Assembly: GCA_964464815.1 (NCBI GenBank)
Contig: CAYXHF010000004.1
Span: forward strand, 2,483-66,482
Source: an uncultured Faecalibacterium sp.
GTDB taxonomy: Bacteria; Bacillota; Clostridia; Christensenellales; Aristaeellaceae
Length of the DNA stretch: 64,000 bases
Reading direction: 5' to 3'
In this document: piece after piece, positions 1-64,000 of the stretch
Position numbering within the stretch: the first letter of the stretch is position 1
Layout: the number at the start of each line of letters is the position of its first letter
The notes under the pieces: generated by a model
Told to the model about the DNA's origin: nothing
Databases searched by the model: none
The model's input: only the letters and a program-made list of their open reading frames with translations
Made by a program: the position numbers and the translations under genes

Positions 1-84
1 CGCGCCCAGACCACGTAGCAAACGCATCAGCGCCGGATGCGACGTGCTGGTGGTTGTCCGGCGCACAGGTTTTAACTGACTCAT
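1..84 (-). CDS. N-terminal 28 codons of an unidentified gene running off the left edge
   Basis: ATG at 84..82 on the minus strand. GGAGG (complement of 95-99) lies 10 nt upstream. The frame stays open to position 1 (MSQLKPVRRTTTSTSHPALMRLLRGLGA). Too short to name. Confidence 0.3.
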   Translation of the reverse strand, partial: MSQLKPVRRTTTSTSHPALMRLLRGLGA

Positions 85-167
85 CAGGAAAATTCCTCCT
101 TCCTTTTGTCACATGCTATGCGCCACGTGCCGCTGTCATGCCTTCTATGCTTTTGCGGAAAAAGCAG

Positions 168-196
168 ATGACAAACCAGCAAAAAGATGCTAAAAT
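168..196 (+). promoter_or_regulatory. candidate sigma-A promoter of the ttcA-like gene
   Basis: ATGACA (168-173), 17-nt spacer, TAAAAT (191-196), with TG at 188-189 as an extended -10. It lies 55 nt upstream of the ATG at 251. Confidence 0.4.
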
Positions 197-250
197 ATGA
201 TGCGGAAACATCCCGTTTCCCCTGTAATATGAAACAAAGGAGGTACGCAC

Positions 251-1129
251 ATGCCGCGTACCCTGTCACCTGCCATGCGCGTGGAGCGCAGCATTCTATC
301 CGACTTTCGCAAGCCGCTCTGGCGTCCTTTTGTCCGGGGCATCAAGCGCTATGAGATGATTGCTCCCGGCGACAAGATTGCCGTATGCATCTCCGGCGGC
401 AAGGACTCCATGCTGCTGGCCAAAATGATGCAGCTGCTTCAGCGCCATACGGAAATTCCCTTCGAGACGGAATTCATCGTCATGGATCCCGGATATGAAC
501 CGGAGAATTTGCAGCGCATTATCGACAATGCCGCCCTGCTGGAAATTCCGATTCGCGTCTTCACCAGCAACATCTTCGAGACGACCCGCATTGCCGAGCG
601 CAACCCCTGCTACCTCTGCGCACGCATGCGCCGCGGCTTCCTCTACGACCGGGCACAGGAGCTTGGCTGCAACAAAATCGCATTGGGACATCACTTCAAC
701 GACGTGGTCGAGACGACCGTCATGGGCATGTTCTATGGCGCACAGCTGCAAGCCATGCTGCCCAAGCTGCATAGCCGCAATTTCCCCGGTATGGAGCTGA
801 TTCGCCCGATGTACTGCGTCCACGAGGAGGACATTTGCGCCTGGCGCGACTTCAACGACCTGCATTTTATCGCCTGCGCCTGCCGCCTGACCAAGGAGCG
901 CGACAGCACGCCCGACGGTGTGGGCCGCTCCAAGCGGCAGGAAATCAAGGTGCTGCTGCGCACACTGCGCGAAACCAATCCGGACGTGGAGAAGAACGTG
1001 TTCAACGCCATCCACGCCGTTTCGCTGGACACCATGCCCGGCTGGAAAATCGGCAAGCAGGAAATCAGCTTCCTCGACCACTACAACGACCCGCGTCCGA
1101 CCACACAAGGAGATGACGATGATGAATGA
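251..1129 (+). CDS. ttcA: PP-loop ATPase, tRNA 2-thiocytidine biosynthesis TtcA family
   Basis: SGGKDS PP-loop motif (VCISGGKDSMLL) and CxxC (NPCYLCARMRRG). AAGGAGG at 237-243 sits 7 nt before the ATG. Confidence 0.8.
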   Translation: MPRTLSPAMRVERSILSDFRKPLWRPFVRGIKRYEMIAPGDKIAVCISGGKDSMLLAKMMQLLQRHTEIPFETEFIVMDPGYEPENLQRIIDNAALLEIPIRVFTSNIFETTRIAERNPCYLCARMRRGFLYDRAQELGCNKIALGHHFNDVVETTVMGMFYGAQLQAMLPKLHSRNFPGMELIRPMYCVHEEDICAWRDFNDLHFIACACRLTKERDSTPDGVGRSKRQEIKVLLRTLRETNPDVEKNVFNAIHAVSLDTMPGWKIGKQEISFLDHYNDPRPTTQGDDDDE

Positions 1130-1658
1130 GTTGCTTCTCACCCGCCGTTCCATCCGCAAGTTCACCGCCGACCCAGTGTCCGCCGACACCCTGCGCACGC
1201 TGGTGACGACCGCTTCCTACGCGCCGAGCTGGAAGAACAGCCAGACGACCCGCTACACCGCGCTGACCACACGCGAGGAGATTGACCAGATTGCCGACAC
1301 CTGCTGTCTGGGCTTCCAGCACAACACGAACATCCTGCACGGCACGCCGGTGCTGATGGTGCTGTCCACCGTCAACGGCCGCAGTGGCTATGAGCGCGAC
1401 GGCTCCTTCACCACCAGCAAGGGCACGCACTGGCAGTCCTTCGACGCCGGTCTTGCGACACAGACCTTCTGCCTTGCCGCACATGATGCAGGCCTCGGCA
1501 CAGTCATCCTCGGCATTTTCGACGAGGAAAAGGTCCGTCAAATTATGTCGCTCCCGGAGGGCGAAAGCATCTCGGCGCTGATTGCGCTGGGCTACCCCGC
1601 GGAAGCACCCGCTGCGCCCAAGCGCAAGGACGTTGACGATTTGCTGCGCATTCGTTGA
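1119..1658 (+). CDS. nitroreductase family protein
   Basis: N-terminus LLLTRRSIRKFTADPVS and the overall pattern are typical of the NADH/FMN nitroreductase fold. AAGGAG at 1107-1112. The start could be 1113, 1119 or 1122. Overlaps the ttcA stop. Confidence 0.8.
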   Translation: MMNELLLTRRSIRKFTADPVSADTLRTLVTTASYAPSWKNSQTTRYTALTTREEIDQIADTCCLGFQHNTNILHGTPVLMVLSTVNGRSGYERDGSFTTSKGTHWQSFDAGLATQTFCLAAHDAGLGTVILGIFDEEKVRQIMSLPEGESISALIALGYPAEAPAAPKRKDVDDLLRIR

Positions 1659-1668
1659 TTGCGCTGAC

Positions 1669-1890
1669 GCAGCACCCTCTCAGTCACCTTCGGTGACAGC
1701 TCTCCCAAAGGGAGAGCCAAGGGTGCTGGCCATGCAGGACTTTCACACCCGAAGCACTTGGAATTGTTACTACTGTACGTTGCCGGAACAAGCACGTTCA
1801 GTAAAGTGAAAACTTGTCGGCATCAAGACACCCACTTGGCTCTCCCTCTGGGAGAGCTGGCGGCCTCTGGCCGACTGAGAGGGCGCGCGC
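1669..1890. repeat. 222-bp structured repeat R, copy 1 (long inverted-repeat element)
   Basis: Differs from 2661-2882 at one position by manual alignment. Termini are GCACCCTCTCAGTC and GACTGAGAGGGCGC. Internal hairpin modules include GCTCTCCC-AAA-GGGAGAGC and GCTCTCCC-TCT-GGGAGAGC. Confidence 0.9.
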
Positions 1891-1995
1891 CAGCTACATT
1901 TCACCTTCTTTCGTTTCAAGAAAAACATACCTCCTCATTCAGGGTTGAATCAGACGGTAAATTCGGGTATAATAAAAGCGAAGGGAGCTGATTGC

Positions 1996-2241
1996 ATGAC
2001 CAACATCGTCCCCATTTCCGATTTGAAGAACTACACCGAGGTTCTCAGCCATTGTGACGACGGTGGCACCGTCTACCTGACCAAGAATGGTCGCGGGAAA
2101 TACGTGGTGCAGAGTCTTGTGGAATATGAAAAACTGCAAGCAACCGTGAAGCTGCTTGCAGAGCTTGCAAAGGGGATAGAATCCATCCGCACAGAAGGCG
2201 CTCTGACTGTTGATGAAGCCTTCGCCGGGCTGGAGGACTAA
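1996..2241 (+). CDS. type II antitoxin, Phd/YefM family
   Basis: MTNIVPISDLKNYTEVLSHCDDGGTVYLTKNGRGKYVVQS is a typical Phd/YefM N-terminus. AGGGAG at 1982-1987. The stop lies 2 nt before the toxin ATG. Confidence 0.8.
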   Translation: MTNIVPISDLKNYTEVLSHCDDGGTVYLTKNGRGKYVVQSLVEYEKLQATVKLLAELAKGIESIRTEGALTVDEAFAGLED

Positions 2242-2243
2242 GC

Positions 2244-2558
2244 ATGGCGCAGGTAACAGTATCTAAAGCAGCACAGCGTGATTTGATTTCGATTCGCAGC
2301 TATATTCGGGATGAGCTTTGCAATCCCGACGCCGCCAAACGCATCATTGCCAGCCTGAAAAAAAGCATTCAGGCGCTCGGAGCGTTTTCCGGGCGCGGTC
2401 GTCCACTGGACGCGCTGATACCCGTCCATACGGAATACAGGTATCTTGTGTGCGAAAATTACTGCATCTTCTATCTTGAAAGCAGCGACAACGTCCTCAT
2501 TGTGCGCATTCTGCATCAGCGCCAGGACTGCCTGCGCGCACTGTTTCTTGAACACTGA
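2244..2558 (+). CDS. type II toxin, RelE/ParE family
   Basis: 104 aa with a ParE-like pattern (AQRDLISIRSYI ... YRYLVCENYCIFYLESSDNVLIVRILHQRQD). Tightly coupled to the upstream antitoxin. Confidence 0.85.
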   Translation: MAQVTVSKAAQRDLISIRSYIRDELCNPDAAKRIIASLKKSIQALGAFSGRGRPLDALIPVHTEYRYLVCENYCIFYLESSDNVLIVRILHQRQDCLRALFLEH

Positions 2559-2575
2559 TGATTTTCATTCCGGCT

Positions 2576-2617
2576 ACACCTCGTCGATATACGCTCGGCG
2601 AGGTGTTTTCTTTTTTT
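2576..2617 (+). terminator. intrinsic terminator of the TA pair
   Basis: 11-bp stem ACACCTCGTCG / CGGCGAGGTGT (one G-U pair), followed by TTTCTTTTTTT. Confidence 0.7.
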
Positions 2618-2660
2618 GAAAACCAATAAGCTGTGAAGCCAATACTTGCTTTTACCAGCA

Positions 2661-2882
2661 GCAGCGCCCTCTCAGTCACCTTCGGTGACAGCTCTCCCAA
2701 AGGGAGAGCCAAGGGTGCTGGCCATGCAGGACTTTCACACCCGAAGCACTTGGAATTGTTACTACTGTACGTTGCCGGAACAAGCACGTTCAGTAAAGTG
2801 AAAACTTGTCGGCATCAAGACACCCACTTGGCTCTCCCTCTGGGAGAGCTGGCGGCCTCTGGCCGACTGAGAGGGCGCGCGC
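2661..2882. repeat. 222-bp structured repeat R, copy 2
   Basis: Same sequence as 1669-1890 except G2666 versus A1674. Perfect 14-bp terminal inverted repeat GCGCCCTCTCAGTC / GACTGAGAGGGCGC. Confidence 0.9.
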
Positions 2883-2890
2883 AGTGCCAC

Positions 2891-2927
2891 AAAAACCCGC
2901 CCGGATGTAATGTCCGGACGGGTTTTC
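2891..2927. terminator. bidirectional intrinsic terminator
   Basis: AAAAA, then ACCCGCCCGGA, 7-nt loop, TCCGGACGGGT, then TTTT. Lies downstream of the minus-strand gene that ends at 2951. Confidence 0.7.
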
Positions 2928-2950
2928 TATATCCATCTTGAAGTCAGCCC

Positions 2951-3367
2951 TTACAGCTGATAATACGCCAACAGCATCAGCAGGGAGAGCGCGATACAGC
3001 ACAGCCCTACAATCAGGATGCCATACATCGCGTCGCCACGCTTTTCGGCCTTGGCGGTCTTGTAATCAAAATAGGCCGGCATCTCGCCCGGACGCTTGAT
3101 AGGCGAAAACAGCGTGAACAGGCTCTTGAAGGCATAGCCCAGAATGTCGAAGAAGCCCGTCGTCGCAATCGCGGTCAGCGCACCAATGCCCGTGTAGCAA
3201 ATGCCCACGATGAAGAACGCATCGCTCACCACGCGGCAATTTGCATTCAGCGCTTTGGCCGTATCCAGTCCCAGATTCAGGCACAGGCCAATGCCGATGG
3301 CCAGCGCCGACAGGGCCACAATCAGATTCGCCCGCGCCTTGCCCTTGTTCTTTGTTTCTTTGCTCAT
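2951..3367 (-). CDS. small multi-pass membrane protein (DUF3899-like)
   Basis: 138 aa with 3-4 hydrophobic segments and the FFDILGYAFKSLF motif I associate with DUF3899. The family name is from memory. Confidence 0.65.
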   Translation of the reverse strand: MSKETKNKGKARANLIVALSALAIGIGLCLNLGLDTAKALNANCRVVSDAFFIVGICYTGIGALTAIATTGFFDILGYAFKSLFTLFSPIKRPGEMPAYFDYKTAKAEKRGDAMYGILIVGLCCIALSLLMLLAYYQL

Positions 3368-3437
3368 GAAAAACTCCTTGAAAAGAGAAATCAGCCGCAG
3401 TGAATCGCTACGGCTGATTGGAAAAAAGCAGACTTCC

Positions 3438-4619
3438 TTATTCAGCTTTCAGCATTTCCTGATAGCGCTTGAATTCTGCGTCATTGCACATGACGAAGTG
3501 ACCCGGCGTAACCTCACGCATGGAGGGCTTGTCCACGGAATAATCGTGTTCGGCCAGCGGATCGTAGTGCTTGCGCTGACGATTCTTCTCGTAATCCGGA
3601 TCGGGCAGCGGGATGGCAGACAGCAGCGCCTGCGTGTAGGGATGCAGCGGATGCGCGAACAGCTCCTCGGAGGTCGCCAGCTCCACCATCTTGCCGTAGT
3701 ACATCACGCCGATGCGATCGGAGAAGTACTTGACGACCGACAGGTCATGGGCGATGAAGAGAATCGTCAGACCCAGCTCACGACGCAGGTCGTTGAGCAG
3801 GTTGATGACCTGCGCCTGAATGGACACGTCCAGTGCAGAAACAGGTTCGTCGGCGATAATCAGCTCCGGGTTCATGATGACCGCACGGGCCACGCCGATA
3901 CGCTGACGCTGGCCGCCGGAGAATTCATGCGGATAGCGACCCGCATGCTCACGCACCAGACCAACCATCTCCAGAACGCGGTAGACCTTCTCGTCCACGA
4001 CAGCCTTGTTCGTTTCGCCACGGATGGACAGACCTTCCGCGATGATTTCGTACACCGTCATACGGGGATCGAGGGACGCAATCGGATCCTGGAAAATCAT
4101 CTGAATCTGGGTGGTGAAGCGCTGGTGACGGGCGATGTTGCGCTCGTAAGCATACTGGCGCTTCACCTCGTCCTGCTTGTCTGCGGGCGTCTCCTTGAGG
4201 ATTTCCGCGTACTTGCGATCCACTTCCTTCGCCACTTCGTTGGAATAGATCTTGTCGCACTTATCGTGATCGAAACGCGCGCTGCGAATCAATTCACGAT
4301 TTTCCGCGATAATCTTCTTCAGCTCTTCCTTGCGCGCCGGATCAGCCGTCTTCATTTCAGCCTTGGCCGCCGCGATGGCGTCCTTGTAGCTCTTCGTGCC
4401 AGCGGCGATGCGCTTGCCCTTGAAGTAGATGCTGCCGGACGTGATGTCATAGAGCTTGATGATGGAGCGGCCGGTCGTGGTCTTACCACAGCCGGACTCG
4501 CCCACCAGGCCGAATACTTCGCCCTTCTTGATGTCAAAGGTGACATCGTCAACGGCTTTGTTCGCGCCAAAATACTGGCACAGATGATCTACTTTCAGCA
4601 GAACCTCCTGATCAGCCAT
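3438..4619 (-). CDS. oppF: Opp/Dpp-type ABC transporter ATP-binding protein (OppF-like) with an insertion
   Basis: Walker [11 protein letters not shown]-loop IFQDP, signature FSGGQRQR, Walker [12 protein letters not shown]. About 95 extra residues lie between the Walker A region and the Q-loop. Confidence 0.9.
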
Positions 4620-6762
4620 TGTTCGCCACCTCCGCTCTTGCTTTCATTTTCTCGATACGATCCGTCACCGTCTTAGGCGGGCAGACCTTGGGTGCCTTCG
4701 GGTGCAGCAGCCACGTTGCCGCCCAGTGGGTATCCGTGATGGGGAATTCCGGCGGCTGCTTCTCGAAGTCAATCTTCATGGCGTAGCGGTTACGCTCCGC
4801 AAAGGCGTCACCCACCGGCGGGAAGCGCATGTCCGGCGGCGTGCCGGTGATGGCCTCCAGCGTGTCCTTGCTGTCCAGGTCGGGCATGGAGGACAACAGC
4901 GCCCAGGTGTAGGGATGCGCCGGCTCATAGAAGATTTCGCGGCTCGTGCCGTATTCGACAATCTTGCCCGCGTACATAACGGCAATCTGGTCAGCCATGT
5001 TCGCCACGACGCCCAGGTCATGGGTGATGAAGATGATGGACAGATTGCGTTCCTTCTTGAGCTTGTTAATCAGCTCCAGAATCTGCGCCTGAATCGTCAC
5101 GTCCAGTGCCGTGGTCGGCTCGTCGCAAATCAGGATGTCCGGGTTCGCGGCCAGCGCAATCGCAATAACGATACGCTGACGCATGCCGCCGGAGAATTCA
5201 AACGGATACTGACGATAGCGCTTGCGCGGCTCGGAGATACCGACCTCGGCCATCAGCTTGAGGGCCTTGTTCTTCGCCGCCTGCTTGGTGATTTTCAGCA
5301 CCATGCCGGATGCGTTCTCCTTCAAATAATCAATCAGCTTTTCCGTCTTCAGATGCTTGTTTTCCTGCGGCTCGCGGAGGTTGCGCTCCTCGTAATGCGC
5401 CTTCAGGTTCTGCATCAGGGAAATCATGTTTTCCTTGACCAGGTCGAAGTCAACCGTCGTGGCCATGGCGACCTTGTAGGCCTTGCCCTTGGCCGCCTTG
5501 CGCTCGGAGCGCTTCAGCTCACGGTTGTACTTGGCCTCCTTGCGGGCATTGTTGCGCTTGCCATCGTTGTAGGTGGCATAGTACGCCTTCATGCTGCCCG
5601 GGAAGGTGCAGGCCGCAGAGTCCTTGTGAATGTCGATGGGGTCCGTGGATTCTTCCACCATCTTGCACAGCGCATCGGCCGTATCCCTGAAGTCCTCGAC
5701 CGTGCCGTTTTCCAGCTGGGAAATGGCCTTGGCCAGCGCCTCAACAACCGCCTGACGCTTGGTCAGATACTCCGCGTCCGCCTTCTTGATGCCGGTCGTG
5801 GCCAGATCAATGAAGTCGTTCATGAAGTTCTCGTCCATGTACTTGCGGTAGAAGGCATTCTGCGTGGCAATCGAGCCAGCAGGCACATCGCCCTGACCAA
5901 AGGTCTTGAAGTAACCCATGGAGAAGAAGTCCGGTGCCTCCGCCTCCGTGCGGGCCAGCGCTTCGGACAGCACATCGCGCAGCGCTGCCAGCTTTTCCTT
6001 CAAGTCGATCAGATTGTCGGTGCTGAAGTTCGTGTTCTTGTTCAGCACGTCCATCTTGTCGGTGGTAACGACATAGGGGTTGATGCTGCCCTTGACGAAT
6101 TCCTTCACCTGACGCAGGGTCGGCTTGTCGCTATCGGCAAATGCGTTCTTTTCCAGCACGAACAGCAGGTGGTTGATTTCTTCCATCGCGTCGCTTGCAT
6201 GCTCGTGCGCGTCATTGTACGCCTGCTCCATTTTGGTGTGCGCCAGCTCAAAGCGGTGGAACTTATCGCACACTTCCTTCACCTGACCATGCTTATCAGG
6301 GTTGGCGGCCACCATGTACTGCTCCAGCAGCTTGAGCTTGGTGGAGAAGTTCTGTCGGGACGTGCGCTGACGTGCCTTGCCCTTGAGGAGCATGGCCTCG
6401 GTCAGCTGCTTGCCGATACGCATGATGGGGTTCAGGGAAGACAGCGGATCCTGGAAAATCATCGCGATTTTGTCGCCGCGCAGACGATAGAAGTCGTCCT
6501 CGCTGATTTTCAGCAAATCCTGACCGTCATAGAGAATTTCGCCGCCCTCGACGATGGAGTTACCAGCCAGAATGCCCAGAATGGCCTTGCTGGTGACGGA
6601 CTTACCAGAACCAGATTCGCCGACGATTGCCAGCGTTTCGCCCTTGTGCAGGTCAAAGCTGATATCACGAACAGCCTGCACCTTGCCGCCGCTTGTGCGG
6701 AAGGACACGCGCAGATTGCGCACTTGCAGTTTCTTTTCTCTCTGTTCCATGTTACTCAGCAC
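4612..6762 (-). CDS. oppD: Opp/Dpp-type ABC transporter ATP-binding protein (OppD-like) with a very large insertion
   Basis: Walker A GESGSGKS, Q-loop MIFQDP, signature FSGGMRQR, Walker B LICDEPTTALD. 716 aa. Roughly 370 residues are inserted between the Q-loop and the signature motif. Confidence 0.9.
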   Translation of the reverse strand: MLSNMEQREKKLQVRNLRVSFRTSGGKVQAVRDISFDLHKGETLAIVGESGSGKSVTSKAILGILAGNSIVEGGEILYDGQDLLKISEDDFYRLRGDKIAMIFQDPLSSLNPIMRIGKQLTEAMLLKGKARQRTSRQNFSTKLKLLEQYMVAANPDKHGQVKEVCDKFHRFELAHTKMEQAYNDAHEHASDAMEEINHLLFVLEKNAFADSDKPTLRQVKEFVKGSINPYVVTTDKMDVLNKNTNFSTDNLIDLKEKLAALRDVLSEALARTEAEAPDFFSMGYFKTFGQGDVPAGSIATQNAFYRKYMDENFMNDFIDLATTGIKKADAEYLTKRQAVVEALAKAISQLENGTVEDFRDTADALCKMVEESTDPIDIHKDSAACTFPGSMKAYYATYNDGKRNNARKEAKYNRELKRSERKAAKGKAYKVAMATTVDFDLVKENMISLMQNLKAHYEERNLREPQENKHLKTEKLIDYLKENASGMVLKITKQAAKNKALKLMAEVGISEPRKRYRQYPFEFSGGMRQRIVIAIALAANPDILICDEPTTALDVTIQAQILELINKLKKERNLSIIFITHDLGVVANMADQIAVMYAGKIVEYGTSREIFYEPAHPYTWALLSSMPDLDSKDTLEAITGTPPDMRFPPVGDAFAERNRYAMKIDFEKQPPEFPITDTHWAATWLLHPKAPKVCPPKTVTDRIEKMKARAEVANNG

Positions 6763-8284
6763 CTCTCAAAGACGGGTTGAAGGCATCGCGCAGACCGTTG
6801 CCAAACAGGTTGAATGCAATTTCCAGCAGCGCAATGAACAACGCCGGGAACAGGATGATATAGGGATCGGTGGACAGATAGTTCTTACCATTGGCCAGCA
6901 TCGTACCAACGCTGGTCATGGTAGAGGACTCCAGGTTCACGATGCCCAAATACGTCAAGCTCGACTCGGAGAAGATGACGCCCGGGATGACCAGCACGGA
7001 GCCGGTAATAATCGTACCCAGAGAGTTGGGGAAGATGTGCTTGAACATCAGGCGCAGGTCGCTGGCACCCAGCGTGCGGGCCGCCAGAATGTACTCCTGA
7101 CCCTTGAAGCGGTAGAACTGCATACGCACACGGCTGGCCATGCCAATCCAGCCCGTCAGCACGAAGGCGAAAATCAGTGACCACACAGGGCCAACGATTT
7201 TTGCCAGATGCAGCTGGAACAGCGTCGTCACAACCATGAACGGCACACCGCTCAGCACGTCCGCGAAGCGCTCCATCGCCAGGTCAACCCAGCCGCCATA
7301 GTAGCCTTCCACCGCGCCGTAGAACGTGCCGATGAGCAGGTTAATCAGCGAGATGCAGATGGCCAGGATGAAGGAGAAACGCGCACCGGCGGCCAGACGG
7401 GTGAAAATGTCCTGACCGGCGGCATTCGTGCCGAACACGAACGCAGGCTCAAAGCCATAGCGATAGATGAAGTAGTTGTACTTATCCACGCGCACCACGT
7501 AGCCTTTGTTGTCGGACGTACCGGTCACACGGGCATACGCCAGCGGCTTTTCGGGATCGTTGTCCGCCTCAATGCGCAGGGAATGATAGGACGTATCGGT
7601 CGGCGTGGTCGTGCGGTAGATGGGCTGCAGGTTGCCTTCCTTATCCAGCTCCGGCTTGCCCTTCTTGCTGACCTTGTACCAAACGTTGGCGTCGGACTGC
7701 TTGGCATCGGTAATTGCCGGATAGATGACCTGAATCTGATTGTCGTCCTGCCATTTTTGCAGATCTTCATACTGCGCAGGCGTCAGCGTCAGCTGCATCA
7801 TGCCCATGCCCTGATACGTGTCATACACGATGTCGTAGTAGAGCGTCTTGCTGTTGCTCGTGGCATCCTCATGGGCATCGTTGATGATTTCCTTGACGGG
7901 CGCGTGACCAGTTTCCTGGGTAATCGCGTTCATCTTGATGTAGTCCGTCTCGTTAATCTTACGAGTCTTCATACCATCCATGCCCAGCCAGCCCAGGCCG
8001 TTGACCTTCGGCGGCAGCTTCACGTACTGCAGGTACGTCGTATCGCGCAGGGCACGGGTGTAGTTGTTTTCAAACGCCACCGGAACGATGATGGCGTAGA
8101 GGGCCAGCAGCACAATGATGCCAGCAGCCACAACGGACGCCTTATTGCGGCAGAAGCGGCTCAGCGCATCTCGGAATGCACCAATCGGCTTACTTTCCAG
8201 CGCTTTGTCGTGATTTCGTCCTTCCATGGGGACGATTTCAAAGAGTTCATCAGACAAATCGCTATAATTCATCTTCTCTTTCAT
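6752..8284 (-). CDS. oppC: Opp-type ABC transporter permease (OppC-like) with a large extracytoplasmic segment
   Basis: The C-terminal ~280 aa have the BPD_transp_1 permease pattern. About 200 hydrophilic residues follow the first TM segment. Overlaps both neighbouring genes. Confidence 0.85.
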   Translation of the reverse strand: MKEKMNYSDLSDELFEIVPMEGRNHDKALESKPIGAFRDALSRFCRNKASVVAAGIIVLLALYAIIVPVAFENNYTRALRDTTYLQYVKLPPKVNGLGWLGMDGMKTRKINETDYIKMNAITQETGHAPVKEIINDAHEDATSNSKTLYYDIVYDTYQGMGMMQLTLTPAQYEDLQKWQDDNQIQVIYPAITDAKQSDANVWYKVSKKGKPELDKEGNLQPIYRTTTPTDTSYHSLRIEADNDPEKPLAYARVTGTSDNKGYVVRVDKYNYFIYRYGFEPAFVFGTNAAGQDIFTRLAAGARFSFILAICISLINLLIGTFYGAVEGYYGGWVDLAMERFADVLSGVPFMVVTTLFQLHLAKIVGPVWSLIFAFVLTGWIGMASRVRMQFYRFKGQEYILAARTLGASDLRLMFKHIFPNSLGTIITGSVLVIPGVIFSESSLTYLGIVNLESSTMTSVGTMLANGKNYLSTDPYIILFPALFIALLEIAFNLFGNGLRDAFNPSLRGAE

Positions 8285-9261
8285 TATTTCTTGCTCCCCA
8301 TTCTGATTCTAGGATCGATGAAACCATAGCTGATGTCCACCACGATGGAAGACAGCAGGCCAATCAACGTATAGAAGGCCGTCAGCAGCAGGAAGAAGTT
8401 GTAGTCCGGCGGCGTCGAGGTAATCGAGGAGACGTACAGCGGGCCAACACCCGGAATACCGAAAATCTGCTCGATAATCAGCGAACCGGACATGATGCCA
8501 ATGAATTCGCCCAGAATCATCGGGAAAACAGGCACCATGGCGTTGCGCATGGCGTGACGGATGGTCGTCTGGGCGCGGCTCAGACCCTTGGTACGCGCCA
8601 GCAGCAGGAAGTCGCTGGTCAGCACCTCGGTCAGCTCCGCACGGACATAACGCGTCAGGCCAGCAATCGTACCAAAGCCCAGCGACAGCACGGCCGGCAC
8701 GACGGACACGAACATATCCCAGGAGAAGTAGTCATAGCCAGACTTCATCTGGAAGGGGAACCACTGTAATTTGAAGCACAGAATATATTGCACCAAGAAT
8801 GCATATATATAGCTTGGCACGGATACGAACACCATAACGGCCGTGGAAATGAAGTGATCCTGCCACGTGTTCTTCTTCAGTGCCGCATAGATACCAAACA
8901 GCAGACCCAGCGGAACGGCGAAAATCATCGTGTACACGTTGACCATGACCGTCGCGGGCATCTTCTCCATAAAGACGCTCCATACTTCCTTGCCGGGATA
9001 GAGCATTTCACTAATGCCCCAGTCACCGCCCAGGAGGGAATTCTTGATGAAGATGCCATACTGTTCAATCAAGGGTTTGTTGTAACCCAGTGCCTCGCGG
9101 CGCATTTCAATCAGCGCCTGGTCCTTACCAAACTGCTCGGCTGGCTTGCTCGGCAAAAGCTTTACAAGCACAAAGCACATGGAGATGATAATCATAAACA
9201 CCATCAACATGAGCAGAATTCTTTGTAATACATACTTGAACATGCTGTAGCCCCTTTCCAT
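8284..9261 (-). CDS. oppB: Opp-type ABC transporter permease (OppB-like)
   Basis: 325 aa. N-terminus MFKYVLQRILLMLMVF and six TM segments are typical of OppB/DppB. Confidence 0.9.
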   Translation of the reverse strand: MERGYSMFKYVLQRILLMLMVFMIIISMCFVLVKLLPSKPAEQFGKDQALIEMRREALGYNKPLIEQYGIFIKNSLLGGDWGISEMLYPGKEVWSVFMEKMPATVMVNVYTMIFAVPLGLLFGIYAALKKNTWQDHFISTAVMVFVSVPSYIYAFLVQYILCFKLQWFPFQMKSGYDYFSWDMFVSVVPAVLSLGFGTIAGLTRYVRAELTEVLTSDFLLLARTKGLSRAQTTIRHAMRNAMVPVFPMILGEFIGIMSGSLIIEQIFGIPGVGPLYVSSITSTPPDYNFFLLLTAFYTLIGLLSSIVVDISYGFIDPRIRMGSKK

Positions 9262-9717
9262 TTTTTACGGCTGCATCCGTACCGACTTTTTGTCAGCGAT
9301 GTACCATTTTTCTTCCCCGGCGCAAGCGCACCCGCCACCAGGTGCAGCCGTAAGAAATGAATCTTTGCTTTCTTTCTCCTCCGGCGCATGACGTGTCGGA
9401 GGGATTTTTGTCGTCGCAGATTCCCAAACCCCTTGATTTTCCTGCATTTGCGGAATTTCGCGTTTTTTCTGTTTTTACTACGAGGAAATTTCCACGTTCG
9501 CAAAATTTCCCCACATTCAAGTTTATACGCAAATGAATCCAAGGCGTGGAAGCAGCGTGACAGCCTTTTCCCCACCTTGGTGCTCATAACCCCGGCTATG
9601 CAGTTGTCCGGTGAAGGCCAACCCAGCGGCGGAAGGACCAAGGTTCTTCCGCCGCCGGGAAAAGTTTTCACCAGTTGCGGGTGTTATCGGCACCCTGTTT
9701 GCAAGACGCTGTGCGAA

Positions 9718-12177
9718 TTACTTGTAGTTCAGCACGCCGCCCTGCTCAGCCACGAAGGCTTCCCACTCGGCATCAGTGTAGTTGTACGTGAGGTACTTCA
9801 CGCTGTTGCCGTAGGACATCGGGAAGATTTCTTCCTCGGTGTAGAAGTTGATCTTCATGCCCTTCAGGCCCATGGACGCGTCGTTCGTGGTGGGAATGAA
9901 GTTGTAGTTCTGCAGCATGGTGTTCTCCAGCGCAGCCAGAACCAGCAGACGGTCATTCGCCTTCACAGCGTCGTAGCTGTAGGGCAGGTTCATCTCAACA
10001 GCCTCGCCGTTCTCGTCGGTCACCTTCAGCGTGGTGCCGTTGATGATCTCGTACCAGGACACAGCGTCGGTGGTGTAGGTGCCGCTAGACAGGGTAACCG
10101 TCACCATGGTCTCGCTGTAGTCAACCGCCTGGTCATACTGGTAGTTCTGGGACAGATAAGCTTCCATCAGGCTGTAGGGATCGAAGGTGGAACCATTCCA
10201 GCCGACCAGGAACAGCATATCGACCTGGTTGTTACGCAGGGCGTCGCCGAAGCCGTTGCCGATGGTGTCGTCACGGGTGAAGGTCAGCTTGCCTTCCAGC
10301 TTGGTGCCAACAACAGCCTCGGTGTAGTTGTTCACGAGGAACTCGTAGCCCAGGTTGTAGGTGGTGGAAGAAGCAGAGGGCAGACCAATCACGATCTGAA
10401 CGGTGTCTTCTTCGGTCATCAGGCCGGTCTCGATGGCGATGTCGTAAGCCTTGTTGAAGTAGTCACGAGCCATCTCCAGGTTGTAGCCGGTCAGAGAATC
10501 AATCGCGTCGTCGTTGGTGGCATACAGCTTGCCTTCGCCAACTTCTTCGGACAGACCCCAGAAGTCAACCAGCGCCTGCTTGGCAGCGTCGGTGGAACGA
10601 TAGAAGATAGCATTTTCCGGATCGCCAACGATGGTGTCACCGAACAGGCCGAAGGCCGGAGCGGAGCCAGGCACGCAGGCGATGTTGAAGGCCGCACGGT
10701 CCAGAGAGAAGGACAGCGCCTGACGGAATTCCTTCACGGTCAGGATGGTCTTGTTGATGTGCTCACCAGCCGTCTCCTGATTCTTCTTCAGGGCAGCCAT
10801 GTTGGGGTTCAGGGTGATAGCGAAGACAGAAGCGCCTTCAAAGGTGTAGGCATAGTCGGAGTTCTCGTACTCGGACGCATAGTCAGCGGTCAGACCCTTG
10901 TAGTCCAGCTGGCCAGCCAGGAACATTTCCATAGCGGTGGAATCTTCCTTGACATAGGTCGCCACACGACGGGTGGTCTGATAGAAGCCCTTCCATTCGG
11001 GCACGTTGTAGCCGTACCAGTTGAGGTTCTTCTCCAGCACGATTTCCTTATCAGCCTGGAAGGAGGTCAGCTTGTAGGGGCCATAGGACATGGTGGTCTC
11101 AACAGAAGTGCCGTAGTTGTTGGTGTAAACACCATTCTCGTACTTCTCGCACTTCTCGTACAGATCCTTGTTGACCAGGGTCAGGCCAAGGTTGTACTTC
11201 AGCTGGAAGCCCAGCAGGGGCTTGTCAACGATGAAGACCACTTCGGTGTCGCTCAGCGCCAGAACGCCAACTTCGTCGAAGGACATTTCGTCATTCTGAG
11301 AGCCCAGCAGCGCGAACTCTTCCCATTCCTGGTAAGCGTAGTCGCCAGCAGAAGCAGCATAGTCTTCCACGGTCGCAGCGCCATGCATGTTGGCAACCAG
11401 CAGCTGCATCGTGTCAACGATTTCAGCCGTGACCTTCACATAGCCGTTGGTGTCAGCCGCAGCAGACAGCACAGCCCAGACGTCATCGGAGATGTAGCCG
11501 CCAGCAGCATAGTAGGCTTCCAGGGTGTTGGAGGACCACTGGTTGCTGTTCTTCAGGCAGACCGCAACGTCCTTGCCGTCCAGCGTGTAGTAGCCGTCGT
11601 CGCCAACGGTGTACGCGCTCTCGTCAACGTAGTTGGTCAGGTCGGAGTTCAGCTGGCTGCTGTAAGCATAGATGCCGGACTTCGCATAAGCTTCCGCGTT
11701 GTGGATGGGAGCGGAGCCGTTGTACAGGCTGTCAGCACGATAGTTGGCGGCCAGCGGGTTCAGCTGCTTCATCGCGGAGTAGACGAAATCGGCCGCCGTG
11801 ATGGGCGTGCCATCTTCCCACTTCAGGTCGTCACGCAGGGTGTACTTCCAAGCGCGAGCGGTGTCGCCCTCAGCGATGCCCCACTTTTCGCCAACATAGT
11901 CAGCGGTGACATCGACCGGATCGCCAACAACCATGGTCGGAATCATGGTGTAGGAATCCATGGTCTCGTTATAATCGAACTCATAGAAGCCATCAGTGAT
12001 GTAGGCCAGCACGGCGTCATTGTCCGTGGCAGTCTTATACTGATGGGGGTTCCAGTTCGTCGGGAACGTAGACAGGTAGGTGTTGTAGGTGTAAGACGGT
12101 TCTTCAGCGGTCTCGGCAAATGCGCACACGCTCAGCAGCATGCAGGCAGCCAGAACCAGAGAAAGAAGCTTCTTCAT
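9718..12177 (-). CDS. family-5 (peptide/nickel type) extracellular solute-binding protein, unusually long (819 aa)
   Basis: ATG at 12177 with GGAGGG 5-9 nt upstream. Signal peptide MKKLLSLVLAACMLLSVCAFA, possible lipobox LAAC. SBP_bac_5-like body. The longer ORF-track start at 12399 has no SD. Confidence 0.8.
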   Translation of the reverse strand: MKKLLSLVLAACMLLSVCAFAETAEEPSYTYNTYLSTFPTNWNPHQYKTATDNDAVLAYITDGFYEFDYNETMDSYTMIPTMVVGDPVDVTADYVGEKWGIAEGDTARAWKYTLRDDLKWEDGTPITAADFVYSAMKQLNPLAANYRADSLYNGSAPIHNAEAYAKSGIYAYSSQLNSDLTNYVDESAYTVGDDGYYTLDGKDVAVCLKNSNQWSSNTLEAYYAAGGYISDDVWAVLSAAADTNGYVKVTAEIVDTMQLLVANMHGAATVEDYAASAGDYAYQEWEEFALLGSQNDEMSFDEVGVLALSDTEVVFIVDKPLLGFQLKYNLGLTLVNKDLYEKCEKYENGVYTNNYGTSVETTMSYGPYKLTSFQADKEIVLEKNLNWYGYNVPEWKGFYQTTRRVATYVKEDSTAMEMFLAGQLDYKGLTADYASEYENSDYAYTFEGASVFAITLNPNMAALKKNQETAGEHINKTILTVKEFRQALSFSLDRAAFNIACVPGSAPAFGLFGDTIVGDPENAIFYRSTDAAKQALVDFWGLSEEVGEGKLYATNDDAIDSLTGYNLEMARDYFNKAYDIAIETGLMTEEDTVQIVIGLPSASSTTYNLGYEFLVNNYTEAVVGTKLEGKLTFTRDDTIGNGFGDALRNNQVDMLFLVGWNGSTFDPYSLMEAYLSQNYQYDQAVDYSETMVTVTLSSGTYTTDAVSWYEIINGTTLKVTDENGEAVEMNLPYSYDAVKANDRLLVLAALENTMLQNYNFIPTTNDASMGLKGMKINFYTEEEIFPMSYGNSVKYLTYNYTDAEWEAFVAEQGGVLNYK

Positions 12178-12225
12178 GGTCTTTACCCTCCTTACGATTT
12201 CGTATCCGCAAGATACGTATACCCT

Positions 12226-12255
12226 ATTATAGGTGAATGGCCTTTTCTTTGTCAA
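12226..12255 (-). promoter_or_regulatory. candidate sigma-A promoter of the opp-type operon
   Basis: On the minus strand: TTGACA (12255-12250), 18-nt spacer, TATAAT (12231-12226). Palindrome CGTATC-CGCAA-GATACG at 12201-12217 lies just downstream of the predicted transcription start. Confidence 0.5.
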
Positions 12256-12414
12256 GGGGGATTTGCCGGTAAAACTGGGGTTTTTCGCCCGAAAAAACAA
12301 AAAAAGACCGTGCAAACCCTTGATTTTCCTGACTGGAAACGTTACCGTACTTGCTTTGTTTTTTTGGTGTATTTCTGGCCAATTTGCTGTCCCAGGCACC
12401 CAGTAGGCCCTTGC

Positions 12415-12443
12415 TTGACTTTCCTATTTTCATGCATTATACT
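12415..12443 (+). promoter_or_regulatory. candidate sigma-A promoter of the MATE gene
   Basis: TTGACT (12415-12420), 17-nt spacer, TATACT (12438-12443). Confidence 0.5.
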
Positions 12444-12471
12444 GAATAATATACAGAAAGGAGCGTATTTC

Positions 12472-13800
12472 ATGCATGCCGACTTGACCCGTGGGCCCAT
12501 TTCCCGTGGTCTGATTCGTTTTTCCTTGCCGCTGATGGCCGGCAATTTGCTTCAGCAGCTCTACACGCTGGTGGATACCTATGTCGTTGGACGCTATTGT
12601 GGCCAGACGCCCCTGGCGGCTGTCGGCAGTGCATTCTCCGTCATGATTCTTTTGACCAGCATCCTCACCGGGCTGTGTATGGGCAGTGGCGTGGTTGTCA
12701 GCCAGCTGTTCGGTCAGGACGACAGGCCCGGCATCCGGAAGGCCGTCGGCAATGCATTTGTGCTTATTGGCGGCATTGCGGTGCTGCTGGTCGGCTTGTC
12801 GTATCTGCTTTTGCCACAGATGATGGTCCTGCTCCGCATTCCCGAGGCGGCGCAGGGTGATTTGCGCTGTTATCTGCTGATTGTGTTCGCGGGGCTGCTG
12901 CCGACCTGCCTGTACCATTTTGCCTCGGGCATGCTCCGGGCTGTGGGCAATTCAGTCACGCCGCTGCTGTTCCTGCTGTTTTCCTCTTTCACCAATGTCG
13001 CTCTGGACTTCTGGTTTGTCGCGGGATGCTCCTGGGGCGTGGCCGGTGCGGCATGGGCGACCCTGCTTTCGCAGGTGCTTTGTGCGATTGCCTGCGGGCT
13101 GTATCTGCTGCATTCACCCCTGCTGCGGCCTTCGCGGCAGGATTTTCGCCCGGATGGCCAGCTGTTCCGGCGCATTCTGAGCGTTTCCGCGCTCAGCAGC
13201 ATTCAGCAATCCATCATGAATTTCGGCATCCTGTGCGTTCAGTCTCTGGTGAATAGCTTCGGTCTGGCCGCCATGGCCGCCTTTGCTGCGGGCGTGAAGA
13301 TTGACTCCCTTGCCTACAGCCCTGCACAGGATTTCGGCAACGGCTTTGCCACCTTCGTCGCCCAGAATCAGGGCGCGCACCAGCCCGACCGCCTCCGCAA
13401 GGGCATCCGGACGGCCTTCCTGCTGTCGGGCAGCTTCTGCGTGGCTGTCTCCGTGATTGTCGCGGTGCTGGCGCGGCCATTGCTGCTGATTTTTCTGGAA
13501 AACGCATCACCCGAGGCGCTTGCCATCGGCGTGACATACCTGCGCACGGAAGGGCTGTGCTACATCGGCATCGGCTTTTTGTTCCTGCTCTACGCCACCT
13601 TCCGTGGCCTGGAGCAAGCCGGCATGAGCATTGTGCTGACCGTCATTTCGCTTGGACTGCGCGTGGCGCTGTCGTATGCGTTTTCTCCACGCTTTGGCAT
13701 GATGGCGATTTGGCTCTCGATTCCTGCGGGCTGGCTTGTGGCGGATATTGTGGGCCTGCTGGCACTGCTGCGCAGGGGACTGCTCCGGGTGCGGGCATAA
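12472..13800 (+). CDS. MATE family efflux transporter
   Basis: N-terminus RGLIRFSLPLMAGNLLQQLYTLVDTYVVGR and 12 TM segments. AAAGGAG lies 8 nt before the ATG at 12472. The 1470-aa ORF-track entry is an artefactual upstream extension. Confidence 0.9.
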   Translation: MHADLTRGPISRGLIRFSLPLMAGNLLQQLYTLVDTYVVGRYCGQTPLAAVGSAFSVMILLTSILTGLCMGSGVVVSQLFGQDDRPGIRKAVGNAFVLIGGIAVLLVGLSYLLLPQMMVLLRIPEAAQGDLRCYLLIVFAGLLPTCLYHFASGMLRAVGNSVTPLLFLLFSSFTNVALDFWFVAGCSWGVAGAAWATLLSQVLCAIACGLYLLHSPLLRPSRQDFRPDGQLFRRILSVSALSSIQQSIMNFGILCVQSLVNSFGLAAMAAFAAGVKIDSLAYSPAQDFGNGFATFVAQNQGAHQPDRLRKGIRTAFLLSGSFCVAVSVIVAVLARPLLLIFLENASPEALAIGVTYLRTEGLCYIGIGFLFLLYATFRGLEQAGMSIVLTVISLGLRVALSYAFSPRFGMMAIWLSIPAGWLVADIVGLLALLRRGLLRVRA

Positions 13801-13817
13801 TTTTTCTTCCACTATAT

Positions 13818-13874
13818 AAGAAACTCGGACGCTGCGTGAAAGCCACTTTTGCTTTCCCAGCGTCCGAGTTTCTT
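13818..13874. terminator. terminator hairpin between convergent genes
   Basis: 16-bp stem AAGAAACTCGGACGCT / AGCGTCCGAGTTTCTT, followed on the plus strand by a U-rich tract. Confidence 0.65.
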
Positions 13875-13875
13875 A

Positions 13876-14763
13876 TTATTTCTTTTCCGTGTAGTTCGGT
13901 TCCTGCCATACATACCAGTCCGTGCCATCGGTCAGCATGACCACCGCGCCGTCACCGGAGTAGTATACCGGCGTGTCCGGTACGTTCTTCTTCGCCCATT
14001 TGGCGAATTTGTCCTTGCAACGCTTGAACGTGCTGGGTACAAACATGACCTTGGCATTCGTCAGCTCGTTGAAGGAGTCCGGCACCGTCGCCAGGCCGTG
14101 ATGCGGAATTTTCAGCATGTCACAGGCAAGCTCCTCGCCATACGTCTGGGCGTACCACTTCATGGTCTTGTTATCAATATCGCCGGTGATGAACGCCTTC
14201 GCCGTGCCAAACTGAATCATACACGTCGCACTACGGTCATTCTGTCCCCACGGTTCCGGACAGCGCAGTACCTTCAAATTCGCCGCGCCCAGCGTCACCT
14301 CGTCGCCAGCATCAATCTGCACATACGGAATTTCCGCCGCACGCACCGCCTTGACGGCCATTTGGTGATAGCCTGCCTTGTCCTTGTACGTTTCGGCATT
14401 GGGCGTCAGGAAGCTCCCGACCTCGTAGTTGCCGGAGCGCATCAGGTAGACAAAGCCGTGAATGTGGTCATTGTCGCTATGCGTGCTCCACAGATATTTG
14501 AGCTGCGTGATGCCACGGCTGTCCAGCATGCTGTACACGCGGTTGCGGTACTGGCCCGAGCCGCCGTCAATCATCATCGCCTCGCCGCCGCACTCCAGCA
14601 GCATTGCGTCGGAGCGATCCGTGTCGATGCAGGTCAGGCGCATGGTTTCCTTTTCTGCCCATTCCTGCGGCACGTCCGCCTCGCTCTCCACCTGATATAC
14701 CTCCGCTGAAGCGCCCATGGGTAGCATCAGCAGACAAAACAGCATTGCCAACCATTTTTTCAT
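13876..14763 (-). CDS. secreted MBL-fold metallo-hydrolase
   Basis: Signal peptide MKKWLAMLFCLLMLPMGASA. Metallo-beta-lactamase motif THSDNDHIHG. The ATG at 14763 is preferred over the ORF-track start at 14904. Confidence 0.8.
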   Translation of the reverse strand: MKKWLAMLFCLLMLPMGASAEVYQVESEADVPQEWAEKETMRLTCIDTDRSDAMLLECGGEAMMIDGGSGQYRNRVYSMLDSRGITQLKYLWSTHSDNDHIHGFVYLMRSGNYEVGSFLTPNAETYKDKAGYHQMAVKAVRAAEIPYVQIDAGDEVTLGAANLKVLRCPEPWGQNDRSATCMIQFGTAKAFITGDIDNKTMKWYAQTYGEELACDMLKIPHHGLATVPDSFNELTNAKVMFVPSTFKRCKDKFAKWAKKNVPDTPVYYSGDGAVVMLTDGTDWYVWQEPNYTEKK

Positions 14764-14785
14764 GCGTCTGTCCTCATTTTCCCAT

Positions 14786-16111
14786 TTATTCGGCCGCTTC
14801 GACCCAGCCGCGATATACCGCAATTTCATACACACCCTGCGCCATGCCCTCGGCCAGCCACTGCTGGTAGGTCGGGTTGATGAGCAGATATTCCTCCGCG
14901 GCATTGGACAGATACCCCATTTCCACCAGGAAGCAGGTCATCTTCGCCCAGTTGTTGCCCACGTAGTTATCGTTGAGATACACCATGCCGGTCGCGTTGG
15001 TGTGCGTCATGCCGAGGGAATCCTTCATCGCGTCAATCAGCAATTGTCCCATTTGACGGTACGTCTCCGCATCAGCCACTGCCTTGGCGTAATCGCTGTT
15101 GAGCGGCCCATAGACCTGCAAGCCGCGCTTGCTGGTGTTGGAGGAGCTGTTGCAGTGCAGGCGGAGCATGATGTCCGCGCCACCGTTTTCTGCAATTTCA
15201 CAGCGCTCGATGTTGGTGTGGTACGTCTCCTGATCCACGCGTGTCATCACTACATTCGCGCCCTGACGCAGCAGCTCATCCCGCAGCAGCATCGCCACCT
15301 CCAGGCAGACAATATGCTCGCGGCGGTTCGTCTTGTTGCCCTGCGCCATGCCGCCCTTGCCGCTGGTCGAACCAGCCAGACCCGGACCAATCGGCTCATT
15401 GACGAACTTGCTGACCTCCTGATGGCCCGCATCGATGCAGACCGTCACGCCACTCAGTCGGCCTTCCTGACGTTCGGGCGCTTCCGGCGCCAGATAGCCC
15501 TTGCGCACCTCGGCCTCCTTCTTCACACTGCCAGAGCCGTTCTGGATTTGCACCTTGAACAGCGTGCGCGCGAAGGTCAGGTCGCTGACGATTTCGCCCG
15601 CATAGTGGCCGTTTTCATCCGGGTAAATCGGCTGCGTCACGGTCTGCTGCTTGCTGCGGTAGTACAGCAGCATGTAGTCCGTGTCTGCGGCGGTGAAGGA
15701 GTAGGTGAAGCCCGTTGGCGTCTCCGTCAGGACAAGATTCTGCACCTTGCCGTTCGACTTGCCAGTCGGCTTCTGGTAGTCGGCCGCCTGCGGAACAGTC
15801 ACGGTTGCCTTGCCGATGCCATACGTCGTGCGCGCTGAAGTCAGGCTGACCGTTGCCTTGCCGCCTGCACCCGAATAGGCAAGTGCCACATCGCCCTCAA
15901 AGCGGCCCTCCTCGTTGTAGAGGATCATCCAGCCCTTTTCCGCCGGGGTGGAATATTCCAGAATCACGAACGGATCGTTTTCACCCGCATCAAATGCGTA
16001 ATGCAGCACGTATTCCTCTGCCGTCAGCGTGATGGCCATGCCCGCCGCAAGCGCAGGTGTCATCAGCGTCAGCAGCACCAATGCCAGCAGCAGCGCCACG
16101 AATCTCCTCAT
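14786..16111 (-). CDS. N-acetylmuramoyl-L-alanine amidase (Amidase_3) with an N-terminal extracellular domain
   Basis: Signal peptide. The C-terminal domain carries CIDAGHQ, LRLHCNS and FLVEMGYLSN, characteristic of Amidase_3. Confidence 0.85.
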   Translation of the reverse strand: MRRFVALLLALVLLTLMTPALAAGMAITLTAEEYVLHYAFDAGENDPFVILEYSTPAEKGWMILYNEEGRFEGDVALAYSGAGGKATVSLTSARTTYGIGKATVTVPQAADYQKPTGKSNGKVQNLVLTETPTGFTYSFTAADTDYMLLYYRSKQQTVTQPIYPDENGHYAGEIVSDLTFARTLFKVQIQNGSGSVKKEAEVRKGYLAPEAPERQEGRLSGVTVCIDAGHQEVSKFVNEPIGPGLAGSTSGKGGMAQGNKTNRREHIVCLEVAMLLRDELLRQGANVVMTRVDQETYHTNIERCEIAENGGADIMLRLHCNSSSNTSKRGLQVYGPLNSDYAKAVADAETYRQMGQLLIDAMKDSLGMTHTNATGMVYLNDNYVGNNWAKMTCFLVEMGYLSNAAEEYLLINPTYQQWLAEGMAQGVYEIAVYRGWVEAAE

Positions 16112-16153
16112 TTTTCCAGCTCCTTCTGTAAAAAAACGCGGTTTTGCCCGCGC

Positions 16154-16684
16154 TTATCGTTTCTTGTGCTTTTTTATCAGGGTATGCATACGACCCCAAA
16201 GCGTTTTGGACTTTTTGAGTGCCACGGCCGCATCCAGCGCGCCCTGGCGATACAGGTTGTTGTTCGGCTCTCTGCGAATGGCCTCGCGGTAGGATTGATG
16301 CGCCGATTCAAATTGCTCCAGCGCCATGAGTACCTTGCCCTGCATGGCATACCACTCGCTGTTACGGCTGGATGCACGCAGCAATTGCCGCAGCGCCGCC
16401 TCCGGATTTTCCTGACGCAGCATTTTGGCCGCCAGTGTCAGGGCATCCTGCTGATCCAGCTCCTTGTGGAAGGCCGCTGATGCGCTGGTGCGGTTGACGG
16501 CCAGCTTCATCGCTTCCTCATAGGCCAGGTTGAGGCGAATCATCTTCTCCTGTGCTGCCTTGCGCTCCTCAGGGTCAAGGAACTTGTCGGGGTGGCACGT
16601 CTTGACCAGCCGCCGGTAGGCTATGCGAACCTGCTCCGCATCTGCTGATGCGTCCAATCCCAGCACGGAAAACGGATTGCGCAT
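16154..16684 (-). CDS. J-domain (DnaJ-like) protein with a TPR-like C-terminus
   Basis: NPFSVLGLDASADAEQVRIAYRRLVKTCHPDKF contains the HPD motif. Confidence 0.8.
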   Translation of the reverse strand: MRNPFSVLGLDASADAEQVRIAYRRLVKTCHPDKFLDPEERKAAQEKMIRLNLAYEEAMKLAVNRTSASAAFHKELDQQDALTLAAKMLRQENPEAALRQLLRASSRNSEWYAMQGKVLMALEQFESAHQSYREAIRREPNNNLYRQGALDAAVALKKSKTLWGRMHTLIKKHKKR

Positions 16685-16715
16685 CGCCTACACCTCCTTA
16701 TTATTGCCTCCGCAT

Positions 16716-18005
16716 TCAGCCCTCAAATCGCTCCCGGCAAATCTCTGCGCCGAGCGCACGTAGCTTGTCTTCCAGATGCTCATAGCCACGGTCGATGTAT
16801 TCCGGCTCATAAATCTCCGTCACACCGCGCGCCATGAGGCCGGCAATGACCAGCGCCGCGCCTGCGCGAAGGTCGGTGGCCGTGACCGGTGCGCCATACA
16901 GCTCCGGCACACCCTCAATGACGGCCATCTTGTTGTCCAGCAGCTGCACACGCGCGCCCATGTGGCTGATTTCGTGCAGATGCTTCAGTCGCGATTCAAA
17001 AATCGTTTCGCGGATGATGGATTGTCCCATCGCCGTGGTCAGCAGCGTGCTCATCGGCTGCTGCAGGTCCGTGGGGAAGCCCGGATAGACCTGCGTCTTG
17101 ATGTTGACACCGCGATAGCCGCACAGCGTGCCGCGCACGCGCAGGGTGTCGTCCGACTCCGTCACGCGCGCACCCATTTCCAGCAGCTTTGCCGTCAGGG
17201 ATTCCATATGCGTGGGGATACAGCCACTGATTTCCACATCGCCATGCGTGGCGGCGGCGGCAATCATCAGCGTGCCCGTCTCAATCTGATCGGGAATCAC
17301 GGCGTAGTTCGCGCCATGCAGATGCTCCCGGCCGAAGATACGAATCACATCCGTACCCGCACCCTTCACCCTTGCACCCATCGAGTTCAGGAAGTTCGCC
17401 AGGTCCACAATATGCGGCTCCTTGGCGGCGTTGTAGATGGTGGTCGTGCCGTGCGCCTTCGCTGCGGCCAGCATGACGTTAATCGTCGCGCCAACCGACA
17501 CGCAGTCAAAGAACACCTCCGTGCCGTTCAGGCGGTCAGCCTTGGTCATGATGCGGCCGCCCAGCAAATCCACCTTGGCGCCCATCAGCTCAAAGCCCTT
17601 GATATGCTGATCAATGGGGCGCGAACCGATTTCGCAGCCACCGGGCTGATACACCTCCGCCCGGCCACAACGACCCAGCAGCGCACCCAGCAGATAGTAG
17701 CTGGCGCGCAGGCGCTGCGAATCACGGTAGGAGACCTGCCATCCATCCACCGGACGCGGATCAACCGTCATAAAGCAGTTCGGCTCGTAGTCCACCTTCG
17801 CACCCAGCGACCGGAGGATATCAACCAGCGCATGCACATCGGATATGTCAGGCAAATTCTCAATCGTACAGGGTTCATCGCACAAAAGGGTAGCAGGAAT
17901 CACAGCAGCCGCTGTATTCTTGCCGCCACTGATATGCACCCTTCCCTGAAGGGCGTTACCGCCTGTAATGAGCATTCGTTCTTTCGTTGGCATGGTATCC
18001 GGCAA
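16716..18005 (-). CDS. murA: UDP-N-acetylglucosamine 1-carboxyvinyltransferase
   Basis: ISGGKN near the N-terminus and the active-site region QPGGCEIGSRPIDQH. The start is uncertain: TTG at 18005 lies 12 nt after GGAGG, with an alternative ATG at 17993. Confidence 0.9.
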   Translation of the reverse strand: MPDTMPTKERMLITGGNALQGRVHISGGKNTAAAVIPATLLCDEPCTIENLPDISDVHALVDILRSLGAKVDYEPNCFMTVDPRPVDGWQVSYRDSQRLRASYYLLGALLGRCGRAEVYQPGGCEIGSRPIDQHIKGFELMGAKVDLLGGRIMTKADRLNGTEVFFDCVSVGATINVMLAAAKAHGTTTIYNAAKEPHIVDLANFLNSMGARVKGAGTDVIRIFGREHLHGANYAVIPDQIETGTLMIAAAATHGDVEISGCIPTHMESLTAKLLEMGARVTESDDTLRVRGTLCGYRGVNIKTQVYPGFPTDLQQPMSTLLTTAMGQSIIRETIFESRLKHLHEISHMGARVQLLDNKMAVIEGVPELYGAPVTATDLRAGAALVIAGLMARGVTEIYEPEYIDRGYEHLEDKLRALGAEICRERFEG

Positions 18006-18392
18006 AACGCCGGTTCACCTCCTGATGCATTCATTCGACGCAAGGTGTTTGTCCCTTCCGTCTGGATGGCCATCTATGGTTCATGTCGTACAACAATTGT
18101 TTCATTTCCCATTCATCCACCCACACAGCGCACACAAAGCCGCATCCGCATGGTCTGGGTAGACAGTTTATTATACCATAGGAAGCACATTTGTGCAACC
18201 TTTCCACCGGGATTTGCCCTTTTCCGCAGCCAAAAAGCCACTTTTTCGAGACATTTTCGTCTTTTTTGTCCAATTCTCTTGCTTTTTGCAGGAATTTTTG
18301 CTTTTCTTTTCCAGAAAATCCGAAAGAATCAGCGTTTCGTATATGGAACAGCACAGCTGGATTTTACGCCATTTTCTTATATACACGCAAGT

Positions 18393-18433
18393 CAAAATTA
18401 CGGGCAGCTGCCGCATTTGCCGCAACTGCCCGT
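18393..18433 (-). terminator. intrinsic terminator after the GH30 gene
   Basis: On the minus strand: ACGGGCAGTTGC, loop, GCAGCTGCCCGT (12 bp including one G-U), followed by AATTTT. Confidence 0.6.
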
Positions 18434-18439
18434 ACTCCG

Positions 18440-19897
18440 TTATTCACTAAACACAATCGTTGTGACCGACATCGGTGTCAGCACAAACGCCGTGTTCGCC
18501 ACACGCTCGCTCGTCTGCACCAAATCGCGCCCAGCCGACGTTTCGTAGGAGACAATGCGCTCGTAGCATCCATCATGCCCGCTGAGCTTGACATTTTTCT
18601 CCTCGTTGCTGTCGTTGACCAGTACCACAACCAGCTTCTTCTTGCCGTACTCCTCGCCGTGGAAGGCCACACCAGAGAATTCCTCCGCACCCGTCAGTTC
18701 CACACGCTTGAAGCCCGGACGGATGTAGCGCGTGTAGTTGCCGTAGGCCCACAGACGCTTGAGCGGCACAATGTTGATTTCTCCCGAACCATTTTCCGTG
18801 GCATGAATCAACCCGTCATGATACCCGCCGGGAGATACCTCCACCCACGTGGCCCAGGAAACCGCATTGAGTACCGTCAAGTCTTCCGCCACCGTCTTGG
18901 CCAGCACAATGGCAGAATCCATGCCCACATCCGTGCCGTGTACCATCTCGCACCATTCGCTCATGCGAATCTTGACGTCCGGATAGTGTACGTCCATCCA
19001 GTTGCGGAAGCTGATTTTACTCTGCGTGTTCGACCAGTAGGAGTGGCAGTCAATCGCCTTGAAATGCTCCTTCAGCGTCTGGTTGTTCAGGAGGGCGCTG
19101 ACGTACTCCGGCGTCTTGCCGCCCCATTCGCCGCTTTCCGGGCCGGAAAGCTCCACACCCGCAAGCTTCGGACGCTTTTCCAGCTCCTTCAGGAAAGCCA
19201 CATAGACCGCCGCAATCTGCTCCGGCTCATAGTGGCAGCCCTCCTGACCGCCGGTCCAGTCCCACTGCGGCTCGTTGATGGGGGAAATGAAGCGAACCGG
19301 AATGCCCATGTCCACAAAATGCTCCGCCACATCACAGGCGTAAATCGCCCATGCGCCGTAGTTCGCCGGATCAATGTTCGTGCGCTCGCCACCGGCGGTC
19401 ATGTGCGCCATGCCGTTCTTGGTCAGGCGCTCAATGGGGCTGTTGAAGAACAGCACCACTTCCTCCGCGCCCAGACGAACCGTCTCCTGCATGAACCAGA
19501 CAGCGCCTTCGTCCTTGGACCAGTCGTAGACACCTGCTTCTGTCTCAAAGGACTGCGCGCGACGGTTGACATCGCTGTAATCGCCCTTGCCGCTGTCGGC
19601 AGAGCCTGCACCGATGTTGTAGCGGTAGTTCGTCAGTCCGATGCCCCAGTTGCGATCGTAGAGGAGCGTTGCCAGCTGCTCACGTGCCGTGCGACCCGTG
19701 TTCAGGTAGGGCGTGTCCCACAGACCCGCATACTGCGTCCACCATGCGCCACTGCCACCAAAGGATTCCATCGTCTGGTATTCCTGCGTCTCGTTAATCT
19801 TCACCTGTGTCACCTCCGCATTCGCCTCCGGAATGCCCACCACGGGCAGCAGAAGCGTTCCTGTCAGGATGGTTGCCAGTAGTTTTTTGATTCTCAT
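18440..19897 (-). CDS. secreted glycoside hydrolase, family 30-like
   Basis: Signal peptide MRIKKLLATILTGTLLLPVVGIPEANA. ESFGGSGAWW, SPINEPQW (acid/base Glu) and MSEWCE (nucleophile Glu) fit clan GH-A / GH30. GGAGG lies 8 nt before the ATG at 19897. Confidence 0.7.
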   Translation of the reverse strand: MRIKKLLATILTGTLLLPVVGIPEANAEVTQVKINETQEYQTMESFGGSGAWWTQYAGLWDTPYLNTGRTAREQLATLLYDRNWGIGLTNYRYNIGAGSADSGKGDYSDVNRRAQSFETEAGVYDWSKDEGAVWFMQETVRLGAEEVVLFFNSPIERLTKNGMAHMTAGGERTNIDPANYGAWAIYACDVAEHFVDMGIPVRFISPINEPQWDWTGGQEGCHYEPEQIAAVYVAFLKELEKRPKLAGVELSGPESGEWGGKTPEYVSALLNNQTLKEHFKAIDCHSYWSNTQSKISFRNWMDVHYPDVKIRMSEWCEMVHGTDVGMDSAIVLAKTVAEDLTVLNAVSWATWVEVSPGGYHDGLIHATENGSGEINIVPLKRLWAYGNYTRYIRPGFKRVELTGAEEFSGVAFHGEEYGKKKLVVVLVNDSNEEKNVKLSGHDGCYERIVSYETSAGRDLVQTSERVANTAFVLTPMSVTTIVFSE

Positions 19898-19984
19898 GCT
19901 CTTTTCCTCCATGGAAATGGGGGACGCAGCAGGAAGCAGCCATTGCCACCCCTGCTGCGCAGGATACACCGTCAGAGATACCAG

Positions 19985-21001
19985 TTAGCCAACCAGGCCG
20001 GAGTTTTCCAGATTCTCCACCAGCCAGCGCTGTGCAAACAGGTACAGCACCAGCAGCGGCGCCAGGAAAATCAGCGCGCCCGCCTGCTTGAGGGCGTCGA
20101 AGGTCATGTCCGTGGTCATCGGGACGTTGTACCATACGCGCACGCGCTCCAGCAGGGTAATCTTGTTCGCATCAATGAAGGTCGTCGCCAGCTTGTTGGC
20201 CATGTACGGGCCGTTCGGGTCGAAATAACGGGTGAAGTAGGTGTCACCGTAGTTCCACACGAACGCCAGAATCGCCACGGTCACGATGGCCGGGATGGCA
20301 TTGGGAATCATGATGCGGAAGTAGGTGCGGTAGAAGCCGCAGCCGTCAATCAGCGCCGCCTCCTCCAGCTCCTTGGGGATGTTCTTGAAGAACTGGCTGA
20401 AAATCAGGATGAACAGGGACTGATTGACGCCAAAGCCCAGAAGCGCCATCAGATACAGCGTTGCGGGCTGACCAATCAGGTTCACCTCCTGACCGAAGAT
20501 GCGCATGATGCCCATGGCATCAAAGTGGTTGAAGTAGATGTACTGTGCCAGCAGCAGGGACTGACGCGGCACGAGGAAGGACAAGACCACCAGCACGAAC
20601 ATCAGCGGGCCAAGGAACTTGTACTTCACGCGCGCCATCGTGTAGCCCGTCATGGCGGCAATGAAGACCTCAATGACCATCAGCAGGAAGGCCGTGCCGA
20701 CGGACTTGACCATCGTCATAATGCCTTCCGGCATGGTCATGCGGGCCGCCGCCTGGAAGGAGATGGTGGAGAACTCCTCCGGAATCCAGATGACGTTCGG
20801 ATTGCCCAAATCCTCAATATTGGACAGCACCGACGGCACCAGACGCAGGAAGGGATACAGAATCACAAAGCACAAGCCCGCAATCAACAGGAACGTGACC
20901 AGATTCATGAAGAACTCGCCCGTCTTTTTCTTCGCCAGATAGATATTCTGCTCCGGCGAAAGCTGCACCTTGCGCTTTTTCCGCTTGTTATTTTGCATCA
21001 C
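19985..21001 (-). CDS. carbohydrate ABC transporter permease (MalG-like)
   Basis: Six TM segments. EAA-loop region ELEEAALIDGCGFYRTYFRIMIP. Confidence 0.9.
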   Translation of the reverse strand: MMQNNKRKKRKVQLSPEQNIYLAKKKTGEFFMNLVTFLLIAGLCFVILYPFLRLVPSVLSNIEDLGNPNVIWIPEEFSTISFQAAARMTMPEGIMTMVKSVGTAFLLMVIEVFIAAMTGYTMARVKYKFLGPLMFVLVVLSFLVPRQSLLLAQYIYFNHFDAMGIMRIFGQEVNLIGQPATLYLMALLGFGVNQSLFILIFSQFFKNIPKELEEAALIDGCGFYRTYFRIMIPNAIPAIVTVAILAFVWNYGDTYFTRYFDPNGPYMANKLATTFIDANKITLLERVRVWYNVPMTTDMTFDALKQAGALIFLAPLLVLYLFAQRWLVENLENSGLVG

Positions 21002-21890
21002 CCTTCACCACCTTTCGCATCACCAGCAGCGCGATGCCCAGCATCAGCGTTACGTTAAAGATGTAAATGACCGACAGCGCCGAACCAACACCAATCTCGT
21101 TCTTCGTGAATGCCAGCGCGTATGCCTCCTCGGCAATTCGGCTGGTCAGGAAGAGATCGACGATGGTGTAGATGACGACGAACATCACAATGTGCAGGAT
21201 GGAGGGAATCGTCACCTTCCAGAAGGTTTCATACGCCGTTGCGCCCTCAATCTTCGCCACCTCATACATGCTCGGGCTGATGGATTGCAGCGCGGCCAGG
21301 AACACCAGCGTCTGGACGCCGGAACGGGAAATGACCGAGAAGATATTTTCCACAAAGCTGATGATGGAGGTCAGATACGTCGTGGGAATCGACGTATAGC
21401 GCGTCAGCGCCATGGCCACCATGCTCTGCTGGAACAGACCGCCGCCGGCCTGCACCCAGTCGCTGCCGGTGGAAACGGTCAGCATGTCCGTGACCACATC
21501 CAGACCCAGAATGATGGGCAGGAAGAAAATCATACGGACAACCGCGCGACCCTTGAACTTGCGGTTCGCCAGCAGCGCCAGGAACAGCGACAGCAGCGTA
21601 ATCAGCGGCAGATTGATCAGCACGTTTGCATTTTCGTCCGTCAGCACACGCATGATGGGCTGATTGTCCGTGGACAGGACGGAGGCAAACAGGTCGATGT
21701 AGTTCTGGCCACCAATGAATTCAAACGCCATGCGGCCGCCATCCGGAACGGTGATTTCCTGAAAGGAGTAGAACACCGTCATGCCCAGCGGGTAGGCAAA
21801 GAAAATGATGAAACCCAGCAGAAACGGAATCAGGAACGTGAAGCCCAGCAGCTTTCGCTGTGTCGTATACGAAATGCCCTTTTTGCTCAT
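20988..21890 (-). CDS. carbohydrate ABC transporter permease (MalF-like)
   Basis: Multi-TM protein. EAA-loop-like YEVAKIEGATAYETFWKVTIP. Overlaps both neighbouring genes. Confidence 0.9.
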   Translation of the reverse strand: MSKKGISYTTQRKLLGFTFLIPFLLGFIIFFAYPLGMTVFYSFQEITVPDGGRMAFEFIGGQNYIDLFASVLSTDNQPIMRVLTDENANVLINLPLITLLSLFLALLANRKFKGRAVVRMIFFLPIILGLDVVTDMLTVSTGSDWVQAGGGLFQQSMVAMALTRYTSIPTTYLTSIISFVENIFSVISRSGVQTLVFLAALQSISPSMYEVAKIEGATAYETFWKVTIPSILHIVMFVVIYTIVDLFLTSRIAEEAYALAFTKNEIGVGSALSVIYIFNVTLMLGIALLVMRKVVKGDAK

Positions 21891-24487
21891 TCTGCCGTCC
21901 CTCCTTCCACAGGATGAATGCCGCCTTCAAAAATCTGATAGCTCACCGGTGCAATCACAACGCCGTTTTCCGCCTCGTAGGGCTGTGCGCTGTAGTTCGT
22001 CAGCACCACCGCGCCGCCGGAGTAGGTCGTCTGCGCCACCTCGTCGGTCAGCATGCAATGCGCGGTAATCGTCTGGCCACCCAGCATCGCGCGCATGTCC
22101 GCAAGCGCCTGTGCCGCCTTGTCGATTTCCGACTGCCATTCGTTCCACTGCACCGCGTACAGGTTTTCAAAATGGCTGTTCTTGAGGACGTCGGAATTCT
22201 CATACGTCACCTTATACTTCACCCACGTGCCCAGCTCAGCCGCCTGGCACAGGTAGTAGTTCAGCGTGCGGGAATTCAGATTCGCATCCTCCGTTGCCAC
22301 CGTCGTCAGGCCACGAAGCGCCAGCTGACGGAAGGGAATGGTCAGCGCAAAGGAGGTGTATGCACTGCTGCGGCGAGAGACGTCCACGGAGAAGGCCGTC
22401 AGCGGCGCATAGCGTGCATCGGGATTGGACAGCGACAGGGACTGCTCGCTCAAGCTGTCAATCACGCCCGAAACGATGGTGTCTGCCGCCACAGGGTTGA
22501 TGACATTGCGATAGCGGTAATCCACAAACACGTCATGTCCCAAATCCTCCGCCGCCACACCTGCGGACAGGTTGAGTGCCTGATATTCCTTCAGGAACTG
22601 ATTCGCCACATCCGCCAGATAGCGCGGAGAAACGCGCGTGTAGTAGCGCACATAGGACGAACGGCCGTTGAACTTCGCCGTGTCCGGTGCGTAGGGGTAA
22701 ATCTCTGCCGTTTCGTTGCCGAAATCACGCAGCGCATGCGTCGAGGGACGATAGGTGCGGCCCGGACGATACACGCGGCTCAGGTTCGCTTGCAGGAAGA
22801 CCTGCTGCCCCTTGGCATTCGCCGCCGTCAGCACCGATTCCAGCGCCGCCTTCGTGCCGTTTTGGGACACCAGACGCGCGCCGTCGTTCAGCTCCGACAC
22901 CAGACCGCCATTGAACGCGCCGTCATACTGAATCGCCGCGCCCTCAGGCAGTGCATTGGCCATTTCCGCCAGCTGGTCGTAGGTCGTCATGGAGCAGATG
23001 GCGTCATACGGCACACCCAGCACGTGCTCGGTCATCGTGACCGCGCCAACAGCCTCCACATACAGGTTCGCGTCGTAGCCCTCGTTGATGGTCGCGCCCG
23101 TTTTTGCCGCCAGATAGGCACGGGTCGTTTCCGCCATGTCGAAGTATGTCACCTTGTGTGCGTAGGGGTAGTAGCGCACGGTGAAATCCACATTGATATG
23201 ACCGGAGTCAGACAGATACGTCGCGCCGTTATCCGCATACGCGCCGTAAATCTTGACCTTGGTGTATTCCAGCACGTCCACCGAGGGGTAAATCTTGTTG
23301 CAGCCCGAACCCGACGTCGCCGCAATGGAGACATGCAGATTCGCCGTTTCCACGCCCTGTTCAATGATGGCCAGCAGGCCATTGTCGGCCTCCATGCCGC
23401 CATAGAGCGCGCCGAAGACAGGCGTCATCAGCTCCTCCGGGTATTCGGACTGGTAGTAGTAATCCGTGTAGTAGTCATTATCCAGATACGCACGCACGTA
23501 TTCCGGAACCGTCGCGCCGAAGGTGTTGAACTGCATCAGCGCACCCGCACCATCGGGCGTGAGGAAGTAGCCATCCTGCTTATCCGCCGCCGCAGAGGAA
23601 CCGAAGTTCGGCAGCAGGCAGACACGCTGAATCTCGTAGTAGTCGTTGCCCGTCTTCATTTCCTGCGAGGGCAGACGCGCCACCAGCTGACCATTGTCCA
23701 GCGTCAGCTCCAGCACCAGATCAAACAGCGCCGGTTCGTGGAACTCCGGCACAACGCCGAAGGCCGCACAGTCCTCAATCAGCATTTCGCGCGTATAGCC
23801 AATGGCACGCGTCATTTCAATCAGCTGCGCCGAGGCCGACACCGGCGGCTTACCGGCGGAGGTCAGCACGTAGGCATTCTCGCGTTCGCGCTTGGTGTAC
23901 ACCATCTTCAACGCGCGATTGTAGCGGCTTTGCAGCGTTTCATCCAGCTGTGCAATGGCCGGCTGGATGAATTCCTCATAGCGATCAATCGGAATGCGCT
24001 GAGGCAGGTATTCAAAGAATTCCTTGGAATCGCCCTCGTTGACATTCATTTCAATGCGCACGCCGTTTTCCAGCTGGTACAGGCTGTACGAGCCAAACGC
24101 CACGCAGTTGTCATAGGTGTTCCAATCCAGCAGGTTATTGTCTTCACCCAGATAGTACAGGCGAAGCAGCGCCTTGTCGATGCCTTCCTTCGCCCCATTG
24201 ACGGCGCTGGACCAGCTGGTGCCACTTTCATCATCCGTCAGGGTGAAAATCAGCTCCTCGGTATCCAGCGTCAGGGTGCGGCCGCCCTCATGGGCCACCT
24301 CCACCGTGCCACCAACCGGGATGCTTTCGCCAATCGCGGAGGTTTTCGCCGTCTGCACCGGAATCTCAGCAGCAGACAGCCGGAAGGACGGCGCATAGTA
24401 GCCCACATAGCAGGCAATCGCCAAAATCACCAGCAGCAGCGTCCACAGGATGGGATGCGCGCCGTAAATCTCTTTGATTTTTTTCAT
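21887..24487 (-). CDS. 866-aa membrane-anchored extracellular protein of unknown function (DUF5696-like, tentative)
   Basis: Single N-terminal TM segment (ILWTLLLVILAIACYVGYY), then a large hydrophilic body. The family name is recalled from similar loci and was not verified. Confidence 0.6.
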   Translation of the reverse strand: MKKIKEIYGAHPILWTLLLVILAIACYVGYYAPSFRLSAAEIPVQTAKTSAIGESIPVGGTVEVAHEGGRTLTLDTEELIFTLTDDESGTSWSSAVNGAKEGIDKALLRLYYLGEDNNLLDWNTYDNCVAFGSYSLYQLENGVRIEMNVNEGDSKEFFEYLPQRIPIDRYEEFIQPAIAQLDETLQSRYNRALKMVYTKRERENAYVLTSAGKPPVSASAQLIEMTRAIGYTREMLIEDCAAFGVVPEFHEPALFDLVLELTLDNGQLVARLPSQEMKTGNDYYEIQRVCLLPNFGSSAAADKQDGYFLTPDGAGALMQFNTFGATVPEYVRAYLDNDYYTDYYYQSEYPEELMTPVFGALYGGMEADNGLLAIIEQGVETANLHVSIAATSGSGCNKIYPSVDVLEYTKVKIYGAYADNGATYLSDSGHINVDFTVRYYPYAHKVTYFDMAETTRAYLAAKTGATINEGYDANLYVEAVGAVTMTEHVLGVPYDAICSMTTYDQLAEMANALPEGAAIQYDGAFNGGLVSELNDGARLVSQNGTKAALESVLTAANAKGQQVFLQANLSRVYRPGRTYRPSTHALRDFGNETAEIYPYAPDTAKFNGRSSYVRYYTRVSPRYLADVANQFLKEYQALNLSAGVAAEDLGHDVFVDYRYRNVINPVAADTIVSGVIDSLSEQSLSLSNPDARYAPLTAFSVDVSRRSSAYTSFALTIPFRQLALRGLTTVATEDANLNSRTLNYYLCQAAELGTWVKYKVTYENSDVLKNSHFENLYAVQWNEWQSEIDKAAQALADMRAMLGGQTITAHCMLTDEVAQTTYSGGAVVLTNYSAQPYEAENGVVIAPVSYQIFEGGIHPVEGGTAE

Positions 24488-24504
24488 TGCGTTTCCTCCC
24501 TCCT

Positions 24505-25137
24505 TTATAGTCGCCGCATGAGCTCTTCGCCCACGTCAATGAAGAAATTAACCATGCGCTCCAGCATCGTGAACAGCAGCACACCCAGGAACAGGATGAT
24601 GAGGGCCGCCACGACCGTCAACAGAATGGATGCCAGGTTGCCACCCAGGGAATACTCATGAATCGTGCCCAGACCGGCCACCACCAGGAAGCCGAACCAG
24701 ACATACACCAGCATCTGAATGGAGGTCAGAATCATGATTTCCTCAGTCGTGACAAAGTTACTCATGAAGCAAATCAAGGCATCGCCGATAATCAGCACCG
24801 TCAGGGAGTAGCATAGGACAACGAAAATATCCTTGAGCTTGCCCTTGCCATTGAACAGGGTCGTGATAGTCCAGTTGGACACACTGGCCCGCAGGAAAAT
24901 CGACACCGAACGGATGAAGATGGACACGCTATCCATCATGGCCGGGTCGGAGGTATTCATTACAAAGCCCGTGTACTGATACTTCAGGCATTGCAGCACC
25001 CCATAGGCCGCCAGCAGCAAGCACGCCAGCAGCAGCGACCCCTGATTGCGGAAGCGGATTTCAAAGAAGCCATCAAAGGGATGAATCAGCGAGTAGCCCC
25101 AGTAACGGAGCTTTTCGCGGGACAAAATGCGCTTCAT
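24505..25137 (-). CDS. Yip1-family integral membrane protein
   Basis: 210 aa with five hydrophobic segments after a short cytoplasmic N-terminus. Yip1-like topology. Start overlaps the stop of the upstream gene (25134..26600) by 4 nt; separated from the downstream gene (ending 24487) by a 17-nt gap. Confidence 0.65.
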   Translation of the reverse strand: MKRILSREKLRYWGYSLIHPFDGFFEIRFRNQGSLLLACLLLAAYGVLQCLKYQYTGFVMNTSDPAMMDSVSIFIRSVSIFLRASVSNWTITTLFNGKGKLKDIFVVLCYSLTVLIIGDALICFMSNFVTTEEIMILTSIQMLVYVWFGFLVVAGLGTIHEYSLGGNLASILLTVVAALIILFLGVLLFTMLERMVNFFIDVGEELMRRL

Positions 25138-26600
25138 TTGCTCTCCCTCCTAACCTTGCGATGATACGCCGCCTCTGACCAGATGACCGCGCCAATGAGA
25201 ACCACTGCCACCACCGCGATGACGCCGAAGTTATCGCGCATCTTTTCGCTGCGGTAGCCCTTGTATGCCTTGGAATAGAATTCGCGGTTGTTGCCCAGCT
25301 TGAAGTAGTACATGGCCTGCTCGTACTCTTCCTGCATCAGGTAGTTTTTCCCGATGCCGACATAAGCCGTTTCCAGGTTGCCGCACAGGCGCAGCACCTC
25401 TTCATACCACGCTGTCGCTTCGTCCCAGCGGCCATGGTAGTAGCTTTCGCTGGCACGCAGCAGCGCCGTGCCGAATTCCGTGGGTTCCAGGATGTAGACG
25501 CACTTCAAGTCCGCATCACCAATGACCAGCTTGTCGCCAAGCCATGCCACGGCGCTGGGATTCTTCATTTCGCCCTGCAAGTTGCCCGCAGAGCCCATCG
25601 CGCACAGCAATTGCCCATTGAAGTCATACAGGAAGATGTGGCCACGGGTCTTGTCCACCAGCGCATACGTACCGGTTTCATTGACCGCAATGTCGGTAAA
25701 GGCACTGGGATTCTGTGTGTGCGGATCGCCCACAACCAGCACGGAGCCTTCCTGGCGCAGCACGTTCTCTCCCTTGAAATTCAGGCGATAAACCATCTGC
25801 GACGCCGCCGAGTCATTCGTGACGGCCATGATGAAGCCTTCTCCATCCAGCGTGATGTTGTTGAACGCCGGTGCATACTGCTTGCCCATTTCTTCCTTCT
25901 GCTCATCGCTGGCGATGGACTTCCAGAAGTAGTCAATCAGGTTGACCTGCGGTTCGTTGACGCCGAAGTAGCGGGAGAACGTGCCGTCCTCATTCAGCTC
26001 GATGATGCCCTCATAGGAGGATTGCACCACCAGATAGATGCGGTCGGCGTTATCCACCGTCACCTTGGACGGCTTGAATTCCGTCGCACCGGACATATCC
26101 GCCGGGCGCGTAATCGTCCGCTTGTGGGCATAGGTGAGGCCGTCCAGCACAATCACGCGCTGCGCCTGCGTATCGGCAATGTAGATTTCCTGCGCCTTCT
26201 CGTGATAGAACACGCCCTCGCAGCCCGTCAGCACAAGCTGAGAACCATCGGGATTGAGCGCAATCTTGTTGTTTTCGTCACGGATGGTTTTCAGCGTCTT
26301 GAGCATTTTGCCCGTGCTGTCCAGCACGTGAATGCGGCTTTGACGGCTATCGACAATGAAGATACGGCCGTCCTTGCTGGTGCAAACATCGTCGATGCGG
26401 TCAATCGTAATGCCCTTCAGGTTCTCCGAGGTAATCACCTGCGTGAGCAAGAACGGTGCGGGCGTGTTGTGAATGTTCACCCAAAAGTCAAAGGTATAGC
26501 CCTGATAGGCATTGCTCGTGCCATCCGCCGCCAGGGCGAAGGAAGGCAGAAGCATCAGCATGCAGAGGGTCAGCAACAGAAGCTGTTTGATTCGTTTCAT
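25134..26600 (-). CDS. secreted NHL/beta-propeller-repeat protein with a TPR-like region and a C-terminal TM anchor
   Basis: Signal peptide. Repeated strands of the type DGRIFIVDSRQSRIHVLD / QEIYIADTQAQRVIVLD. TPR-like YEQAMYYFKLG. C-terminal TM segment VIAVVAVVLIGAVIW. Confidence 0.65.
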   Translation of the reverse strand: MKRIKQLLLLTLCMLMLLPSFALAADGTSNAYQGYTFDFWVNIHNTPAPFLLTQVITSENLKGITIDRIDDVCTSKDGRIFIVDSRQSRIHVLDSTGKMLKTLKTIRDENNKIALNPDGSQLVLTGCEGVFYHEKAQEIYIADTQAQRVIVLDGLTYAHKRTITRPADMSGATEFKPSKVTVDNADRIYLVVQSSYEGIIELNEDGTFSRYFGVNEPQVNLIDYFWKSIASDEQKEEMGKQYAPAFNNITLDGEGFIMAVTNDSAASQMVYRLNFKGENVLRQEGSVLVVGDPHTQNPSAFTDIAVNETGTYALVDKTRGHIFLYDFNGQLLCAMGSAGNLQGEMKNPSAVAWLGDKLVIGDADLKCVYILEPTEFGTALLRASESYYHGRWDEATAWYEEVLRLCGNLETAYVGIGKNYLMQEEYEQAMYYFKLGNNREFYSKAYKGYRSEKMRDNFGVIAVVAVVLIGAVIWSEAAYHRKVRRESK

Positions 26601-26612
26601 TGCACACCCTCC

Positions 26613-27527
26613 TTAATCCTTCATGCCCGAGGTGGACATGGTTTCAATGACGTTGGACTGGCTGATGACGAACACCGCCACCGGCACAATCATCATAATC
26701 AGCGATACCGCAGAGGACACGCCAGTACGCGCGATGCCGCCGGAAACCAGCTGGCTGAGCACGTAGGAGACAGGCTTCAATTCCTCCGAGTAGATGAATA
26801 CGCCGCCCGTCGTGCCCCACATCTGCTGGAAGGACAGGATAATCAGCGTAATCCAGGCCGGCTTACAAAGCGGCATGATGATGCGCCAGTAGATGGTGAA
26901 CTCATTCGCGCCGTCAATGGTCGCGGCCTCCAGCAGGCTGTCCGGAATCTGGCCGATGAAGTTCTTCATCAGGTACAGACCCAGCGTGCCGCCAACAGCC
27001 GTCAGAATCACGGCCGCCTGCGTATTGACCAGACCCATGTAGGACATAATCAGGTAGCAGGGAATCGCCGTCACGGACGAGGAGAACATCAGCGCATAGA
27101 CAATCAGGCTGCTCATCAAGCGGCTGCCCGGGAATTCATACTTCGCCAGTGCAAACGCCGCCAGAGAGCCAAGAATCACCGTGCCCAGCGTACCAAAGCC
27201 CGTGATGAACGCCGTGTTCCACAGATAGCGGCTCATCGGCACATCGAAGGACTCCAGAATGTAGGCCAGATCGAAGAAGTTGTTCAGCGTCGGGTTGTCC
27301 ACCGTCAGACGCGGCGGGAAGATGAAGATTTCGCTCATCGGCTTGAACGCGCTGACCACCGTATACACCAGCGGGAAGAGCGAGAACAGACCGAAGCAGC
27401 CCAGCACCACCGACAGGGCGATGTCCACCGCCAGAGAGCGGCGGCGACGCAGCTTGCGACGGCGCAATGCCGCCATCAGGCCCGTCTTCTTGGGCTTTTT
27501 GGGATAGAGGTTCTTTTTCTTAGCCAT
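26613..27527 (-). CDS. carbohydrate ABC transporter permease (MalG-like), second pair
   Basis: Six TM segments. EAA-loop LLEAATIDGANEFTIYWRIIMP. Confidence 0.9.
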   Translation of the reverse strand: MAKKKNLYPKKPKKTGLMAALRRRKLRRRRSLAVDIALSVVLGCFGLFSLFPLVYTVVSAFKPMSEIFIFPPRLTVDNPTLNNFFDLAYILESFDVPMSRYLWNTAFITGFGTLGTVILGSLAAFALAKYEFPGSRLMSSLIVYALMFSSSVTAIPCYLIMSYMGLVNTQAAVILTAVGGTLGLYLMKNFIGQIPDSLLEAATIDGANEFTIYWRIIMPLCKPAWITLIILSFQQMWGTTGGVFIYSEELKPVSYVLSQLVSGGIARTGVSSAVSLIMMIVPVAVFVISQSNVIETMSTSGMKD

Positions 27528-27543
27528 TGTTCTTTTCTCCTCC

Positions 27544-28452
27544 TTATCCCAGTTTGCGCAGGACCTTCTGCACCAGAATGTTGCAGAAAATCATAATCAG
27601 GAACAGAATCACAGCGATGGTACAGGCATAGCCCATTTCATAGCGCAAATTGCCGTAGTCATGCAGGTGCGTCATGATGGTATGACCCGCGTAGTTCACC
27701 GACGGGAAGCCGACCAGGTCCAGGCTGATCTGGCTGACGGAGAAGGACGAGGTAATCTGCATGACCGCGCCGAACATCAGCTGCGGCTTCATGGCCGGCA
27801 GGGTGATGTACCACAGCTCCTGCCAGCGGTTGCGGATGCCTTCCACCGCACCGGCCTCATACATGGCCTTGTCCACCGTTTGCAGACCGGCAATGAAGGA
27901 CAGGAAGGACACGCCAAGGCTCAGCCACAATTGCACGATAATCAGAATCGGCATGATGTAGCTTTCCGTGGTCAGCCACAGAATCGGCTCCTGAATCAGC
28001 CCCAGCTTCATCAGCCAGGCATTCATCCAGCCGTAGGTGTCGGAGGAGAAAATCAGCTTCCAGACCAGATACACGTTACCGGAGATGGACGGCGCGTAGA
28101 ACACCAGCGTCATCACCGCACGCGGAATCGGCGGCAGCTCGTTAATCAGCCACGCGAACAGGAAGCACATCAGGTAGGACAAGGGGCCTGTCATGACCGC
28201 GAACACCAGCGTGTTCTTGATGGCCGTGAGGAACACATCGTCCTCGACAATCAGCGTCACATAGTTGCGCATGCCGACCCATTCGGGCATCGAGGTCATA
28301 TTAAAGGAAGTAAAGGACAGCAGGATAGCCGCCATTACCGGCAGCACCGTGAACAGTACGAACACGATGGCAAAGGGCAGCACCATCAAATACTGGTTGC
28401 GGTACTTTTTCAGCGCCGCACCAAAGCTCATTTTCTGGGCACTTTTGGTCAT
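27544..28452 (-). CDS. carbohydrate ABC transporter permease (MalF-like), second pair
   Basis: Six TM segments. EAA-loop YEAGAVEGIRNRWQELWYITLP. Confidence 0.9.
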   Translation of the reverse strand: MTKSAQKMSFGAALKKYRNQYLMVLPFAIVFVLFTVLPVMAAILLSFTSFNMTSMPEWVGMRNYVTLIVEDDVFLTAIKNTLVFAVMTGPLSYLMCFLFAWLINELPPIPRAVMTLVFYAPSISGNVYLVWKLIFSSDTYGWMNAWLMKLGLIQEPILWLTTESYIMPILIIVQLWLSLGVSFLSFIAGLQTVDKAMYEAGAVEGIRNRWQELWYITLPAMKPQLMFGAVMQITSSFSVSQISLDLVGFPSVNYAGHTIMTHLHDYGNLRYEMGYACTIAVILFLIMIFCNILVQKVLRKLG

Positions 28453-28462
28453 GGCCGTGTGT

Positions 28463-31363
28463 TCACTCCTTTCCAGCGCCGTTCCAGGTGTCCTGTGTGG
28501 ACAGGCCGAATTCTTCGCGCTTCTTCGTCAGTTCGCGGTCAATATCGCGGATGTTGAGGTACAGGGTTTCACGCGGGTTGCTCAAATCGGCCACAACGTC
28601 CTCAAACGCATAGCCAATCATGCGCGTGTTCATGTAGTAGCCCGGCACAGCAGGCATGCTCCACAGGTGGTCAAACTGGCTCAGCAGCTGGCGCAGCTCG
28701 TCATTGCTCCACGGCAGCTGGCGAATCACGTTCGGGTCGGCCGCCGGATAGCGCGCCGCCGTGCCCATGATGGCCTCCAGTGTGTTGGCGTAGGACAGCT
28801 GCGTTTCGGTGCTGTTCCACCACTTGACGAATTCCCAGGCCGCGTCCTTGTCGTCCGCGCCCTTCATGATGACGCTCTGCACCGTGTCACAGACGTAGGT
28901 GTTGTCAAGCGTGCCGTCTTCCTTTTCCGTACCAAGGAAGGGGGCAAAGCTCCACAGGCCCTTGATTTCCGGCGCGAAAATTTCCAGCGTGCAGAACATG
29001 GTGTAGTCCGTCACACCGATGGGCATTTCGCCCGTGCGGAAGCGGTTGGCAAAGTCCGCCTGCACGTCCAGACCATGGACGGTGAACAGGTCCGTATACC
29101 ACTTGAACGCCTCCATGGCCTCATCGTTGTAGAGTGCGGAGGCCACGCCGTAGTCGTCCCCTTCACCCAGATAGATGTCGCCACCGTTCTGATACACCAT
29201 GGCGCTATACACATTCAGACCCGTCGCCACACGCGTGGAGGGCATGTAGCATGCATAGTTTTCACGGCTCAGAACAGGAATCATTTCCATCAGCTCTGTC
29301 CACGTGGACGGCACGGACAGACCCAGCTCATCCAGAATGTCCTTGCGATAGAAGACCATCTGGAACGTCACCTGCTCCGGAATACCCCATGTGCCTTCCT
29401 GATATTCGCAGGCACGCAGCACGCCCTCCGGATACCGGCTGACGCACTCGTCAAAGCCTTCCATCTGGCTCAGCTCCACCGTCGCGCCACGCATGGCGAA
29501 GTCCTGGCTCGTCGCCTGGCTCAGGCCAATCACGACGTCCGGGCCGTTGCCTGCCAATGCCGCACGCAGCACCACATCCGTGGGAATCAGCTGTAGCTTG
29601 ACGCTGATATCCGTGTTGGGCGAGAAGGTTTCATCAATCATGTTCTGAATCATCTGCGCCTGTTCGCGGCCAGCAGAAGCCATCCAGACCGTGATGGTGC
29701 GTGCCTTGCCCGTATCATCGGACACCACGCTGGACGTGGAATGGAAGAAGGTCGCAATAAAGCGGCGGAAGCCCATGACAATGCCGTCAAACCAGTTTTC
29801 CTGCGCCGGCGGGAGCGTATCCACACCGCCCGAAATGGACAGGCTGTCCAGCTCCAGCGGCATGGTGGAGACATTCACCATCCACGTGCCCAGGGCAGAA
29901 ATGTTGTTCTTGAGCTGCGACAATTCGCCCACGATTTCTTCCGGCTCGCGCGCCAGCTTCTGGGCTTCAATGGCCATCTTTTCCAGCAGGGCCGTGTTTT
30001 CGCCCTTTTCACCGGTAATGGCCACCATCTCGTCCACCATCGCAAAGAGGCGTTCGCTCTCCGCCGTCATGGTATCAACGAAATCCGGAATCTTCTTGGC
30101 AACCTCGTAGTCGATGAACTGGCTCGGCGTCTGGCCGGTCAGCTGCACGGTGCGCAGATAGAGGTTGTTCAGCGTTTGCAGGGATTCCTCCACCTGGCTC
30201 ACCACGCCGCCAACGCTACCCAGCACGCATTCCAGCGAAATCTCGTTTTCACCCTTGTTCAGGTAGATGTAGTACGGCGTACCATCCGCCTGCGCCACGG
30301 TGTAATGCTGCATCGCGCTGGCATACTGGAACGCCAGCACCTCCGCCTCGGCAAAGGGCACTTCGCCATTGACCTTGAGGCGGCGATAGCTCGTCACGCC
30401 GCGCGACGCCTGACGACCCTTGAAGGACAGCACGTAGAGGCCATCCTCCGGCGCGGTAATGCGCCACGTGATTTCATCACCCGGCTGCGCCCAGTTGTCC
30501 GCACCAATCGTGGAATACAGGATGTGCCAGGGATGATAGGGCACCAGGGCGCTGTCAGAATAGTTCTTCTGAATCGTGATGGACGGCGAGGACTTCAAAA
30601 TGTCCACCGTGCCGCCTTCGCGACGCTCCGCCTGACAGACAACCGGTTCGCCCTGATAGACCGCACCCTGCTGCTGCCATGCCGCCAAAACCTCAGCATA
30701 CGGCGCAGCCTTTTCTGCCGCACCGAAGGTCAGCTCTGTAATTTCCATCGGTTCCTTGACCGACACAAAGGACAGCGTGTGTTCACCCGCAGAAAGGTAG
30801 AAAATCAGCGGCGCGCCACTGCGGCGGTTGTAGTCCTCCAGCCAAACCTTCTGCTCCTGATACACTTCCGTCGCGTTGGGGCGAATTTCGTTTTCATTCT
30901 TCAAACGAATCTCTTCATCCGTCCAAATGCGCTTGAAAACAATCTGCGTCATGGCTTCATACGACGCCTCGCCATCCAGCAGCACCTTGCGCTGAATGTC
31001 GGAGGTCGTACCCGGCAGGGCAATATAACCCACATGCAGGTTATAGAAGCCTTCCGTTTCGACCGTAAACGTCCAGTCGATGCGGCCATCATCGCCCGTC
31101 AGCACACCATCCTGACCATTTTCCGCCACCATGCCGTCCTGCGCAGTCCAGGCCGTCACGTCCAGCGTGATGGTTTGATCAGACAGTGCATCTGCATAGC
31201 CGGTTTTGTCCAGATAGGTCTGATAGCTTTCCTCACGTGCCGCCACCGAGCTACCCGCCGGTGTTGCCGACATATGCTCATTTCCGCCCAGCAGCAGCAG
31301 GCACAGCACTGCAATGATGACCACCACCGCAGCAATCAGGATTGCCTTCGTCTTCTTTGACAC
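28463..31363 (-). CDS. 966-aa membrane-anchored protein: CBM-like modules, a helical linker and a C-terminal family-1 solute-binding domain
   Basis: N-terminal TM segment (AILIAAVVVIIAVLCLLLLGG). Two roughly 150-aa beta-rich segments with similar patterns (GFYNLHVGY... / GLYVLSFKG...). The C-terminal ~430 aa resemble sugar SBPs (TITVWMASAGREQAQ..., WGIPEQVTFQMVFYRKD). Confidence 0.8.
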   Translation of the reverse strand: MSKKTKAILIAAVVVIIAVLCLLLLGGNEHMSATPAGSSVAAREESYQTYLDKTGYADALSDQTITLDVTAWTAQDGMVAENGQDGVLTGDDGRIDWTFTVETEGFYNLHVGYIALPGTTSDIQRKVLLDGEASYEAMTQIVFKRIWTDEEIRLKNENEIRPNATEVYQEQKVWLEDYNRRSGAPLIFYLSAGEHTLSFVSVKEPMEITELTFGAAEKAAPYAEVLAAWQQQGAVYQGEPVVCQAERREGGTVDILKSSPSITIQKNYSDSALVPYHPWHILYSTIGADNWAQPGDEITWRITAPEDGLYVLSFKGRQASRGVTSYRRLKVNGEVPFAEAEVLAFQYASAMQHYTVAQADGTPYYIYLNKGENEISLECVLGSVGGVVSQVEESLQTLNNLYLRTVQLTGQTPSQFIDYEVAKKIPDFVDTMTAESERLFAMVDEMVAITGEKGENTALLEKMAIEAQKLAREPEEIVGELSQLKNNISALGTWMVNVSTMPLELDSLSISGGVDTLPPAQENWFDGIVMGFRRFIATFFHSTSSVVSDDTGKARTITVWMASAGREQAQMIQNMIDETFSPNTDISVKLQLIPTDVVLRAALAGNGPDVVIGLSQATSQDFAMRGATVELSQMEGFDECVSRYPEGVLRACEYQEGTWGIPEQVTFQMVFYRKDILDELGLSVPSTWTELMEMIPVLSRENYACYMPSTRVATGLNVYSAMVYQNGGDIYLGEGDDYGVASALYNDEAMEAFKWYTDLFTVHGLDVQADFANRFRTGEMPIGVTDYTMFCTLEIFAPEIKGLWSFAPFLGTEKEDGTLDNTYVCDTVQSVIMKGADDKDAAWEFVKWWNSTETQLSYANTLEAIMGTAARYPAADPNVIRQLPWSNDELRQLLSQFDHLWSMPAVPGYYMNTRMIGYAFEDVVADLSNPRETLYLNIRDIDRELTKKREEFGLSTQDTWNGAGKE

Positions 31364-31494
31364 GGAATCACCCCTTCAGATCAGTGTATCAGAGCCAGCG
31401 CAACTGGCTCTCCTCATCAGGAAGCAAATAGCTCCCCATACAGCCTGTGCCGCTCCATTGATATTGCTATCCAGCTTGACAAACGTATAATAAG

Positions 31495-31545
31495 CGAAAA
31501 AGAAAGCGGGCGTCGGTCAGGCTATTGGCCCGTGAAACGCCCGCC
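31495..31545 (-). terminator. possible intrinsic terminator after the 662-aa SBP gene
   Basis: On the minus strand: GCGGGCGT, ~24-nt loop, ACGCCCGC, followed by TTTCTTTTTCG. The loop is long, so confidence is moderate. Confidence 0.4.
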
Positions 31546-31617
31546 GGATTACCGGGGATTCATGCTTCCGGCTGTCCCGCAAGGCAGGAGGCAGCCGGAA
31601 GCCCTTGTTTCAGAGGA

Positions 31618-33606
31618 TTACTCGGCGACGACAGTCACGGTCACGTCGGCGGTAGCGGTGTTGCCCGCATAGTCCGTCACGGTCAGCGTCACATTATATT
31701 CGCCAGGCGTCGTGGTGTCCAGCTCGGACAGGTCGGCGGTCACGTTATCCTTCAGATTCAGACCAGCCGCATCCGTTGCGGTCTCCACATAGTCGTTGGC
31801 CCAGTTGATGGTGGCGGTATCCGCATCCATCGCAACCGTGGGCAGCTCAGCCTTCAGGGTCAGGGTCGGCGCAACCGTGTTGGCGGGATCGTACACAACG
31901 ACCTTCACCTTCGCGCTGCCTTCGTTGCCAGCCTTGTCCGCGAAGATACCCTTGAGGTTGTATTCGCCAACCGTCGCGGTATCCACGTCGGTCAGACGAT
32001 AGGTGGCCATCGCGGGATCCAGCACGCCGTCAAAGCCGTCCTTGGCGCTGAAGTAGGGCGTGAAGTCCACGGTGTTGATGTCGGTGCCCAGGGGCAGCAC
32101 GACGGTGCCGTTGGTGGAAACTTCGGGAGCCTGGTTGTCCACGATCTCGCTGGAGCCCAGGATGGCTTCCATCTTGGTCATGGTAGAGGCGAACTCGCTG
32201 ATGTTGGCAGCGATGGCCACTTCATAGGAAGCCATGCCGTCCACACCGTAGAAGCCCTTGCCCAGAATCTTGTCCCACGGATCGCGCATGCCCAGCAGGT
32301 TCGCGAAGTCGTTCGGGACGCACTTCTCGGCGTTGAAGATGAAAGCATTCAGGATGCCTTCGCCGTAGGTTTCGTTCAGGATATCCAGACCATAGGTGTT
32401 CATGGCTTCGTTTTCAGACATGACGGCCTTGTACGCGTCCATGCTTTCAACGCCAGCCTTGAGGCTGTAGTAGGTTTCCCAGTACAGACGGAAGGATTCC
32501 ATGGCCAGACGAGCCTTATCCTCGTCAATGCCCTTCAGCACGCCCCAGATATCGCCGACGGAGACGACCTGACGATATTCGTCAGAATCCTTCGCAACGT
32601 CGTCAGGACGCGGCCAGGGCATCAGCGCCACGGACTCGCCGCGCGCGGTGCAAGCGTCAACCTGGCCCTTCACGTGCCAGTTCGGGCATTCCGCGAAAAC
32701 CGTCGCGCCACGGCCGAAGTCGTAGCCGGATTCGCACCACTGGGGCGTATAACCATCGTCATACACACCGCAGTCCACCATCAGGCCCTTTTCACGCAGG
32801 GAGCGGATGAAAGCAACCGCCTCGATGGTTTCTTCGGAGTCAACCTGCAGGCCCTTCGCGCCGTAGATCGCGCCGCCGTTGGAGTACACAGCAGACAGCG
32901 TGGCGAAGCGGTGGTCGGTTTCATACGCCTGAACAGTGGAAACCTTCGCGCCGTCGGGAGCAGGCGTGTTGGCGTAGTACGCCTGAATCTTGGCCAGGTA
33001 GTCTTCAAAGACGCTCCAGGTCCACTTGTCCTGCGCCAGCAGGTCAGTGGGGTAAATGGTGTTGCCGTTTTCGTCCTTGAGGGAATCAACCTTCTCGATC
33101 ATGGTCATGTTGACCAGCAGCGGGAAGTACTGATTGAAGGAAACGTTGCTGTTGATAAAGTAGTTGTGACCAAACACCTTATCGGGCAGCATCCAGTCAG
33201 CGCCTTCAAACACGTCAGCGTAGGCATCCAGCGGCTGCAGGATGTTCTGCGCCAGAACGGTGTATTCAGAGCCGTTCCACATCAGGGCCACGTCGCAAAC
33301 CGGATTGCCAGCCAGCACGCTCAGCACCAGCTCAGAGCGGGTGTCCTGTGCATACTGCACGTATTCGATCTGCACGTTGTACTTTTCCAGGACAGCCTTT
33401 TCTGCTTCGATGCGCAGCAGACGGTCATCCTCATTGCTCATGCAATATTCGCCCGTGGTTTCATTGATCTTGTGGGGATCCAGGCCATCGGCCCAGTGCG
33501 TGCCCCAACGAATCACGATCGGTTCGCTGGTGGTTTCGGCGGCCGCCAGGCTCACCATGGAGCACAGCATCGCCAACGCCAGGAACAGGGCAGTCAACTT
33601 CTTCAT
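31618..33606 (-). CDS. secreted solute-binding-like protein with C-terminal tandem Ig-like domains
   Basis: Signal peptide MKKLTALFLALAMLCSMVSLAAA. SBP-like body. The last ~170 aa form two repeats ending ...GEYNLKGIFADKAGNEGSAKVKVVVYD and ...GEYNVTLTVTDYAGNTATADVTVTVV (Big/DUF5011-like). Confidence 0.75.
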   Translation of the reverse strand: MKKLTALFLALAMLCSMVSLAAAETTSEPIVIRWGTHWADGLDPHKINETTGEYCMSNEDDRLLRIEAEKAVLEKYNVQIEYVQYAQDTRSELVLSVLAGNPVCDVALMWNGSEYTVLAQNILQPLDAYADVFEGADWMLPDKVFGHNYFINSNVSFNQYFPLLVNMTMIEKVDSLKDENGNTIYPTDLLAQDKWTWSVFEDYLAKIQAYYANTPAPDGAKVSTVQAYETDHRFATLSAVYSNGGAIYGAKGLQVDSEETIEAVAFIRSLREKGLMVDCGVYDDGYTPQWCESGYDFGRGATVFAECPNWHVKGQVDACTARGESVALMPWPRPDDVAKDSDEYRQVVSVGDIWGVLKGIDEDKARLAMESFRLYWETYYSLKAGVESMDAYKAVMSENEAMNTYGLDILNETYGEGILNAFIFNAEKCVPNDFANLLGMRDPWDKILGKGFYGVDGMASYEVAIAANISEFASTMTKMEAILGSSEIVDNQAPEVSTNGTVVLPLGTDINTVDFTPYFSAKDGFDGVLDPAMATYRLTDVDTATVGEYNLKGIFADKAGNEGSAKVKVVVYDPANTVAPTLTLKAELPTVAMDADTATINWANDYVETATDAAGLNLKDNVTADLSELDTTTPGEYNVTLTVTDYAGNTATADVTVTVVAE

Positions 33607-33738
33607 ACGGAAAACGACCTCCTTCTTCTACAGCATTTTCCTAACCCATTCAGGAAAATCGCTGCTGGGCAAAAGAGCAAGCGGCCCGCTTTGCTTCTCA
33701 GCAATCAGGCCACGCTTTTTTGCCCTTCTGTGAATATT

Positions 33739-33767
33739 ATATTAACGTGATTTGTCCGATTTGTCAA
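33739..33767 (-). promoter_or_regulatory. candidate sigma-A promoter of the 662-aa SBP gene
   Basis: On the minus strand: TTGACA (33767-33762), 17-nt spacer, TAATAT (33744-33739). A second TTGACA sits immediately upstream (33773-33768). Inverted repeat GATTTG-N7-CAAATC overlaps the -35 region. Confidence 0.45.
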
Positions 33768-33954
33768 TGTCAAATCTGGATATAGTAGCACTTTTACCAA
33801 ACCTAAAACGTTTGAGAAGTCATTTCGGTGTGTTTTTCGGCATTTTGCGACAAAAAAGCCACCGAAACAAACAGCTTTTTGGATGCATTGCCGAAAGCGG
33901 TTTCAAAAAATCTGAAATTTTCCTTTTTCCTGTGAAAAATTGGCATGTAACCTT

Positions 33955-34010
33955 GCAAAAAGCGCCTCCCATCCACGACATTTTCGTAAATGGGAGGCGA
34001 AATTTTTTTA
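33955..34010. terminator. bidirectional intrinsic terminator after the activase-fusion gene
   Basis: CGCCTCCCAT, 17-nt loop, ATGGGAGGCG, flanked by an A-run and a T-run (CTTTTTGC on the minus strand). Confidence 0.7.
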
Positions 34011-34024
34011 CTTTCAGGCTTGCG

Positions 34025-37000
34025 TTATTCCTGCTCCAGCTGCTTTCTGGCGGCCGAGAGCATCAGCTTGACGCGGTTGAGCTGGTTGACCTCGCTTGCG
34101 CCAGGGTCAAAGTCCACCGCGCAGATATTGGCCTGCGGATAGTGCCTGCGCAGCTGCTTGATGACACCCTTGCCCACCACATGGTTGGGCAGGCACGCAA
34201 AGGGCTGAATGCAGACGATATTCGGCACGCCCGTGAGCAGCAGCTCGGCCATTTCACCGGTCAGGAACCAGCCCTCGCCATACTGATTGCCCAGCGACAG
34301 GAACGGCTGCGCCAGGTCAGCAATCTGCTCAATGGGCATGGGCGCTTCAAAGCGTTTGGACTTTTCCAGTGCCTTCAGGGCCGGATGACGCAGGGCACGA
34401 ATCGCCTTCACGCCCAGCACAGCACCAGCCTCGCTCGTCCACGGCTTGCCCAGCGATTCATGCTTGAACTTGCCGTTGTAGACGGAGTAGTTCATGAAGT
34501 CCATCAGGTCAGGCACGACTGCCTCCGCGCCTTCCTCTTCCAGCAGTTCCACCAGATGGTTGTTCGCCACCGGCATGTACTTGACCAGAATTTCGCCCAC
34601 GATGCCCACACGCGGCTTCTTGACATCCTCGTGAATCGGCAGGGTATCGAAGTCCTTCACCAGCTGCTGGCAGAGGTCGCTATAGCGGCCATGACCATTC
34701 ACCAGGTGGTCAATGCACTTCTCCGACCAGCGGTCAGCCAGGTCATTGGCGCTACCCTTGGTCACTTCATACGGGCGCACACGGTACAGGCAGCGCATCA
34801 GCAAATCGCCCAGCACCACCGCCTGTGCCGCACCCATGAGCAGCGGCAGCGTGAAGTGGAAGCCTTCGTTCGTTTCCAGACCGCCCGCATTGATGGAAAT
34901 GACCGGGATGTGGCCAAGTCCTGCCTTCTCCAGGGCGCGGCGGATAAAGCCCACGTAGTTGCTGGCGCGGCAGCAGCCACCGGTCTGCGTCATGGCCAGG
35001 GCCAGACGATCCGTGTCGTACTTGCCGGACAAGACCTCCTCCATCATCTGACCCACCGTAATGATGGACGGATAGCAGGCGTCATTGTTGACAAATTTCA
35101 AGCCCGTGTCGATGGCCGAGCGGGAATCGTTTTCCAGCATGACCACATGATAGCCATACTTCTCCATCACCGGCTGCAACAGGCGGAAATGAATCGGCGA
35201 CATGTTGGGCGCCAGAATCGTGTAGCCCTGCTTCTGCATATCGCGGGTATACTCCACGCGGTGATACGTTGCAGGAATCGGATGCGCCGTGATGCCGCGC
35301 TTTTCGCGCTGCGCCATGGCCGCCAGCAGGGAACGCACACGGATGCGCGCCGCACCCAGCGAGTTCACCTCGTCAATCTTAATCAGCGTATAGAGCTTGC
35401 CGCAGCGCTCCATAATTTCCGCCACCTGATCGGTCGTCACAGCGTCCAGACCGCAGCCGAAGGAGTTGAGCTGAATCAGCTCCAGATCGTCCCGCTGGCT
35501 GACAAACTGCGCCGCCAGATACAGGCGCGTGTGGTACACCCACTGGTCCATCACGCGCAGCGGATGGCTGCCCGTAAAGGATGCGGGAATGCTATCCTCA
35601 GTCAGCACCGCCAGGCCGTAGGAGGCAATCAATTCCGGCATGCCGTGGTTGATTTCCGGGTCCACATGGTAGGGACGACCTGCCAGCACAATGCCCTTGC
35701 GATGATTTTCCTTCATCCAGAGCAGTGCCTTCTGGCCCTCGGCACGAACGTCCGTCTTGGCGCAGAGCTGTTCCTCCCAGCCCGCATGGACGGCCGCACG
35801 GACTTCCTTTTCCGGAATGCGGTACGTCTGGCGGAAGAAGCGCACCAGCGTATCGGCCGCCGTCTTCTCATCCGTCAGCGCCAGGAAGGGCTTGAGCATG
35901 CGCACGCGGCCTTCCGTCACGTCCTCGACATTGTTGGCGATGTTTTCCGGATTGGCGGCCACCATCGGGCAGTTGAAGTGATTCTGCGCCTGTGCATCCT
36001 CCTGGCGTTCATAGAAGACGCTGGGATAGAAAATCGTGCCGACGCCTTCATCAATCAGCCACTGCACATGGCCATGCGCCATTTTGGCCGGATAGCATTC
36101 GCTCTCCGACGGAATGGACTCCATGCCCTTTTCGTAAATCGCCCGGCTGGATGCAGGAGAGACGATGACGCGGAACTTCAGCTTCGTCAGCAGCGTCATC
36201 CAGAAGGGGAAGTTTTCGTACATATTCAGCACGCGCGGAATGCCCAGCACACCACGCGTCGCCTCTTCCTCCGCCAGCGGCTGATAGTCAAAGAGGCGCT
36301 TGAGCTTATACGCCATGACATTGGGCGCTTTTTCGCCCTTGACGGCCTGACCCAGACCCTTTTCACAGCGGTTGCCGGTGATGTGGCGGCGTCCACCGGG
36401 GAAGAGGCTGACCGTCAGCATGCAATGGTTCGTGCAGCCCTGACAACGAGCCGTGCGCGTCTGCCATTGCAGGGCCAGAATTTCTTCCAGCGGCAGGGTC
36501 GAGGAGACGGCATCGGGATTGCTCTGTGCCTTTTCGCGGGCAATCAGCGCCGCGCCAAAGGCACCCATCATGCCGGAAATATCCGGGCAGGAGGCTTCCA
36601 CGCCCGTCAGCTGCTCAAAGGCACGCAGAACGGCTTTGTTATGGAAGGTACCGCCCTGCACCACGATGTGTTCGCCCAATTCCTTGGGGTCGGCCAGCTT
36701 AATGACCTTGAACAGCGCGTTCTTGATAACCGAGCAGGCCAAGCCGGCGCTGATGTCCTGAATGGATGCGCCCTGCTTCTGTGCCTGCTTGACATTGGAA
36801 TTCATGAAGACCGTGCAGCGCGTACCCAAATCGACCGGCTGCTTGGCAAAAAGTGCCTCAGCGGCAAAGCCCTCGGCGGTATAGCCCATGGAGTTTGCAA
36901 AGTTTTCCAGGAAGCTGCCGCAGCCGGAGGAGCAGGCTTCGTTGAGCAGGATGGTGTCCACCGAGCCATTTTTCAGCTTGATGCACTTCATGTCCTGACC

Positions 37001-38299
37001 ACCGATGTCCAGCACGCAATCGACCTTGGGGTCGAAGAAGGCCGCGGCGGTGCAGTGCGCAATCGTCTCCACCTCGCCATCATCGAGCCGGAAAGCGGAT
37101 TTGAGCAGGCTTTCGCCATAGCCCGTGGAGCAGGAGCGTGCGATTCGCGCCGTTTTGGGCATCTGCTCCATCAATTCGCGCATGGCCTGGCGCGCCGTGT
37201 CAATCGGACTGCCGGAATTGCCCGCGTAGAAGCTGTAGAGCAATTCGCCGTCTTCGCCAATCAGTGCCACCTTCGTTGTGGTTGAACCGGCGTCAATGCC
37301 CAGATAGCAGCGGCCGTTGTACGTCGCCAAATCGCCACGCTGCACCTTCGCCTTTTCGTGACGATGCAGGAAATCCGCATATTCGTCATGATTACGGAAC
37401 AGCGGCGGCAGGTGCTTGAGCCCAAAGGTCAGCATCACGCCCTGCTGCAAGCGTTCCAGCAGGCTATCCATCGGCACAGCCTCGCCCTGCGTGTCCTGCA
37501 TGGCGGCCATGGCCGCGCCCGTGGCGGCAAAGAGGTGCGAATTCTTGGGCACAATCGCCGTTTCGTCCGTCAGATGCAGCGTGCGCACAAACGCCGCGCG
37601 CAGCTCCGACAGGAAGTGCAGCGGGCCACCCAGGAAGGCCACATGGCCGCGAATCGGCTTGCCGCACGCCAGACCGGAAATCGTCTGATTCACGACCGCC
37701 TGGAAAATGGAGGCCGCCAGGTCTTCTCGTGCCGCACCTTCGTTGATCAGCGGCTGGATGTCACTCTTGGCGAACACGCCACAGCGCGCCGCAATCGGAT
37801 ACAGCTCATGATAATTCTTCGCCAGCTCATTCAGACCCGGCGCATCCGTTTTCAGCAGTGCCGCCATCTGGTCAATAAACGAACCCGTGCCACCGGCGCA
37901 AACGCCATTCATGCGCTCCTCCAGGCCACCGGTGAAATAAATAATCTTGGCATCCTCGCCGCCCAATTCAATGGCGACGTCCGTCTGCGGAGCGACCTTT
38001 TGCAGCGTTTCCGCCACGGCCACAACCTCCTGCACGAAGCCCACATGCAGCGCCTCGGCCAGCGAAATTGCGCCCGAACCCGTCATCTGTACCTTCACGC
38101 GGCATGCACCCAGCTTTTCGCGCGCCTCCCGCATCATTTCGGCCAGCGTTTCCTGCGTGTGTGCGCAGTGACGGCGATATTCGCCCCACACCATTTCTCC
38201 CGCTTCATTCAGCAGCACCAGCTTGACGGTGGTAGACCCGATGTCAATGCCCGCGTAATAAAAAGAGGAATTCTGTTCCATTTGCAGTACCTCACCCAT
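34025..38299 (-). CDS. 1424-aa fusion: two BcrAD/BadFG-type activase ATPase modules plus 2-hydroxyacyl-CoA dehydratase-related domains
   Basis: Two ASKHA ATPase starts (YAGIDIGSTTVKLVLL and YLGIDAGSTTTKVALI). Cys-rich cluster region. Long C-terminal DUF2229/dehydratase-like region. Confidence 0.8.
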   Translation of the reverse strand: MGEVLQMEQNSSFYYAGIDIGSTTVKLVLLNEAGEMVWGEYRRHCAHTQETLAEMMREAREKLGACRVKVQMTGSGAISLAEALHVGFVQEVVAVAETLQKVAPQTDVAIELGGEDAKIIYFTGGLEERMNGVCAGGTGSFIDQMAALLKTDAPGLNELAKNYHELYPIAARCGVFAKSDIQPLINEGAAREDLAASIFQAVVNQTISGLACGKPIRGHVAFLGGPLHFLSELRAAFVRTLHLTDETAIVPKNSHLFAATGAAMAAMQDTQGEAVPMDSLLERLQQGVMLTFGLKHLPPLFRNHDEYADFLHRHEKAKVQRGDLATYNGRCYLGIDAGSTTTKVALIGEDGELLYSFYAGNSGSPIDTARQAMRELMEQMPKTARIARSCSTGYGESLLKSAFRLDDGEVETIAHCTAAAFFDPKVDCVLDIGGQDMKCIKLKNGSVDTILLNEACSSGCGSFLENFANSMGYTAEGFAAEALFAKQPVDLGTRCTVFMNSNVKQAQKQGASIQDISAGLACSVIKNALFKVIKLADPKELGEHIVVQGGTFHNKAVLRAFEQLTGVEASCPDISGMMGAFGAALIAREKAQSNPDAVSSTLPLEEILALQWQTRTARCQGCTNHCMLTVSLFPGGRRHITGNRCEKGLGQAVKGEKAPNVMAYKLKRLFDYQPLAEEEATRGVLGIPRVLNMYENFPFWMTLLTKLKFRVIVSPASSRAIYEKGMESIPSESECYPAKMAHGHVQWLIDEGVGTIFYPSVFYERQEDAQAQNHFNCPMVAANPENIANNVEDVTEGRVRMLKPFLALTDEKTAADTLVRFFRQTYRIPEKEVRAAVHAGWEEQLCAKTDVRAEGQKALLWMKENHRKGIVLAGRPYHVDPEINHGMPELIASYGLAVLTEDSIPASFTGSHPLRVMDQWVYHTRLYLAAQFVSQRDDLELIQLNSFGCGLDAVTTDQVAEIMERCGKLYTLIKIDEVNSLGAARIRVRSLLAAMAQREKRGITAHPIPATYHRVEYTRDMQKQGYTILAPNMSPIHFRLLQPVMEKYGYHVVMLENDSRSAIDTGLKFVNNDACYPSIITVGQMMEEVLSGKYDTDRLALAMTQTGGCCRASNYVGFIRRALEKAGLGHIPVISINAGGLETNEGFHFTLPLLMGAAQAVVLGDLLMRCLYRVRPYEVTKGSANDLADRWSEKCIDHLVNGHGRYSDLCQQLVKDFDTLPIHEDVKKPRVGIVGEILVKYMPVANNHLVELLEEEGAEAVVPDLMDFMNYSVYNGKFKHESLGKPWTSEAGAVLGVKAIRALRHPALKALEKSKRFEAPMPIEQIADLAQPFLSLGNQYGEGWFLTGEMAELLLTGVPNIVCIQPFACLPNHVVGKGVIKQLRRHYPQANICAVDFDPGASEVNQLNRVKLMLSAARKQLEQE

Positions 38300-38587
38300 T
38301 CAGCCCGACCCATTCGCCACCATCGAAAAAGGGCAGACTGTTCATCTTTGTTGACCCTGCTGTCCACAAGGGGGGACAGAGTTTCAAATGGTTACAATTC
38401 GCCGCAAAAGTGAAAAATTCCTCTTGTTTTTTCATCAAAAATATCGAAAATTCCTGCATTTTTGTTTCCTTTGCGATTTGGTTGTCTTCTCATTAGAAAA
38501 CGACATTCCCTGTTTCGCCCTTTTTCCTGCTTTTCCTGCACGAAAAAAGAAATTGTGACGAGTGCCAGAAAGATTCCGCTTTTCACC

Positions 38588-38616
38588 TTGTCAACCGGCA
38601 GAAAAATGGCTATAAT
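38588..38616 (+). promoter_or_regulatory. candidate sigma-A promoter of lgt
   Basis: TTGTCA (38588-38593), 17-nt spacer, TATAAT (38611-38616). Confidence 0.5.
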
Positions 38617-38676
38617 ATACTGTGCGTAGCTATGCAACTTGCTTCGCGCTGTACATGGAAGGAGAACCCTTATCTG

Positions 38677-39747
38677 ATGAAAAAAACGAATTGGGCGGCC
38701 ATTTCGGGCTGCATTGCCTTGCTTATCCTTGTTCCGGCAGCTGTGCTGCTGCTTGTGCCGTCCTCGTCGGCCAAAATCGTCGATTTCTTCCAGCCGCTTT
38801 ATGAGGTGGAAGATCCTTATACGCAATTCTGCCTGACGCGCTATGGCCTTGGTGCGGCCATCAGCACGCTGGCTGGTCTGGCGCTGACGCTTGTTTGCGC
38901 CCGTCGTCATCCACTTTCGCGCCGCACGGCGATGTGCCTGTGGGGTGCATTGGGTGCGCTGCTGGGCGCGCGACTGCTGTATATCGGCGCACGCTTTTCC
39001 TATATTCTGGCGGACTTGGGCGGCGCGTCGTTCTTCTGGCAGTTCTGGCAGGGCGGCTATACGCTCTACGGCGGCATTCTGGGCGGTATGGCGGCACTGG
39101 CCATTTACGCCCGCGTGACAAAGCAATCACTCCTGCCACTGCTGGATGATGTGACGCCCGGTGCGTTGCTGGTGCTTGTGGGCCTGCGCCTGAGCGAAAG
39201 CGTCTCCGGTCAGGGCACGAGCAAGCTGATTGAGGACATCGGCCTTTCCTTCCTGCCCTTCCAGCGGATTGGCGAGTACGACACGGTGCTGTGCGTCTGG
39301 GCGTATGAAGCGCTTGTGGCGGCGATTGCGCTGCTGGTCGTGCTGGTGATGCGTCGCCGCGTGCAGCCCACTGGTCGCATGCTGGAAACGGGTCTGAGCA
39401 TCATCAGCATCGCACAGGTGATGCTGGATTCCTGGCGCGCAGACGAGCTGATTCGCTTCGGCTTTGTCCGGCTGAACATGCTCATGGCGGCAGGTGTCCT
39501 GGTGGTGATTCTGGCCACGCGTCTGGTTCGCCTGATTCGTCAGGGTGCGTCCAAGGGGCTGTGCATTGCCCGTGCGGTCACGTTCGTGGCGGGTGCCGGC
39601 ATTTGCATCGCCATCGAATTCGCGCTGGACAAGTCGCCCATTGATAACGGTCTTTTGTATCTTGTGATGACAGCTGTTCTGGCGCTGATGCTCATCGCCA
39701 TGCTGCTGGGTGACGGCAGAATCCCTGACGCCAAAGAAAGGAATTAA
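38677..39747 (+). CDS. lgt: prolipoprotein diacylglyceryl transferase-like membrane protein
   Basis: GGYTLYGGILGGMAALAIY resembles the conserved Lgt G-rich motif. Multi-TM protein. The ATG at 38677 is preferred (MKKTNWAAISG). Confidence 0.7.
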   Translation: MKKTNWAAISGCIALLILVPAAVLLLVPSSSAKIVDFFQPLYEVEDPYTQFCLTRYGLGAAISTLAGLALTLVCARRHPLSRRTAMCLWGALGALLGARLLYIGARFSYILADLGGASFFWQFWQGGYTLYGGILGGMAALAIYARVTKQSLLPLLDDVTPGALLVLVGLRLSESVSGQGTSKLIEDIGLSFLPFQRIGEYDTVLCVWAYEALVAAIALLVVLVMRRRVQPTGRMLETGLSIISIAQVMLDSWRADELIRFGFVRLNMLMAAGVLVVILATRLVRLIRQGASKGLCIARAVTFVAGAGICIAIEFALDKSPIDNGLLYLVMTAVLALMLIAMLLGDGRIPDAKERN

Positions 39748-39750
39748 ACC

Positions 39751-40548
39751 ATGCAGGTAACACAACCGAAGGAAATTTACCGCGGTATCCCGAAGGAAGA
39801 CGTTTTCTTCGTCCTGGATGACATGGGCACGCAGATTGGCGAAGGATATCTGATTTATCAGTACCAGCCGGCTATTTTCCCGCAGCGTCCTGTCAATATT
39901 TATTTCTCCATGAATGCCACGCCGCAGGGCGAATACATGCTGCTGGGTTCTCTGGCGGCGCGGGCGCGTCTGCTGCGCGCACAGCATCCCAATGCACCGG
40001 CGCGCCTGTACACCAACGTCCAGCCGCAGGATACGCAGAAGCTGACCTTTTTGCAGCACAATGGCTTTGACATGAATCACACCGAGGATTTACTGCGCCT
40101 GAACCAGCCCGCAGAGGTGCCGCAGATTTTCAACACCGCCTGTGTGCCTGTGCCTGTCAACACGACCGCGGAGCAGATGAATGTGGTCAACTGCATGCGT
40201 AACGCGGGCTTCAGCTACTTCGACCACGGTTTCCTGCTGCAACAGCTCAATCGCCCGAACAATATCGTTCTGGGCCTGCTCTACGGCTCGAATCTGGTGG
40301 GCATGTGCGTTGCCGCAGGACAGTATTCCTCAGCCGAGGTCATGGGCCTGTACATTGAGCCGGCCTTCCAGCACCGCAGCATGGGCACGCAGCTGCTCGC
40401 CCGCACGCAGCAGGCACTGAGCAGCATGGGCGTGAACGAATTGACCATGCGCATCATGAACGACAGCGCTCCGCAAGCTCATCTGGCGCAGCGCTTCCAG
40501 TGCGAGCTGATTGAGCACACCACGATTTTCCCGTCGATGCAGATTTAA
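39751..40548 (+). CDS. GNAT family N-acetyltransferase
   Basis: C-terminal acetyl-CoA binding pattern MGLYIEPAFQHRSMGTQLLARTQQAL. Confidence 0.75.
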   Translation: MQVTQPKEIYRGIPKEDVFFVLDDMGTQIGEGYLIYQYQPAIFPQRPVNIYFSMNATPQGEYMLLGSLAARARLLRAQHPNAPARLYTNVQPQDTQKLTFLQHNGFDMNHTEDLLRLNQPAEVPQIFNTACVPVPVNTTAEQMNVVNCMRNAGFSYFDHGFLLQQLNRPNNIVLGLLYGSNLVGMCVAAGQYSSAEVMGLYIEPAFQHRSMGTQLLARTQQALSSMGVNELTMRIMNDSAPQAHLAQRFQCELIEHTTIFPSMQI

Positions 40549-40570
40549 TCACACACATCATCATCAAAGC

Positions 40571-40610
40571 GGCCACGGACAGATGCACAGCGGATGTCTG
40601 TGGCTTTCTT
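40571..40610 (+). terminator. intrinsic terminator after the GNAT gene
   Basis: 10-bp stem GCCACGGACA / TGTCTGTGGC (one G-U), followed by TTTCTTT. Confidence 0.55.
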
Positions 40611-40637
40611 TGCACAACAAAACGGAGGTACACCCGC

Positions 40638-41507
40638 ATGTCCACCTGCTCCATCAAGGACTATCGCTATGATGGTTCATCCAAGCTTTCCCTGCGCGAT
40701 ATTCCCACCGGTGCGCCCAACATCATCAACAAAAGTGCCCTGAAGGCCAAGACGCTGGAAAACATGTCTGTGGCGGCTCTCCTGCAAGACCGTCTGTATG
40801 CAGAAGGCAAAGAAGGGCTGGTCATTGCCCTGCAAGCACGCGATGCCGCAGGGAAGGACAGCCTCATCAAGAAGGTATTCGGCTTGCTCAATCCGGCGGC
40901 GCTGGAGGTGCATTCCTTCAAAGGCCCGAGCAAGGAGGAGCTGAGCCACGATTACCTCTGGCGCATCAACAAGGCGCTGCCGCCGCGTGGCAAAATCGGC
41001 ATCTTCAACCGCAGTCAGTATGAGGATGTGCTTGTCACCCGCGTCCACCACATGGAAACGGGCTATGCCATGCCCGAGCGTGTCACGCAGGACAGCGAAT
41101 TCTATCAGAAGCGCTATCGCCAGCTGCGCAACTGGGAGCAGTACCTCTACGAAAACGGCTATCGCGTCATCAAGGTGTATCTGAACATCAGCAAGGAGGA
41201 GCAGCGCAACCGCTTCCTCGACCGCCTGGAGCGTGAAGACAAGCACTGGAAGATTTCCGTCAACGACATGCGGGAGCGTCAGCTCTGGAAGCAGTATGAC
41301 GAGGCGTTTGAGGACGCCATCAACGCCACCGCCACACGCGAATCGCCCTGGTACGTGCTGCCTGCGGATGACAAGTGGTTCACGCGCTATCTGATGAGTG
41401 AGCTTTTGCTTTCCGTTCTGGAGGACATGCACCCGGAATATCCGCCGCTTGACCCGGCAGAGGCCGCGAAGGTGCCTGCGCTGATTTCCGAGCTGGAAAG
41501 CGAGTAA
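40638..41507 (+). CDS. ppk2: polyphosphate kinase 2 family protein
   Basis: ALQARDAAGKDS (Walker A-like), SHDYLWRINKALPPRGKIGIFNRSQYEDVL. Size and motifs are typical of PPK2. Confidence 0.85.
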   Translation: MSTCSIKDYRYDGSSKLSLRDIPTGAPNIINKSALKAKTLENMSVAALLQDRLYAEGKEGLVIALQARDAAGKDSLIKKVFGLLNPAALEVHSFKGPSKEELSHDYLWRINKALPPRGKIGIFNRSQYEDVLVTRVHHMETGYAMPERVTQDSEFYQKRYRQLRNWEQYLYENGYRVIKVYLNISKEEQRNRFLDRLEREDKHWKISVNDMRERQLWKQYDEAFEDAINATATRESPWYVLPADDKWFTRYLMSELLLSVLEDMHPEYPPLDPAEAAKVPALISELESE

Positions 41508-41755
41508 GCAGCACAGGCTTACAGGCTTTTCCAGATGCGGAAGAGACACACTTTTCTGTGTACAAACCCTCTTGATTTCAGAGGCATTTTACGCTATCCT
41601 TGATATTGGCCGGTATGTGTACATTGCCCGCAGCAGCGGATGCCACGTTCCGTACCGGATACCAAAGATGCCGATTTCTCAACAGTTATCGGCATACGCT
41701 ACGCATGAGTTATCATATCACGGAAGAAGCTCCTTCTGAATGGAGGAGAGTGGCT

Positions 41756-41802
41756 CACAGCCATCGTCCGCACACAAATTGCGCACGATGGCTGTGTCTT
41801 TT
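41756..41802 (+). terminator. terminator-like hairpin 1 in a 0.5-kb noncoding region
   Basis: 12-bp stem CACAGCCATCGT / ACGATGGCTGTG with a 17-nt loop, followed by TCTTTTCC. Confidence 0.45.
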
Positions 41803-41891
41803 CCGACTTCTGTCTGTGATTTTTCATCCTCTGCGTATAAAAGAAAAACTGTTCGGCCTGCACTCCAACAGTCTTTTCTTCCTTCCGGATG

Positions 41892-41934
41892 ATCCCGGCT
41901 CTGCACCACGCAGAGCCGGGATATTGATTTTTTT
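41892..41934 (+). terminator. terminator-like hairpin 2 in a 0.5-kb noncoding region
   Basis: 13-bp stem ATCCCGGCTCTGC / GCAGAGCCGGGAT with a 5-nt loop. A T7 run starts 5 nt after the stem. Confidence 0.5.
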
Positions 41935-42034
41935 CCACGTTTCCAGCAGGAAAACCGGAAATTGCGTAGAATATCGTCTGTATCATGCGCCAAGGTTTTT
42001 TGCCGCATGCAGAAAAGCAAAAGGAGGTTGCATC

Positions 42035-42295
42035 ATGGCGGAGATTCTCGAATTCAAGTTTGACACGCAGCTGCTCATCGAAGGCCACGACCTGGATGAG
42101 GATGCCATCAACGATTATATTACCGAGCATTTCAAGGGCGACTGTCTGCTGGCTGTGGGTGATGATGAGCTGATCAAGATTCACTTCCACACCAACGAGC
42201 CGTGGCAGGTGCTGGAATACTGCGCTTCTCTGGGCGAAATCCACGACATCGTGGTGGAGAACATGCAGTTGCAGAGCGAAGGTCAGCACGGCTGA
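42035..42295 (+). CDS. 86-aa stand-alone protein resembling the central domain of FakA/YloV (DAK2-fusion) proteins
   Basis: AAGGAGG lies 7 nt before the ATG at 42035. LIKIHFHTNEPWQVLEYCASLGEIHDIVVENMQLQ resembles the V-H-V-H-T-N...ENM segment of YloV/FakA. The similarity is recalled, not searched. Confidence 0.55.
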   Translation: MAEILEFKFDTQLLIEGHDLDEDAINDYITEHFKGDCLLAVGDDELIKIHFHTNEPWQVLEYCASLGEIHDIVVENMQLQSEGQHG

Positions 42296-42308
42296 TTCCG
42301 CTGCATAC

Positions 42309-42352
42309 AAAAAGACGCGAAGCATTTTTTACATGCTTTCGCGTCTTTTTTT
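42309..42352. terminator. bidirectional intrinsic terminator
   Basis: AAAAA, GACGCGAAGCAT, loop, ATGCTTTCGCGTC, TTTTTTT. Lies between convergent genes. Confidence 0.75.
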
Positions 42353-42354
42353 GA

Positions 42355-42897
42355 TTACCATGATAGCACGTGCGCCTGACGCAATCGCCGCTGTAGCAGC
42401 GTTCCCAGCATCACCGCCAGCGCGATTTTGATGGCATCTCCCATCAGAAACGGCGCGACACATGTCGCCACCGCCGCATAGAAGGACACGCCCGATTGGA
42501 TGCAGAACCAGACAGACCCCAGCAGATACAGCACCACTTCACCTGCCGCCATACACAGGCAATGCACCCAGCGCTTTTCGCTTCGTGCCATGAGGCTGCC
42601 TGCCACCGCCACCATCGGCAGATAGCCCAGCAGATAGCCACCGGTCGACCCAAGGAGCCTTCCCACGCCGCCCATATAGCCACTGAATACCGGCAGACCC
42701 AGCAGACCCAGCAGCAGATAAGCACCCGTGGCCATCGTTGCCTGACGCCATGGCAGCAGATACAGCATCAGAAACAGCACCAGCGTGCTCATGCTCACCG
42801 GCACAACACCCAGCGGCAGGGCAAGCGGTGCAATCACGCACAAAAGCGCGGTCATCAGCGCCATCATCACCCACATCCGCACACCCTTTCGCGGCAC
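42355..42897 (-). CDS. bioY: biotin transporter BioY (ECF S component)
   Basis: Typical BioY pattern GLLGLPVFSGYMGGVGRLLGSTGGYLLGY. A GTG at 42897 with GAGGAGG 8 nt upstream is preferred over the TTG at 42924. Confidence 0.8.
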   Translation of the reverse strand: MPRKGVRMWVMMALMTALLCVIAPLALPLGVVPVSMSTLVLFLMLYLLPWRQATMATGAYLLLGLLGLPVFSGYMGGVGRLLGSTGGYLLGYLPMVAVAGSLMARSEKRWVHCLCMAAGEVVLYLLGSVWFCIQSGVSFYAAVATCVAPFLMGDAIKIALAVMLGTLLQRRLRQAHVLSW

Positions 42898-42936
42898 AAA
42901 AAAAGCCTCCTCAACGTCAACCAAATCTTTCGATTC

Positions 42937-42965
42937 AGTTTACCATTGAGAAGGGCTTTTGTCAA
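42937..42965 (-). promoter_or_regulatory. candidate sigma-A promoter of bioY
   Basis: On the minus strand: TTGACA (42965-42960), 17-nt spacer, TAAACT (42942-42937). Confidence 0.45.
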
Positions 42966-42983
42966 GAAACCGTGCTTATACTA

Positions 42984-43197
42984 ATTTACGTCTAAAACAT
43001 GACACCGAGCATCGTGGATTTTTCTCTCTGGCAAAGCTGAGTGCCACGAGGCGTACTGGAGGTACGCGCGAACGGAACGAAGCAAAGCCAGATGGAGGTC
43101 AGGCTTTTGCCTGACTAGCGCCGGGCTTTGCCCGGTGATGGCCGATGCGGAACAATCCGCTGTGCGAATGTCATGGGGTAGATGAAAATTAGTATTA
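42984..43197. repeat. 214-nt structured dispersed repeat C, copy 1 (candidate ncRNA or mobile element)
   Basis: Aligns without gaps to 62423-62636, with about 16 mismatches by hand count. Closing stem CATGACA (42998-43004) / TGTCATG (43169-43175). Hairpins at 43051-43067, 43098-43115 and 43121-43135. Confidence 0.85.
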
Positions 43198-43578
43198 CTG
43201 CTTCTTTTCGCCATTACGCTCGGCCATCAGACGGCAAATCGCATCGAACGATTCCTCCGACAGGTCGTGCTCAATTTTGCAGGCATCCTCGCGCGCAATT
43301 TCTTCATCCACACCAAGGCTGATAAAAAAGTTCGCCAACGTCTTATGGCGCGCATAAATGCTCCGCGCAATTTCCATGCCCATTGGCGTCAGCTTAATGA
43401 GGTTATCCTCATCCATAGTCAAATAACCGTTTTCGCGAAGGCGCTTCATCGCCACGCTGACAGAAGGCTTCGTCACGCCCAGCAGCAGCGAAATATCCAC
43501 CGAACGCGCATAGCCTTTGGACTCCGTCAGGCGCAATATGGCCTCCAGATAATCCTCCGAAGATTCGTGAATGTTCAT
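43195..43578 (-). CDS. DtxR/MntR family metal-dependent transcriptional regulator
   Basis: SEDYLEAILRL..., HTH region ARSVDISLLLGVTKPSVSVAMKRLRENGYL, and metal-site region ARHKTLANFF...EDACKIEHDLS. AAAGGAG lies before the ATG at 43578. Confidence 0.85.
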   Translation of the reverse strand: MNIHESSEDYLEAILRLTESKGYARSVDISLLLGVTKPSVSVAMKRLRENGYLTMDEDNLIKLTPMGMEIARSIYARHKTLANFFISLGVDEEIAREDACKIEHDLSEESFDAICRLMAERNGEKKQ

Positions 43579-43619
43579 GGGTACTCCTTTCAAAGCAAGC
43601 TAGCTTTGCCTTTTTTACT

Positions 43620-43648
43620 ATTGTATCATCAGACTGCGGAAATTGCAA
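43620..43648 (-). promoter_or_regulatory. candidate sigma-A promoter of the DtxR/MntR gene
   Basis: On the minus strand: TTGCAA (43648-43643), 17-nt spacer, TACAAT (43625-43620). The near-perfect 18-bp palindrome CAAAGCAAGCTAGCTTTG at 43591-43608 lies between this promoter and the SD. Confidence 0.5.
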
Positions 43649-43657
43649 GTTTTTCCG

Positions 43658-44662
43658 TCAGCGCTGCGCATCCTCCCATGCACGGCGAATGGCCGTGAGA
43701 ATATCGCCATGCTCATCCCGCAGGGACATCGTGGCCGACGATACCACGTCCGACGCCATCGCCCGATCCGCCTCGGACAGCGCCTGCCACTTCGTCTGGT
43801 CGGCCTCCTCCTGGTTTTCTGCACGCAGCGGACGGCCGTTTTCCGCGGAGAAGTATGTGCCGAACCACGCTTCCACCTCATCCACGGTCTTGCCAATCAT
43901 CATCTGCTCATACGCGTCCATCTGCTTTGCCCAGGAACCGCTTGTCAGCTGGTAATTGTCGCCACGGGCGCGTTTGCTCGTCCAAGCGGCAATTTCCTGC
44001 ATGAACTGATCCTCGCTGTCCTCCGTATGGCCGACCACCTTGCCCTGCGCATCGTCCCACAGGGAATAGCCGCCCTGGCCCGGAAAGCCGCCAAACTGCG
44101 GCATATCGGCCGTGCTGCTATTGGGCGTTGCAACCTCCAGCTGGTCAACGGCCATGGATACAATGCGTCCCTGCGCATCAAACTGACCATGGGCGAAAAC
44201 AACGTTGAAGGAATAGACCTGTCCATCCTCGTCATCCTTACCCGGGCCAACGCGTCCTGTGGCCACCATGCCAATGCCATCCCGCAGCGTCTGCTCCTGA
44301 TTCTGCATAGGATTCGTTCCCGTGCTTTCCAGCGCCATCCGGACGGCTTCCCGCAAGGCCGTGCTGGTGACAGTCGCACCGGACACGCCATCAACATCCC
44401 ACGTGTTCAGCCGCACCATTTCATCTGGCATGATTTCCAGCGCGCGACTGCCCACGCCATCCGTCTCATGCTGTTCCAGCACATTGACCGCACCAATCGT
44501 TTCGCCATTCATCGTCACCTGCACGCGCAACGTGCCGCCATACCCTTCCGCCTGACCGGTGCGCATATCCGCCATCGCACTACAGCCTGCCAGCAAGGCC
44601 ACCATGCTCCCCAGCAGCAGCGCCGTCCAAAGCCATCGTCTTGTTTTGCCATGATTTCGCAT
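43658..44662 (-). CDS. FMN-binding domain lipoprotein
   Basis: Lipobox LLAGCS. FMN_bind motif DGVSGATVTSTAL and a second degenerate copy VVSSATMS. Confidence 0.7.
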   Translation of the reverse strand: MRNHGKTRRWLWTALLLGSMVALLAGCSAMADMRTGQAEGYGGTLRVQVTMNGETIGAVNVLEQHETDGVGSRALEIMPDEMVRLNTWDVDGVSGATVTSTALREAVRMALESTGTNPMQNQEQTLRDGIGMVATGRVGPGKDDEDGQVYSFNVVFAHGQFDAQGRIVSMAVDQLEVATPNSSTADMPQFGGFPGQGGYSLWDDAQGKVVGHTEDSEDQFMQEIAAWTSKRARGDNYQLTSGSWAKQMDAYEQMMIGKTVDEVEAWFGTYFSAENGRPLRAENQEEADQTKWQALSEADRAMASDVVSSATMSLRDEHGDILTAIRRAWEDAQR

Positions 44663-44819
44663 GAAAAATTCCCTTCCTTTCCCGATTTGCAGGGAAAACT
44701 GCCCCTGTGACACTTGGAGTATGTCCGGAGTAAGCGGCTTTCATGCGCGGCGGAAGGAGATTTGTTTGCGGAGGCGTGGGCGCTTCGCTTGGTGCTTGTT
44801 TTTGGGTGGCGAGGACAAT

Positions 44820-44867
44820 CCCTCAGTCAGCCAGAGCGGCTGACAGCTCCCTTTACACAAGGGAGCC
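44820..44867. repeat. solo copy of the hairpin-pair arm module of repeat R
   Basis: CCCTCAGTC, then GTCAGCC-AGAGC-GGCTGAC, then GCTCCCTT-TACAC-AAGGGAGC. Same order and spacing as the R left arm at 1675-1718. Confidence 0.6.
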
Positions 44868-45138
44868 TGTGCTGAGCCGACGTGGTTTGTTCTATAAATG
44901 CAATCTGTTAGCATGCTATGATATATTGTTCCAATCAGAGGCAACCCGAAGGGGTTTAAGGGGGCGACCGGAAATCCCCCTGGGCGGCAGACACAAACCA
45001 GTAACTCGGAGAAAGTCAATCCCCAAGCAAACGCTCCCAACCTCCCAAAATAAATCAAAAATTTCATGAAAAGTTCTTCCTAAATTCATGAAAGCGCCTT
45101 ATAATACAGAACGCAAGAAAAAGAAGGAGGGAAAAACG

Positions 45139-46908
45139 ATGCTTCGGATTTTGAAGCACCTGACATGGAAGGAATGGCTTCTCGTGCTTTGTAGCGTGGT
45201 CCTGATTGTGGGCCAGGTGCAGCTCGACCTTGCTTTGCCTGACTATATGTCGGAAATCACTCGACTGGTGCAGACGGACGGTAGCGCCATGCGTGACATT
45301 TTGCTCTCTGGTGGCAAAATGCTCCTGTGCGCACTCGGCTCGATGCTGCTGACCATCGGCACAACGTTCTTTACATCGCAAATTGCCTCGCGCTTCTCCG
45401 CGCGGCTGCGTGCCAAGGTTTATGGCAAGGTGGTCGGCTTCTCGAATGAGGAGATTAACCGCTTCTCCACCGCCAGCCTGATTACACGCTCCACCAACGA
45501 CATTTCGCAGCTGCAAATGTTCTTTTCCGTTGGCATGCAGTCGCTGATTAAGGCGCCCATCATGGCGTTTGTGGCGGTAGGGAAAATCAGCAGCAAGAGC
45601 TGGGAATGGACCCTGCTGACCGCCGGCACGATTGGCTTTGTGTGCATTCTGCTCGTCTTCATCATGATTTATGCCGTGCCGCGCATGAAGAAGATGCAGA
45701 CGCTGACGGATAACCTGAACCGCATCACGCGCGAAAACCTGACCGGCCTTCAGGTCGTGCGTGCCTATAACGCCGAAGGCTATCAGGAGGGCAAGTTCTC
45801 CCGCGCGAATGAGGAAATGACCCGCAATAGCCAGCAGGGCAATATCGCCATGTCCGTCATGAACCCGGGCATGAATATGGCCATGAACACGCTGACGCTG
45901 GGCATCTACTGGATTGGCGCGACGCTGATTAGCGCCGTGGCGTTGGACTCCGCAGCCGCCATGCAGCAGCGCATCGGCCTGTTCTCCGACATGGTGGTGT
46001 TCATGCAGTATGCCATGCAGGTCATTATGGCCTTCCTGATGCTGGTGATGCTGTTTGTGATGCTGCCGCGCGTGACCGTTTCGGCCAAGCGTATTAACGA
46101 GGTGCTGGACACGCAGGCGCGCATCCACGACGGCAAGGAGACGCAGGGCAAGCCCGGCATGAAGGGCGAAATCGAATTCCGCGATGTGTCCTTCCGCTAT
46201 CCCGATGCCGATGGCGACGCGGTGCATCATATCTCCTTCACCGCGCATCAGGGACAGACCGTGGCACTCATCGGCGCGACCGGCTGCGGCAAGAGCAGCA
46301 TCATCAACCTGATTCCGCGCCTGTTTGACGCCACCGATGGTCAGGTGCTGGTGGATGGTGTGGACGTGCGCGATTATACGCAGTCTGCCCTGCGCAGCAA
46401 GATTGGCTTTGTGCCGCAAAAGGCGTTCCTGTTCTCCGGCACGGTCAGCAGCAACGTCGGCTATGGCACGGAGGATGCCGCGACGGAAGCCGTCCACAAG
46501 GCGGTTCAAATTGCACAGGCGGCAGAATTTGTGGAATCGCAGGAGGTTGGCTACTCCGGCGCTGTGGCGCAGGGTGGCTCGAACTTCTCCGGCGGCCAGA
46601 AGCAGCGCCTGTCCATCGCCCGTGCAGTGGCGCGTGACCCGGAAATTCTGGTGTTTGACGACTCCTTCTCGGCGCTTGACTACAAGACCGACCGCACGCT
46701 GCGTGCTGCCCTGAAAGAGCAGACCAACGGCACGACCAACATCATCGTCGCCCAGCGTATCGGCACGATTCGCGACGCGGATTGCATTTTGGTCATTGAG
46801 GATGGCAAAATTGTGGGCAAGGGAACGCACAGCGAGCTGATGCAGTCCTGTCAGGTGTATCAGGAAATCGCGTATTCCCAGCTGTCAAAGGAGGAGCTTG
46901 CATCATGA
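45139..46908 (+). CDS. ABC exporter, fused permease/ATPase (heterodimer subunit 1)
   Basis: Six TM segments plus an NBD: GATGCGKSS, FSGGQKQRLSIARA, LVFDDSFSALD. AAGGAGG lies 8 nt before the ATG at 45139. Confidence 0.9.
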   Translation: MLRILKHLTWKEWLLVLCSVVLIVGQVQLDLALPDYMSEITRLVQTDGSAMRDILLSGGKMLLCALGSMLLTIGTTFFTSQIASRFSARLRAKVYGKVVGFSNEEINRFSTASLITRSTNDISQLQMFFSVGMQSLIKAPIMAFVAVGKISSKSWEWTLLTAGTIGFVCILLVFIMIYAVPRMKKMQTLTDNLNRITRENLTGLQVVRAYNAEGYQEGKFSRANEEMTRNSQQGNIAMSVMNPGMNMAMNTLTLGIYWIGATLISAVALDSAAAMQQRIGLFSDMVVFMQYAMQVIMAFLMLVMLFVMLPRVTVSAKRINEVLDTQARIHDGKETQGKPGMKGEIEFRDVSFRYPDADGDAVHHISFTAHQGQTVALIGATGCGKSSIINLIPRLFDATDGQVLVDGVDVRDYTQSALRSKIGFVPQKAFLFSGTVSSNVGYGTEDAATEAVHKAVQIAQAAEFVESQEVGYSGAVAQGGSNFSGGQKQRLSIARAVARDPEILVFDDSFSALDYKTDRTLRAALKEQTNGTTNIIVAQRIGTIRDADCILVIEDGKIVGKGTHSELMQSCQVYQEIAYSQLSKEELAS

Positions 46909-48722
46909 GTGAAGTAAAACGTCGGCCCATGCACGGCCCGCGCCGTGGCCCGGGTGCGCCGGGCGAGAAGGCCAAGGACTTCCGCGGCTCGATGGGCAAG
47001 CTGATTCGCCATTGCAAGCCGTTTTATCCGGCCATTTTACTGGCCGTGCTGGGCGACTTTGTGGGCGTGATTATCCGCCTGATTGGCCCGGACAAAATCA
47101 GCGAAATTACCAACCTGATCAGCGCTGGATTGATGGGCGAAATTGATATGCCCGCGATTCAGAAGATTTGCGTGACACTGCTGATTCTCTACGCCGTGGG
47201 CGCATTGCTCAGCTTCATGACGGGCGTTGTGATGACGCTGGTGACGCAAAAGGTCAACCGCGGTCTGCGCGACGATATTTCCCACAAAATCAACCGCCTG
47301 CCGGTTGGCTACTTCCAGGCAACCTCCACGGGTGATGTGCTGTCCCGCGTGACCAACGACGTGGACACCATCGGTCAGACGCTGCAAAACAGCCTGACGA
47401 GCCTCGTTTCCGCCGCCACGATGTTTGTTGGCAGCGTGGTGATGATGGTTTCGACCAACTGGCTGATGGCGCTGACGGCCGTGCTGTCGTCCCTGATTGG
47501 CTTTGCGCTGATGCTGGGCATCATGGGCAAGTCCCAGCGCTACTTCGTCGCACGCCAGCGCTGGCTGGGCGATTTGAACGGCCATATCGAGGAAATCTAC
47601 ACCGGCCATCAGGTGGTACGCCTCTTCGGTGCGGAAAAGAAGGAACAGGCAGAATTCGACCGCATCAATGGCAAGATGCAGGAGACGGACTGGAAGAGCC
47701 AGTTCATGTCCGGCCTGATGATGCCGCTGATGGGCTTTATCGGCAACTTCGCCTACGTGGCGGTCTGCGTGGTCGGCGCGGTGCTGGTCATGAAGAACTA
47801 CATTTCCTTCGGCGTGATTGTCGCCTTCATGATGTATGTGCGTCTGTTCACATCGCCCCTGAGCCAGCTGGCACAGGCGGCCACGAACCTGCAATCGGCC
47901 GCCGCCGCTGCGGAGCGTGTGTTTGAATTCATCGAGGCCGAGGAAATGCCCGACGAATCGCATCTGCCGGCGCAGAGCCGTCAGGTTCGCGGCGAGGTGA
48001 CGTTTGACCACGTGCGCTTCGGCTACACCAAGGACAAGATGATCATCCACGACTTCTCCGAGCATATCAAGCCCGGCCAGAAGGTCGCCATTGTCGGCCC
48101 GACGGGCGCTGGCAAAACGACCATGGTCAACCTGCTGATGAAGTTCTACCCGCTGGATGGCGGCGAAATCAGCATTGACGGCGTGCCACTGTCCCAGATG
48201 ACGCGGGAGCATGTCCACGACCTGTTCGGCATGGTTTTGCAGGATACGTGGCTGTTTGAAGGCTCGATTCGCGACAACCTCTGCTACGGCAAGGAAGGCA
48301 TCACGGACGAGAAGCTGGACGAGGTGACGCGCGCCACGGGCCTGTATCATCTGATTCACACACTGCCGGAGGGCTATGACACGCTGCTGAGCGACAAATT
48401 GAACCTCTCCGCCGGTCAGAAGCAGCTGATGACGATTGCCCGCGCGATGATTGAAAACGCACCGATGCTGATTCTGGACGAAGCAACGTCCTCCGTAGAC
48501 ACGCGCACGGAAATGCTGATTCAGCAGGCGATGGACACCCTGACAAAGGGCCGCACGTCGTTTGTGATTGCGCATCGTCTGTCCACCATCAAGAATTCGG
48601 ACAAGATTCTTGTCATGCGCCACGGCGACATTGTAGAATCCGGCACGCACGAGGAATTGCTGGCACAGAACGGCTTCTATGCGGAGCTGTACAACTCGCA
48701 GTTTGAAAACGCTGCGTCCTGA
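46905..48722 (+). CDS. ABC exporter, fused permease/ATPase (heterodimer subunit 2)
   Basis: Six TM segments plus an NBD: GPTGAGKTT, LSAGQKQLMTIARA, LILDEATSSVD. A 4-nt overlap with subunit 1. Confidence 0.9.
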   Translation: MSEVKRRPMHGPRRGPGAPGEKAKDFRGSMGKLIRHCKPFYPAILLAVLGDFVGVIIRLIGPDKISEITNLISAGLMGEIDMPAIQKICVTLLILYAVGALLSFMTGVVMTLVTQKVNRGLRDDISHKINRLPVGYFQATSTGDVLSRVTNDVDTIGQTLQNSLTSLVSAATMFVGSVVMMVSTNWLMALTAVLSSLIGFALMLGIMGKSQRYFVARQRWLGDLNGHIEEIYTGHQVVRLFGAEKKEQAEFDRINGKMQETDWKSQFMSGLMMPLMGFIGNFAYVAVCVVGAVLVMKNYISFGVIVAFMMYVRLFTSPLSQLAQAATNLQSAAAAAERVFEFIEAEEMPDESHLPAQSRQVRGEVTFDHVRFGYTKDKMIIHDFSEHIKPGQKVAIVGPTGAGKTTMVNLLMKFYPLDGGEISIDGVPLSQMTREHVHDLFGMVLQDTWLFEGSIRDNLCYGKEGITDEKLDEVTRATGLYHLIHTLPEGYDTLLSDKLNLSAGQKQLMTIARAMIENAPMLILDEATSSVDTRTEMLIQQAMDTLTKGRTSFVIAHRLSTIKNSDKILVMRHGDIVESGTHEELLAQNGFYAELYNSQFENAAS

Positions 48723-48726
48723 CATA

Positions 48727-48776
48727 CAAAAAGAAGCGCTATTGCAGATGCTGATTGTCTGCAATAGCGCTTTTTG
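48727..48776. terminator. bidirectional intrinsic terminator
   Basis: 14-bp stem AGCGCTATTGCAGA / TCTGCAATAGCGCT, flanked by an A-run and a T-run. Lies between convergent genes. Confidence 0.8.
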
Positions 48777-49925
48777 TTATGTTTCTGTTTCGTCCTTTTC
48801 CACCGGGCGATTGTTCTTTTTGCGTGCCGCCAGGGCATCAATCTGGCAGAAAATATCCGCCATATGTGTATCACGATTCAGGAACGGGCCGATGCGCTTG
48901 CGAATCATCTGCGCCTCCGCTTCGTTGCCGCCCTGCAAGCGTTGCACCGCATAGAAGGCCGCGGCGGCCATGGGCGTGACGAACATATTCAGACGCGCCG
49001 ACTTGCCCTCCTTGCTCTGATAGAAACGGGTGCATTCACCCGGCTGGTCACACAGCAATTCGCACAGCGTTCCCACGTGCAGGAGCATCTCCCAATTGCT
49101 TTCCGACAGATGCGCATTGCTGTCCACCACACGATGTGCCAGCACCACCGCCGTTGCGTAGTCCTTCTGCTGCATCGCCTGAATCGCGTAATTCAGCGCG
49201 GCCGTTGCGTCAAAGGGCGTCTTCACCACGTCCGGGCAGGGGAAGCAATCACCCAGCGCCGTTTCCGTCAACGGCTTGGCCAGCATTTGCTGATCCAGCA
49301 GGAGCAGATGTCCCCAGTAAATACGGCGCTCCTGCTCCTGACGTGCCAGCGCCCATGCCGTCACGACAGACGCACGCGTATAGCGTCGTCCCAGCGGCAG
49401 GAGCTGATACAGCAGCAAAATCATGCCGCCCAGCGCCAATTCGCACAGCACCATCGACACCGGCTCGCCGATTTTCAGCACGGTCAGCACGGCAAACACC
49501 ACCATCCACACCAGTGCAAACAGCGTGTCACCCAGCACCACCAATGACGCGTGCCACGACTTCATTTCTTCATACGCACTCGGAACCAGCGTCACCGAGC
49601 CCATGAAGCGTGTCCGGCGGCAACCGCGCACCGTTTCCAGCTTGCCATTTTCATCCCGTCGGATGGTATGCATCAGCGCTTCATAGGACTGCACCTTCCA
49701 ACCACAGCACAAGCCCGCCAGCAGCTGTCCCACGTCTGCCATCGGCACAAGCAGCAGCGCCGTGAAGAGCATGCCCACATACATCAGCGCATCTGCAAGC
49801 AGGATATCCTCCTCCGGCAGGTAGTATGACAGCATCGACAGCACCACCGAGCAAGTCACCATCGTGACAACCAGGCACACCAGGCGCACATTCGGCAACC
49901 ACCGCTGAAATAACTTTTTCTTCAT
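48777..49925 (-). CDS. membrane protein, catalytically degenerate paralog of the upstream M50-like protease
   Basis: Aligns by eye with 49922-51097, but HEVGH is replaced by ADVGQ (LLVPMADVGQLLAG) and NNDG is lost. Its ATG overlaps the upstream stop (ATGA). Confidence 0.7.
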   Translation of the reverse strand: MKKKLFQRWLPNVRLVCLVVTMVTCSVVLSMLSYYLPEEDILLADALMYVGMLFTALLLVPMADVGQLLAGLCCGWKVQSYEALMHTIRRDENGKLETVRGCRRTRFMGSVTLVPSAYEEMKSWHASLVVLGDTLFALVWMVVFAVLTVLKIGEPVSMVLCELALGGMILLLYQLLPLGRRYTRASVVTAWALARQEQERRIYWGHLLLLDQQMLAKPLTETALGDCFPCPDVVKTPFDATAALNYAIQAMQQKDYATAVVLAHRVVDSNAHLSESNWEMLLHVGTLCELLCDQPGECTRFYQSKEGKSARLNMFVTPMAAAAFYAVQRLQGGNEAEAQMIRKRIGPFLNRDTHMADIFCQIDALAARKKNNRPVEKDETET

Positions 49926-51097
49926 CCGTTTGTTTCCTTTTCCATTATATTTTCTTCCTCCTGCGCATGGCATGCCTGCCATTTTTCCAGGACGCTTTGC
50001 ATCAGCAGCATTTCCGGCAGGATGGACACTTGCTGCCCCTTCGTCTGTACGATGATTTTCTCGGCCATCTGGCGCGACCTTTCCGCCTTCTGCAAATCAT
50101 GATCGTGCAGCAGATGCACGCCATAGGCCACCACCGGCATCAACGGTATGCGCATCAGGCCCTGCACGCTCTGCTGATATTCAGGCATGACATAGTAACG
50201 AAGGCATTCGCCCTTTTCATCCGTCAGCAATTCGCACAGTGCACCCATGGCTACCATCATCTGCTTGCGCAGCACCATCATGGGCGGCTTATTGTCCAGT
50301 ATCGCATGGCATTCCTGCTTGACGCGTTCATATTCCTGCATTTCCAGCAGGCGGCAGAGACGAAGGAAGTCGATTTCGCCTTCCAATGTATTCTGCGGCA
50401 GCTCTTCGTTGACGAACCATTCCTCCGGCAAATCCTGCAAGCGCTTGCCTTGCAGATTCTCCGCATTGATGCGCAGCTGCTTCCACGCGGCATAGCGGGT
50501 CTGCTTCCGCTGACGGAGCAGGAGCAGGTTCACGCCATCGTTATTGATTATCTGGGACAGCGGCAGCAGATTGTTCAGCACGGACAGCAGCAAGCCAAGG
50601 AAAGCCGCCCACCACATCGTGCCTGCCATCGTTCCATAGCGCGGCAAGGCCACCAGCAGCGTTCCAAGCGCCAGCACAGCCGTGATCAGGATACCGCCCG
50701 CGTTATACCACCCATACGGCAAGCGGCCGTCCTGCGGCCATTCTGGCGGCACCATGACGCACTGTCCCATCGCGCCCGGCAGATGCCATGTGCCGATTTT
50801 CCACTTGTTATTCTCCGTGCGAGTCAGCTGCCACCCAAACGCCGCAAAGCTCTGCAAGCGGTATCCCGTCAGCAAGCCGCAAATCAGATGACCCACTTCG
50901 TGTATCGGTACAATCAGGATATTCACCGCGAGAATCAGCAGCAACGCCAGCCAATATGTCGCAAAGGAGTCCATGGCGAATATCCACGGCAGGAGGCTAA
51001 CGCCGATACCCACGCCGAGCAGCAAACTTGCGCCCATGCCCTTTCTGTTTGAGGACTTTTTTGTTTTCGTCTGTGCATCTGGGGCTTGCTTTTTCAT
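49922..51097 (-). CDS. M50/site-2-protease-like membrane metalloprotease with a helical-repeat C-terminal domain
   Basis: HExxH lies within a TM segment (LIVPIHEVGHLICG), with a downstream NNLLPLSQIINNDG (NxxPxxxxDG-like). AGGAG lies 6 nt before the ATG at 51097. Confidence 0.7.
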   Translation of the reverse strand: MKKQAPDAQTKTKKSSNRKGMGASLLLGVGIGVSLLPWIFAMDSFATYWLALLLILAVNILIVPIHEVGHLICGLLTGYRLQSFAAFGWQLTRTENNKWKIGTWHLPGAMGQCVMVPPEWPQDGRLPYGWYNAGGILITAVLALGTLLVALPRYGTMAGTMWWAAFLGLLLSVLNNLLPLSQIINNDGVNLLLLRQRKQTRYAAWKQLRINAENLQGKRLQDLPEEWFVNEELPQNTLEGEIDFLRLCRLLEMQEYERVKQECHAILDNKPPMMVLRKQMMVAMGALCELLTDEKGECLRYYVMPEYQQSVQGLMRIPLMPVVAYGVHLLHDHDLQKAERSRQMAEKIIVQTKGQQVSILPEMLLMQSVLEKWQACHAQEEENIMEKETNG

Positions 51098-51173
51098 ATC
51101 GTTTCTCCTATTCCCGGGGAATGTCTGCGTTTGCCACCGCTTCGTTCCTTTTTCCTCACAAAAGCCATAGGAT

Positions 51174-51202
51174 AGTATACCGCTTTTCCCTTTTTTCGTC
51201 AA
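51174..51202 (-). promoter_or_regulatory. candidate sigma-A promoter of the M50-like gene pair
   Basis: On the minus strand: TTGACG (51202-51197), 17-nt spacer, TATACT (51179-51174). Confidence 0.5.
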
Positions 51203-51252
51203 CCGGTGGGGAAGGGACAACAAAATCTCATGAAAAAAAGTCATTTTACCTA

Positions 51253-51281
51253 TTGACAAGGTAGGTTTTGCGTGGTATACT
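51253..51281 (+). promoter_or_regulatory. near-consensus sigma-A promoter of the metY-cysK leader
   Basis: TTGACA (51253-51258), 17-nt spacer, TATACT (51276-51281), with TG at 51273-51274 as an extended -10. The 9-bp inverted repeat GGTAGGTTT (51260-51268) / AAACCTACC (51282-51290) brackets the -10. Confidence 0.7.
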
Positions 51282-51328
51282 AAACCTACCCAAACGATAG
51301 GGAATGTATTTCGGAAGGAGGCGTTCAC

Positions 51329-51457
51329 ATGAAGGCTCGTAGCATCGCCATGATGATGATGTGCATGTGTGCTTGCCGCATGTGCATGCTTTTGCATACC
51401 TTCCTGTCCGATATGCGCTCCACCGTAGGGGAAAGGCACATCTCCGCATCACCGTAA
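51329..51457 (+). CDS. candidate regulatory leader peptide, 42 codons, Met/Cys-rich
   Basis: GGAAGGAGG (51313-51321) lies 7 nt before the ATG. Translation: MKARSIAMMMMCMCACRMCMLLHTFLSDMRSTVGERHISASP. Residues 8-20 contain 7 Met and 4 Cys. It is below the ORF-track size cutoff. Confidence 0.6.
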   Translation: MKARSIAMMMMCMCACRMCMLLHTFLSDMRSTVGERHISASP

Positions 51458-51479
51458 TTGCGGAGCAACGCGTGTTCAC

Positions 51480-51518
51480 CACCGGGAGACTTCATCGGAG
51501 TCTCCCGGTGTATTTTTT
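51480..51518 (+). terminator. intrinsic terminator (attenuator) between the leader ORF and metY
   Basis: 12-bp GC-rich stem CACCGGGAGACT / AGTCTCCCGGTG with a 7-nt loop, followed by TATTTTTT. It lies 22 nt after the leader stop and 143 nt before the metY ATG. Confidence 0.8.
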
Positions 51519-51661
51519 AGGAATAGGCAGGTGATTGTCCCTATGAAGGCTTACTTTGAAAAGCTTGTTCGGGCCAATTTCCGTTTCGGGCGAATGTGTC
51601 GTGCTTGCTCTTGTTTCTGCATTCACAACGACAACACACGCAACGAAAGGAAATGATACAT

Positions 51662-52945
51662 ATGTCTCACTATCATTTTGAAACCCTGCAACTCCATGTC
51701 GGCCAGGAACACCCCGACCCTGCAACGGATGCCCGTGCTGTGCCGATTTATCAGACGACCTCCTATGTCTTCCACAATTCTGCCCATGCGGCGGCACGCT
51801 TTGGCCTGTCCGATGCCGGAAACATCTACGGCCGCCTGACCAATTCGACACAGGATGTGCTGGAAAAGCGCGTGGCGGCGCTGGAAGGCGGCGTGGCCGC
51901 TTTGGCACTCGCATCGGGTGCGGCGGCTATTGCCTACACACTGGAGGCGCTGGGACAAAACGGCGGTCACTTTGTTGCCCAGAAGACCATTTACGGTGGC
52001 AGCTACAACCTGTTGGCACACACCCTGCCCAACTTTGGCATCACGGCCACCTTTGTCAATATTCACGATTTAGCCGAGGTCGAGGCTGCCATTCAGGACA
52101 ACACGCGCGGCATTTACATTGAGACACTTGGCAACCCGAACAGCGACATTCCGGACATTGACGCTTTGGCGGCACTGGCGCACCGTCACGGTCTGCCCCT
52201 TGTGGTCGATAACACCTTTGGCACGCCGTACCTGATTCGCCCCATTGAACACGGCGCGGACATCGTGGTGCATTCCGCCACCAAGTTCTTAGGCGGACAC
52301 GGAACAACACTCGGTGGCATCATTGTCGATTCCGGCAACTTCGACTGGACAGTCAGTGGCCACTATCCCGCGATTGCCGACGCCAACCCCAGCTATCACG
52401 GCGTATCCTTTGTCAAGGCGGCAGGCCCGGCGGCCTTTGTCACCTACATCCGCGCCATTTTGCTGCGCGATACAGGCGCGACGATTTCTCCCTTTGCCGC
52501 ATTTTTGCTCTTGCAGGGCATCGAAACGCTTTCCCTGCGTCTGGATCGCCATGTGGAAAATACAAAAAAGGTGATTGACTTCCTTGTCAACCACCCGCAG
52601 GTCGAACACGTCAATCATCCATCCCTGGCGAATCATCCCGACCATGCACTATACCAGCGGTATTTTCCGCATGGTGGCGGATCAATCTTCACCTTTGAAA
52701 TCAAAGGCGGTGTGAAAGAGGCGCACCAGTTCATCGACCATCTGGAAATCTTCTCATTGCTGGCCAACGTCGCCGACGTCAAGAGCCTGGTGATTCACCC
52801 GGCCACGACAACGCACAGTCAGCTTTCCGAGGATGAATTAGCCGATCAGGGCATTCGCCCCAACACCATTCGCCTGTCCATCGGCACGGAGCATATTGAC
52901 GATATTCTCGCCGATTTGCAAAAGGGCTTTGATGCTGTGCAATAA
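51662..52945 (+). CDS. metY: O-acetylhomoserine sulfhydrylase (Cys/Met-metabolism PLP enzyme)
   Basis: [12 protein letters not shown]..., [11 protein letters not shown], and PLP-lysine motif [11 protein letters not shown]. Confidence 0.85.
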
Positions 52946-52970
52946 TCGCAACCACAAGGAGGAAATGGCC

Positions 52971-53915
52971 ATGTCCCGCATTTTCACATCCGCCGACCAA
53001 CTGATCGGCCACACACCCTTGCTGGAGCTTACCCATATTGAGCAGGATTTCGGCCTGAAGGCCAGAATTCTGGCAAAGCTTGAAGGCTTCAATCCTGCCG
53101 GTTCGGTCAAGGACCGCATTGCAAAAGCCATGATTGACGATGCCGAGCAGCGTGGCTTGTTAACGCCCGATTCTGTCATCATTGAGCCTACCTCCGGTAA
53201 CACCGGCATCGGGCTTGCCGCCGTAGCCACAGCGCGTGGATACCGCACCATCATCGTTATGCCCGAAACCATGTCCGTGGAACGGCGTCAGCTGATGCAG
53301 GCATACGGCGCAGAGCTTGTCTTAACCGAAGGTGCAAAGGGGATGAAGGGCGCCATCGCTGCCGCCGAAGCACTTGCCGCGCAAACGCCACACAGCTTTC
53401 TGCCCGGTCAATTCGTCAATCCCGCCAACCCGAAGGCCCATCGGGAAACGACCGGCCCGGAAATTGACGCTGACACCGATGGGCATGTAGACATTTTTGT
53501 CGCGGGTGTCGGCACAGGTGGCACCATCACCGGTGTGGGAGAATATCTCAAAGCCAAGCATCCCCACATTCGCATCGTTGCTGTTGAGCCAGCTTCCTCC
53601 GCCGTGCTTTCCACGGGCGTAGCAGGGGCACACAAAATCCAGGGCATTGGCGCCGGCTTTGTGCCGGATGTCCTCAACACCAGCATCTATGACGAAATCA
53701 TTGCCGTCTCTAATGAGGATGCCTTTGCAACCGGACGGCGCATCGGCCAAAGAGAAGGTGTGCTTGTCGGCATTTCCTCCGGTGCCGCCACATGGGCCGC
53801 CATTACACTAGCCCAGCGCCCCGAAAATGAAGGCAAAACCATTGTTGTCCTCCTGCCAGATACCGGCGACCGCTATCTGTCTACACCACTCTTTTCTTCA
53901 ATCAATCACCCGTAA
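52971..53915 (+). CDS. cysK: cysteine synthase A (O-acetylserine sulfhydrylase)
   Basis: [11 protein letters not shown] (PLP lysine), [27 protein letters not shown] lies 7 nt before the ATG at 52971. Confidence 0.9.
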
Positions 53916-53959
53916 AAAAGGAACGGCTGTTACAGAATTTTCTGCAACAGCCGTTTTTC
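53915..53959. terminator. bidirectional intrinsic terminator between cysK and typA
   Basis: AAAAAAGG, AACGGCTGTT, loop, AACAGCCGTT, TTTT. Confidence 0.75.
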
Positions 53960-55780
53960 TTACTGCTTATTACGCCACTGGCGTGCGCGGTCGCCCGCAT
54001 TCAGGATGCGCTTGCGCATGCGCAGCGTCTTCGGGGTGATTTCCAGCAGCTCATCGTCGTCGATGAACTCCAGGCACTCCTCCAGCGTCAGCGGATGGAC
54101 GGAAATCAGGCGCATCGCGTCTTCGGAAGCGGAAGCGTTGCGCATGTTGGTCACGTGCTTCTGCTTGCAGACGTTGACGACCAGATCGTCCGGACGCGCG
54201 TTCTGACCCACAATCATGCCCTCGTAGACATTTTGCTGTGCGCCGATGAACAGCGTGCCGCGCTCCTGCGCATAGAACAGGCCGTAGGAGGTCGAAACGC
54301 CGCTTTCATGCGCAACCAGTGCGCCCACGTTGCGGTGCGGAATGTCGCCCTTAATCGGCTCGTACTTCTCGAACACGGCGGACATGATGCCTTCGCCACG
54401 GGTGTCGGTCATGAACTCGCTGCGATAGCCGAACAGGCCACGGGACGGCACCAGGAATTCCAGGCGCACACGGTCCAGACCAGACATATGCTCCAGCGTA
54501 CCACGGCGGCGGCCAATCTTCTCAATAACCGCACCAGCAGACGCCTGAGGCGTATCGACGACAAGGCGCTCAATCGGCTCGCACTTCACGCCGTCAATTT
54601 CGCGATAGATGACGCGCGGCTTGGACACGGCGAACTCGTAGCCCTGACGGCGCATGTTTTCAATCAGGATGGACAGATGCAGTTCGCCACGGCCGCAAAC
54701 CTCAAAGGCATCCGTGCTGTCGGTGTCGTTGACGCGCAGGGAGACGTCCGTCTGCAACTCGCGCATCAGGCGCGCGCGCAGGTGACGGCTGGTCACATAC
54801 GTGCCTTCACGGCCGGCGAACGGAGAGTCATTGACCTGGAAGGTCATCGTGACGGTTGGTTCGCTAATCTTGACAAAGGGCAGCGCCTCGATGCATTCCG
54901 GTGCGCAAACGGTGTCACCAATGGACAAATCCGGTGCGCCGGAGAGCGCCACGATGTCGCCCATGCCAACCGTCTCCGCATCCACGCGCTTGAGGCCGTC
55001 GTACTGATACAGGCTACCCAGACGCCACTGCTGGCTGGTCACGCCAGTCTGGCTGTTGGTGTGGATGACGTTCATGCCCGCCTTGAAGGAGCCGCGCATC
55101 ACGCGACCCACGCCAATGCGGCCCACATACTCGGAGTAGTCGATGGTGGAAATCAGCACCTGTGCCGGGCCGTCGGGATCACCCTCGGGTGCGGGAATGT
55201 ACTTCAGGATGGAATCGAACAGCGGGCGCAGGTCCGTGCCGGGCGTGTCCAAATCCAGCGTCGCCGTACCCTTACGGGCGGAGACGTAGAGAATCGGGTT
55301 CTCAATCGTGCTTTCGTCTGCTTCCAGGTCAATCAGCAGGTCGAGAATCTCGCCCACGACCTCCTCGCAGCGCGCATCGGGACGGTCAATCTTGTTAATG
55401 ACAATCATGACCTTCAGCTTCAGCTCCAGCGCCTTCTTCAGCACGAAGCGCGTCTGGGGCATCGGGCCTTCAAAGCTGTCCACCAGCAGCAGCACGCCGT
55501 CCACCATCTTCAGCACGCGTTCCACTTCGCCGCCGAAGTCCGCGTGACCAGGGGTATCGACGATGTTAATCTTCGTGTTGCCATAATGCACAGCCGTGTT
55601 CTTGGCCAGAATGGTGATGCCGCGTTCACGTTCAATCGCGCCGGAGTCCATCACGCGGTCTACGGTCTGCTGATTTTCATGATACACACCGCCCTGCTTG
55701 AGCATCTGGTCAACCAGCGTGGTCTTACCATGGTCAACGTGGGCAATAATAGCAATGTTGCGAATATCTTCACGAACCAT
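53960..55780 (-). CDS. typA: translational GTPase TypA/BipA
   Basis: [38 protein letters not shown]. 606 aa. Confidence 0.95.
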
Positions 55781-55795
55781 TCGTTATACTCTCCT

Positions 55796-57415
55796 TTACT
55801 TTCGGTTGGCCGTTTCTGCCAGCACGAGTCCGTCGTTGTTTTCACAGGCCAGACGGATGCTCCAGTCATTTTCAAACAGCAGCACATCGCGGTCGCGGCT
55901 GTCCTTGGCACGGCCGGAGGTCGAGGTCAGCTTCAGCTGATCCACAGGCTTGGGCGTGGAGACGACCCAGCGCACATAGCGGAAGGGCATCGACTCCATG
56001 ATAATATCCACCTGATATTCCGATTTCAGGCGATGCTCCAGCACTTCAAACTGTAGCACGCCGACAACGCCGACCATGAACTCCTCGCGGCCCGTTTCGG
56101 TGCGCACGAAGGTCTGGATTGCGCCTTCCTCCGCCAGCTGGCTGATGCCCTTCTGGAACTGCTTGCGCTTCATGGAGTCCACCGGGCGCACGCGGGAGAA
56201 GAATTCCGGCGCGAAGACGGGAATATCCTCATAATGCAGCTTCGGGCCACCGGAAAGCGTATCGCCCAGCTGATAAATACCGGGATCGAACAGGCCGATG
56301 ATGTCACCAGCCCACGCTTCTTCCACCGCCTCGCGTTCATCGGCCATGAACTGCTGGGGCTGCTTGAGCGTGACGACCTTGTTCGTGCCGGAATGCCAGA
56401 CGTCCATGCCCTTTTCAAACGCGCCGGAGACAATGCGCATAAACGCCAGTCGATCGCGGTGCGCCGGATTCATGTTGGCCTGAATCTTGAAGATGAAGCC
56501 GGAGAAGTAGGGCTGCTCAGGCGTGATGTCACCCATATCGCTCTTGCGGGACAGGGGCGGCGGCGTGAATTGCAGGAAGCGCTCCAGGAACGGCTCGACG
56601 CCGAAGTTCGTCACGGCAGAGCCGAAGAACATGGGCGTCAGCTCGCCACGGCGCACCTTCTCCAAATCGAAGGCATCGCCCGCTTCATCCAGCAGGTCGA
56701 TTTCCTCCGCCAGACGGTCGCGGTAATGCTTGGCCAGCACATGCTCCAAAGCCGGATCATCAATGGCGATGTCCGTCTTCTGCACCATGGACTTGCCGTG
56801 GTCGCCGCCGGTATACAGCTCCACCAGCTTTGTATCGCGGTGATACACACCCTGGAAGTCGCCATCCGTGCCAATCGGCCAGTTGATGGGGCAGGAGCGG
56901 ATGCCCAGCACCTGTTCCAGCTCCTCCATCAGCGCGAAGGGATCCTTGGCGGCGCGGTCCATCTTGTTCACAAAGGTGAAAATCGGGATCTGACGCATGC
57001 GGCAAACCTTGAACAGCTTGATGGTCTGGGCCTCAACGCCCTTGGCCGCGTCAATCAGCATGACAGCCGCATCGGCCGCCACCAGCACGCGGTAGGTATC
57101 CTCCGAGAAGTCCTGATGGCCAGGGGTATCCAGAATGTTGATGCGGTAGCCGTCAAATTCAAACTGCATGGCAGAGGACGTGACGGAGATGCCACGCTGC
57201 TTCTCAATATCCATCCAGTCAGAGGTGGCATGCTTATCGCTCTTGCGTGCCTTCACGCTGCCGGCAGAACGAATCGCACCGCCGTAGAGCAGGAGCTTTT
57301 CCGTCAGCGTGGTCTTGCCCGCGTCCGGGTGCGAAATGATGGCAAAGGTCCGGCGCTTCTCCACCTGCTCGTGCAGCAGGTCGCGGAAGGCTGGGGTGTC
57401 ATTAGCTGGCAGCAT
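55796..57415 (-). CDS. prfC: peptide chain release factor 3
   Basis: RRTFAIISHPDAGKTTLTEKLLLYGGAI, DTPGHQDFSEDTYR, NKMDR. GGAGG lies 7 nt before the ATG. Confidence 0.95.
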   Translation of the reverse strand: MLPANDTPAFRDLLHEQVEKRRTFAIISHPDAGKTTLTEKLLLYGGAIRSAGSVKARKSDKHATSDWMDIEKQRGISVTSSAMQFEFDGYRINILDTPGHQDFSEDTYRVLVAADAAVMLIDAAKGVEAQTIKLFKVCRMRQIPIFTFVNKMDRAAKDPFALMEELEQVLGIRSCPINWPIGTDGDFQGVYHRDTKLVELYTGGDHGKSMVQKTDIAIDDPALEHVLAKHYRDRLAEEIDLLDEAGDAFDLEKVRRGELTPMFFGSAVTNFGVEPFLERFLQFTPPPLSRKSDMGDITPEQPYFSGFIFKIQANMNPAHRDRLAFMRIVSGAFEKGMDVWHSGTNKVVTLKQPQQFMADEREAVEEAWAGDIIGLFDPGIYQLGDTLSGGPKLHYEDIPVFAPEFFSRVRPVDSMKRKQFQKGISQLAEEGAIQTFVRTETGREEFMVGVVGVLQFEVLEHRLKSEYQVDIIMESMPFRYVRWVVSTPKPVDQLKLTSTSGRAKDSRDRDVLLFENDWSIRLACENNDGLVLAETANRK

Positions 57416-57522
57416 GGGGTTTCCTCCTACATATATTCACAAGTCTCCGTGTGTGTCGCCCGGAGGCATTTTCCGGCATCAAACATACACTTTGACCAAA
57501 AAAGCAGATTGTCCGACTGTTT

Positions 57523-57551
57523 ATTTTATCGCCAAGTGCGCCGCTTGTCAA
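57523..57551 (-). promoter_or_regulatory. candidate sigma-A promoter of prfC-typA
   Basis: On the minus strand: TTGACA (57551-57546), 17-nt spacer, TAAAAT (57528-57523). Confidence 0.5.
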
Positions 57552-57656
57552 GGTGTTTTCAAGGACTTCATGGCTTTCATGGTGCTTATTTTTCCGATTT
57601 CTCCGAACCGCGCAAAAAAAGTATTTTCCTGCCGGCTTTTTTTCTGTTTCGGCATC

Positions 57657-58025
57657 TTATCCACAATTTGTCCACTTTTCATCCCCAACTCATCCACAGA
57701 TATGCCCACTTATCCACCGCCCGGAGCCCGGAAAACCTTCGTCATGGCCGCAGACGGTGCTTTTGTGATTCCAGGGGGTCTCATCGGCCATAAGTGACAA
57801 TCGCCAAAGACGATTTATGCATCGAATTTGCATGTTTATGCAATTTTTACGCCCTTTCGTCACCATTTTCTGGTTTTTCACAGAATAATCCACAGGTTTC
57901 CCTTTGGGTGGAAAACTTCTGTGGATAACCCTGTGGACAATGTGGATAAGTCCGGGAAATCCGCAGAATTTCAAGCATATTTCGACAAAAAGCTTTGTGG
58001 ATAAGCCTGTGGAAACCGGGGATAA
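57657..58025. promoter_or_regulatory. dense DnaA-box cluster (candidate oriC-type or DnaA-regulatory region)
   Basis: Perfect TTATCCACA at 57657. Perfect TGTGGATAA at 57920, 57941 and 57996. One-mismatch boxes at 57690, 57710, 57886 and 57932. Two-mismatch boxes at 57668, 57679, 57907, 58008 and 58017. The left array has 11-bp spacing. The two arrays face each other across an AT-rich core at 57813-57850. Confidence 0.75.
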
Positions 58026-58069
58026 ATCCCTGCTGTACACCCCCTTTTTCCCCTGAGGATAGATATACA

Positions 58070-58954
58070 ATGCATCATCCTTCAATCGCCGATATGCCCC
58101 AAAAGCATAAACATGCGTTTGCCCATTCCCTTTCCGTCATGCCGGAGGGCTTGTCAACATACCATACACCACGGAGGTGGCTTCCTTTGGCACAGAAACC
58201 GGACTTTTTCGACAGGTTTTCCAAACGCACGCTGCCCGTGCTGGTCGGCGTTTTGCTGGGCATCGGCGTGCTGCTGATGCTGCTTTGCCTAATAAAAACG
58301 CCCCAAAGACAGGACGCGGCACCGCCCACACCCACGCCAACAGCAGCACCTGTCGGGCCGCTCAGTGGGCGCACGATTCTGGTTGACGCAGGTCATGGCG
58401 GCTACGACGGTGGCGCACGCTGCCGCGATTCCGGCACATGGGAGAAGGCATTGAACCTCGCCGTTGCGCTTTGCGTGGAGCAGGAGCTTTCCTCGCGCGG
58501 CGCAGTGGTGCTGATGACGCGCCGCAGCGACGTCGATTTGTGCGACGACGTGCCGCCTGACGGCCTGACGAAGAAACGCCAGGACATGCAGCGGCGCGTC
58601 GATATGGCCACCAGCGGTCAGGCCGACATGGTGCTGTCCATCCACATGAACGAATACCGCGTGCGCACTGAATCCGGCCCGCAGGTCTTCTACCGCGCCG
58701 GCTGCGACAGTGGCCGTCTGCTGGCTGGCATCATGCAGGAGGCGCTCATCACGCACCTGACGCCCCGCAAGGAGCGCAGCGCCATGGCCGGAGACTACTT
58801 CATCCTTCAGCTGGACATTCCCTCCGTGCTGGTGGAATGCGGGTTTATCTCCAACGCACAGGAGGAGGCGCTATTGCGCACGGAGGAGTATCAATCGCGC
58901 CTTGCCCTCGCCATTGCGGATGCGGTCGGGGAGTATTTCCAGCTTGCCAGATAA
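58070..58954 (+). CDS. cwlD: N-acetylmuramoyl-L-alanine amidase, CwlD-like
   Basis: One TM segment, then ILVDAGHGGYDGG, SIHMNEY and VLVECGFISN (Amidase_3). Size and architecture are like the germination-specific CwlD. Confidence 0.75.
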   Translation: MHHPSIADMPQKHKHAFAHSLSVMPEGLSTYHTPRRWLPLAQKPDFFDRFSKRTLPVLVGVLLGIGVLLMLLCLIKTPQRQDAAPPTPTPTAAPVGPLSGRTILVDAGHGGYDGGARCRDSGTWEKALNLAVALCVEQELSSRGAVVLMTRRSDVDLCDDVPPDGLTKKRQDMQRRVDMATSGQADMVLSIHMNEYRVRTESGPQVFYRAGCDSGRLLAGIMQEALITHLTPRKERSAMAGDYFILQLDIPSVLVECGFISNAQEEALLRTEEYQSRLALAIADAVGEYFQLAR

Positions 58955-58970
58955 CGTCTCCGCCAATTCA

Positions 58971-59021
58971 AAAATCCCTGCCTCGCCATTCAGTCGCCTG
59001 GATGGCAGAAGCAGGGATTTT
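58971..59021. terminator. terminator hairpin between convergent cwlD and the feo operon
   Basis: AAAATCCCTGC / GCAGGGATTTT outer stem, with an inner GCCAT / ATGGC helix. Confidence 0.55.
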
Positions 59022-59038
59022 CTCAGAATATCCTTTTC

Positions 59039-59176
59039 TCAGTGGCAGCCCTTGCACTTGCTGCAATCGCCGCCGCAGCTGCAAACAGATGTGCCGTTCT
59101 TCTTGTCCTTGACCATCTTCCAAATGATTGCGCCAACAATCAAAAGAAGGATTCCGCCAACAATTACGTTTGCCAT
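59039..59176 (-). CDS. FeoB-associated Cys-rich small membrane protein
   Basis: MANVIVGGILLLIVGAIIWKMVKDKKNGTSVCSCGGDCSKCKGCH: one TM segment plus a C-terminal Cys cluster. Last gene of the feo operon. The start could be 59182. Confidence 0.75.
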   Translation of the reverse strand: MANVIVGGILLLIVGAIIWKMVKDKKNGTSVCSCGGDCSKCKGCH

Positions 59177-59345
59177 ATGCATGTTTCCTTTCTCTGTGCG
59201 GCGCAGGGGAGGAAAGAAAACCTGGCCGCACGATACCCATTCGGTCGGCGAATGCGGATGATGCAGAATCCGCATTCGCCAGCCGTTTTTCACAAAGAGA
59301 GCGCTTGTCAGAAACACCGGCCAAAGGACTTCGGGGCATTTCCGC

Positions 59346-61712
59346 TTACGCCGAAACCTTCTGAGTCAGGTGATTCTCGTTGTAGGGGTTCTTGCGAACC
59401 AGCATGTAGACAAAGCCAACCAGCAGCACGATAGCAATCGCCGTTGCCACGGTGAAGCCAGCACCCGCAAACAGCAGACCCAGCTGGTAGACAATCAGCG
59501 CCACCGCATAGGCGAAGCCGCACTGATAGGCCACCGCAAACAGCGTCCACTTGCCGTTGTTGAACTCACGCTTCATCGCGCCAATGGCCGCGAAGCAGGG
59601 CGCGCACAGCAGGTTGAAGATCATGAAGGCATACGCTGCCAGACGGCCATGGCCATTGGAGGATTCGTTGAAGGCCGCTGTAATCGTGCTCAGCGCTTCT
59701 TCCTTCTCCACATCGGTCATGTCTTCGTCATCGACCACGTCCGCGGCGTCATCCGCGCCATACAGCACGCCCAGCACGCCAACGACCTCTTCCTTGGCCA
59801 CCAGACCCATCACCGTTGCCACGGTCGAGGGCATATTGCCAAAGCCCAGGGGCTTAAACACAACGCTGACCGGGTTGCCAATGCGGCCCAGCACGGAGTA
59901 GTCCATGTCGCCAACAGCACCCCAGGAACCAGCGGCGCGATCCATTTCGGGCGCCAGCTCCGGCTCGGCGGGTTCCTCGGCATCCTCTTCCAGCGTGCCA
60001 GCCTCAGCCGCCGCGTCAAAGTCTGCCTTGAGCTGCTCGTATTCCACCATTTCTTCCTGATAGGCCAGCTTGGCTTCTTCCTGCACATCCGCTGCCGGCG
60101 CCCAGCCATAGGAGCTGGCAAACCAGATGACGATGGAGGAGAGCAGAATGACCGTACCAGCACGCTTGATGAAGCTCCAGCCACGCTCCCACACGCTGTG
60201 GAAAATGTTGCGGCCAGACGGGAAGTGATAGGAAGGCAGCTCCATCACGAACGGTGCCGGATCGCCCGCAAACGCCTTCGTCTTCTTGAGCATGATGCCG
60301 GAAACGACAATCGCCGCCACACCGATAAAGTACGCAGAGGTTGCCACCCAAGCACTGCCACCAAACACCGCCGCGGCAATCAGACCGATAATCGGCATCT
60401 TCGCGCCGCAGGGAATGAAGGTCGTGGTCATGATGGTCATCTTGCGGTCACGGTCGCTCTCGATGGTACGCGAGGCCATGATGCCGGGAACGCCACAGCC
60501 CGTGCCCACCAGCATCGGGATGAAGCTCTTGCCCGAAAGACCAAACTTACGGAAGATACGGTCCATGATGAACGCGATACGCGCCATGTAGCCGACGTCT
60601 TCCAGAATCGCCAGCAGCAGGAACAGCACCAGCATCTGCGGCACAAAGCCCAGCACAGCGCCGCAGCCGCCAACAATACCGTCCACCACCAGACCGGTCA
60701 GCCACGAGGCAACGCCCGCGCCTTCCATGACATGTTGCAGGTTGCCCTGAATCCATTCGCCAACGAACACGTCGTTGGTCCAGTCCGTCACAAGCGTACC
60801 GATGGTGCTGACGGAGATGTAATAGACCAGGAACATAATCAGCGCGAAAATCGGCAGGGCCAGAATACGGTTGGTCACAACACGGTCAATCTTGTCCGAA
60901 ATCGTCAGACTGCCCTTGCTCTTGCCCTTCTTGACGGAATTCTGAATCAGCGTGTTGATGTAGGCATAGCGCTGATTGGTGATGATCGACTCCGCATCGT
61001 CATCCATTTCCTGCTCGCAGGACACGATAGCGGCCTCAATGCCCTTCTTCACATCCGTGGGCAGGGACAATTCCGCAAGCACCTTTTCGTCGCGCTCAAA
61101 GAGCTTCACGGCGTACCAGCGCAGGAAGCGCTTTTCCACCTTATTCTCAATCAGGTCTTCAATATGCGCCAGCGCATGCTCCACCGAGCCGGTGAAGACG
61201 TGCGGATGCTCACCCGACTGCTTCTGCCCGGCCACAGCGGCTGCCTTTTCAGCGGCCTGAATGCTGCCTTCGCCCTTAAGCGCGGAGGTCGCGATCATCT
61301 CCACACCCAGCGCGGCGCTGAGCTTTTTCAGGTCAATCTTGTCGCCATTCTTGCGGGAGACGTCAATCATGTTCATGGCAATGACCATGGGCGTTCCCAA
61401 TTCCAGCAGCTGCGTGGTCAGATACAGGTTGCGCTCGATGGAGGTCGCATCCACGATATTGAGGATGACGTCCGGCTTGTCGTTCACCAGATAGTTACGG
61501 GCAACGACCTCTTCCAGCGTATAAGGGGAGAGAGAGTAAATACCCGGCAAGTCCTGAATGACCACCTCGTCATTTCCCTTGAGCTTGCCTTCCTTCTTTT
61601 CTACCGTCACACCCGGCCAGTTGCCCACAAACTGACGCGAACCCGTCAGGGCATTGAACATGGTCGTTTTGCCGCAGTTCGGATTACCTGCCAGCGCAAT
61701 TGTAATCGCCAT
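59346..61712 (-). CDS. feoB: ferrous iron transporter FeoB
   Basis: G-domain IALAGNPNCGKTTMFNALTG and DLPGIYSL, followed by a polytopic membrane domain. GGAGG lies 8 nt before the ATG at 61712. Confidence 0.95.
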   Translation of the reverse strand: MAITIALAGNPNCGKTTMFNALTGSRQFVGNWPGVTVEKKEGKLKGNDEVVIQDLPGIYSLSPYTLEEVVARNYLVNDKPDVILNIVDATSIERNLYLTTQLLELGTPMVIAMNMIDVSRKNGDKIDLKKLSAALGVEMIATSALKGEGSIQAAEKAAAVAGQKQSGEHPHVFTGSVEHALAHIEDLIENKVEKRFLRWYAVKLFERDEKVLAELSLPTDVKKGIEAAIVSCEQEMDDDAESIITNQRYAYINTLIQNSVKKGKSKGSLTISDKIDRVVTNRILALPIFALIMFLVYYISVSTIGTLVTDWTNDVFVGEWIQGNLQHVMEGAGVASWLTGLVVDGIVGGCGAVLGFVPQMLVLFLLLAILEDVGYMARIAFIMDRIFRKFGLSGKSFIPMLVGTGCGVPGIMASRTIESDRDRKMTIMTTTFIPCGAKMPIIGLIAAAVFGGSAWVATSAYFIGVAAIVVSGIMLKKTKAFAGDPAPFVMELPSYHFPSGRNIFHSVWERGWSFIKRAGTVILLSSIVIWFASSYGWAPAADVQEEAKLAYQEEMVEYEQLKADFDAAAEAGTLEEDAEEPAEPELAPEMDRAAGSWGAVGDMDYSVLGRIGNPVSVVFKPLGFGNMPSTVATVMGLVAKEEVVGVLGVLYGADDAADVVDDEDMTDVEKEEALSTITAAFNESSNGHGRLAAYAFMIFNLLCAPCFAAIGAMKREFNNGKWTLFAVAYQCGFAYAVALIVYQLGLLFAGAGFTVATAIAIVLLVGFVYMLVRKNPYNENHLTQKVSA

Positions 61713-61786
61713 GATTGGCGCCTCCTTTTCCATCCTTCAGCCTTGAAAACCGATGCTTTCCCGTTTGCATGCGGACAGGGAAGGGC

Positions 61787-62008
61787 TTATTCCACTTCCA
61801 CCATTTCCGCATCGGCCTTGCGAATGCTCAGCTCATAGCCACGCACCGTCAATTCCATCGGATCACCCAGCGGCGCGACCTTGCGCACGTGAATCTGCGT
61901 GCCGCGCGTCAGTCCCATGTCCATGATGCGACGCTTGATTGCACCCTCGCCATGCAGACGGACAATCACAGCATTCTCGCCGACCTTAACATCCTTGAGC
62001 GTCTTCAT
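61787..62008 (-). CDS. feoA: FeoA family protein
   Basis: 73 aa. VIVRLHGEGAIKRRIMDMGLTRGTQIHV is a typical FeoA SH3-like pattern. Confidence 0.9.
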   Translation of the reverse strand: MKTLKDVKVGENAVIVRLHGEGAIKRRIMDMGLTRGTQIHVRKVAPLGDPMELTVRGYELSIRKADAEMVEVE

Positions 62009-62021
62009 GCTTCCATCCTCC

Positions 62022-62243
62022 TCAGCTTACCAATACACGCATCGCCATGGATTGGCTCAGCGCAATGCGGCTATCCTTCACGGCACAAATCAGGTTGCCG
62101 CCCATTTTGCTGACAATCGTGACTGTTTCGCCCATCACAAAGCCCAGCTCTGCCAAATGCTGCCGCACCTCATCCAATCCGGTGATTTTTCCAATCACGC
62201 CCGACTGGCCGATTTCTACCATGCCCAATGGCATCATGTTCAT
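62022..62243 (-). CDS. feoA: FeoA family protein (second copy)
   Basis: 73 aa. GVIGKITGLDEVRQHLAELGFVMGETVTIV. Confidence 0.85.
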   Translation of the reverse strand: MNMMPLGMVEIGQSGVIGKITGLDEVRQHLAELGFVMGETVTIVSKMGGNLICAVKDSRIALSQSMAMRVLVS

Positions 62244-62273
62244 GCCTCCTCGCCGTTTCCTGCGCTTTTCTAA

Positions 62274-62338
62274 ATTAGTTTGACATAACTAATCTGTCGC
62301 AACGGTGTTAGTTTATCACAACTAACCATCAATGTCAA
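62274..62338 (-). promoter_or_regulatory. feo promoter with two palindromic operator sites
   Basis: On the minus strand: TTGACA (62338-62333), 17-nt spacer, TAAACT (62315-62310). The palindromes are ATTAGTT-TGACAT-AACTAAT (62274-62293) and GTTAGTT-TATCAC-AACTAAC (62307-62326), with centres 33 bp apart. The second fills the -35/-10 spacer. Confidence 0.6.
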
Positions 62339-62422
62339 CCCCTGTTTCCCGCTTTTTTTCCTTTTCGGATAAAACCCCTGCAAATTGGGAAGAATGGCAG
62401 GCAAAAAGGAATTGTTATCCTC

Positions 62423-62636
62423 ATTTCCGTCTAAAACATGTCACCGAGCATCGTGGATTTTTCTTTCTGGCAAAGCTGCGTGCAGCGAGGCGTACTGGAG
62501 GTACGCGCGAGCGGAACGAAGCAAAGCCAGATGGAGGTCAGGTTTTTGCCTGACTAGCGCCGGGCTTGGCCCGGTGATGGCCGATGCAGAAACATACACT
62601 GTGCGAATGACATGGAGTAGATGAAAATTAGTATTA
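62423..62636. repeat. 214-nt structured dispersed repeat C, copy 2
   Basis: Gap-free alignment to 42984-43197. The closing stem here is CATGTCA (62437-62443) / TGACATG (62608-62614), a compensatory change relative to copy 1. Confidence 0.85.
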
Positions 62637-62653
62637 AAAAACAGGAGGCAAAA

Positions 62654-62938
62654 ATGAAGGAATGGGCGGCCTGGATGGCGAACAAAATGGAGGAGACACT
62701 TTTTCGCTTGGAGCAGCTCCGTCTGGCGGAGTTTCTTGCCTATGAGCAGGACTGGAAGCGTCGCTTGCTGATGCAGTTTGTTTCCGGCCTTGCCCGTGGT
62801 CTGGGCACAGCCATCGGCTTCACGCTGCTGGGTGCGCTGGCCGTCTGGCTGCTGCAAGGTCTGGTACAGCGGAATCTGCCGGTCATTGGCGATTTTCTGG
62901 CCAAGCTTCTCGCCCTGGTGGAAGGAAAAGGGCAATAA
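62654..62938 (+). CDS. small membrane protein (DUF5665-like)
   Basis: AGGAGG at 62643-62648 lies 5 nt before the ATG at 62654. 94 aa with one or two C-terminal TM segments (GTAIGFTLLGALAVWLL). The family name is from memory. Confidence 0.6.
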   Translation: MKEWAAWMANKMEETLFRLEQLRLAEFLAYEQDWKRRLLMQFVSGLARGLGTAIGFTLLGALAVWLLQGLVQRNLPVIGDFLAKLLALVEGKGQ

Positions 62939-62975
62939 GTGTCACAACAAGTTATTTAAGGAAGGAAGTCTGTCT

Positions 62976-63455
62976 GTGCGTACCTCTGCCATTGGATGGC
63001 TTTCCCTGTCGGCGCTTGTGATTGCGCTGGACAGGCTGACCAAGGCGCTCGCCGCCGCTTTCCCGGAGGAAATCACCCTCATTCCCGGCGTGCTGCGCTG
63101 GATTTATGCGGAGAATACCGGCATGTCCTTCAGCCTGCTCAGCGGGCATTCGTGGCTGCTGGGCGTGTTTTCCGTGGTGGCGATTGTGGTGTGCGGCGTG
63201 TTTCTGTCGCGCTATCAGCTCAGCCGGTGCAGTCGCCTTGGCGCGGTGCTGATGGCCAGCGGCGCACTCAGCAACGCCTACGACCGCCTGATGATGGGAT
63301 ATGTCGTGGATATGCTGGACATTACGCTTTTCCCTTTTGCTGTGTTTAATTTGGCAGACACGGCCCTGACCATCGGCGCGGTGCTGATGGCCTACTGTCT
63401 GCTGCTTCGTACAGAGGACTGGAGGAAGAAACCACATGACGCAAGAAACGCCTGA
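62976..63455 (+). CDS. lspA: lipoprotein signal peptidase II
   Basis: LIPGVLRWIYAENTGMSFSLL and FAVFNLADTALTIGAVL are conserved LspA motifs. A GTG start at 62976 lies after GGAAGG. Confidence 0.85.
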   Translation: MRTSAIGWLSLSALVIALDRLTKALAAAFPEEITLIPGVLRWIYAENTGMSFSLLSGHSWLLGVFSVVAIVVCGVFLSRYQLSRCSRLGAVLMASGALSNAYDRLMMGYVVDMLDITLFPFAVFNLADTALTIGAVLMAYCLLLRTEDWRKKPHDARNA

Positions 63456-64000
63456 TGTGCTTCAGGAGCGCATCGTCACCCTTTCCGGCGATGGCCGCCG
63501 CGCCGACGTGGCGCTATCGGAAGCCTCCGGGCTGACGCGATCGCGCATTGCCACCCTGATGGCGCAAGGCCAGGTGACCATCGACGGCAAAACGGAAACG
63601 AAGCCCGGTGCAAAGGCAAAGCCCGGTCAGACGCTCGTCCTGACCATTCCCGCACCCGCACCGGCTGCCCCTGTGGCGCAGGACATTCCCTTGACCATCC
63701 TGTATCAGGATGAGGATTTGGCTGTCGTCCTGAAGCCCTGCGGCATGGTGGTGCATCCGGCCGCCGGAAATGAGGACGGCACACTGGTCAACGCGCTGCT
63801 GCATCACCTGGATCACCTCAGCGGCATTGGCGGTGAGCTGCGCCCGGGCATCGTACACCGGCTGGACAAGGACACCAGCGGTCTGCTGCTTGTCGCAAAG
63901 AACGACCAGAGCCAGCTTTCCCTCAGCCGCCAATTGCAGGAGCGCGACATGGAAAAGCACTATCGCGCCCTGGTTGAAGGCAGCTTCCGGGACGACACGG
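63436..64000 (+). CDS. rluD: RluA-family 23S rRNA pseudouridine synthase (RluD-like), 3'-truncated by the window edge
   Basis: N-terminal S4-like region (RADVALSEASGLTRSRIATLMAQGQVTIDG). Catalytic motif GIVHRLDKDTSGLLLVAK. GGAGGAAG lies before the ATG at 63436. Confidence 0.85.
   Translation, partial: MTQETPDVLQERIVTLSGDGRRADVALSEASGLTRSRIATLMAQGQVTIDGKTETKPGAKAKPGQTLVLTIPAPAPAAPVAQDIPLTILYQDEDLAVVLKPCGMVVHPAAGNEDGTLVNALLHHLDHLSGIGGELRPGIVHRLDKDTSGLLLVAKNDQSQLSLSRQLQERDMEKHYRALVEGSFRDDT

Follow-up and report, generated by a model that had tools for sequence, protein, structure and literature searches.

The REP, BIME and REPIN elements of Proteobacteria, which are mobilised by RAYT Y1 transposases (PMC3333891, PMC3184786), are among the closest described counterparts of the palindromic repeat analysed here, R. 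Like R, they are short GC-rich palindromic units present in many intergenic copies, are found singly, in inverted pairs and in clusters that are mosaic or tandem, sit beside terminators in 3' untranslated regions and show compensatory changes that preserve their hairpins. Unlike them, R resides in a genome in which no RAYT (PF01797) was found, consists of arms that are each a double hairpin of ~50 nt around a core of ~110 nt, and belongs to a family that lives in gut Clostridia and their phages. DUF559-linked double-hairpin repeats share the arm design of R (~48-50 nt) and its compensatory variants, GTCACC..GGTGAC versus GTCGGC..GCCGAC, yet the genome that carries R has neither a DUF559 gene nor a remnant of one, and the R core bears no DUF559 trace. 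In the open-access literature we found no paper describing the double-hairpin repeat family. In the chromosomal integrons of Vibrio, toxin-antitoxin (TA) cassettes with their own promoters lie between direct, imperfect palindromes of ~120 bp (attC sites or VCRs) that work in folded form, and the cassettes are excisable. The locus described here is similar in that a TA pair with its own promoter is bracketed by direct copies of a palindrome, but it differs from Vibrio integrons in that no integron integrase, attI or cassette array was found, R is scattered genome-wide, and the flanking copies are identical rather than hybrids.

Two further systems are described in the accounts given in PMC3184786. 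The ccdO157 TA system occupies the folA-apaH intergenic region of some E. coli strains but not of others, and a REP sequence is found in that region in about half of the isolates (Mine et al. 2009, via PMC3184786). As far as that account goes, ccdO157 resembles our locus in being a chromosomal type II TA system with presence and absence at one intergenic site; here, in contrast, the repeat lies on both sides of the TA genes, a phage donor context can be identified, and the TA pair is Phd/ParE. The integron mobilisation unit, IMU, is a MITE-flanked composite unit that mobilises its cargo (Poirel 2009, via PMC3184786). By the same account, IMU and our locus both have two non-coding elements with terminal inverted repeats around a cargo, whereas our locus has no target-site duplication, matching transposase or second location, and its site was already occupied by one copy of the repeat.

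The locus lies near the start of the window, the whole stretch of 64,000 nucleotides that was analysed, from a draft genome of an uncultured Faecalibacterium sp. Its features, in window positions, are the following.

1119..1658, plus strand: nitroreductase gene, left flank (PF00881, 111 bits)
1669..1890, no strand: R1, left copy of the 222-bp palindromic repeat (221/222 versus R2), with left arm ~1675-1723, core ~1724-1834 and right arm ~1835-1884
1891..1898, no strand: 8 nt, CAGCTACA, between R1 and the start of phage-module homology
1899..2617, plus strand: TA module, probably phage-derived by nucleotide identity to phage contigs, with intergenic leader, promoter, phd, parE and terminator
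1945..1973, plus strand: sigma-70-type promoter-like site, TTGAAT-17-TATAAT, kept in homologous modules
1996..2241, plus strand: predicted phd/yefM-type antitoxin gene, 81 aa (PF02604, E = 7e-9, 35.8 bits, cut-off 29.8)
2244..2558, plus strand: predicted parE-type toxin gene, 104 aa (PF05016, E = 8.8e-17, 61.9 bits, cut-off 23)
2576..2616, plus strand: intrinsic terminator of the TA operon, a 12-bp stem (2576-2606) and a T-run, conserved in phage copies
2618..2660, no strand: 43-nt filler between the TA terminator and R2
2661..2882, no strand: R2, right copy of the 222-bp palindromic repeat, with a perfect 14-nt terminal inverted repeat
2892..2927, no strand: bidirectional terminator hairpin AAAACCCGCCCGG..CCGGACGGGTTTT, read from the sequence, common to the nitroreductase side and DUF3899
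2951..3367, minus strand: DUF3899 membrane protein gene, right flank (PF13038, 65.8 bits)

R1 begins 10 nt downstream of the nitroreductase stop codon. R1 and R2 differ at position 6 only (A1674 versus G2666) and are exactly identical over 216 nt, and their identity ends right at the 222-nt limits on both sides. The first-pass annotation of this DNA had read two near-identical 222-bp repeats with this one difference, four hairpin modules and arms around a core of ~115 bp, and all of this stands: each copy is a 215-bp palindrome, with perfect pairing in R2 over positions 4-218, the inner arms (2 x 25 nt, 96% complementary) are 113 nt apart, and four hairpins are found, the fourth of which (GGCGGCC/GGCCGAC) carries one mismatch. 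The 14-nt terminal inverted repeat of that reading, GC(A/G)CCCTCTCAGTC / GACTGAGAGGGCGC, exists as well, with 93% complementarity in R1 and 100% in R2, but it begins at position 4 of each copy (1672/2664) and not at the first base. Matches to the arm model in R1 cover 1675-1723 and 1834-1884 of the window (contig C4:4157-4205 and 4316-4366). Both strands of R, whose folding had been proposed as a check, are strongly structured, with energies of -118 or -123 kcal/mol (z = -9.2 or -8.3), and 0 of 200 shuffled sequences were as stable. Since an Rfam search gives sub-threshold chance matches only (MIR4416, 25 bits versus 70), R corresponds to no known RNA family.

R belongs to an abundant family of interspersed repeats that resemble REPs and MITEs. 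At least 101 occurrences of the ~50-nt double-hairpin arm are present in the draft genome, some solo, some in tandem arrays, and at least 27 complete elements of ~210 bp are formed by inverted arm pairs. The copy-number search suggested by the first-pass annotation therefore finds a multi-copy element, and uniqueness to this locus, which that annotation had named as grounds for abandoning its reading, does not apply because the repeat is multi-copy. Terminal inverted repeats, a length of 210-222 bp (below 400 bp), the lack of coding sequence and the many copies are those of MITEs, and the many short intergenic palindromic units, inverted pairs and clusters are those of REP and REPIN elements. 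The family consensus covers positions 7-216 of R. Copies differ mutually by at least 13%, the core (~110 nt) is fast-evolving, and the hairpins exist in compensatory variants (GTCACC..GGTGAC versus GTCGGCC..GGCCGAC; CTCTCCC/GGGAGAG versus CTCCCCC/GGGGGAG). In the flanks listed for R copies no direct repeat is seen, the target being read there without an R-less allele to define it. This genome holds the most arms of any in the genus searches, and many contigs of the 76-contig draft end in arms. Beyond it, the arm has a patchy distribution among further species and genera and in gut phage contigs (H4-H12), and the plasmid collection gave one arm-like match only. Of the arm-positive species in the genus, 11 of 12 carry DUF559, and in one genome (G014:C135) a DUF559 gene lies between inverted arms.

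At five other loci (C5, C23, C53, C66 and elsewhere) R occurs in tandem pairs with spacers of 59-102 bp and partners that are 94-100% identical, from which it follows that an earlier tandem pair is possible at our locus also. A permease gene on contig C63 between two R copies was considered as a second case of a gene bracketed by the repeat, and rejected as a coincidence of repeat density because the two copies are only 84% alike.

Which enzyme could mobilise such a repeat? The contig of the window has no PF00589 tyrosine recombinase, rve, DDE_Tnp_1 or Y1 transposase, these being the families searched, in agreement with the earlier statement that no transposase or integrase lies in the window, and the one clear tyrosine recombinase of the whole genome is on contig C3. 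RAYT or any other Y1 transposase (PF01797) is missing from the 96%-complete draft, control genomes being positive in the same search. DUF559 (PF04480) is likewise absent from the genome, and tblastn with DUF559 proteins of related species finds no remnant there and no coding trace in R cores, so that both families were rejected as mobilisers in this genome. The genome has no rve, a single DDE fragment, and almost no matches for the transposase families searched, findings that tell against the MITE-like activity in trans suggested in the first-pass annotation, whose alternative, a hairpin-recognising recombinase, would be speculation. A parent insertion sequence was also rejected, as there is just one distant pair of inverted arms (C49:5332/7704), with ordinary genes and no transposase between them. 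Of what defines an integron (IntI, attI and a cassette array) we find one tyrosine recombinase, off the contig, and a single cassette-like unit.

Comparison with contigs of the same species shows that this site, with the nitroreductase gene on one side and the DUF3899 terminator on the other, has long housed one R. Coming from the nitroreductase gene, all ten contigs that extend to the site (L072-L081) have a repeat at the identical position after the stop codon, and all five that reach it from the DUF3899 side end in the right arm of R by the terminator. The right junction of R2 is identical in L067, L068, L070 and L071 and shows a 4-nt difference in L069; at the left junction both bases of position 6 segregate in the population. 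The sole contig spanning the site, L072, has the nitroreductase gene, one repeat, the bidirectional terminator hairpin and DUF3899, and no TA genes, which is the empty site that had been predicted. Its flanks are 90-94% identical to the window, and the best matches to its repeat in our genome are R1 and R2 (75-76%). Because most same-species contigs break inside R, the single-copy state is known for this one allele. At the orthologous site of the nearest species (G030-G032) no R-less site can be defined because synteny stops at the nitroreductase gene. On their outer sides R1 and R2 have the same junctions as the allele with one repeat, and no target-site duplication is present. That the cassette came in together with the repeat, or travels as a MITE-flanked unit, as the first-pass annotation had supposed, finds no support here: a repeat already stands at the site in 10/10 and 5/5 contigs, the target-site duplication is missing, and relatives of the module occur elsewhere without the repeat.

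The first-pass annotation was right that the TA pair is a distinct insert, with a direct copy of a structured repeat on either side. The interval between R1 and R2 (770 bp, 1891-2660) has the phd-parE operon as its only genes, the antitoxin gene first and then parE after a gap of 2 nt; antitoxin, toxin and terminator are all there, as noted before, together with a promoter-like site. By its domains and gene order the insert is predicted to be a type II TA system of the Phd/YefM-ParE kind, a self-contained operon with its own promoter-like site and terminator. ParE has 330 homologues at E <= 1e-20. Exact-protein look-ups find the exact ParE and Phd proteins in their own genome only, and the nearest ParE relatives differ at 5-8 residues and, in the contigs looked up, lie beside phage genes except in L107. 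The flanking proteins have exact matches in 21 contigs (PP-loop) and in 8 metagenome contigs (DUF3899), and metagenome assemblies with 100% identical flanks lack the exact TA proteins. On the records compared, the insertion appears private to this strain. The 770-bp insert has no second copy in the genome and matches neither conserved array spacer, and a resemblance of its edges to the array spacers (CTAC..TTCAC, by eye) proved not significant. Junction 29- and 31-mers have no match in metagenome and genome collections. For the 43-nt filler there is none in phage contexts, the own genome or spacer models, and its 22-27-mers have none in viral, metagenome or genome collections.

The module itself points to phages. 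Over ~1899-2617 it is 87.3-88.1% identical in nucleotides to 14 metagenome contigs with phage neighbours, tail genes, and homology to L101 and L103-L114 begins at 1899; a fifteenth metagenome contig, L107, has 81% identity and non-phage neighbours. The Heliusvirales phage PV036454 is also 81% identical, and 14 IMG/VR viral contigs carry the module with the same limits. In the 14 metagenome contigs the module has a divergent gene upstream and a Phage_TAC_19 gene downstream; the N-terminus of the divergent gene looks, by eye, like that of a tape-measure protein, a candidate assignment. The left limit of homology falls just past the start codon of this upstream gene and the right limit cuts a 42-codon phage gene downstream. 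No arm lies near the module in the 14 IMG/VR contigs or PV036454, four TA-carrying phage genomes have neither R nor an arm, and module relatives in every contig and phage record examined, other species included, have no arms nearby. The genome has no other gene of this phage type. These identities and shared limits show an insert of phage affinity, apparently a module of Heliusvirales-type gut phages. The donor is known at 88% identity only.

Given a resident repeat, a phage-like insert and two nearly identical copies, we consider it an even bet that the resident repeat was duplicated in place upon capture of a phage DNA fragment, yielding R-TA-R. A Heliusvirales-type fragment of ~0.72 kb, reaching from just past the upstream start codon into the small gene beyond the TA terminator, would have been captured at the resident R in the lineage of this strain, bringing a complete phd-parE operon and arriving together with the 8 nt and 43 nt of filler, while the whole palindrome would have been duplicated in place. 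The duplication ends no more than 4 nt from the base of the palindrome. Because on either side the duplicated segment extends 3-4 nt beyond the perfect palindrome, the likeliest route would be a staggered break at the base of an extruded cruciform or hairpin, or replication that stalls there and switches template; once the structure had unfolded and been filled in, both ends would carry a complete R and would be joined with the foreign fragment between them. We infer that duplication and capture were one event, and the break mechanism is of the same conjectural kind. No other copy in the genome exceeds 87% identity to R1 and R2, and their identity includes 3-6 nt per side outside the family consensus, which would argue for duplication in place. 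A recent duplication, as the first-pass annotation had proposed, agrees with copies 99.5% identical to each other versus at most 87% to others, and with exact TA proteins in this genome only; gene conversion could keep the copies alike without a recent event. The 222-bp direct repeats should be an adequate substrate for recombinational deletion that restores the single-R allele, and addiction to ParE would select against loss of the cassette. The difference at position 6 is not predicted by a simple one-step duplication. The locus is a single instance, with no second locus showing a palindrome-exact duplication around foreign DNA.

The same arrangement would arise if a small circle with one R and the TA pair had integrated at the resident R, either homologously or by the action of a hypothetical hairpin-recognising recombinase, as in attC x attC exchange of integrons, leaving a hybrid R on each side. 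Such a cassette or Campbell-type integration yields direct repeats whose limits are those of R, takes the single R as its empty site, and makes the position-6 difference natural, the base in R1 being that of the resident and the base in R2 that of the donor, and both alleles occurring in the population; the compensatory hairpin changes suggest, too, that the folded form matters. We nevertheless regard it as unlikely. R adjacent to the TA genes is on record nowhere else, the relatives of the module being without arms, and the route requires a donor R that matches the resident one at 99.5%, off-consensus bases included, in a family whose copies diverge by 13% or more. A cassette array is lacking, and the sole clear tyrosine recombinase is on another contig.

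Equally unlikely in our judgement is a tandem R pair with a short spacer that existed beforehand and into which illegitimate recombination later inserted the phage TA fragment. The tandem pairs with 59-102-bp spacers and 94-100% identical partners at other loci supply a precedent, 8 and 43 nt of non-phage sequence remain beside the insert, and most same-species contigs cannot tell one copy from two. Yet a search as permissive as E <= 100 matches these remaining 51 nt to neither of the conserved spacer types, the only spanning allele (L072) has a single R, and random insertion into a spacer of ~50-100 bp is improbable unless R pairs attract insertions. With an insert that is unique and unlike either conserved array spacer, there is no sign of an earlier tandem pair.

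TA modules resist deletion. A temperate phage with an R of its own might accordingly have integrated at the resident R and then been eroded by deletions that spared the addictive TA genes, a history that the phage DNA of the insert and the arm-type repeats in gut phage contigs (H4-H12) would suit, but to which we give little credence. It needs an integration and at least two deletions that end 8 nt and 43 nt from an intact R, the hybrid copies would differ unless the phage R equalled the resident R, the four TA-carrying phage genomes have no R or arm, and no other gene of this phage type remains in the genome.

The order R-TA-R comes from a short-read draft and is provisional, since an exact repeat of 216 nt makes the assembly graph loop. 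It is quite improbable that a short-read assembler threaded such a loop, with R collapsed and the TA genes as a side path, into the chromosome, even though the identity of R1 and R2 exceeds usual k-mers, the draft has 76 contigs of which many end in arms, and the exact TA proteins are missing from metagenome assemblies with 100% identical flanks: the contig contains both junctions as unique sequences, the copies differ at position 6 as two real copies would, and a 992-bp circle would have no replication function. Least probable is a MITE-flanked composite transposon, in which two R copies and their cargo moved as a unit with a transposase acting in trans, since, for all that R has terminal inverted repeats and many copies and that MITE pairs mobilise cargo in the IMU elements (Poirel 2009, as reported in PMC3184786), the unit is unique, sits exactly at the single-R site with the same outer junctions and no target-site duplication, and resides in a genome with no Y1, DUF559 or rve and one DDE fragment.

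The locus is not a new kind of system. It is a clean before-and-after example of a TA pair landing in a chromosome, because related strains keep the single repeat without the insert. How TA modules that lack a recombinase move among phages, plasmids and chromosomes is poorly understood, and here the empty site, the filled site and a close relative of the donor context, the module beside phage tail genes, are all at hand. With junctions resolved to the base, a REP-like palindrome is seen as the landing place, duplicated almost exactly at its base. The repeat family of gut Clostridia concerned is large and breaks short-read assemblies, and the locus adds a new data point to it. As a long shot, double-hairpin palindromes could serve gut Clostridia as structure-specific sites of capture that duplicate around foreign DNA, with breakage or nicking at their symmetric ends by host junction-processing enzymes or, elsewhere, by the DUF559 nuclease. 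If true, they would give rise to excisable cassettes, a recombinase-poor counterpart of attC capture in integrons, and could account for the passage of promoter-to-terminator modules, TA pairs among them, from phage to chromosome. If general, interspersed palindromes would be hot spots of gene capture and loss in gut Firmicutes, and TA addiction would decide which of the captured pieces persist.

The phd-parE pair, as such an ordinary toxin-antitoxin (TA) module, lies between two copies of a palindromic repeat, R, and the 770 bp between them hold four features: a promoter-like site, phd, parE and a terminator.

Features of the locus, in window positions
1119-1658: nitroreductase gene, left flank
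1669-1890: R1, left repeat copy
1891-1898: stretch without match after R1, 8 nt
1945-1973: promoter-like site TTGAAT-17-TATAAT, between the R copies
1996-2241: phd (PF02604)
2244-2558: parE (PF05016)
2576-2606: terminator, then T-run, between the R copies
2618-2660: stretch without match before R2, 43 nt
2661-2882: R2, right repeat copy
2951-3367, minus strand: DUF3899 membrane protein gene, right flank

We find that R1 and R2, 222 nt each, are alike at 221 of 222 nt, differing only at position 6 (A1674 versus G2666), and that the match stops sharply at both ends. The first-pass annotation had reported two near-identical repeats here, and its description is accurate, save that the terminal motif it placed at position 1 of the repeat starts at position 4. 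Each copy is a long palindrome; positions 4-17 of R2 pair perfectly with 205-218 (GCGCCCTCTCAGTC / GACTGAGAGGGCGC), and the inner 25-nt arms, 113 nt apart, are 96% complementary. Folding of each strand, a check suggested in that annotation, gives about -120 kcal/mol on either strand (z-scores -9.2 and -8.3).

Queried with R, the draft genome to which the window belongs (96% complete, in 76 contigs) returned the two matching copies and 19 more near-full-length ones of 70-87% identity, so that the 222-bp element, whose copy number the first-pass annotation had proposed to determine, is multi-copy; dozens of further matches cover the ends of R alone. An iterated nhmmer model of the arm, the ~50-nt double hairpin at each end of R, finds 101 arms in this draft, and the real number is higher, because many contigs end within arms. 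In each of the 27 complete elements a plus-strand arm is followed by a core of ~100-115 nt and then by a minus-strand arm; other arrangements are solo arms, tandem pairs of complete elements and arrays of arm plus linker. The arm is laid out as GCCCTCTCAGTC, hairpin 1, AGC, hairpin 2, CAAGG. Hairpin 1 is GTCACC..GGTGAC in 37 of 84 distinct arms and GTCGGC(C/T)..GCCGAC in most others, and hairpin 2 is CTCTCCC/GGGAGAG or CTCCCCC/GGGGGAG; since both hairpins occur in compensatory versions, the fold itself is conserved. An Rfam search with R gave no match.

Tandem pairs of ~211-bp elements in this genome (G000, contigs C) have spacers of ~90 bp in type A (C5:86109-86620, C5:97209-97559, C70:5642-5993, C4:81787-82131) and ~60-78 bp in type B (C23:33126-33614, C66:75-573, C42:3072-3673); both spacers are conserved across loci and also stand beside solitary copies at some places. 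Partners that are both complete share 94-100% identity, suggestive of local duplication or gene conversion; the exception is the C42 pair (64%, with a longer core in one copy). Two single-arm and linker arrays lie outside the window at C49:7704-8316 and C49:10931-11498, one with a 116-bp period and at least five units, broken by a run of Ns, the other with a 173-bp period and four units; all arms within an array share one orientation. At C49:2438-2836 there is a 121-bp tandem repeat unrelated to R (3.3 copies with 92% matches), each unit a GC hairpin with an A-rich tail. At C63:6929-9239 two direct R copies, only 84% alike, enclose a gene for a 471-aa permease; thus repeat density by itself can place a gene between R copies.

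Without the core of R, the arm turns up elsewhere: the genus has it in 12 of its 39 other species, the family in 8 of the 71 further genera sampled (86-98% identity), and gut phage contigs have it as well; the three species most alike at the flanking genes have no arms. This patchy occurrence fits horizontal spread. In five genomes of other genera (G132, G133, G164, G084, G041) the arm is 95-98% identical, and it is absent from most genera. The genus has DUF559 in 22 of its 39 other genomes, among them 11 of the 12 that are arm-positive, a count over interrelated genomes and not a statistical test. In genome G014 inverted arms enclose a DUF559 endonuclease gene (L094, G014:C135:25146-25740). 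On contigs L087 and L093 the DUF559 reading frame terminates within an arm (...SPQGEAK). The window's own genome has no DUF559 gene or remnant, despite having the most arms among the genus searches, and its draft has no Y1 transposase and no rve. Its mobility enzymes, one clear tyrosine recombinase (C3) and one DDE_Tnp_1 fragment (C8), neither on the window's contig, are very few against more than 100 repeat arms, a comparison in which drafts can under-represent insertion sequences. Among the families searched, this genome offers no transposase partner for R.

Same-species metagenome contigs were retrieved by exact-protein look-up of the flanking genes, and all related contigs stem from the human gut. 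Ten contigs carry the PP-loop and nitroreductase genes at 96-100% identity, and each enters an R arm 10 nt past the nitroreductase stop, positions 3-6 of this left junction being polymorphic (GCAGCA, GCAGCG, GCGGCG, GCCAGG, GCAACG). Likewise, five DUF3899 contigs (98.8-100% identical) all terminate in the right arm of R, with the junction as in the window; that Logan contigs break within arms is expected of a repeat. The empty site foreseen in the first-pass annotation exists on one contig that crosses the whole site, L072 (ENA ERZ27271038, a megahit contig), where flanks 94% and 90% identical to the window enclose, in the order nitroreductase, repeat, DUF3899, a single 221-bp R-type element and no TA genes. 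Given that R1 and R2 are the best match in their own genome to this element, at 75-76% identity, it is orthologous and faster-evolving than its flanks.

Other species of the genus have the TA module (1937-2612) at 72-80% identity, in surroundings that are unrelated and free of arms. The module is 81% identical to its counterpart in the Heliusvirales gut phage PV036454 (L098), and is found in 14 IMG/VR viral contigs (L116-L128 among them) with nearly the same promoter-to-terminator limits (~1942-2617) and differing neighbourhoods. In this it acts as a self-contained, mobile module of phage genes. Its closest relatives, on 14 metagenome contigs, differ at 5-8 residues of ParE and are 87.3-88.1% identical in nucleotides; upstream they have a divergent gene whose N-terminus, judged by eye, we take to resemble a tape-measure protein, and downstream a 42-codon gene and a Phage_TAC_19 gene. 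A fifteenth relative (L107), 81% identical, adjoins a polysaccharide deacetylase gene, not phage genes. Phage homology begins at 1899, directly past the start codon of the phage's upstream gene, and stops at 2614-2617, within the 42-codon gene. As these limits fall within phage genes, the insert is a fragment cut from a phage genome rather than a unit bounded by ends of its own; it is a piece of phage DNA, the donor being known at 88% identity only. The 8 nt at 1891-1898 and the 43 nt at 2618-2660 match nothing in any sequence set searched, and four TA-carrying phage genomes contain no R and no arm. The exact ParE and Phd are recorded only in the window's own NCBI genome, among ~15 billion proteins (a collection whose coverage is not guaranteed), while the flanking proteins have exact counterparts on 21 and 8 contigs, some of which match the window at 100%; this suggests a recent insertion confined to this strain.

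How did phage DNA come to lie between two copies of one repeat? To the left of R1 and to the right of R2, the outer junction is that of the resident single R, which argues that the unit was not transposed into a new site, and no target-site duplication surrounds it. R1 and R2 are alike even outside the family consensus (positions 1-6 and 217-222, save position 6) and no other copy exceeds 87%, so both would descend from one resident R. The duplicated segment extends just 3 nt (left) and 4 nt (right) beyond the perfect palindrome (4-218), a near symmetry that speaks for a process governed by the palindrome in its folded form. We favour a staggered break at the base of a cruciform, or a replication stall there with template switches. 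The hairpins would unfold and be filled in to give a full R at each end, and the R-bearing ends would be joined with a phage fragment from an ongoing infection between them, leaving the 8-nt and 43-nt fillers as by-products of end joining. Such a course would explain where the duplication stops, why the copies match, why the ends of the foreign fragment are non-functional, and why there are fillers. The first-pass observation is confirmed, and its interpretation, a TA cassette that arrived with or inserted into the repeat, is supported in part only.

Campbell or cassette-type integration of an R+TA circle into the resident R would account for the difference at position 6, but the donor R would have to be identical to the resident R, and no R+TA adjacency that could serve as donor is on record; we consider this route unlikely. 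We give no better chance to a tandem R pair already at the site before TA insertion; five such pairs, 94-100% identical, exist in this genome, yet the residual 51 nt beside the insert match neither conserved spacer type, and the sole spanning allele is single-copy. A decayed prophage is very improbable, and the genome holds no other gene of the TA-donor phage type. An assembly loop is more doubtful still, and least credible of all is a MITE-flanked composite transposon, whose defining features are absent here.

In its manner of working R resembles REP/BIME/REPIN or MITE elements; it is unlike REP/REPIN-RAYT in that its own genome yielded no RAYT gene. In Vibrio integrons, TA cassettes are flanked by attC/VCR, the closest nameable precedent for the architecture, although there are no integron features at our locus. 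For the locus itself, the closest nameable precedent is the E. coli folA-apaH site, where strains carry either ccdO157 or a REP sequence, the latter in about half of the isolates (summarised in PMC3184786). No description of the double-hairpin repeat family or of a link between it and DUF559 was found in the open-access literature, and captured phage DNA enclosed by a near-exactly duplicated palindrome is, as far as could be found, an undescribed variant, resting on one locus. Under every account the 222-bp direct repeats would be a good substrate for RecA-dependent deletion that restores a single R. From established knowledge of TA modules, in which addiction opposes loss, ParE addiction should oppose deletion of the module between them.

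Follow-up and report, generated by a model that had tools for sequence, protein, structure and literature searches.

The window, a 64 kb stretch of DNA from an uncultured gut Faecalibacterium, carries a block of ten genes (g01–g10, Table 1), all on the minus strand. With a probability of roughly 0.65, this block is best read as a self-contained operon for glycan foraging in a gut Clostridium (Faecalibacterium), in which two MalFG/CUT1-type importers and cell-surface enzymes provide capture, trimming and import, with the ATPase supplied from elsewhere. The initial annotation counted 11 genes; the open reading frame listing gives ten, as does that annotation's own itemised list. Apart from this number, its observation is confirmed, including the single-strand arrangement and the spacing, while its interpretation is partly supported. 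The intergenic distances from g01 to g10 are 254, 10, 16, 12, −4, 17, −4, −11 and 87 nt, so that g02 to g09 are tightly packed (−11 to +17 nt), with 4-nt overlaps where g05 meets g06 and g07 meets g08, and the larger gaps fall at the two ends. The block is neighboured in the window by a CoA-enzyme activase and MurA, with an amidase also nearby.

Table 1. Features of the block and its upstream region, in window coordinates.
Feature	Coordinates	Strand	Length	Description
Operator-like palindrome	33892-33905	-		cre/LacI-operator-like, TGAAACCGCTTTCG; pattern search; 299 nt upstream of g01 ATG
Second operator-like palindrome	33803-33816	-		CTCAAACGTTTTAG; pattern search
Promoter-like site	33739-33767	-		TTGACA-17-TAATAT; 10/12 consensus matches only; upstream of g01
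g01	31618-33606	-	662 aa	Secreted; MalE-like fold at residues ~30-485, two C-terminal Ig-like domains
GC-rich hairpin	31564-31602	-		GCTTCCGGCTG ... CAGCCGGAAGC; directly past g01 stop codon; without T-run; read from sequence
g02	28463-31363	-	966 aa	TM helix 7-25; CBM35-like modules ~93-206 and ~296-384; helical linker; CUT1-type binding domain ~550-945
g03	27544-28452	-	302 aa	MalF/UgpA-type permease, pair 1; EAA loop at residue 199
g04	26613-27527	-	304 aa	MalG/UgpE-type permease, pair 1; EAA loop at residue 200
g05	25134-26600	-	488 aa	Signal peptide; extracellular NHL beta-propeller; TPR repeats; C-terminal TM helix 460-478
g06	24505-25137	-	210 aa	Yip1-family polytopic membrane protein, 55 bits (Pfam); at least 4 TM segments
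g07	21887-24487	-	866 aa	Membrane-anchored; DUF5696, 381 bits (Pfam)
g08	20988-21890	-	300 aa	MalF/UgpA-type permease, pair 2; EAA loop at residue 210
g09	19985-20998 (or 21001)	-	337 or 338 aa	MalG-type permease, pair 2; EAA loop at residue 214
g10	18440-19897	-	485 aa (from ATG ahead of signal peptide)	Secreted GH30; Glyco_hydr_30_2, 176 bits, E 2e-51 (Pfam); nearest subfamily 4

The arrangement is more than chance, because eight further loci carry the block as a single unit. Conservation of the whole block was the test that the initial annotation had named, and all ten genes are found in identical order in eight Clostridia loci (L001, L002, L003, L005, L006, L007, L010 and L011), at 35–97% amino-acid identity and with unrelated flanks that differ in each lineage (rpoB and RecG, GH35, glutamine synthetase, dnaJ). 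More distant double-form loci (type A; L013, L016, L018 and L020) retain g05–g09, and the three with the upstream side sampled (L013, L016 and L018) also keep g02–g04. The GH30 gene is present in L016 and missing from the other three type-A loci (L013, L018 and L020), and g10 is considered an accessory part of the block. Single-form loci (L014, L015, L017 and L019) comprise an end-to-end fusion of NHL/TPR and Yip1 as one protein, DUF5696 and a pair 2 orthologue; an ordinary binding protein stands after the pair in L014, L015 and L019 and before the fusion in L017, with GH33 accompanied by Nan genes, GH130 and GH29 as neighbours. The NHL/TPR, Yip1, DUF5696 and permease pair 2 module thus stays together over deep divergence, and in every sampled locus the pair 2 orthologues directly follow DUF5696, often with overlapping stop and start codons. 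The locus is thus made up of three components: module 1 (g02 with permease pair 1, g03 and g04), module 2 (g01, g05, g06 and g07 with permease pair 2, g08 and g09), and g10. The odd interleaving of genes noted at the outset is real, and can be refined: it arises because the g02–g04 set, one binding protein with its permeases, is nested within the self-standing module 2, which other genomes carry on its own.

All four permeases match BPD_transp_1 (Pfam) and keep the EAA loop; g03 and g08 fall under the Pfam cut-off, and each has an F-type NCBIfam match, UgpA. Genes g03 and g04 are among the most conserved of the block (73–96% identity across syntenic relatives). The block has two complete sets of permeases with a binding protein, in support of the initial annotation. 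No ATPase gene was found in the block, in its flanks or in any of the 17 sampled loci. The whole 64 kb contains only two Walker A sites, in open reading frames that we read, from their sequence context, as an Opp-type and an exporter-type ATPase. The earlier claim that a nucleotide-binding subunit is lacking holds, and so does its corollary that an ATPase encoded elsewhere must serve both importers, since shared ATPases are established for CUT1-type importers (PMC7658222, PMC5730181, PMC4519317) and importers of this type commonly have no ATPase of their own (PMC7658222).

The two binding proteins differ in how they are recognised. In g02, SBP_bac_1 is detected at residues 572–855 (Pfam, E 4e-22), and searches of the PDB return binding proteins including Lin1841 (2.6e-15). 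Its two CBM35-like β-sandwich modules are homologous to one another (hhalign probability 96.8%, E 2.5e-10), and the g02 profile matches the CBM35 of CITase 5x7g (E 4.5e-5). A single N-terminal transmembrane helix anchors g02, as it does g07. For g01, neither Pfam nor PDB sequence searches gave a binding-protein match; its AF2 model (pLDDT 84.3) aligns with CbpB, MalE and GacH (Foldseek E about 1e-13, TM 0.56–0.70), and residues 597–659 match Bact_surface_Ig-like (Pfam). Homologues of the g01 protein include the canonical SBP_bac_1 proteins in the DUF5696 loci L015 and L016, and in L020 a g01-like gene stands after permease pair 2. Gene order and homology suggest that g01 probably serves permease pair 2; the assignment of each binding protein to its pair is inferred in the same way.

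The three membrane proteins NHL/TPR, Yip1 and DUF5696 form a set that is widespread yet uncharacterised in the open-access papers searched, which contain neither a description of the set nor a mention of DUF5696, a family of ~4,400 sequence clusters. Pfam detects NHL and TPR in g05, and the PDB returns NHL matches to Thin and TRIM71 (about 1e-8) as well as TPR matches. By sequence, g07 has no match in the PDB and no similarity to any glycoside hydrolase family, even by profile. Its AF2 model is moderately confident (pLDDT 65.8), with disordered stretches within the putative barrel, and its Foldseek matches are retaining glycosidases without exception: 5opq, the 3,6-anhydro-D-galactosidase ZgGH129 (E 2e-23), 5wzn, the α-N-acetylgalactosaminidase NagBb (4e-19), GH36 (about 1e-10) and GH101 (about 1e-9). 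No catalytic residues could be mapped from g07 onto GH129 or GH36. With its predicted three-domain fold resembling GH129, GH36 and GH101, g07 is a putative glycosidase or a putative subunit for glycan docking.

Whether g07 is an enzyme at all separates the preferred reading from its strongest rival, a possible but unlikely one, in which DUF5696 is a non-catalytic docking or gating subunit that forms, with NHL/TPR-Yip1, a generic funnel outside the cell serving a special clade of ABC importers, hydrolysis being left to variable neighbours, here the GH30. The NHL-Yip1/DUF5696/permease module is indeed constant while the neighbouring enzymes vary (GH30, GH33, GH29, GH130, GH106, GH88), and this rival is also favoured by the missing sequence similarity to glycoside hydrolases and by D588, a candidate catalytic residue in the window's own subfamily, which is not kept across the DUF5696 family. 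Against it, about seven polar or acidic positions (D312, N736, E751, H810, E376, D656 and D239) are kept in at least 28 of 32 DUF5696 sequences at 19–38% identity, as is typical of an active site, and the fold matches are confined to retaining glycosidases. DUF5696 is moreover the fastest-evolving protein of the block (35–81% identity across syntenic relatives), as expected of a substrate-facing enzyme. That these residues persist beside very different neighbour enzymes is explained by a generic role no less well than by a substrate-specific hydrolase.

One pointer to the substrate is g10, which has a signal peptide and, by eye, NEP and SEW motifs. Its top PDB match is 3clw of GH30_4 (2e-27, 99 bits); the GH30_5 galactanase 24td (3e-12) and the xylanases of GH30 subfamilies 7, 8 and 10 (46–58 bits, 1e-11 to 8e-15) match less well. 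The −1/−2 cleft of GH30_4 resembles that of β-1,6-galactanase (PMC13431644). A GH35 β-galactosidase adjoins the block in two lineages (L003 and L007), and GH28 and GH88 adjoin it in L002. Xylan, one of the substrates first suggested, is accordingly the less likely substrate, and a β-galactan the more likely one. The likeliest class, named with low confidence and resting on neighbour genes in two to three lineages and an uncharacterised GH30 subfamily, is that of plant glycans containing β-galactan, for instance type II arabinogalactan or the side chains of pectin. A locus aimed at glucuronoxylan or another xylan is improbable: GH30 holds many xylanases, those of subfamilies 7, 8 and 10 are among the g10 matches and binding to xylan or glucuronic acid is known for some CBM35 modules, but the GH30_4 match is far stronger, g10 scores 33 bits with NCBIfam XynC, for which the cut-off is 650, and no xylosidase, xylose-utilisation or GH10/11/43 gene adjoins the block in any locus, where GH35, GH28 and GH88 are found instead.

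It is equally hard, and if anything harder, to see the block as two ordinary, independent sugar importers held together with unrelated envelope genes by operon inertia, with g05–g07 having no functional link to transport. ATPase-less CUT1 importers would be unremarkable, the permease pairs are only distant paralogues (25–27% identity), and g01 and g02 are unrelated in sequence. Yet gene order is kept at 22–35% DUF5696 identity across the 17 sampled loci, whose flanks are unrelated; four of them have NHL/TPR and Yip1 as one fused protein, and pair 2 always follows DUF5696 directly. Recycling or remodelling of a self-made surface glycan, be it capsule, EPS or wall polysaccharide, as opposed to dietary or host glycan foraging, is very improbable: MurA and an amidase adjoin the block in the window and an invariant DUF5696 site could mean a common, self-derived substrate, but flanks differ in every lineage, related loci sit in clear nutrient pathways (sialidase with NanA/K/E, fucosidase, rhamnosidase), and no glycosyltransferase or export genes lie alongside.

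The statement that the locus lacks a regulator stands for the window copy, with no regulator gene in the block or its flanks; it does not extend to relatives, where LacI, AraC or GntR genes adjoin the block. In the window itself, cre/LacI-operator-like palindromes lie 5′ of g01. The same motif class occurs upstream of the g01 orthologue in L001, L002 and L007, including a perfect cre (TGAAACCGCTTTCA) in L002, and the position equivalent to the second palindrome reads CGGAAACGTTTTAG in L001; the pattern search found none upstream of the block in five other loci. We treat these palindromes as a lead only. The promoter-like site is preceded by a strong terminator-like hairpin of the upstream gene (33963–33999). 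The hairpin past g01, which matched no Rfam family, may act in partial termination or may stabilise the mRNA.

Under the foraging reading, the secreted GH30 would cut the polymer outside the cell, and the CBM35 modules of g02 would hold the glycan at the membrane while its binding domain supplies pair 1 with oligosaccharides. Proteins g05 and g06, one fused protein in other genomes, would form a membrane scaffold that sets the anchored GH129-like DUF5696 ectodomain beside pair 2; this ectodomain may trim or pass on a second class of oligosaccharides, delivered by g01 to pair 2. A shared MsmK/MsmX-type ATPase, encoded elsewhere, would power both translocators, and expression would be under trans control, probably by a LacI/CcpA-type repressor. 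On balance, the proposal of a multi-protein locus for surface glycan capture and import is supported.

Compared with known systems, the block resembles the CUT1 (MalEFGK2-type) importers of Firmicutes that use a multitask ATPase, in its MalF/MalG-type permeases with EAA loops, its MalE-fold extracellular oligosaccharide-binding proteins and the lack of an operon ATPase; the multitask ATPase is MsmX in B. subtilis and MsmK in streptococci (PMC7658222, PMC5730181, PMC4519317). It differs in having two translocators in one operon, a transmembrane-anchored g02 with two CBM35-like modules, Ig-like domains in g01, and NHL/TPR, Yip1 and DUF5696 envelope proteins conserved with pair 2. The β-mannan loci of Faecalibacterium prausnitzii, which are Gram-positive PULs, likewise co-locate an ABC importer and glycoside hydrolase in a gut Firmicute and are conserved across strains and species (PMC8262883), whereas the block copy has no regulator gene. 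A further difference is that other loci combine the DUF5696 module with different enzymes. To our knowledge, no DUF5696, Yip1 or NHL module is described for the β-mannan loci. The predicted N-terminal β-sandwich, central barrel and C-terminal β-sandwich of g07 are shared with the GH129/GH36/GH101/GH31 fold (Foldseek E 2e-23 to 1e-9); unlike GH129, g07 is membrane-anchored, has an extra N-terminal region and shows no detectable sequence similarity. The B. subtilis system YknWXYZ pairs an ABC transporter with YknW, a membrane protein of the Yip1 family; that system is exporter-type and includes a membrane-fusion protein and an ATPase of its own. The block similarly encodes a Yip1-domain membrane protein, presumably bound to the transporter, but here the transporter is an importer that depends on binding proteins, and Yip1 comes joined to an NHL/TPR ectodomain. 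Finally, although its proteins and envelope are entirely different, the block may be likened in function to the Sus-like (SusCD) systems of Bacteroidetes, where surface enzyme, glycan binders and transporter are encoded together and the cassette is reused for many glycans.

The block consists of ten consecutive genes, g01–g10 in the order of transcription, all lying on the minus strand between 18440 and 33606 in the ORF table of the window, with intergenic distances from g01 to g10 of 254, 10, 16, 12, −4, 17, −4, −11 and 87 nt. The initial annotation had counted 11 genes, a miscount given that its own list holds ten items; its spacing figures agree with these distances, and Pfam and NCBIfam bear out most of its labels (SBP_bac_1 for g02, four permeases, NHL/TPR, Yip1 and Glyco_hydr_30_2). 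The 866-aa product that it described as an anchored protein, g07, is a full-length DUF5696 protein (381 bits, Pfam). For g10, the stated length starts at the ATG ahead of a clear signal peptide.

Features of the block, and fusion genes in four related loci (positions are those of the window unless a locus is named)
Feature	Position	Strand	Size or setting
g01, binding protein	31618–33606	minus	662 aa
g02, anchored binding protein	28463–31363	minus	966 aa
g03, permease (pair 1)	27544–28452	minus	302 aa
g04, permease (pair 1)	26613–27527	minus	304 aa
g05, NHL/TPR protein	25134–26600	minus	488 aa
g06, Yip1 protein	24505–25137	minus	210 aa
g07, DUF5696 protein	21887–24487	minus	866 aa
g08, permease (pair 2)	20988–21890	minus	300 aa
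g09, permease (pair 2)	19985–20998	minus	337 aa
g10, GH30	18440–19897	minus	485 aa
GC-rich hairpin without a T-run	31564–31602	minus	11-bp stem; 3′ of the g01 stop, inside the 254-nt gap
cre/LacI-operator-like palindrome CTCAAACGTTTTAG	33803–33816	minus	upstream of the g01 promoter-like site
cre/LacI-operator-like palindrome TGAAACCGCTTTCG	33892–33905	minus	upstream of the g01 promoter-like site
NHL(-TPR)-Yip1 fusion, L014	7855–9981		one protein (705–718 aa across the four loci)
NHL(-TPR)-Yip1 fusion, L015	3193–5310		one protein
NHL(-TPR)-Yip1 fusion, L017	2696–4834		one protein
NHL(-TPR)-Yip1 fusion, L019	138–2294		one protein

The neighbouring genes are unrelated to the block: upstream lies one for a CoA-enzyme activase, and downstream are those for MurA, a DnaJ/TPR protein and an amidase. 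The upstream gene (34025–38299, minus) encodes a single polypeptide of 1,424 aa in which BcrAD/BadFG-type ATPase domains and DUF2229 are joined with a weak HGD-D-like region, and which we therefore read as a fused CoA-enzyme activase; a terminator-like hairpin with a 16-bp stem lies 3′ of this gene, at 33963–33999. The DnaJ/TPR protein (16154–16684, minus; 176 aa), with a J-domain and TPR repeats, is encoded between MurA and the N-acetylmuramoyl-L-alanine amidase gene. Long plus-strand ORFs within 18191–33750 run antisense to the real genes (e.g. 21860–24661, 933 aa, and 25434–27596, 720 aa) and are probably not genes, their R-, H- and Q-rich translations suggesting artefacts of base composition at 57% GC. 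An Rfam scan of the locus and leaders gave sub-threshold noise only. There is no indication of recent horizontal transfer, as the GC content of the block (0.55–0.60) does not differ from that elsewhere in the window, and we rejected a defence-system reading of g05–g07, for which a PADLOC scan gave nothing.

The block is conserved as a unit in relatives, which the initial annotation had set as the test of its proposal. Eight other loci have all ten genes in this order; they come from a Faecalibacterium MAG (L001, 81–97% identity), Candidatus Fimimorpha (L002), Lachnospiraceae (L003), Clostridia MAGs (L005 and L006) and Aristaeellaceae (L007), together with L010 and L011. Across these eight, identity falls as low as 35% for DUF5696 and stays at or above 73% for the pair 1 permeases. 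The flanking genes differ by lineage (rpoB and RecG; a GH35 β-galactosidase; glutamine synthetase; GH28, GH88 and AraC; LacI with GH35), and the persistence of the same ten genes between differing flanks therefore marks the block as a discrete, selected unit. Scanning metagenomes with the DUF5696 alignment added four loci and no more.

The more distant DUF5696 contexts sampled take two forms. The double form (L013, L016, L018 and L020) keeps the NHL/TPR, Yip1 and DUF5696 genes and pair 2; all three loci with the upstream side sampled (L013, L016 and L018) also retain pair 1 and the large anchored binding protein, while in L020 the sequence on that side shows no more than the end of a g04-like permease. 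GH30 is found in just one double-form locus, L016. In its place, L018 encodes four consecutive proteins of 520–670 aa with no Pfam match (14569–22106), with GH88 next; these may be further glycan-active proteins. The single form (L014, L015, L017 and L019) comprises an NHL(-TPR)-Yip1 fusion of ∼710 aa, DUF5696, a single pair of permeases and an ordinary 420–450-aa binding protein, often with a regulator and varied enzymes (GH33 sialidase with NanA, NanK and NanE; GH130-like; GH29 fucosidase). The single-form permeases are orthologues of pair 2 (100–147 bits) and not of pair 1 (37–70 bits), the L015 binding protein resembles g01 and not g02, and a g01-like gene directly follows pair 2 in L020. 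Given this orthology and these g01-like partners, the locus in the window resolves into module 2 (g01 and g05–g09), with module 1 (g02–g04) nested inside it and GH30 as an accessory. The odd interleaving of genes first remarked upon is explained by one module being nested within another that is self-standing.

Each module has its own extracellular binding protein of the MalE fold (SBP_bac_1) that characterises CUT1 importers, recognisable in g02 by sequence and in g01 by fold and homology. Sequence and profile searches of the PDB with g01 returned the Ig-like tail only, with no binding-protein match, and a fold search was therefore needed. In an AlphaFold2 model based on 20 homologues (pLDDT 84.3), the binding domain is followed by two Ig-like domains; Foldseek matches the model to oligosaccharide-binding proteins including CbpB, MalE and GacH (E ∼1e-13, TM up to 0.70), and g01 is detectably homologous to the canonical SBP_bac_1 proteins of L015 and L016. 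In g02, one N-terminal transmembrane helix and two mutually homologous β-sandwich modules (hhalign probability 96.8%, E 2.5e-10) precede a helical linker and a CUT1-type binding domain. This N-terminal extension is similar in sequence to CBM35: its second module matches the CBM35 of cycloisomaltooligosaccharide glucanotransferase (CITase, 5x7g; profile E 4.5e-5), with weaker CBM35 profile matches to 3wnp and 2w47. The two proteins are not recent paralogues, since hhalign of the g01 N-domain against the g02 binding domain gave a probability of 1.4% and BLASTP found nothing. Another unusually long binding protein is encoded in the window at 9718–12399 (minus; 893 aa, SBP_bac_5), adjoining an Opp-type ABC system (ORFs 3438–9261) whose ATPase has a Walker A site at ∼4502.

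MalFG-type permeases function as importers. Both MalF/MalG-type pairs, g03 with g04 and g08 with g09, are complete as originally described, having family matches in Pfam and NCBIfam and an EAA coupling loop in all four proteins (at residues 199, 200, 210 and 214 of g03, g04, g08 and g09), and both pairs therefore need an ATPase. Pair 1 and pair 2 are distant paralogues only, at 25–27% identity. The absence of an ATPase gene also held up, with no MalK/MsmK-type gene in the block, its flanks or 17 related loci. The whole 64 kb has just two Walker A sites, neither in an ORF that resembles MsmK; going by sequence context only, the ORFs appear to be of the Opp type and the exporter type. Firmicutes commonly power many MalFG-type importers with one shared ATPase, MsmX or MsmK (PMC7658222, PMC5730181, PMC4519317), and that serving the block is expected to be encoded elsewhere (cf. 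PMC7658222).

The DUF5696 protein g07 has no relative in the PDB by single sequence or profile, and DUF5696 is its sole Pfam family at E up to 10; it is thus not a member of GH129, GH36 or GH101 by sequence. Its predicted fold is nevertheless like theirs. The model, of moderate quality (pLDDT 65.8, pTM 0.56), comprises a transmembrane helix, well-predicted N-terminal β-sandwich domains, a central region of alternating β and α elements and a C-terminal β-sandwich. Foldseek gave a probability of 1.0 for GH129, GH36 α-galactosidases, GH101 and GH31, with the best matches in GH129 (5opq, E 2e-23; 5wzn, E 4e-19). The three-domain arrangement around a central (β/α)8 barrel, as in GH129, GH36 and GH101, is recovered at E 2e-23 to 1e-9 and a target-normalised TM of 0.40–0.58, for a model of pLDDT 65.8. 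Across 32 members at 19–38% identity, D312 (in a PDGSG motif) and N736 are invariant, E751 and H810 are conserved in 31, E376 in 30, and D656 and D239 in 28; these polar and acidic residues look like a putative active or ligand-binding site. D588 and D656, whose 68-residue spacing resembles that in GH36 and GH31, were considered as a catalytic pair and set aside, as family-wide conservation does not extend to D588. Searched with a profile, a set of 1.84 billion representative proteins yielded 4,424 DUF5696 clusters at E≤1e-3 and 2,163 at E≤1e-30, and no paper in the open-access literature searched mentions 'DUF5696'. The GH129-like predicted fold makes the family a candidate new glycoside hydrolase family.

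Pfam detects NHL and TPR repeats in g05 and Yip1 (PF04893) in g06 (55.1 bits against a cut-off of 28.6), the latter being polytopic with at least four transmembrane segments. The two genes overlap by 4 nt in the window, and the single-form fusions are collinear with g05 followed by g06. On a Rosetta-stone argument from the fusions, g05 and g06 would act together. Literature searches for Yip1 with solute-binding protein, glycoside hydrolase and permease found nothing relevant.

The enzyme expected beside the transporter of a glycan-utilisation locus is supplied by g10, a GH30 member (PF14587, 175.7 bits against a cut-off of 27; 17 PDB GH30 matches), with g07 glycoside hydrolase-like by predicted fold. 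The g10 motifs INEPQW and MSEWCE, read by eye in the translation, are candidates for the two catalytic glutamates of GH30, in the clan GH-A NEP motif and at the nucleophile. The initial annotation had suggested xylan or a β-1,6-linked glycan as the substrate. The nearest PDB entry to g10 is 3clw (99 bits), which belongs to GH30_4, an uncharacterised subfamily with a −1/−2 cleft like that of a β-1,6-galactanase (PMC13431644); against xylanase subfamilies g10 scores at most 58 bits, and NCBIfam equivalogs fall far below their cut-offs. In two lineages the block has a GH35 β-galactosidase next to it, and in a third GH28 with GH88. Because of the closeness to GH30_4, the low xylanase scores and these neighbours, we tentatively favour, over xylan, a plant glycan that contains β-galactan, for instance type II arabinogalactan or pectic side chains. 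The literature on Faecalibacterium and GH30 yielded nothing mechanistic.

The earlier statement that there is no regulator stands for the block and its flanks, where no transcriptional regulator gene was found, but does not extend to related blocks, as LacI, AraC or GntR genes lie beside L003, L002, L017 and L014. The block is probably regulated in trans. A promoter-like site and the two cre/LacI-operator-like palindromes lie upstream of g01, and TGAAANCGNTTTCN is a putative site for a LacI/CcpA-type regulator; the class of motif to which the palindromes belong is present upstream of the g01 orthologue in L001, L002 and L007, and not in L003, L005, L006, L010 or L011. In L005, L007, L013 and L016, too, the first binding-protein gene is followed by a gap, of 140–225 nt; together with the hairpin 3′ of g01, this is consistent with that gene being differentially expressed or its mRNA stabilised.

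Faecalibacterium and its relatives among the Clostridia are major gut butyrate producers, and there is only a partial understanding of how, lacking a Sus-like system, they capture complex glycans. At the level of sequence, the locus has two complete sets of binding protein and permeases, predicted secretion signals and membrane anchors, and conservation both of the block and of module 2. In the mechanism we propose, GH30 would depolymerise the glycan outside the cell, and g02 would hold it through its CBM35-like modules and feed pair 1. The g05 and g06 proteins would scaffold DUF5696 beside pair 2, where it would trim or pass on oligosaccharides for g01 to deliver to that pair. We put at about 0.3 the probability that a distinct clade of MalFG-type importers has NHL/TPR-Yip1 and DUF5696 as obligatory docked subunits. 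In such an 'enzyme-coupled importer', a membrane-anchored GH129-like ectodomain held over the permease would couple glycan trimming to uptake. DUF5696, with ∼4,400 sequence clusters, is systematically wired to sugar ABC importers with an NHL/TPR-Yip1 protein; if these proteins do form a complex with the permeases, this would be a new accessory architecture for a very well-studied class of transporter, and the proteins would serve as a marker of glycan-utilisation loci when the genomes of Firmicutes are searched.

Judged from its genes and models, the locus would function as Gram-positive glycan-utilisation loci based on CUT1 importers do. It has the membrane subunits and binding protein of such importers twice over but no ATPase of its own, as is the case for many such loci; the F. 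prausnitzii β-mannan study (PMC8262883) does not discuss the ATPase. Compared with Gram-positive polysaccharide-utilisation loci, it contains the enzyme but not the regulator. Three features set the block apart from described systems: a single operon encodes two translocators, one binding protein is anchored and carries fused CBM35-like modules, and there is the NHL/TPR-Yip1 and DUF5696 module, which is widespread, reused with different enzymes and, as far as the searchable literature shows, undescribed. Among Gram-positive bacteria, an enzyme-coupled importer of this kind would correspond to the Bacteroidetes SusCD utilisome, as a cassette reused for many glycans across Clostridia.

Follow-up and report, generated by a model that had tools for sequence, protein, structure and literature searches.

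The repeat that occurs twice in the stretch of DNA analysed here (the window, 64,000 nt from an uncultured Faecalibacterium sp.) very probably belongs to a family of MITEs that would be moved in trans by a transposase and that duplicate 3 bp of T-N-A sequence on insertion. We assign it to this class because the units are small (161-251 nt), contain no gene and in particular no transposase gene, end in terminal inverted repeats, are flanked by a target-site duplication, and occur in many dispersed copies for which precise empty sites can be found. A preliminary description of the same repeat had taken it for an unclassified structured RNA, and part of that reading stands, in that the multi-hairpin fold is real and conserved; the part that made it an RNA gene does not, since inverted-repeat ends, a 3-bp duplication, many insertion sites and empty sites are the marks of mobile DNA. 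A match to an IS or MITE terminus had been named there as an observation that would speak against an RNA, and the terminal inverted repeats together with the duplication amount, in spirit, to such a terminus.

Boundaries, variants and distribution of the unit

The two copies as originally delimited, 42984-43197 and 62423-62636, are 214 nt each and align without gaps with exactly 16 mismatches (7 transitions and 9 transversions), in agreement with an earlier hand count of about 16. A repeat finder gives a slightly longer match of 222 nt at 92% identity (42976-43197 versus 62415-62636), beyond which the two loci are unrelated. With the boundaries set by the family alignment and by the point at which the flanks diverge, the full unit is 216 nt in both cases and lies at 42979-43194 for copy 1 and 62418-62633 for copy 2, both in the plus orientation. 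It ends in imperfect 23-nt terminal inverted repeats (TACTAATT..TCTA...CATG), the ends taking the forms TACTAATT....TCTAAAACATG and CATG...TAGATGA.AATTAGTA. In copy 1 the left repeat, TACTAATTTACGTCTAAAACATG, occupies 42979-43001 on the plus strand and the right repeat, which reads TACTAATTTTCATCTACCCCATG as its reverse complement, occupies 43172-43194 on the minus strand; the left repeat of copy 2 is degenerate (TCCTCATTT...). A search of the window with the terminal-repeat pattern returned four matches, which are the four ends of the two copies and nothing else, against 0.01 expected. Weaker inverted repeats continue inward for about 54 nt, with 37-40 of 56 positions identical between the arms (38 of 56 in copy 1). 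Immediately outside these ends the trinucleotide TTA brackets each copy on both sides, at 42976-42978 and 43195-43197 around copy 1 and at 62415-62417 and 62634-62636 around copy 2; its reading as a target-site duplication draws on its presence at both ends and on the family-wide statistic for TNA flanks given below. Neither the inverted repeats at the outermost bases nor the bracketing TTA had entered the preliminary description.

The internal features listed in that description are present as it gave them. Copy 1 has CATGACA/TGTCATG as its closing helix where copy 2 has CATGTCA/TGACATG, so that A43002/T43171 in the one corresponds to T62441/A62610 in the other, and three plus-strand internal hairpins are intact in both copies: the apical hairpin GCGTAC-TGGAG-GTACGC at 43051-43067, GTCAGGC-TTTT-GCCTGAC at 43098-43115 and CCGGGC-TTT-GCCCGG at 43121-43135, with a C-to-T difference at 43104/62543 and a loop difference at 43129/62568. 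The alignments place the second and third of these hairpins in an internal module, 43090-43147, which is found in the long variants only and is missing from the 161-nt variant. Units of 161, 216 and 251 nt are found, and they differ by whole internal GC-rich hairpins: nearly all copies are 161 nt long, both window copies are 216 nt long with two extra internal hairpins, and a single copy of 251 nt in an uncultured Faecalibacterium MAG (L137:4786-5036) carries a third. The argument that the unit is non-coding also holds. Translation from the ATG at 42999 meets a stop after 13 codons in copy 1 but continues past that point in copy 2, and a search for an ORF conserved in both copies found none, the plus-frame peptide differing at 5 residues. 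The possibility of a small protein was therefore rejected, since the substitutions leave no open frame with an unchanged peptide and a stop interrupts one of the frames in copy 1 only.

The earlier suggestion that BLAST be used to look for more copies was borne out, and the copies obtained have unrelated flanks. At least about 75 further copies were found; their sources are human-gut metagenome contigs, Faecalibacterium sp. CAG:74 and a single uncultured Faecalibacterium MAG. When metagenomes were scanned with the invariant apical hairpin as probe (AGGCGTACTGGAGGTACGC), at least 120 stretches were matched; among the 120 matches listed, at least about 72 contigs contain the element, all of them from human-gut assemblies, and the environmental matches have no similarity beyond the probe itself. 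An exact-match scan of genomes with the left-end pattern yielded 17 stretches, of which 11 are from Faecalibacterium sp. CAG:74, four are from the one uncultured Faecalibacterium MAG, and two are chance hits without a partner end. These last two (loci L148 and L150) are the matches in genomes other than Faecalibacterium, they resemble the element nowhere else, and about two such hits are expected by chance. In a phage collection BLAST matched three copies, all in unannotated scaffolds that are labelled "Bacteriophage sp." and come from human fecal samples; three exact-pattern scans of viral contigs gave no match, and BLAST against a plasmid collection found no similar sequence. The host range seen is a few Faecalibacterium species, with two copies seen in the window's own genome.

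Across these copies the homology has sharp edges, beginning at TACTAATT... and ending at ...AATTAGTA, and the flanks differ from locus to locus, giving 49 distinct combinations of unrelated flanks. Upstream of bioY, short-read (Logan) contigs from relatives of the window organism are interrupted within the element, and those that cover the region upstream of the DUF5665 gene cease to match the window precisely where copy 2 ends on the right, immediately upstream of its right TTA at 62634-62636; breaks and divergence of this kind are what is expected of a repeat.

Insertion, target-site duplication and empty sites

The flanks carry the signature of insertion. A T-N-A trinucleotide lies directly outside the left end in 47 of the 49 flanks and outside the right end in 48 of 49, and the same trinucleotide is present on both sides in 35 of the 49 distinct flank combinations, compared with a mean of 11.7 under permutation; none of 20,000 permutations reached 35. 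The matched pairs cover all four central bases (TTA, TCA, TAA and TGA). The remaining 14 combinations have unequal trinucleotides, 10 of them with TGA on the left, and several of the 14 are demonstrable flank shuffles. At loci L031, L063, L089, L091, L095, L125 and others, a single left flank is connected by way of the element to as many as three different right flanks, which reflects either recombination among the copies or the assembly of chimeric metagenome contigs across the repeat.

Filled and empty versions of the same site were found for two insertions. Loci L025 and L058 read GGAATAGG-TTA-[element]-TTA-CTTTCTCG, and loci L062 and L095 read GGAATAGG-TTA-CTTTCTCG with a single TTA and with flanks 98-99% identical to those of L025/L058 over 300 nt on both sides. 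The second insertion is filled in L106 and empty in L091, which has a single TTA in CACGATT-TTA-TTGTCCGCC; here the left flanks are 98.7% identical over 300 nt, and on the right the match is confirmed over the first 20 nt only, with one mismatch, the gapless identity over 300 nt being 47%. The element has therefore inserted, has duplicated a trinucleotide in doing so, and is polymorphic for presence and absence, and the difference between strains whose flanks are 98-99% identical points to recent activity. As to how this would come about, a transposase encoded elsewhere would recognise the ends of the element, and the element would be inserted at T-N-A with duplication of those three base pairs. 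One consideration in reading the duplication is that, with the T and the A invariant, a 3-bp duplication is inseparable from a 1-bp duplication of an element whose ends are one base longer, and we have adopted the 3-bp reading.

A clean empty site for copy 2 in related strains was considered and rejected, as the upstream sequence there, GCCGAATTATTCAGAGATTCC, mismatches the left flank in the window and is absent from the window altogether. In loci L001-L010, the first ~30 nt, upstream of the DUF5665 gene, read GTGCTGCCGAATTATTCAGAGATTCC-TTA-AAAAACAGGAGG, and every one of these contigs ends there; the TTA and all downstream sequence are common to these contigs and to the window (62634-62654), and nothing upstream is. 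These strains may have a different insertion or a rearrangement at the same TTA.

Precise duplication also bears on whether the element belongs with hairpin-rich repeats that do not insert by way of inverted-repeat ends. A non-transposing repeat of the REP/BIME type, or a palindrome-associated element of the IS200/IS605 type moved as single-stranded DNA, would share with the present family its richness in hairpins, its intergenic position and its strand-asymmetric fold. REP/BIME and IS200/IS605-type elements insert beside a fixed short target, make no duplication and are without terminal inverted repeats, whereas here the same TNA stands on both flanks, exactly one TNA stands in the empty sites, and terminal inverted repeats are present. 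Because both the inverted-repeat ends and the duplication are in place, we discount elements of these types, which strike us as an extremely improbable explanation.

A second, related family adds to the evidence that the repeat is a transposing MITE. Its members are 159 nt long with the ends TACTATTTCCARAT...ATYTGGAAATAGTA, and at one locus, represented by four contigs, a copy is nested at a TTA in the right inverted repeat of a copy of the first family, with the TTA duplicated. Elsewhere members of the second family have their own matched TGA, TAA and TTA flanks, and they co-occur with the first family in many contigs; copies lie at L097:6844-7002, L054:7916-8074 and L051:9068-9226, and also in L049, L079, L084, L088, L127, L130 and L149. 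The second family was sought in the window and is absent from it.

The window does contain a different MITE-like element of 222 nt, present as two direct copies that are 100% identical (1669-1890 and 2661-2882) and have long inverted-repeat ends, CCCTCTCAGTC...GCTCTCCCAAAGGGAGAGCC / GGCTCTCCCTCTGGGAGAGC...GACTGAGAGGG. The ~770 bp between them hold two small plus-strand ORFs (~1998-2242 and ~2246-2557) resembling an antitoxin/toxin pair, and the two copies with the ORFs that they enclose resemble a small composite transposon.

Fold, covariation and neighbouring genes

The plus strand of copy 1 folds at -103.4 kcal/mol (z -8.8 against dinucleotide shuffles) and that of copy 2 at -89.2 kcal/mol (z -5.4), and the minus strands fold at -85.9 kcal/mol (z -7.1) and -77.9 kcal/mol (z -4.8), respectively, so that the plus strand is the more stable by 11-17 kcal/mol. 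A strong fold follows from the architecture of the element, because inverted-repeat arms of ~54 nt will make any transcript of either strand fold back on itself as one long hairpin topped by an apical domain. In the RNAalifold structure calculated for 57 distinct copies, 98.8% of cells are paired. The apical hairpin is invariant in all 57 aligned copies, and its helix (helix 5, seven pairs) never varies, though the probe used to collect the copies spans this hairpin.

The preliminary description had drawn attention to the double change at 43002/43171 as a compensatory substitution. The swap exists, but the pair sits just inside the inverted-repeat arms, and in fecal copies it is G-C in one and a broken G/A in two others. 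Across the alignment six pairs are changed on both sides, where shuffles give 1.9 such pairs and slid controls give 0-2, a count taken over 57 related copies with shuffles that ignore relatedness. Columns 38/216, for example, change from A-U to G-C, and columns 51/203 from C-G to U-A. A further paired change distinguishes hairpin 2 of the window (GTCAGGC/GCCTGAC) from that of L137 (GTCGGGC/GCCCGAC). The transition mismatches between the arms are also uneven, with wobble pairs on the plus and minus strands in ratios of 4:0 in the 161-nt consensus, 5:1 in window copy 1, 3:2 in window copy 2, 4:2 in the 251-nt L137 copy and 2:0 in the second family.

These observations raise the question of whether the MITE's plus-strand transcript has in addition been selected as a structured RNA, possibly as a hairpin that stabilises or guides the processing of a transcript, or as an RNA partner of the transposase. 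The six both-sided changes, the double change in hairpin 2, the plus-strand G-U excess in all five sequences compared, the 11-17 kcal/mol advantage of the plus-strand fold, and the addition of whole hairpin modules in the 216- and 251-nt variants would all fit such selection, and two transposase sites that simply decayed would be expected to show less compensatory change and fewer plus-strand G-U pairs. The copies are close kin, however, so that a few events have been counted many times in the both-sided changes and the shuffle control takes no account of relatedness. Template switching at quasi-palindromes during replication yields paired changes without selection, and an asymmetric protein-binding site would explain just as well the conserved sequence asymmetry TTTTTCG / TTTTCCG that the two families have in common. 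We regard the compensatory changes and the G-U excess as real but weak evidence for what may be a single-strand role. The positions of the window copies also count against selection of the transcript, as copy 1 could be transcribed only from the mntR side, and hence as its minus strand, and copy 2 faces the downstream gene on the plus strand; nor did a crude survey of 49 loci reveal a rule of orientation. On balance we consider a selected plus-strand RNA unlikely. More probably, whatever the MITE does to host RNA, be it through a stable transcript hairpin or an outward-facing promoter, would be a side effect and not the reason that the MITE exists.

The genes around the two copies differ. Copy 1 has minus-strand genes on both sides: a BioY gene at 42355-42897, assigned by Pfam BioY, and a DtxR/MntR-like gene at 43195-43593, named from its translation. 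Read on the minus strand, the right TTA of copy 1 (43195-43197) is the TAA stop codon of the DtxR/MntR-like gene, which the duplication has thus kept intact. A promoter-like site for bioY, TTGACA-17-TAAACT, lies at 42965-42937, that is, between the element and bioY, which argues that copy 1 is not a bioY leader. Copy 2 lies between the promoter region of a feoA-feoA-feoB cluster and a DUF5665-lspA-rluD cluster (Pfam assignments), its end being 17-20 nt upstream of the DUF5665 start at 62654. A promoter-like motif, ATGACA-16-TAGTAT, is formed by the element's right end, its last T being contributed by the duplication, and in copy 2 (62607-62634, plus strand) it faces outward toward the DUF5665 gene, whose start codon is 20 nt away; the consensus scan scores it at 9/12 matches, as a motif match only. 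Orientation relative to the genes is inconsistent within the window, and the survey of 49 loci, which used rough gene calls with at least one known gene mis-called, showed no rule.

Separately from the element, the palindromes AATTAGTTTGACATAACTAATC and GTTAGTTTATCACAACTAAC in the window at 62260-62340 overlap a promoter-like site (TTGACA-17-TAAACT) upstream of feoA-feoA-feoB, and from their sequence they look like operators for a metal-responsive repressor; a DtxR/MntR-like gene adjoins copy 1. An exact-protein look-up of the MntR-like protein and of FeoA, with the start codons used here, returned no record.

With the gene context in hand, the reading closest to the original one can be weighed, namely that the repeat is a stand-alone structured non-coding RNA gene or a cis-regulatory leader, dispersed because the genome needs several copies. 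It would account for the strong conserved fold and for the lack of any coding signal. An earlier check by eye had found no fit to the S-box, T-box, 6S, SRP, tmRNA and common riboswitch consensus features, and cmscan against Rfam (including raiA, ROOL, OLE and riboswitches) gave no hit, either at gathering thresholds across the entire window or at E<=10 in 42800-43400. The lack of an Rfam match counts against such a gene or leader, and a scan for a terminator-like site inside either copy found none. A leader RNA was rejected in its own right, there being no constant position or orientation and a mixture of neighbours across the 49 loci (crude gene calls); in the window the bioY promoter intervenes between copy 1 and bioY, and the flanking genes are unrelated in function and orientation. 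Inverted-repeat ends, TNA duplication, empty sites and a nested insertion, moreover, are the products of transposition and not of gene duplication, and we find an RNA gene or leader very unlikely.

Transposase type and relation to known elements

From the TNA duplication we infer that the transposase acting on this MITE family may be of the IS5 / PIF-Harbinger type. A transposase of the IS630 / Tc1-mariner group, which duplicates TA, was rejected, as the TCA, TGA and TAA sites that are duplicated here would read CA, GA and AA as 2-bp duplications. Groups of the IS1031 type within the IS5 family prefer TNA, and the ends of IS5-family elements usually begin GG or GA, in contrast to those of the Faecalibacterium element, which begin TAC. 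In its 3-bp duplication at T-N-A the element resembles the IS5 family (IS1031, IS427 and ISL2 groups) and the eukaryotic PIF/Harbinger superfamily with its Tourist-like MITEs. A 3-bp duplication is made by canonical Harbinger elements, which have been grouped with the prokaryotic IS5 family (PMC12730594). By exact matching, neither the genome scan nor ~0.9 Mb of loci yielded an IS5-type transposase gene with ends like these, and, given this and the TAC ends, it is the duplication that carries the IS5 assignment. Searches for an autonomous partner gave a similar result: the exact-pattern genome scan found only MITE copies and the two chance hits, TACTA...TAGTA pairs lying 60-4000 nt apart in the ~0.9 Mb of loci were MITEs and chance pairs only, and inverted 11-mer pairs 0.5-4 kb apart with the same flanking trinucleotides in the same ~0.9 Mb included no autonomous element, the sole exception to an empty result being two MITEs of the second family that lie 3.2 kb apart around ordinary sugar-metabolism genes.

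A full-text literature search found no description of the family. An analysis of 183,232 genomes published in 2024 (Nucleic Acids Res, PMC11602168) reports MITEs to be widespread in prokaryotes and uses them to link viral sequences to hosts that include Faecalibacterium; its main text mentions Faecalibacterium only in passing and contains no description of this family, of TNA duplication or of hairpin-module variants. The family, which is recently active, and its sister family are thus apparently undescribed so far in Faecalibacterium.

The assignment removes a false lead toward a new class of structured RNA, and specialists in mobile elements should find nothing surprising in it. Faecalibacterium is an abundant genus of the human gut, and because strains that are 98-99% identical differ in presence or absence of the element, its insertions could serve as strain markers. 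Copies lie at the ends and starts of genes, so the expression of neighbouring genes may be altered, and repeats of this kind break short-read assemblies, which is relevant to the binning of metagenomes. Should the plus-strand hairpin prove to have been selected, it would act as an RNA in its own right, perhaps as a portable stabilising or processing signal or as an RNA partner of the transposase.

In kind the element is an ordinary bacterial MITE. The Correia elements of Neisseria, the RUP elements of Streptococcus pneumoniae and the ERIC/IRU elements of enterobacteria are non-coding units of ~100-250 nt with terminal inverted repeats and short target-site duplications, which occur in many intergenic copies, form long hairpins when transcribed and sometimes have outward-facing promoter-like motifs. 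The Faecalibacterium element is like Correia, RUP and ERIC in its size, its ends, its intergenic position, the hairpin that its RNA would form and its possible outward promoter, and it is unlike Correia and RUP, in which TA is duplicated, in that it duplicates TNA, including TCA, TGA and TAA.
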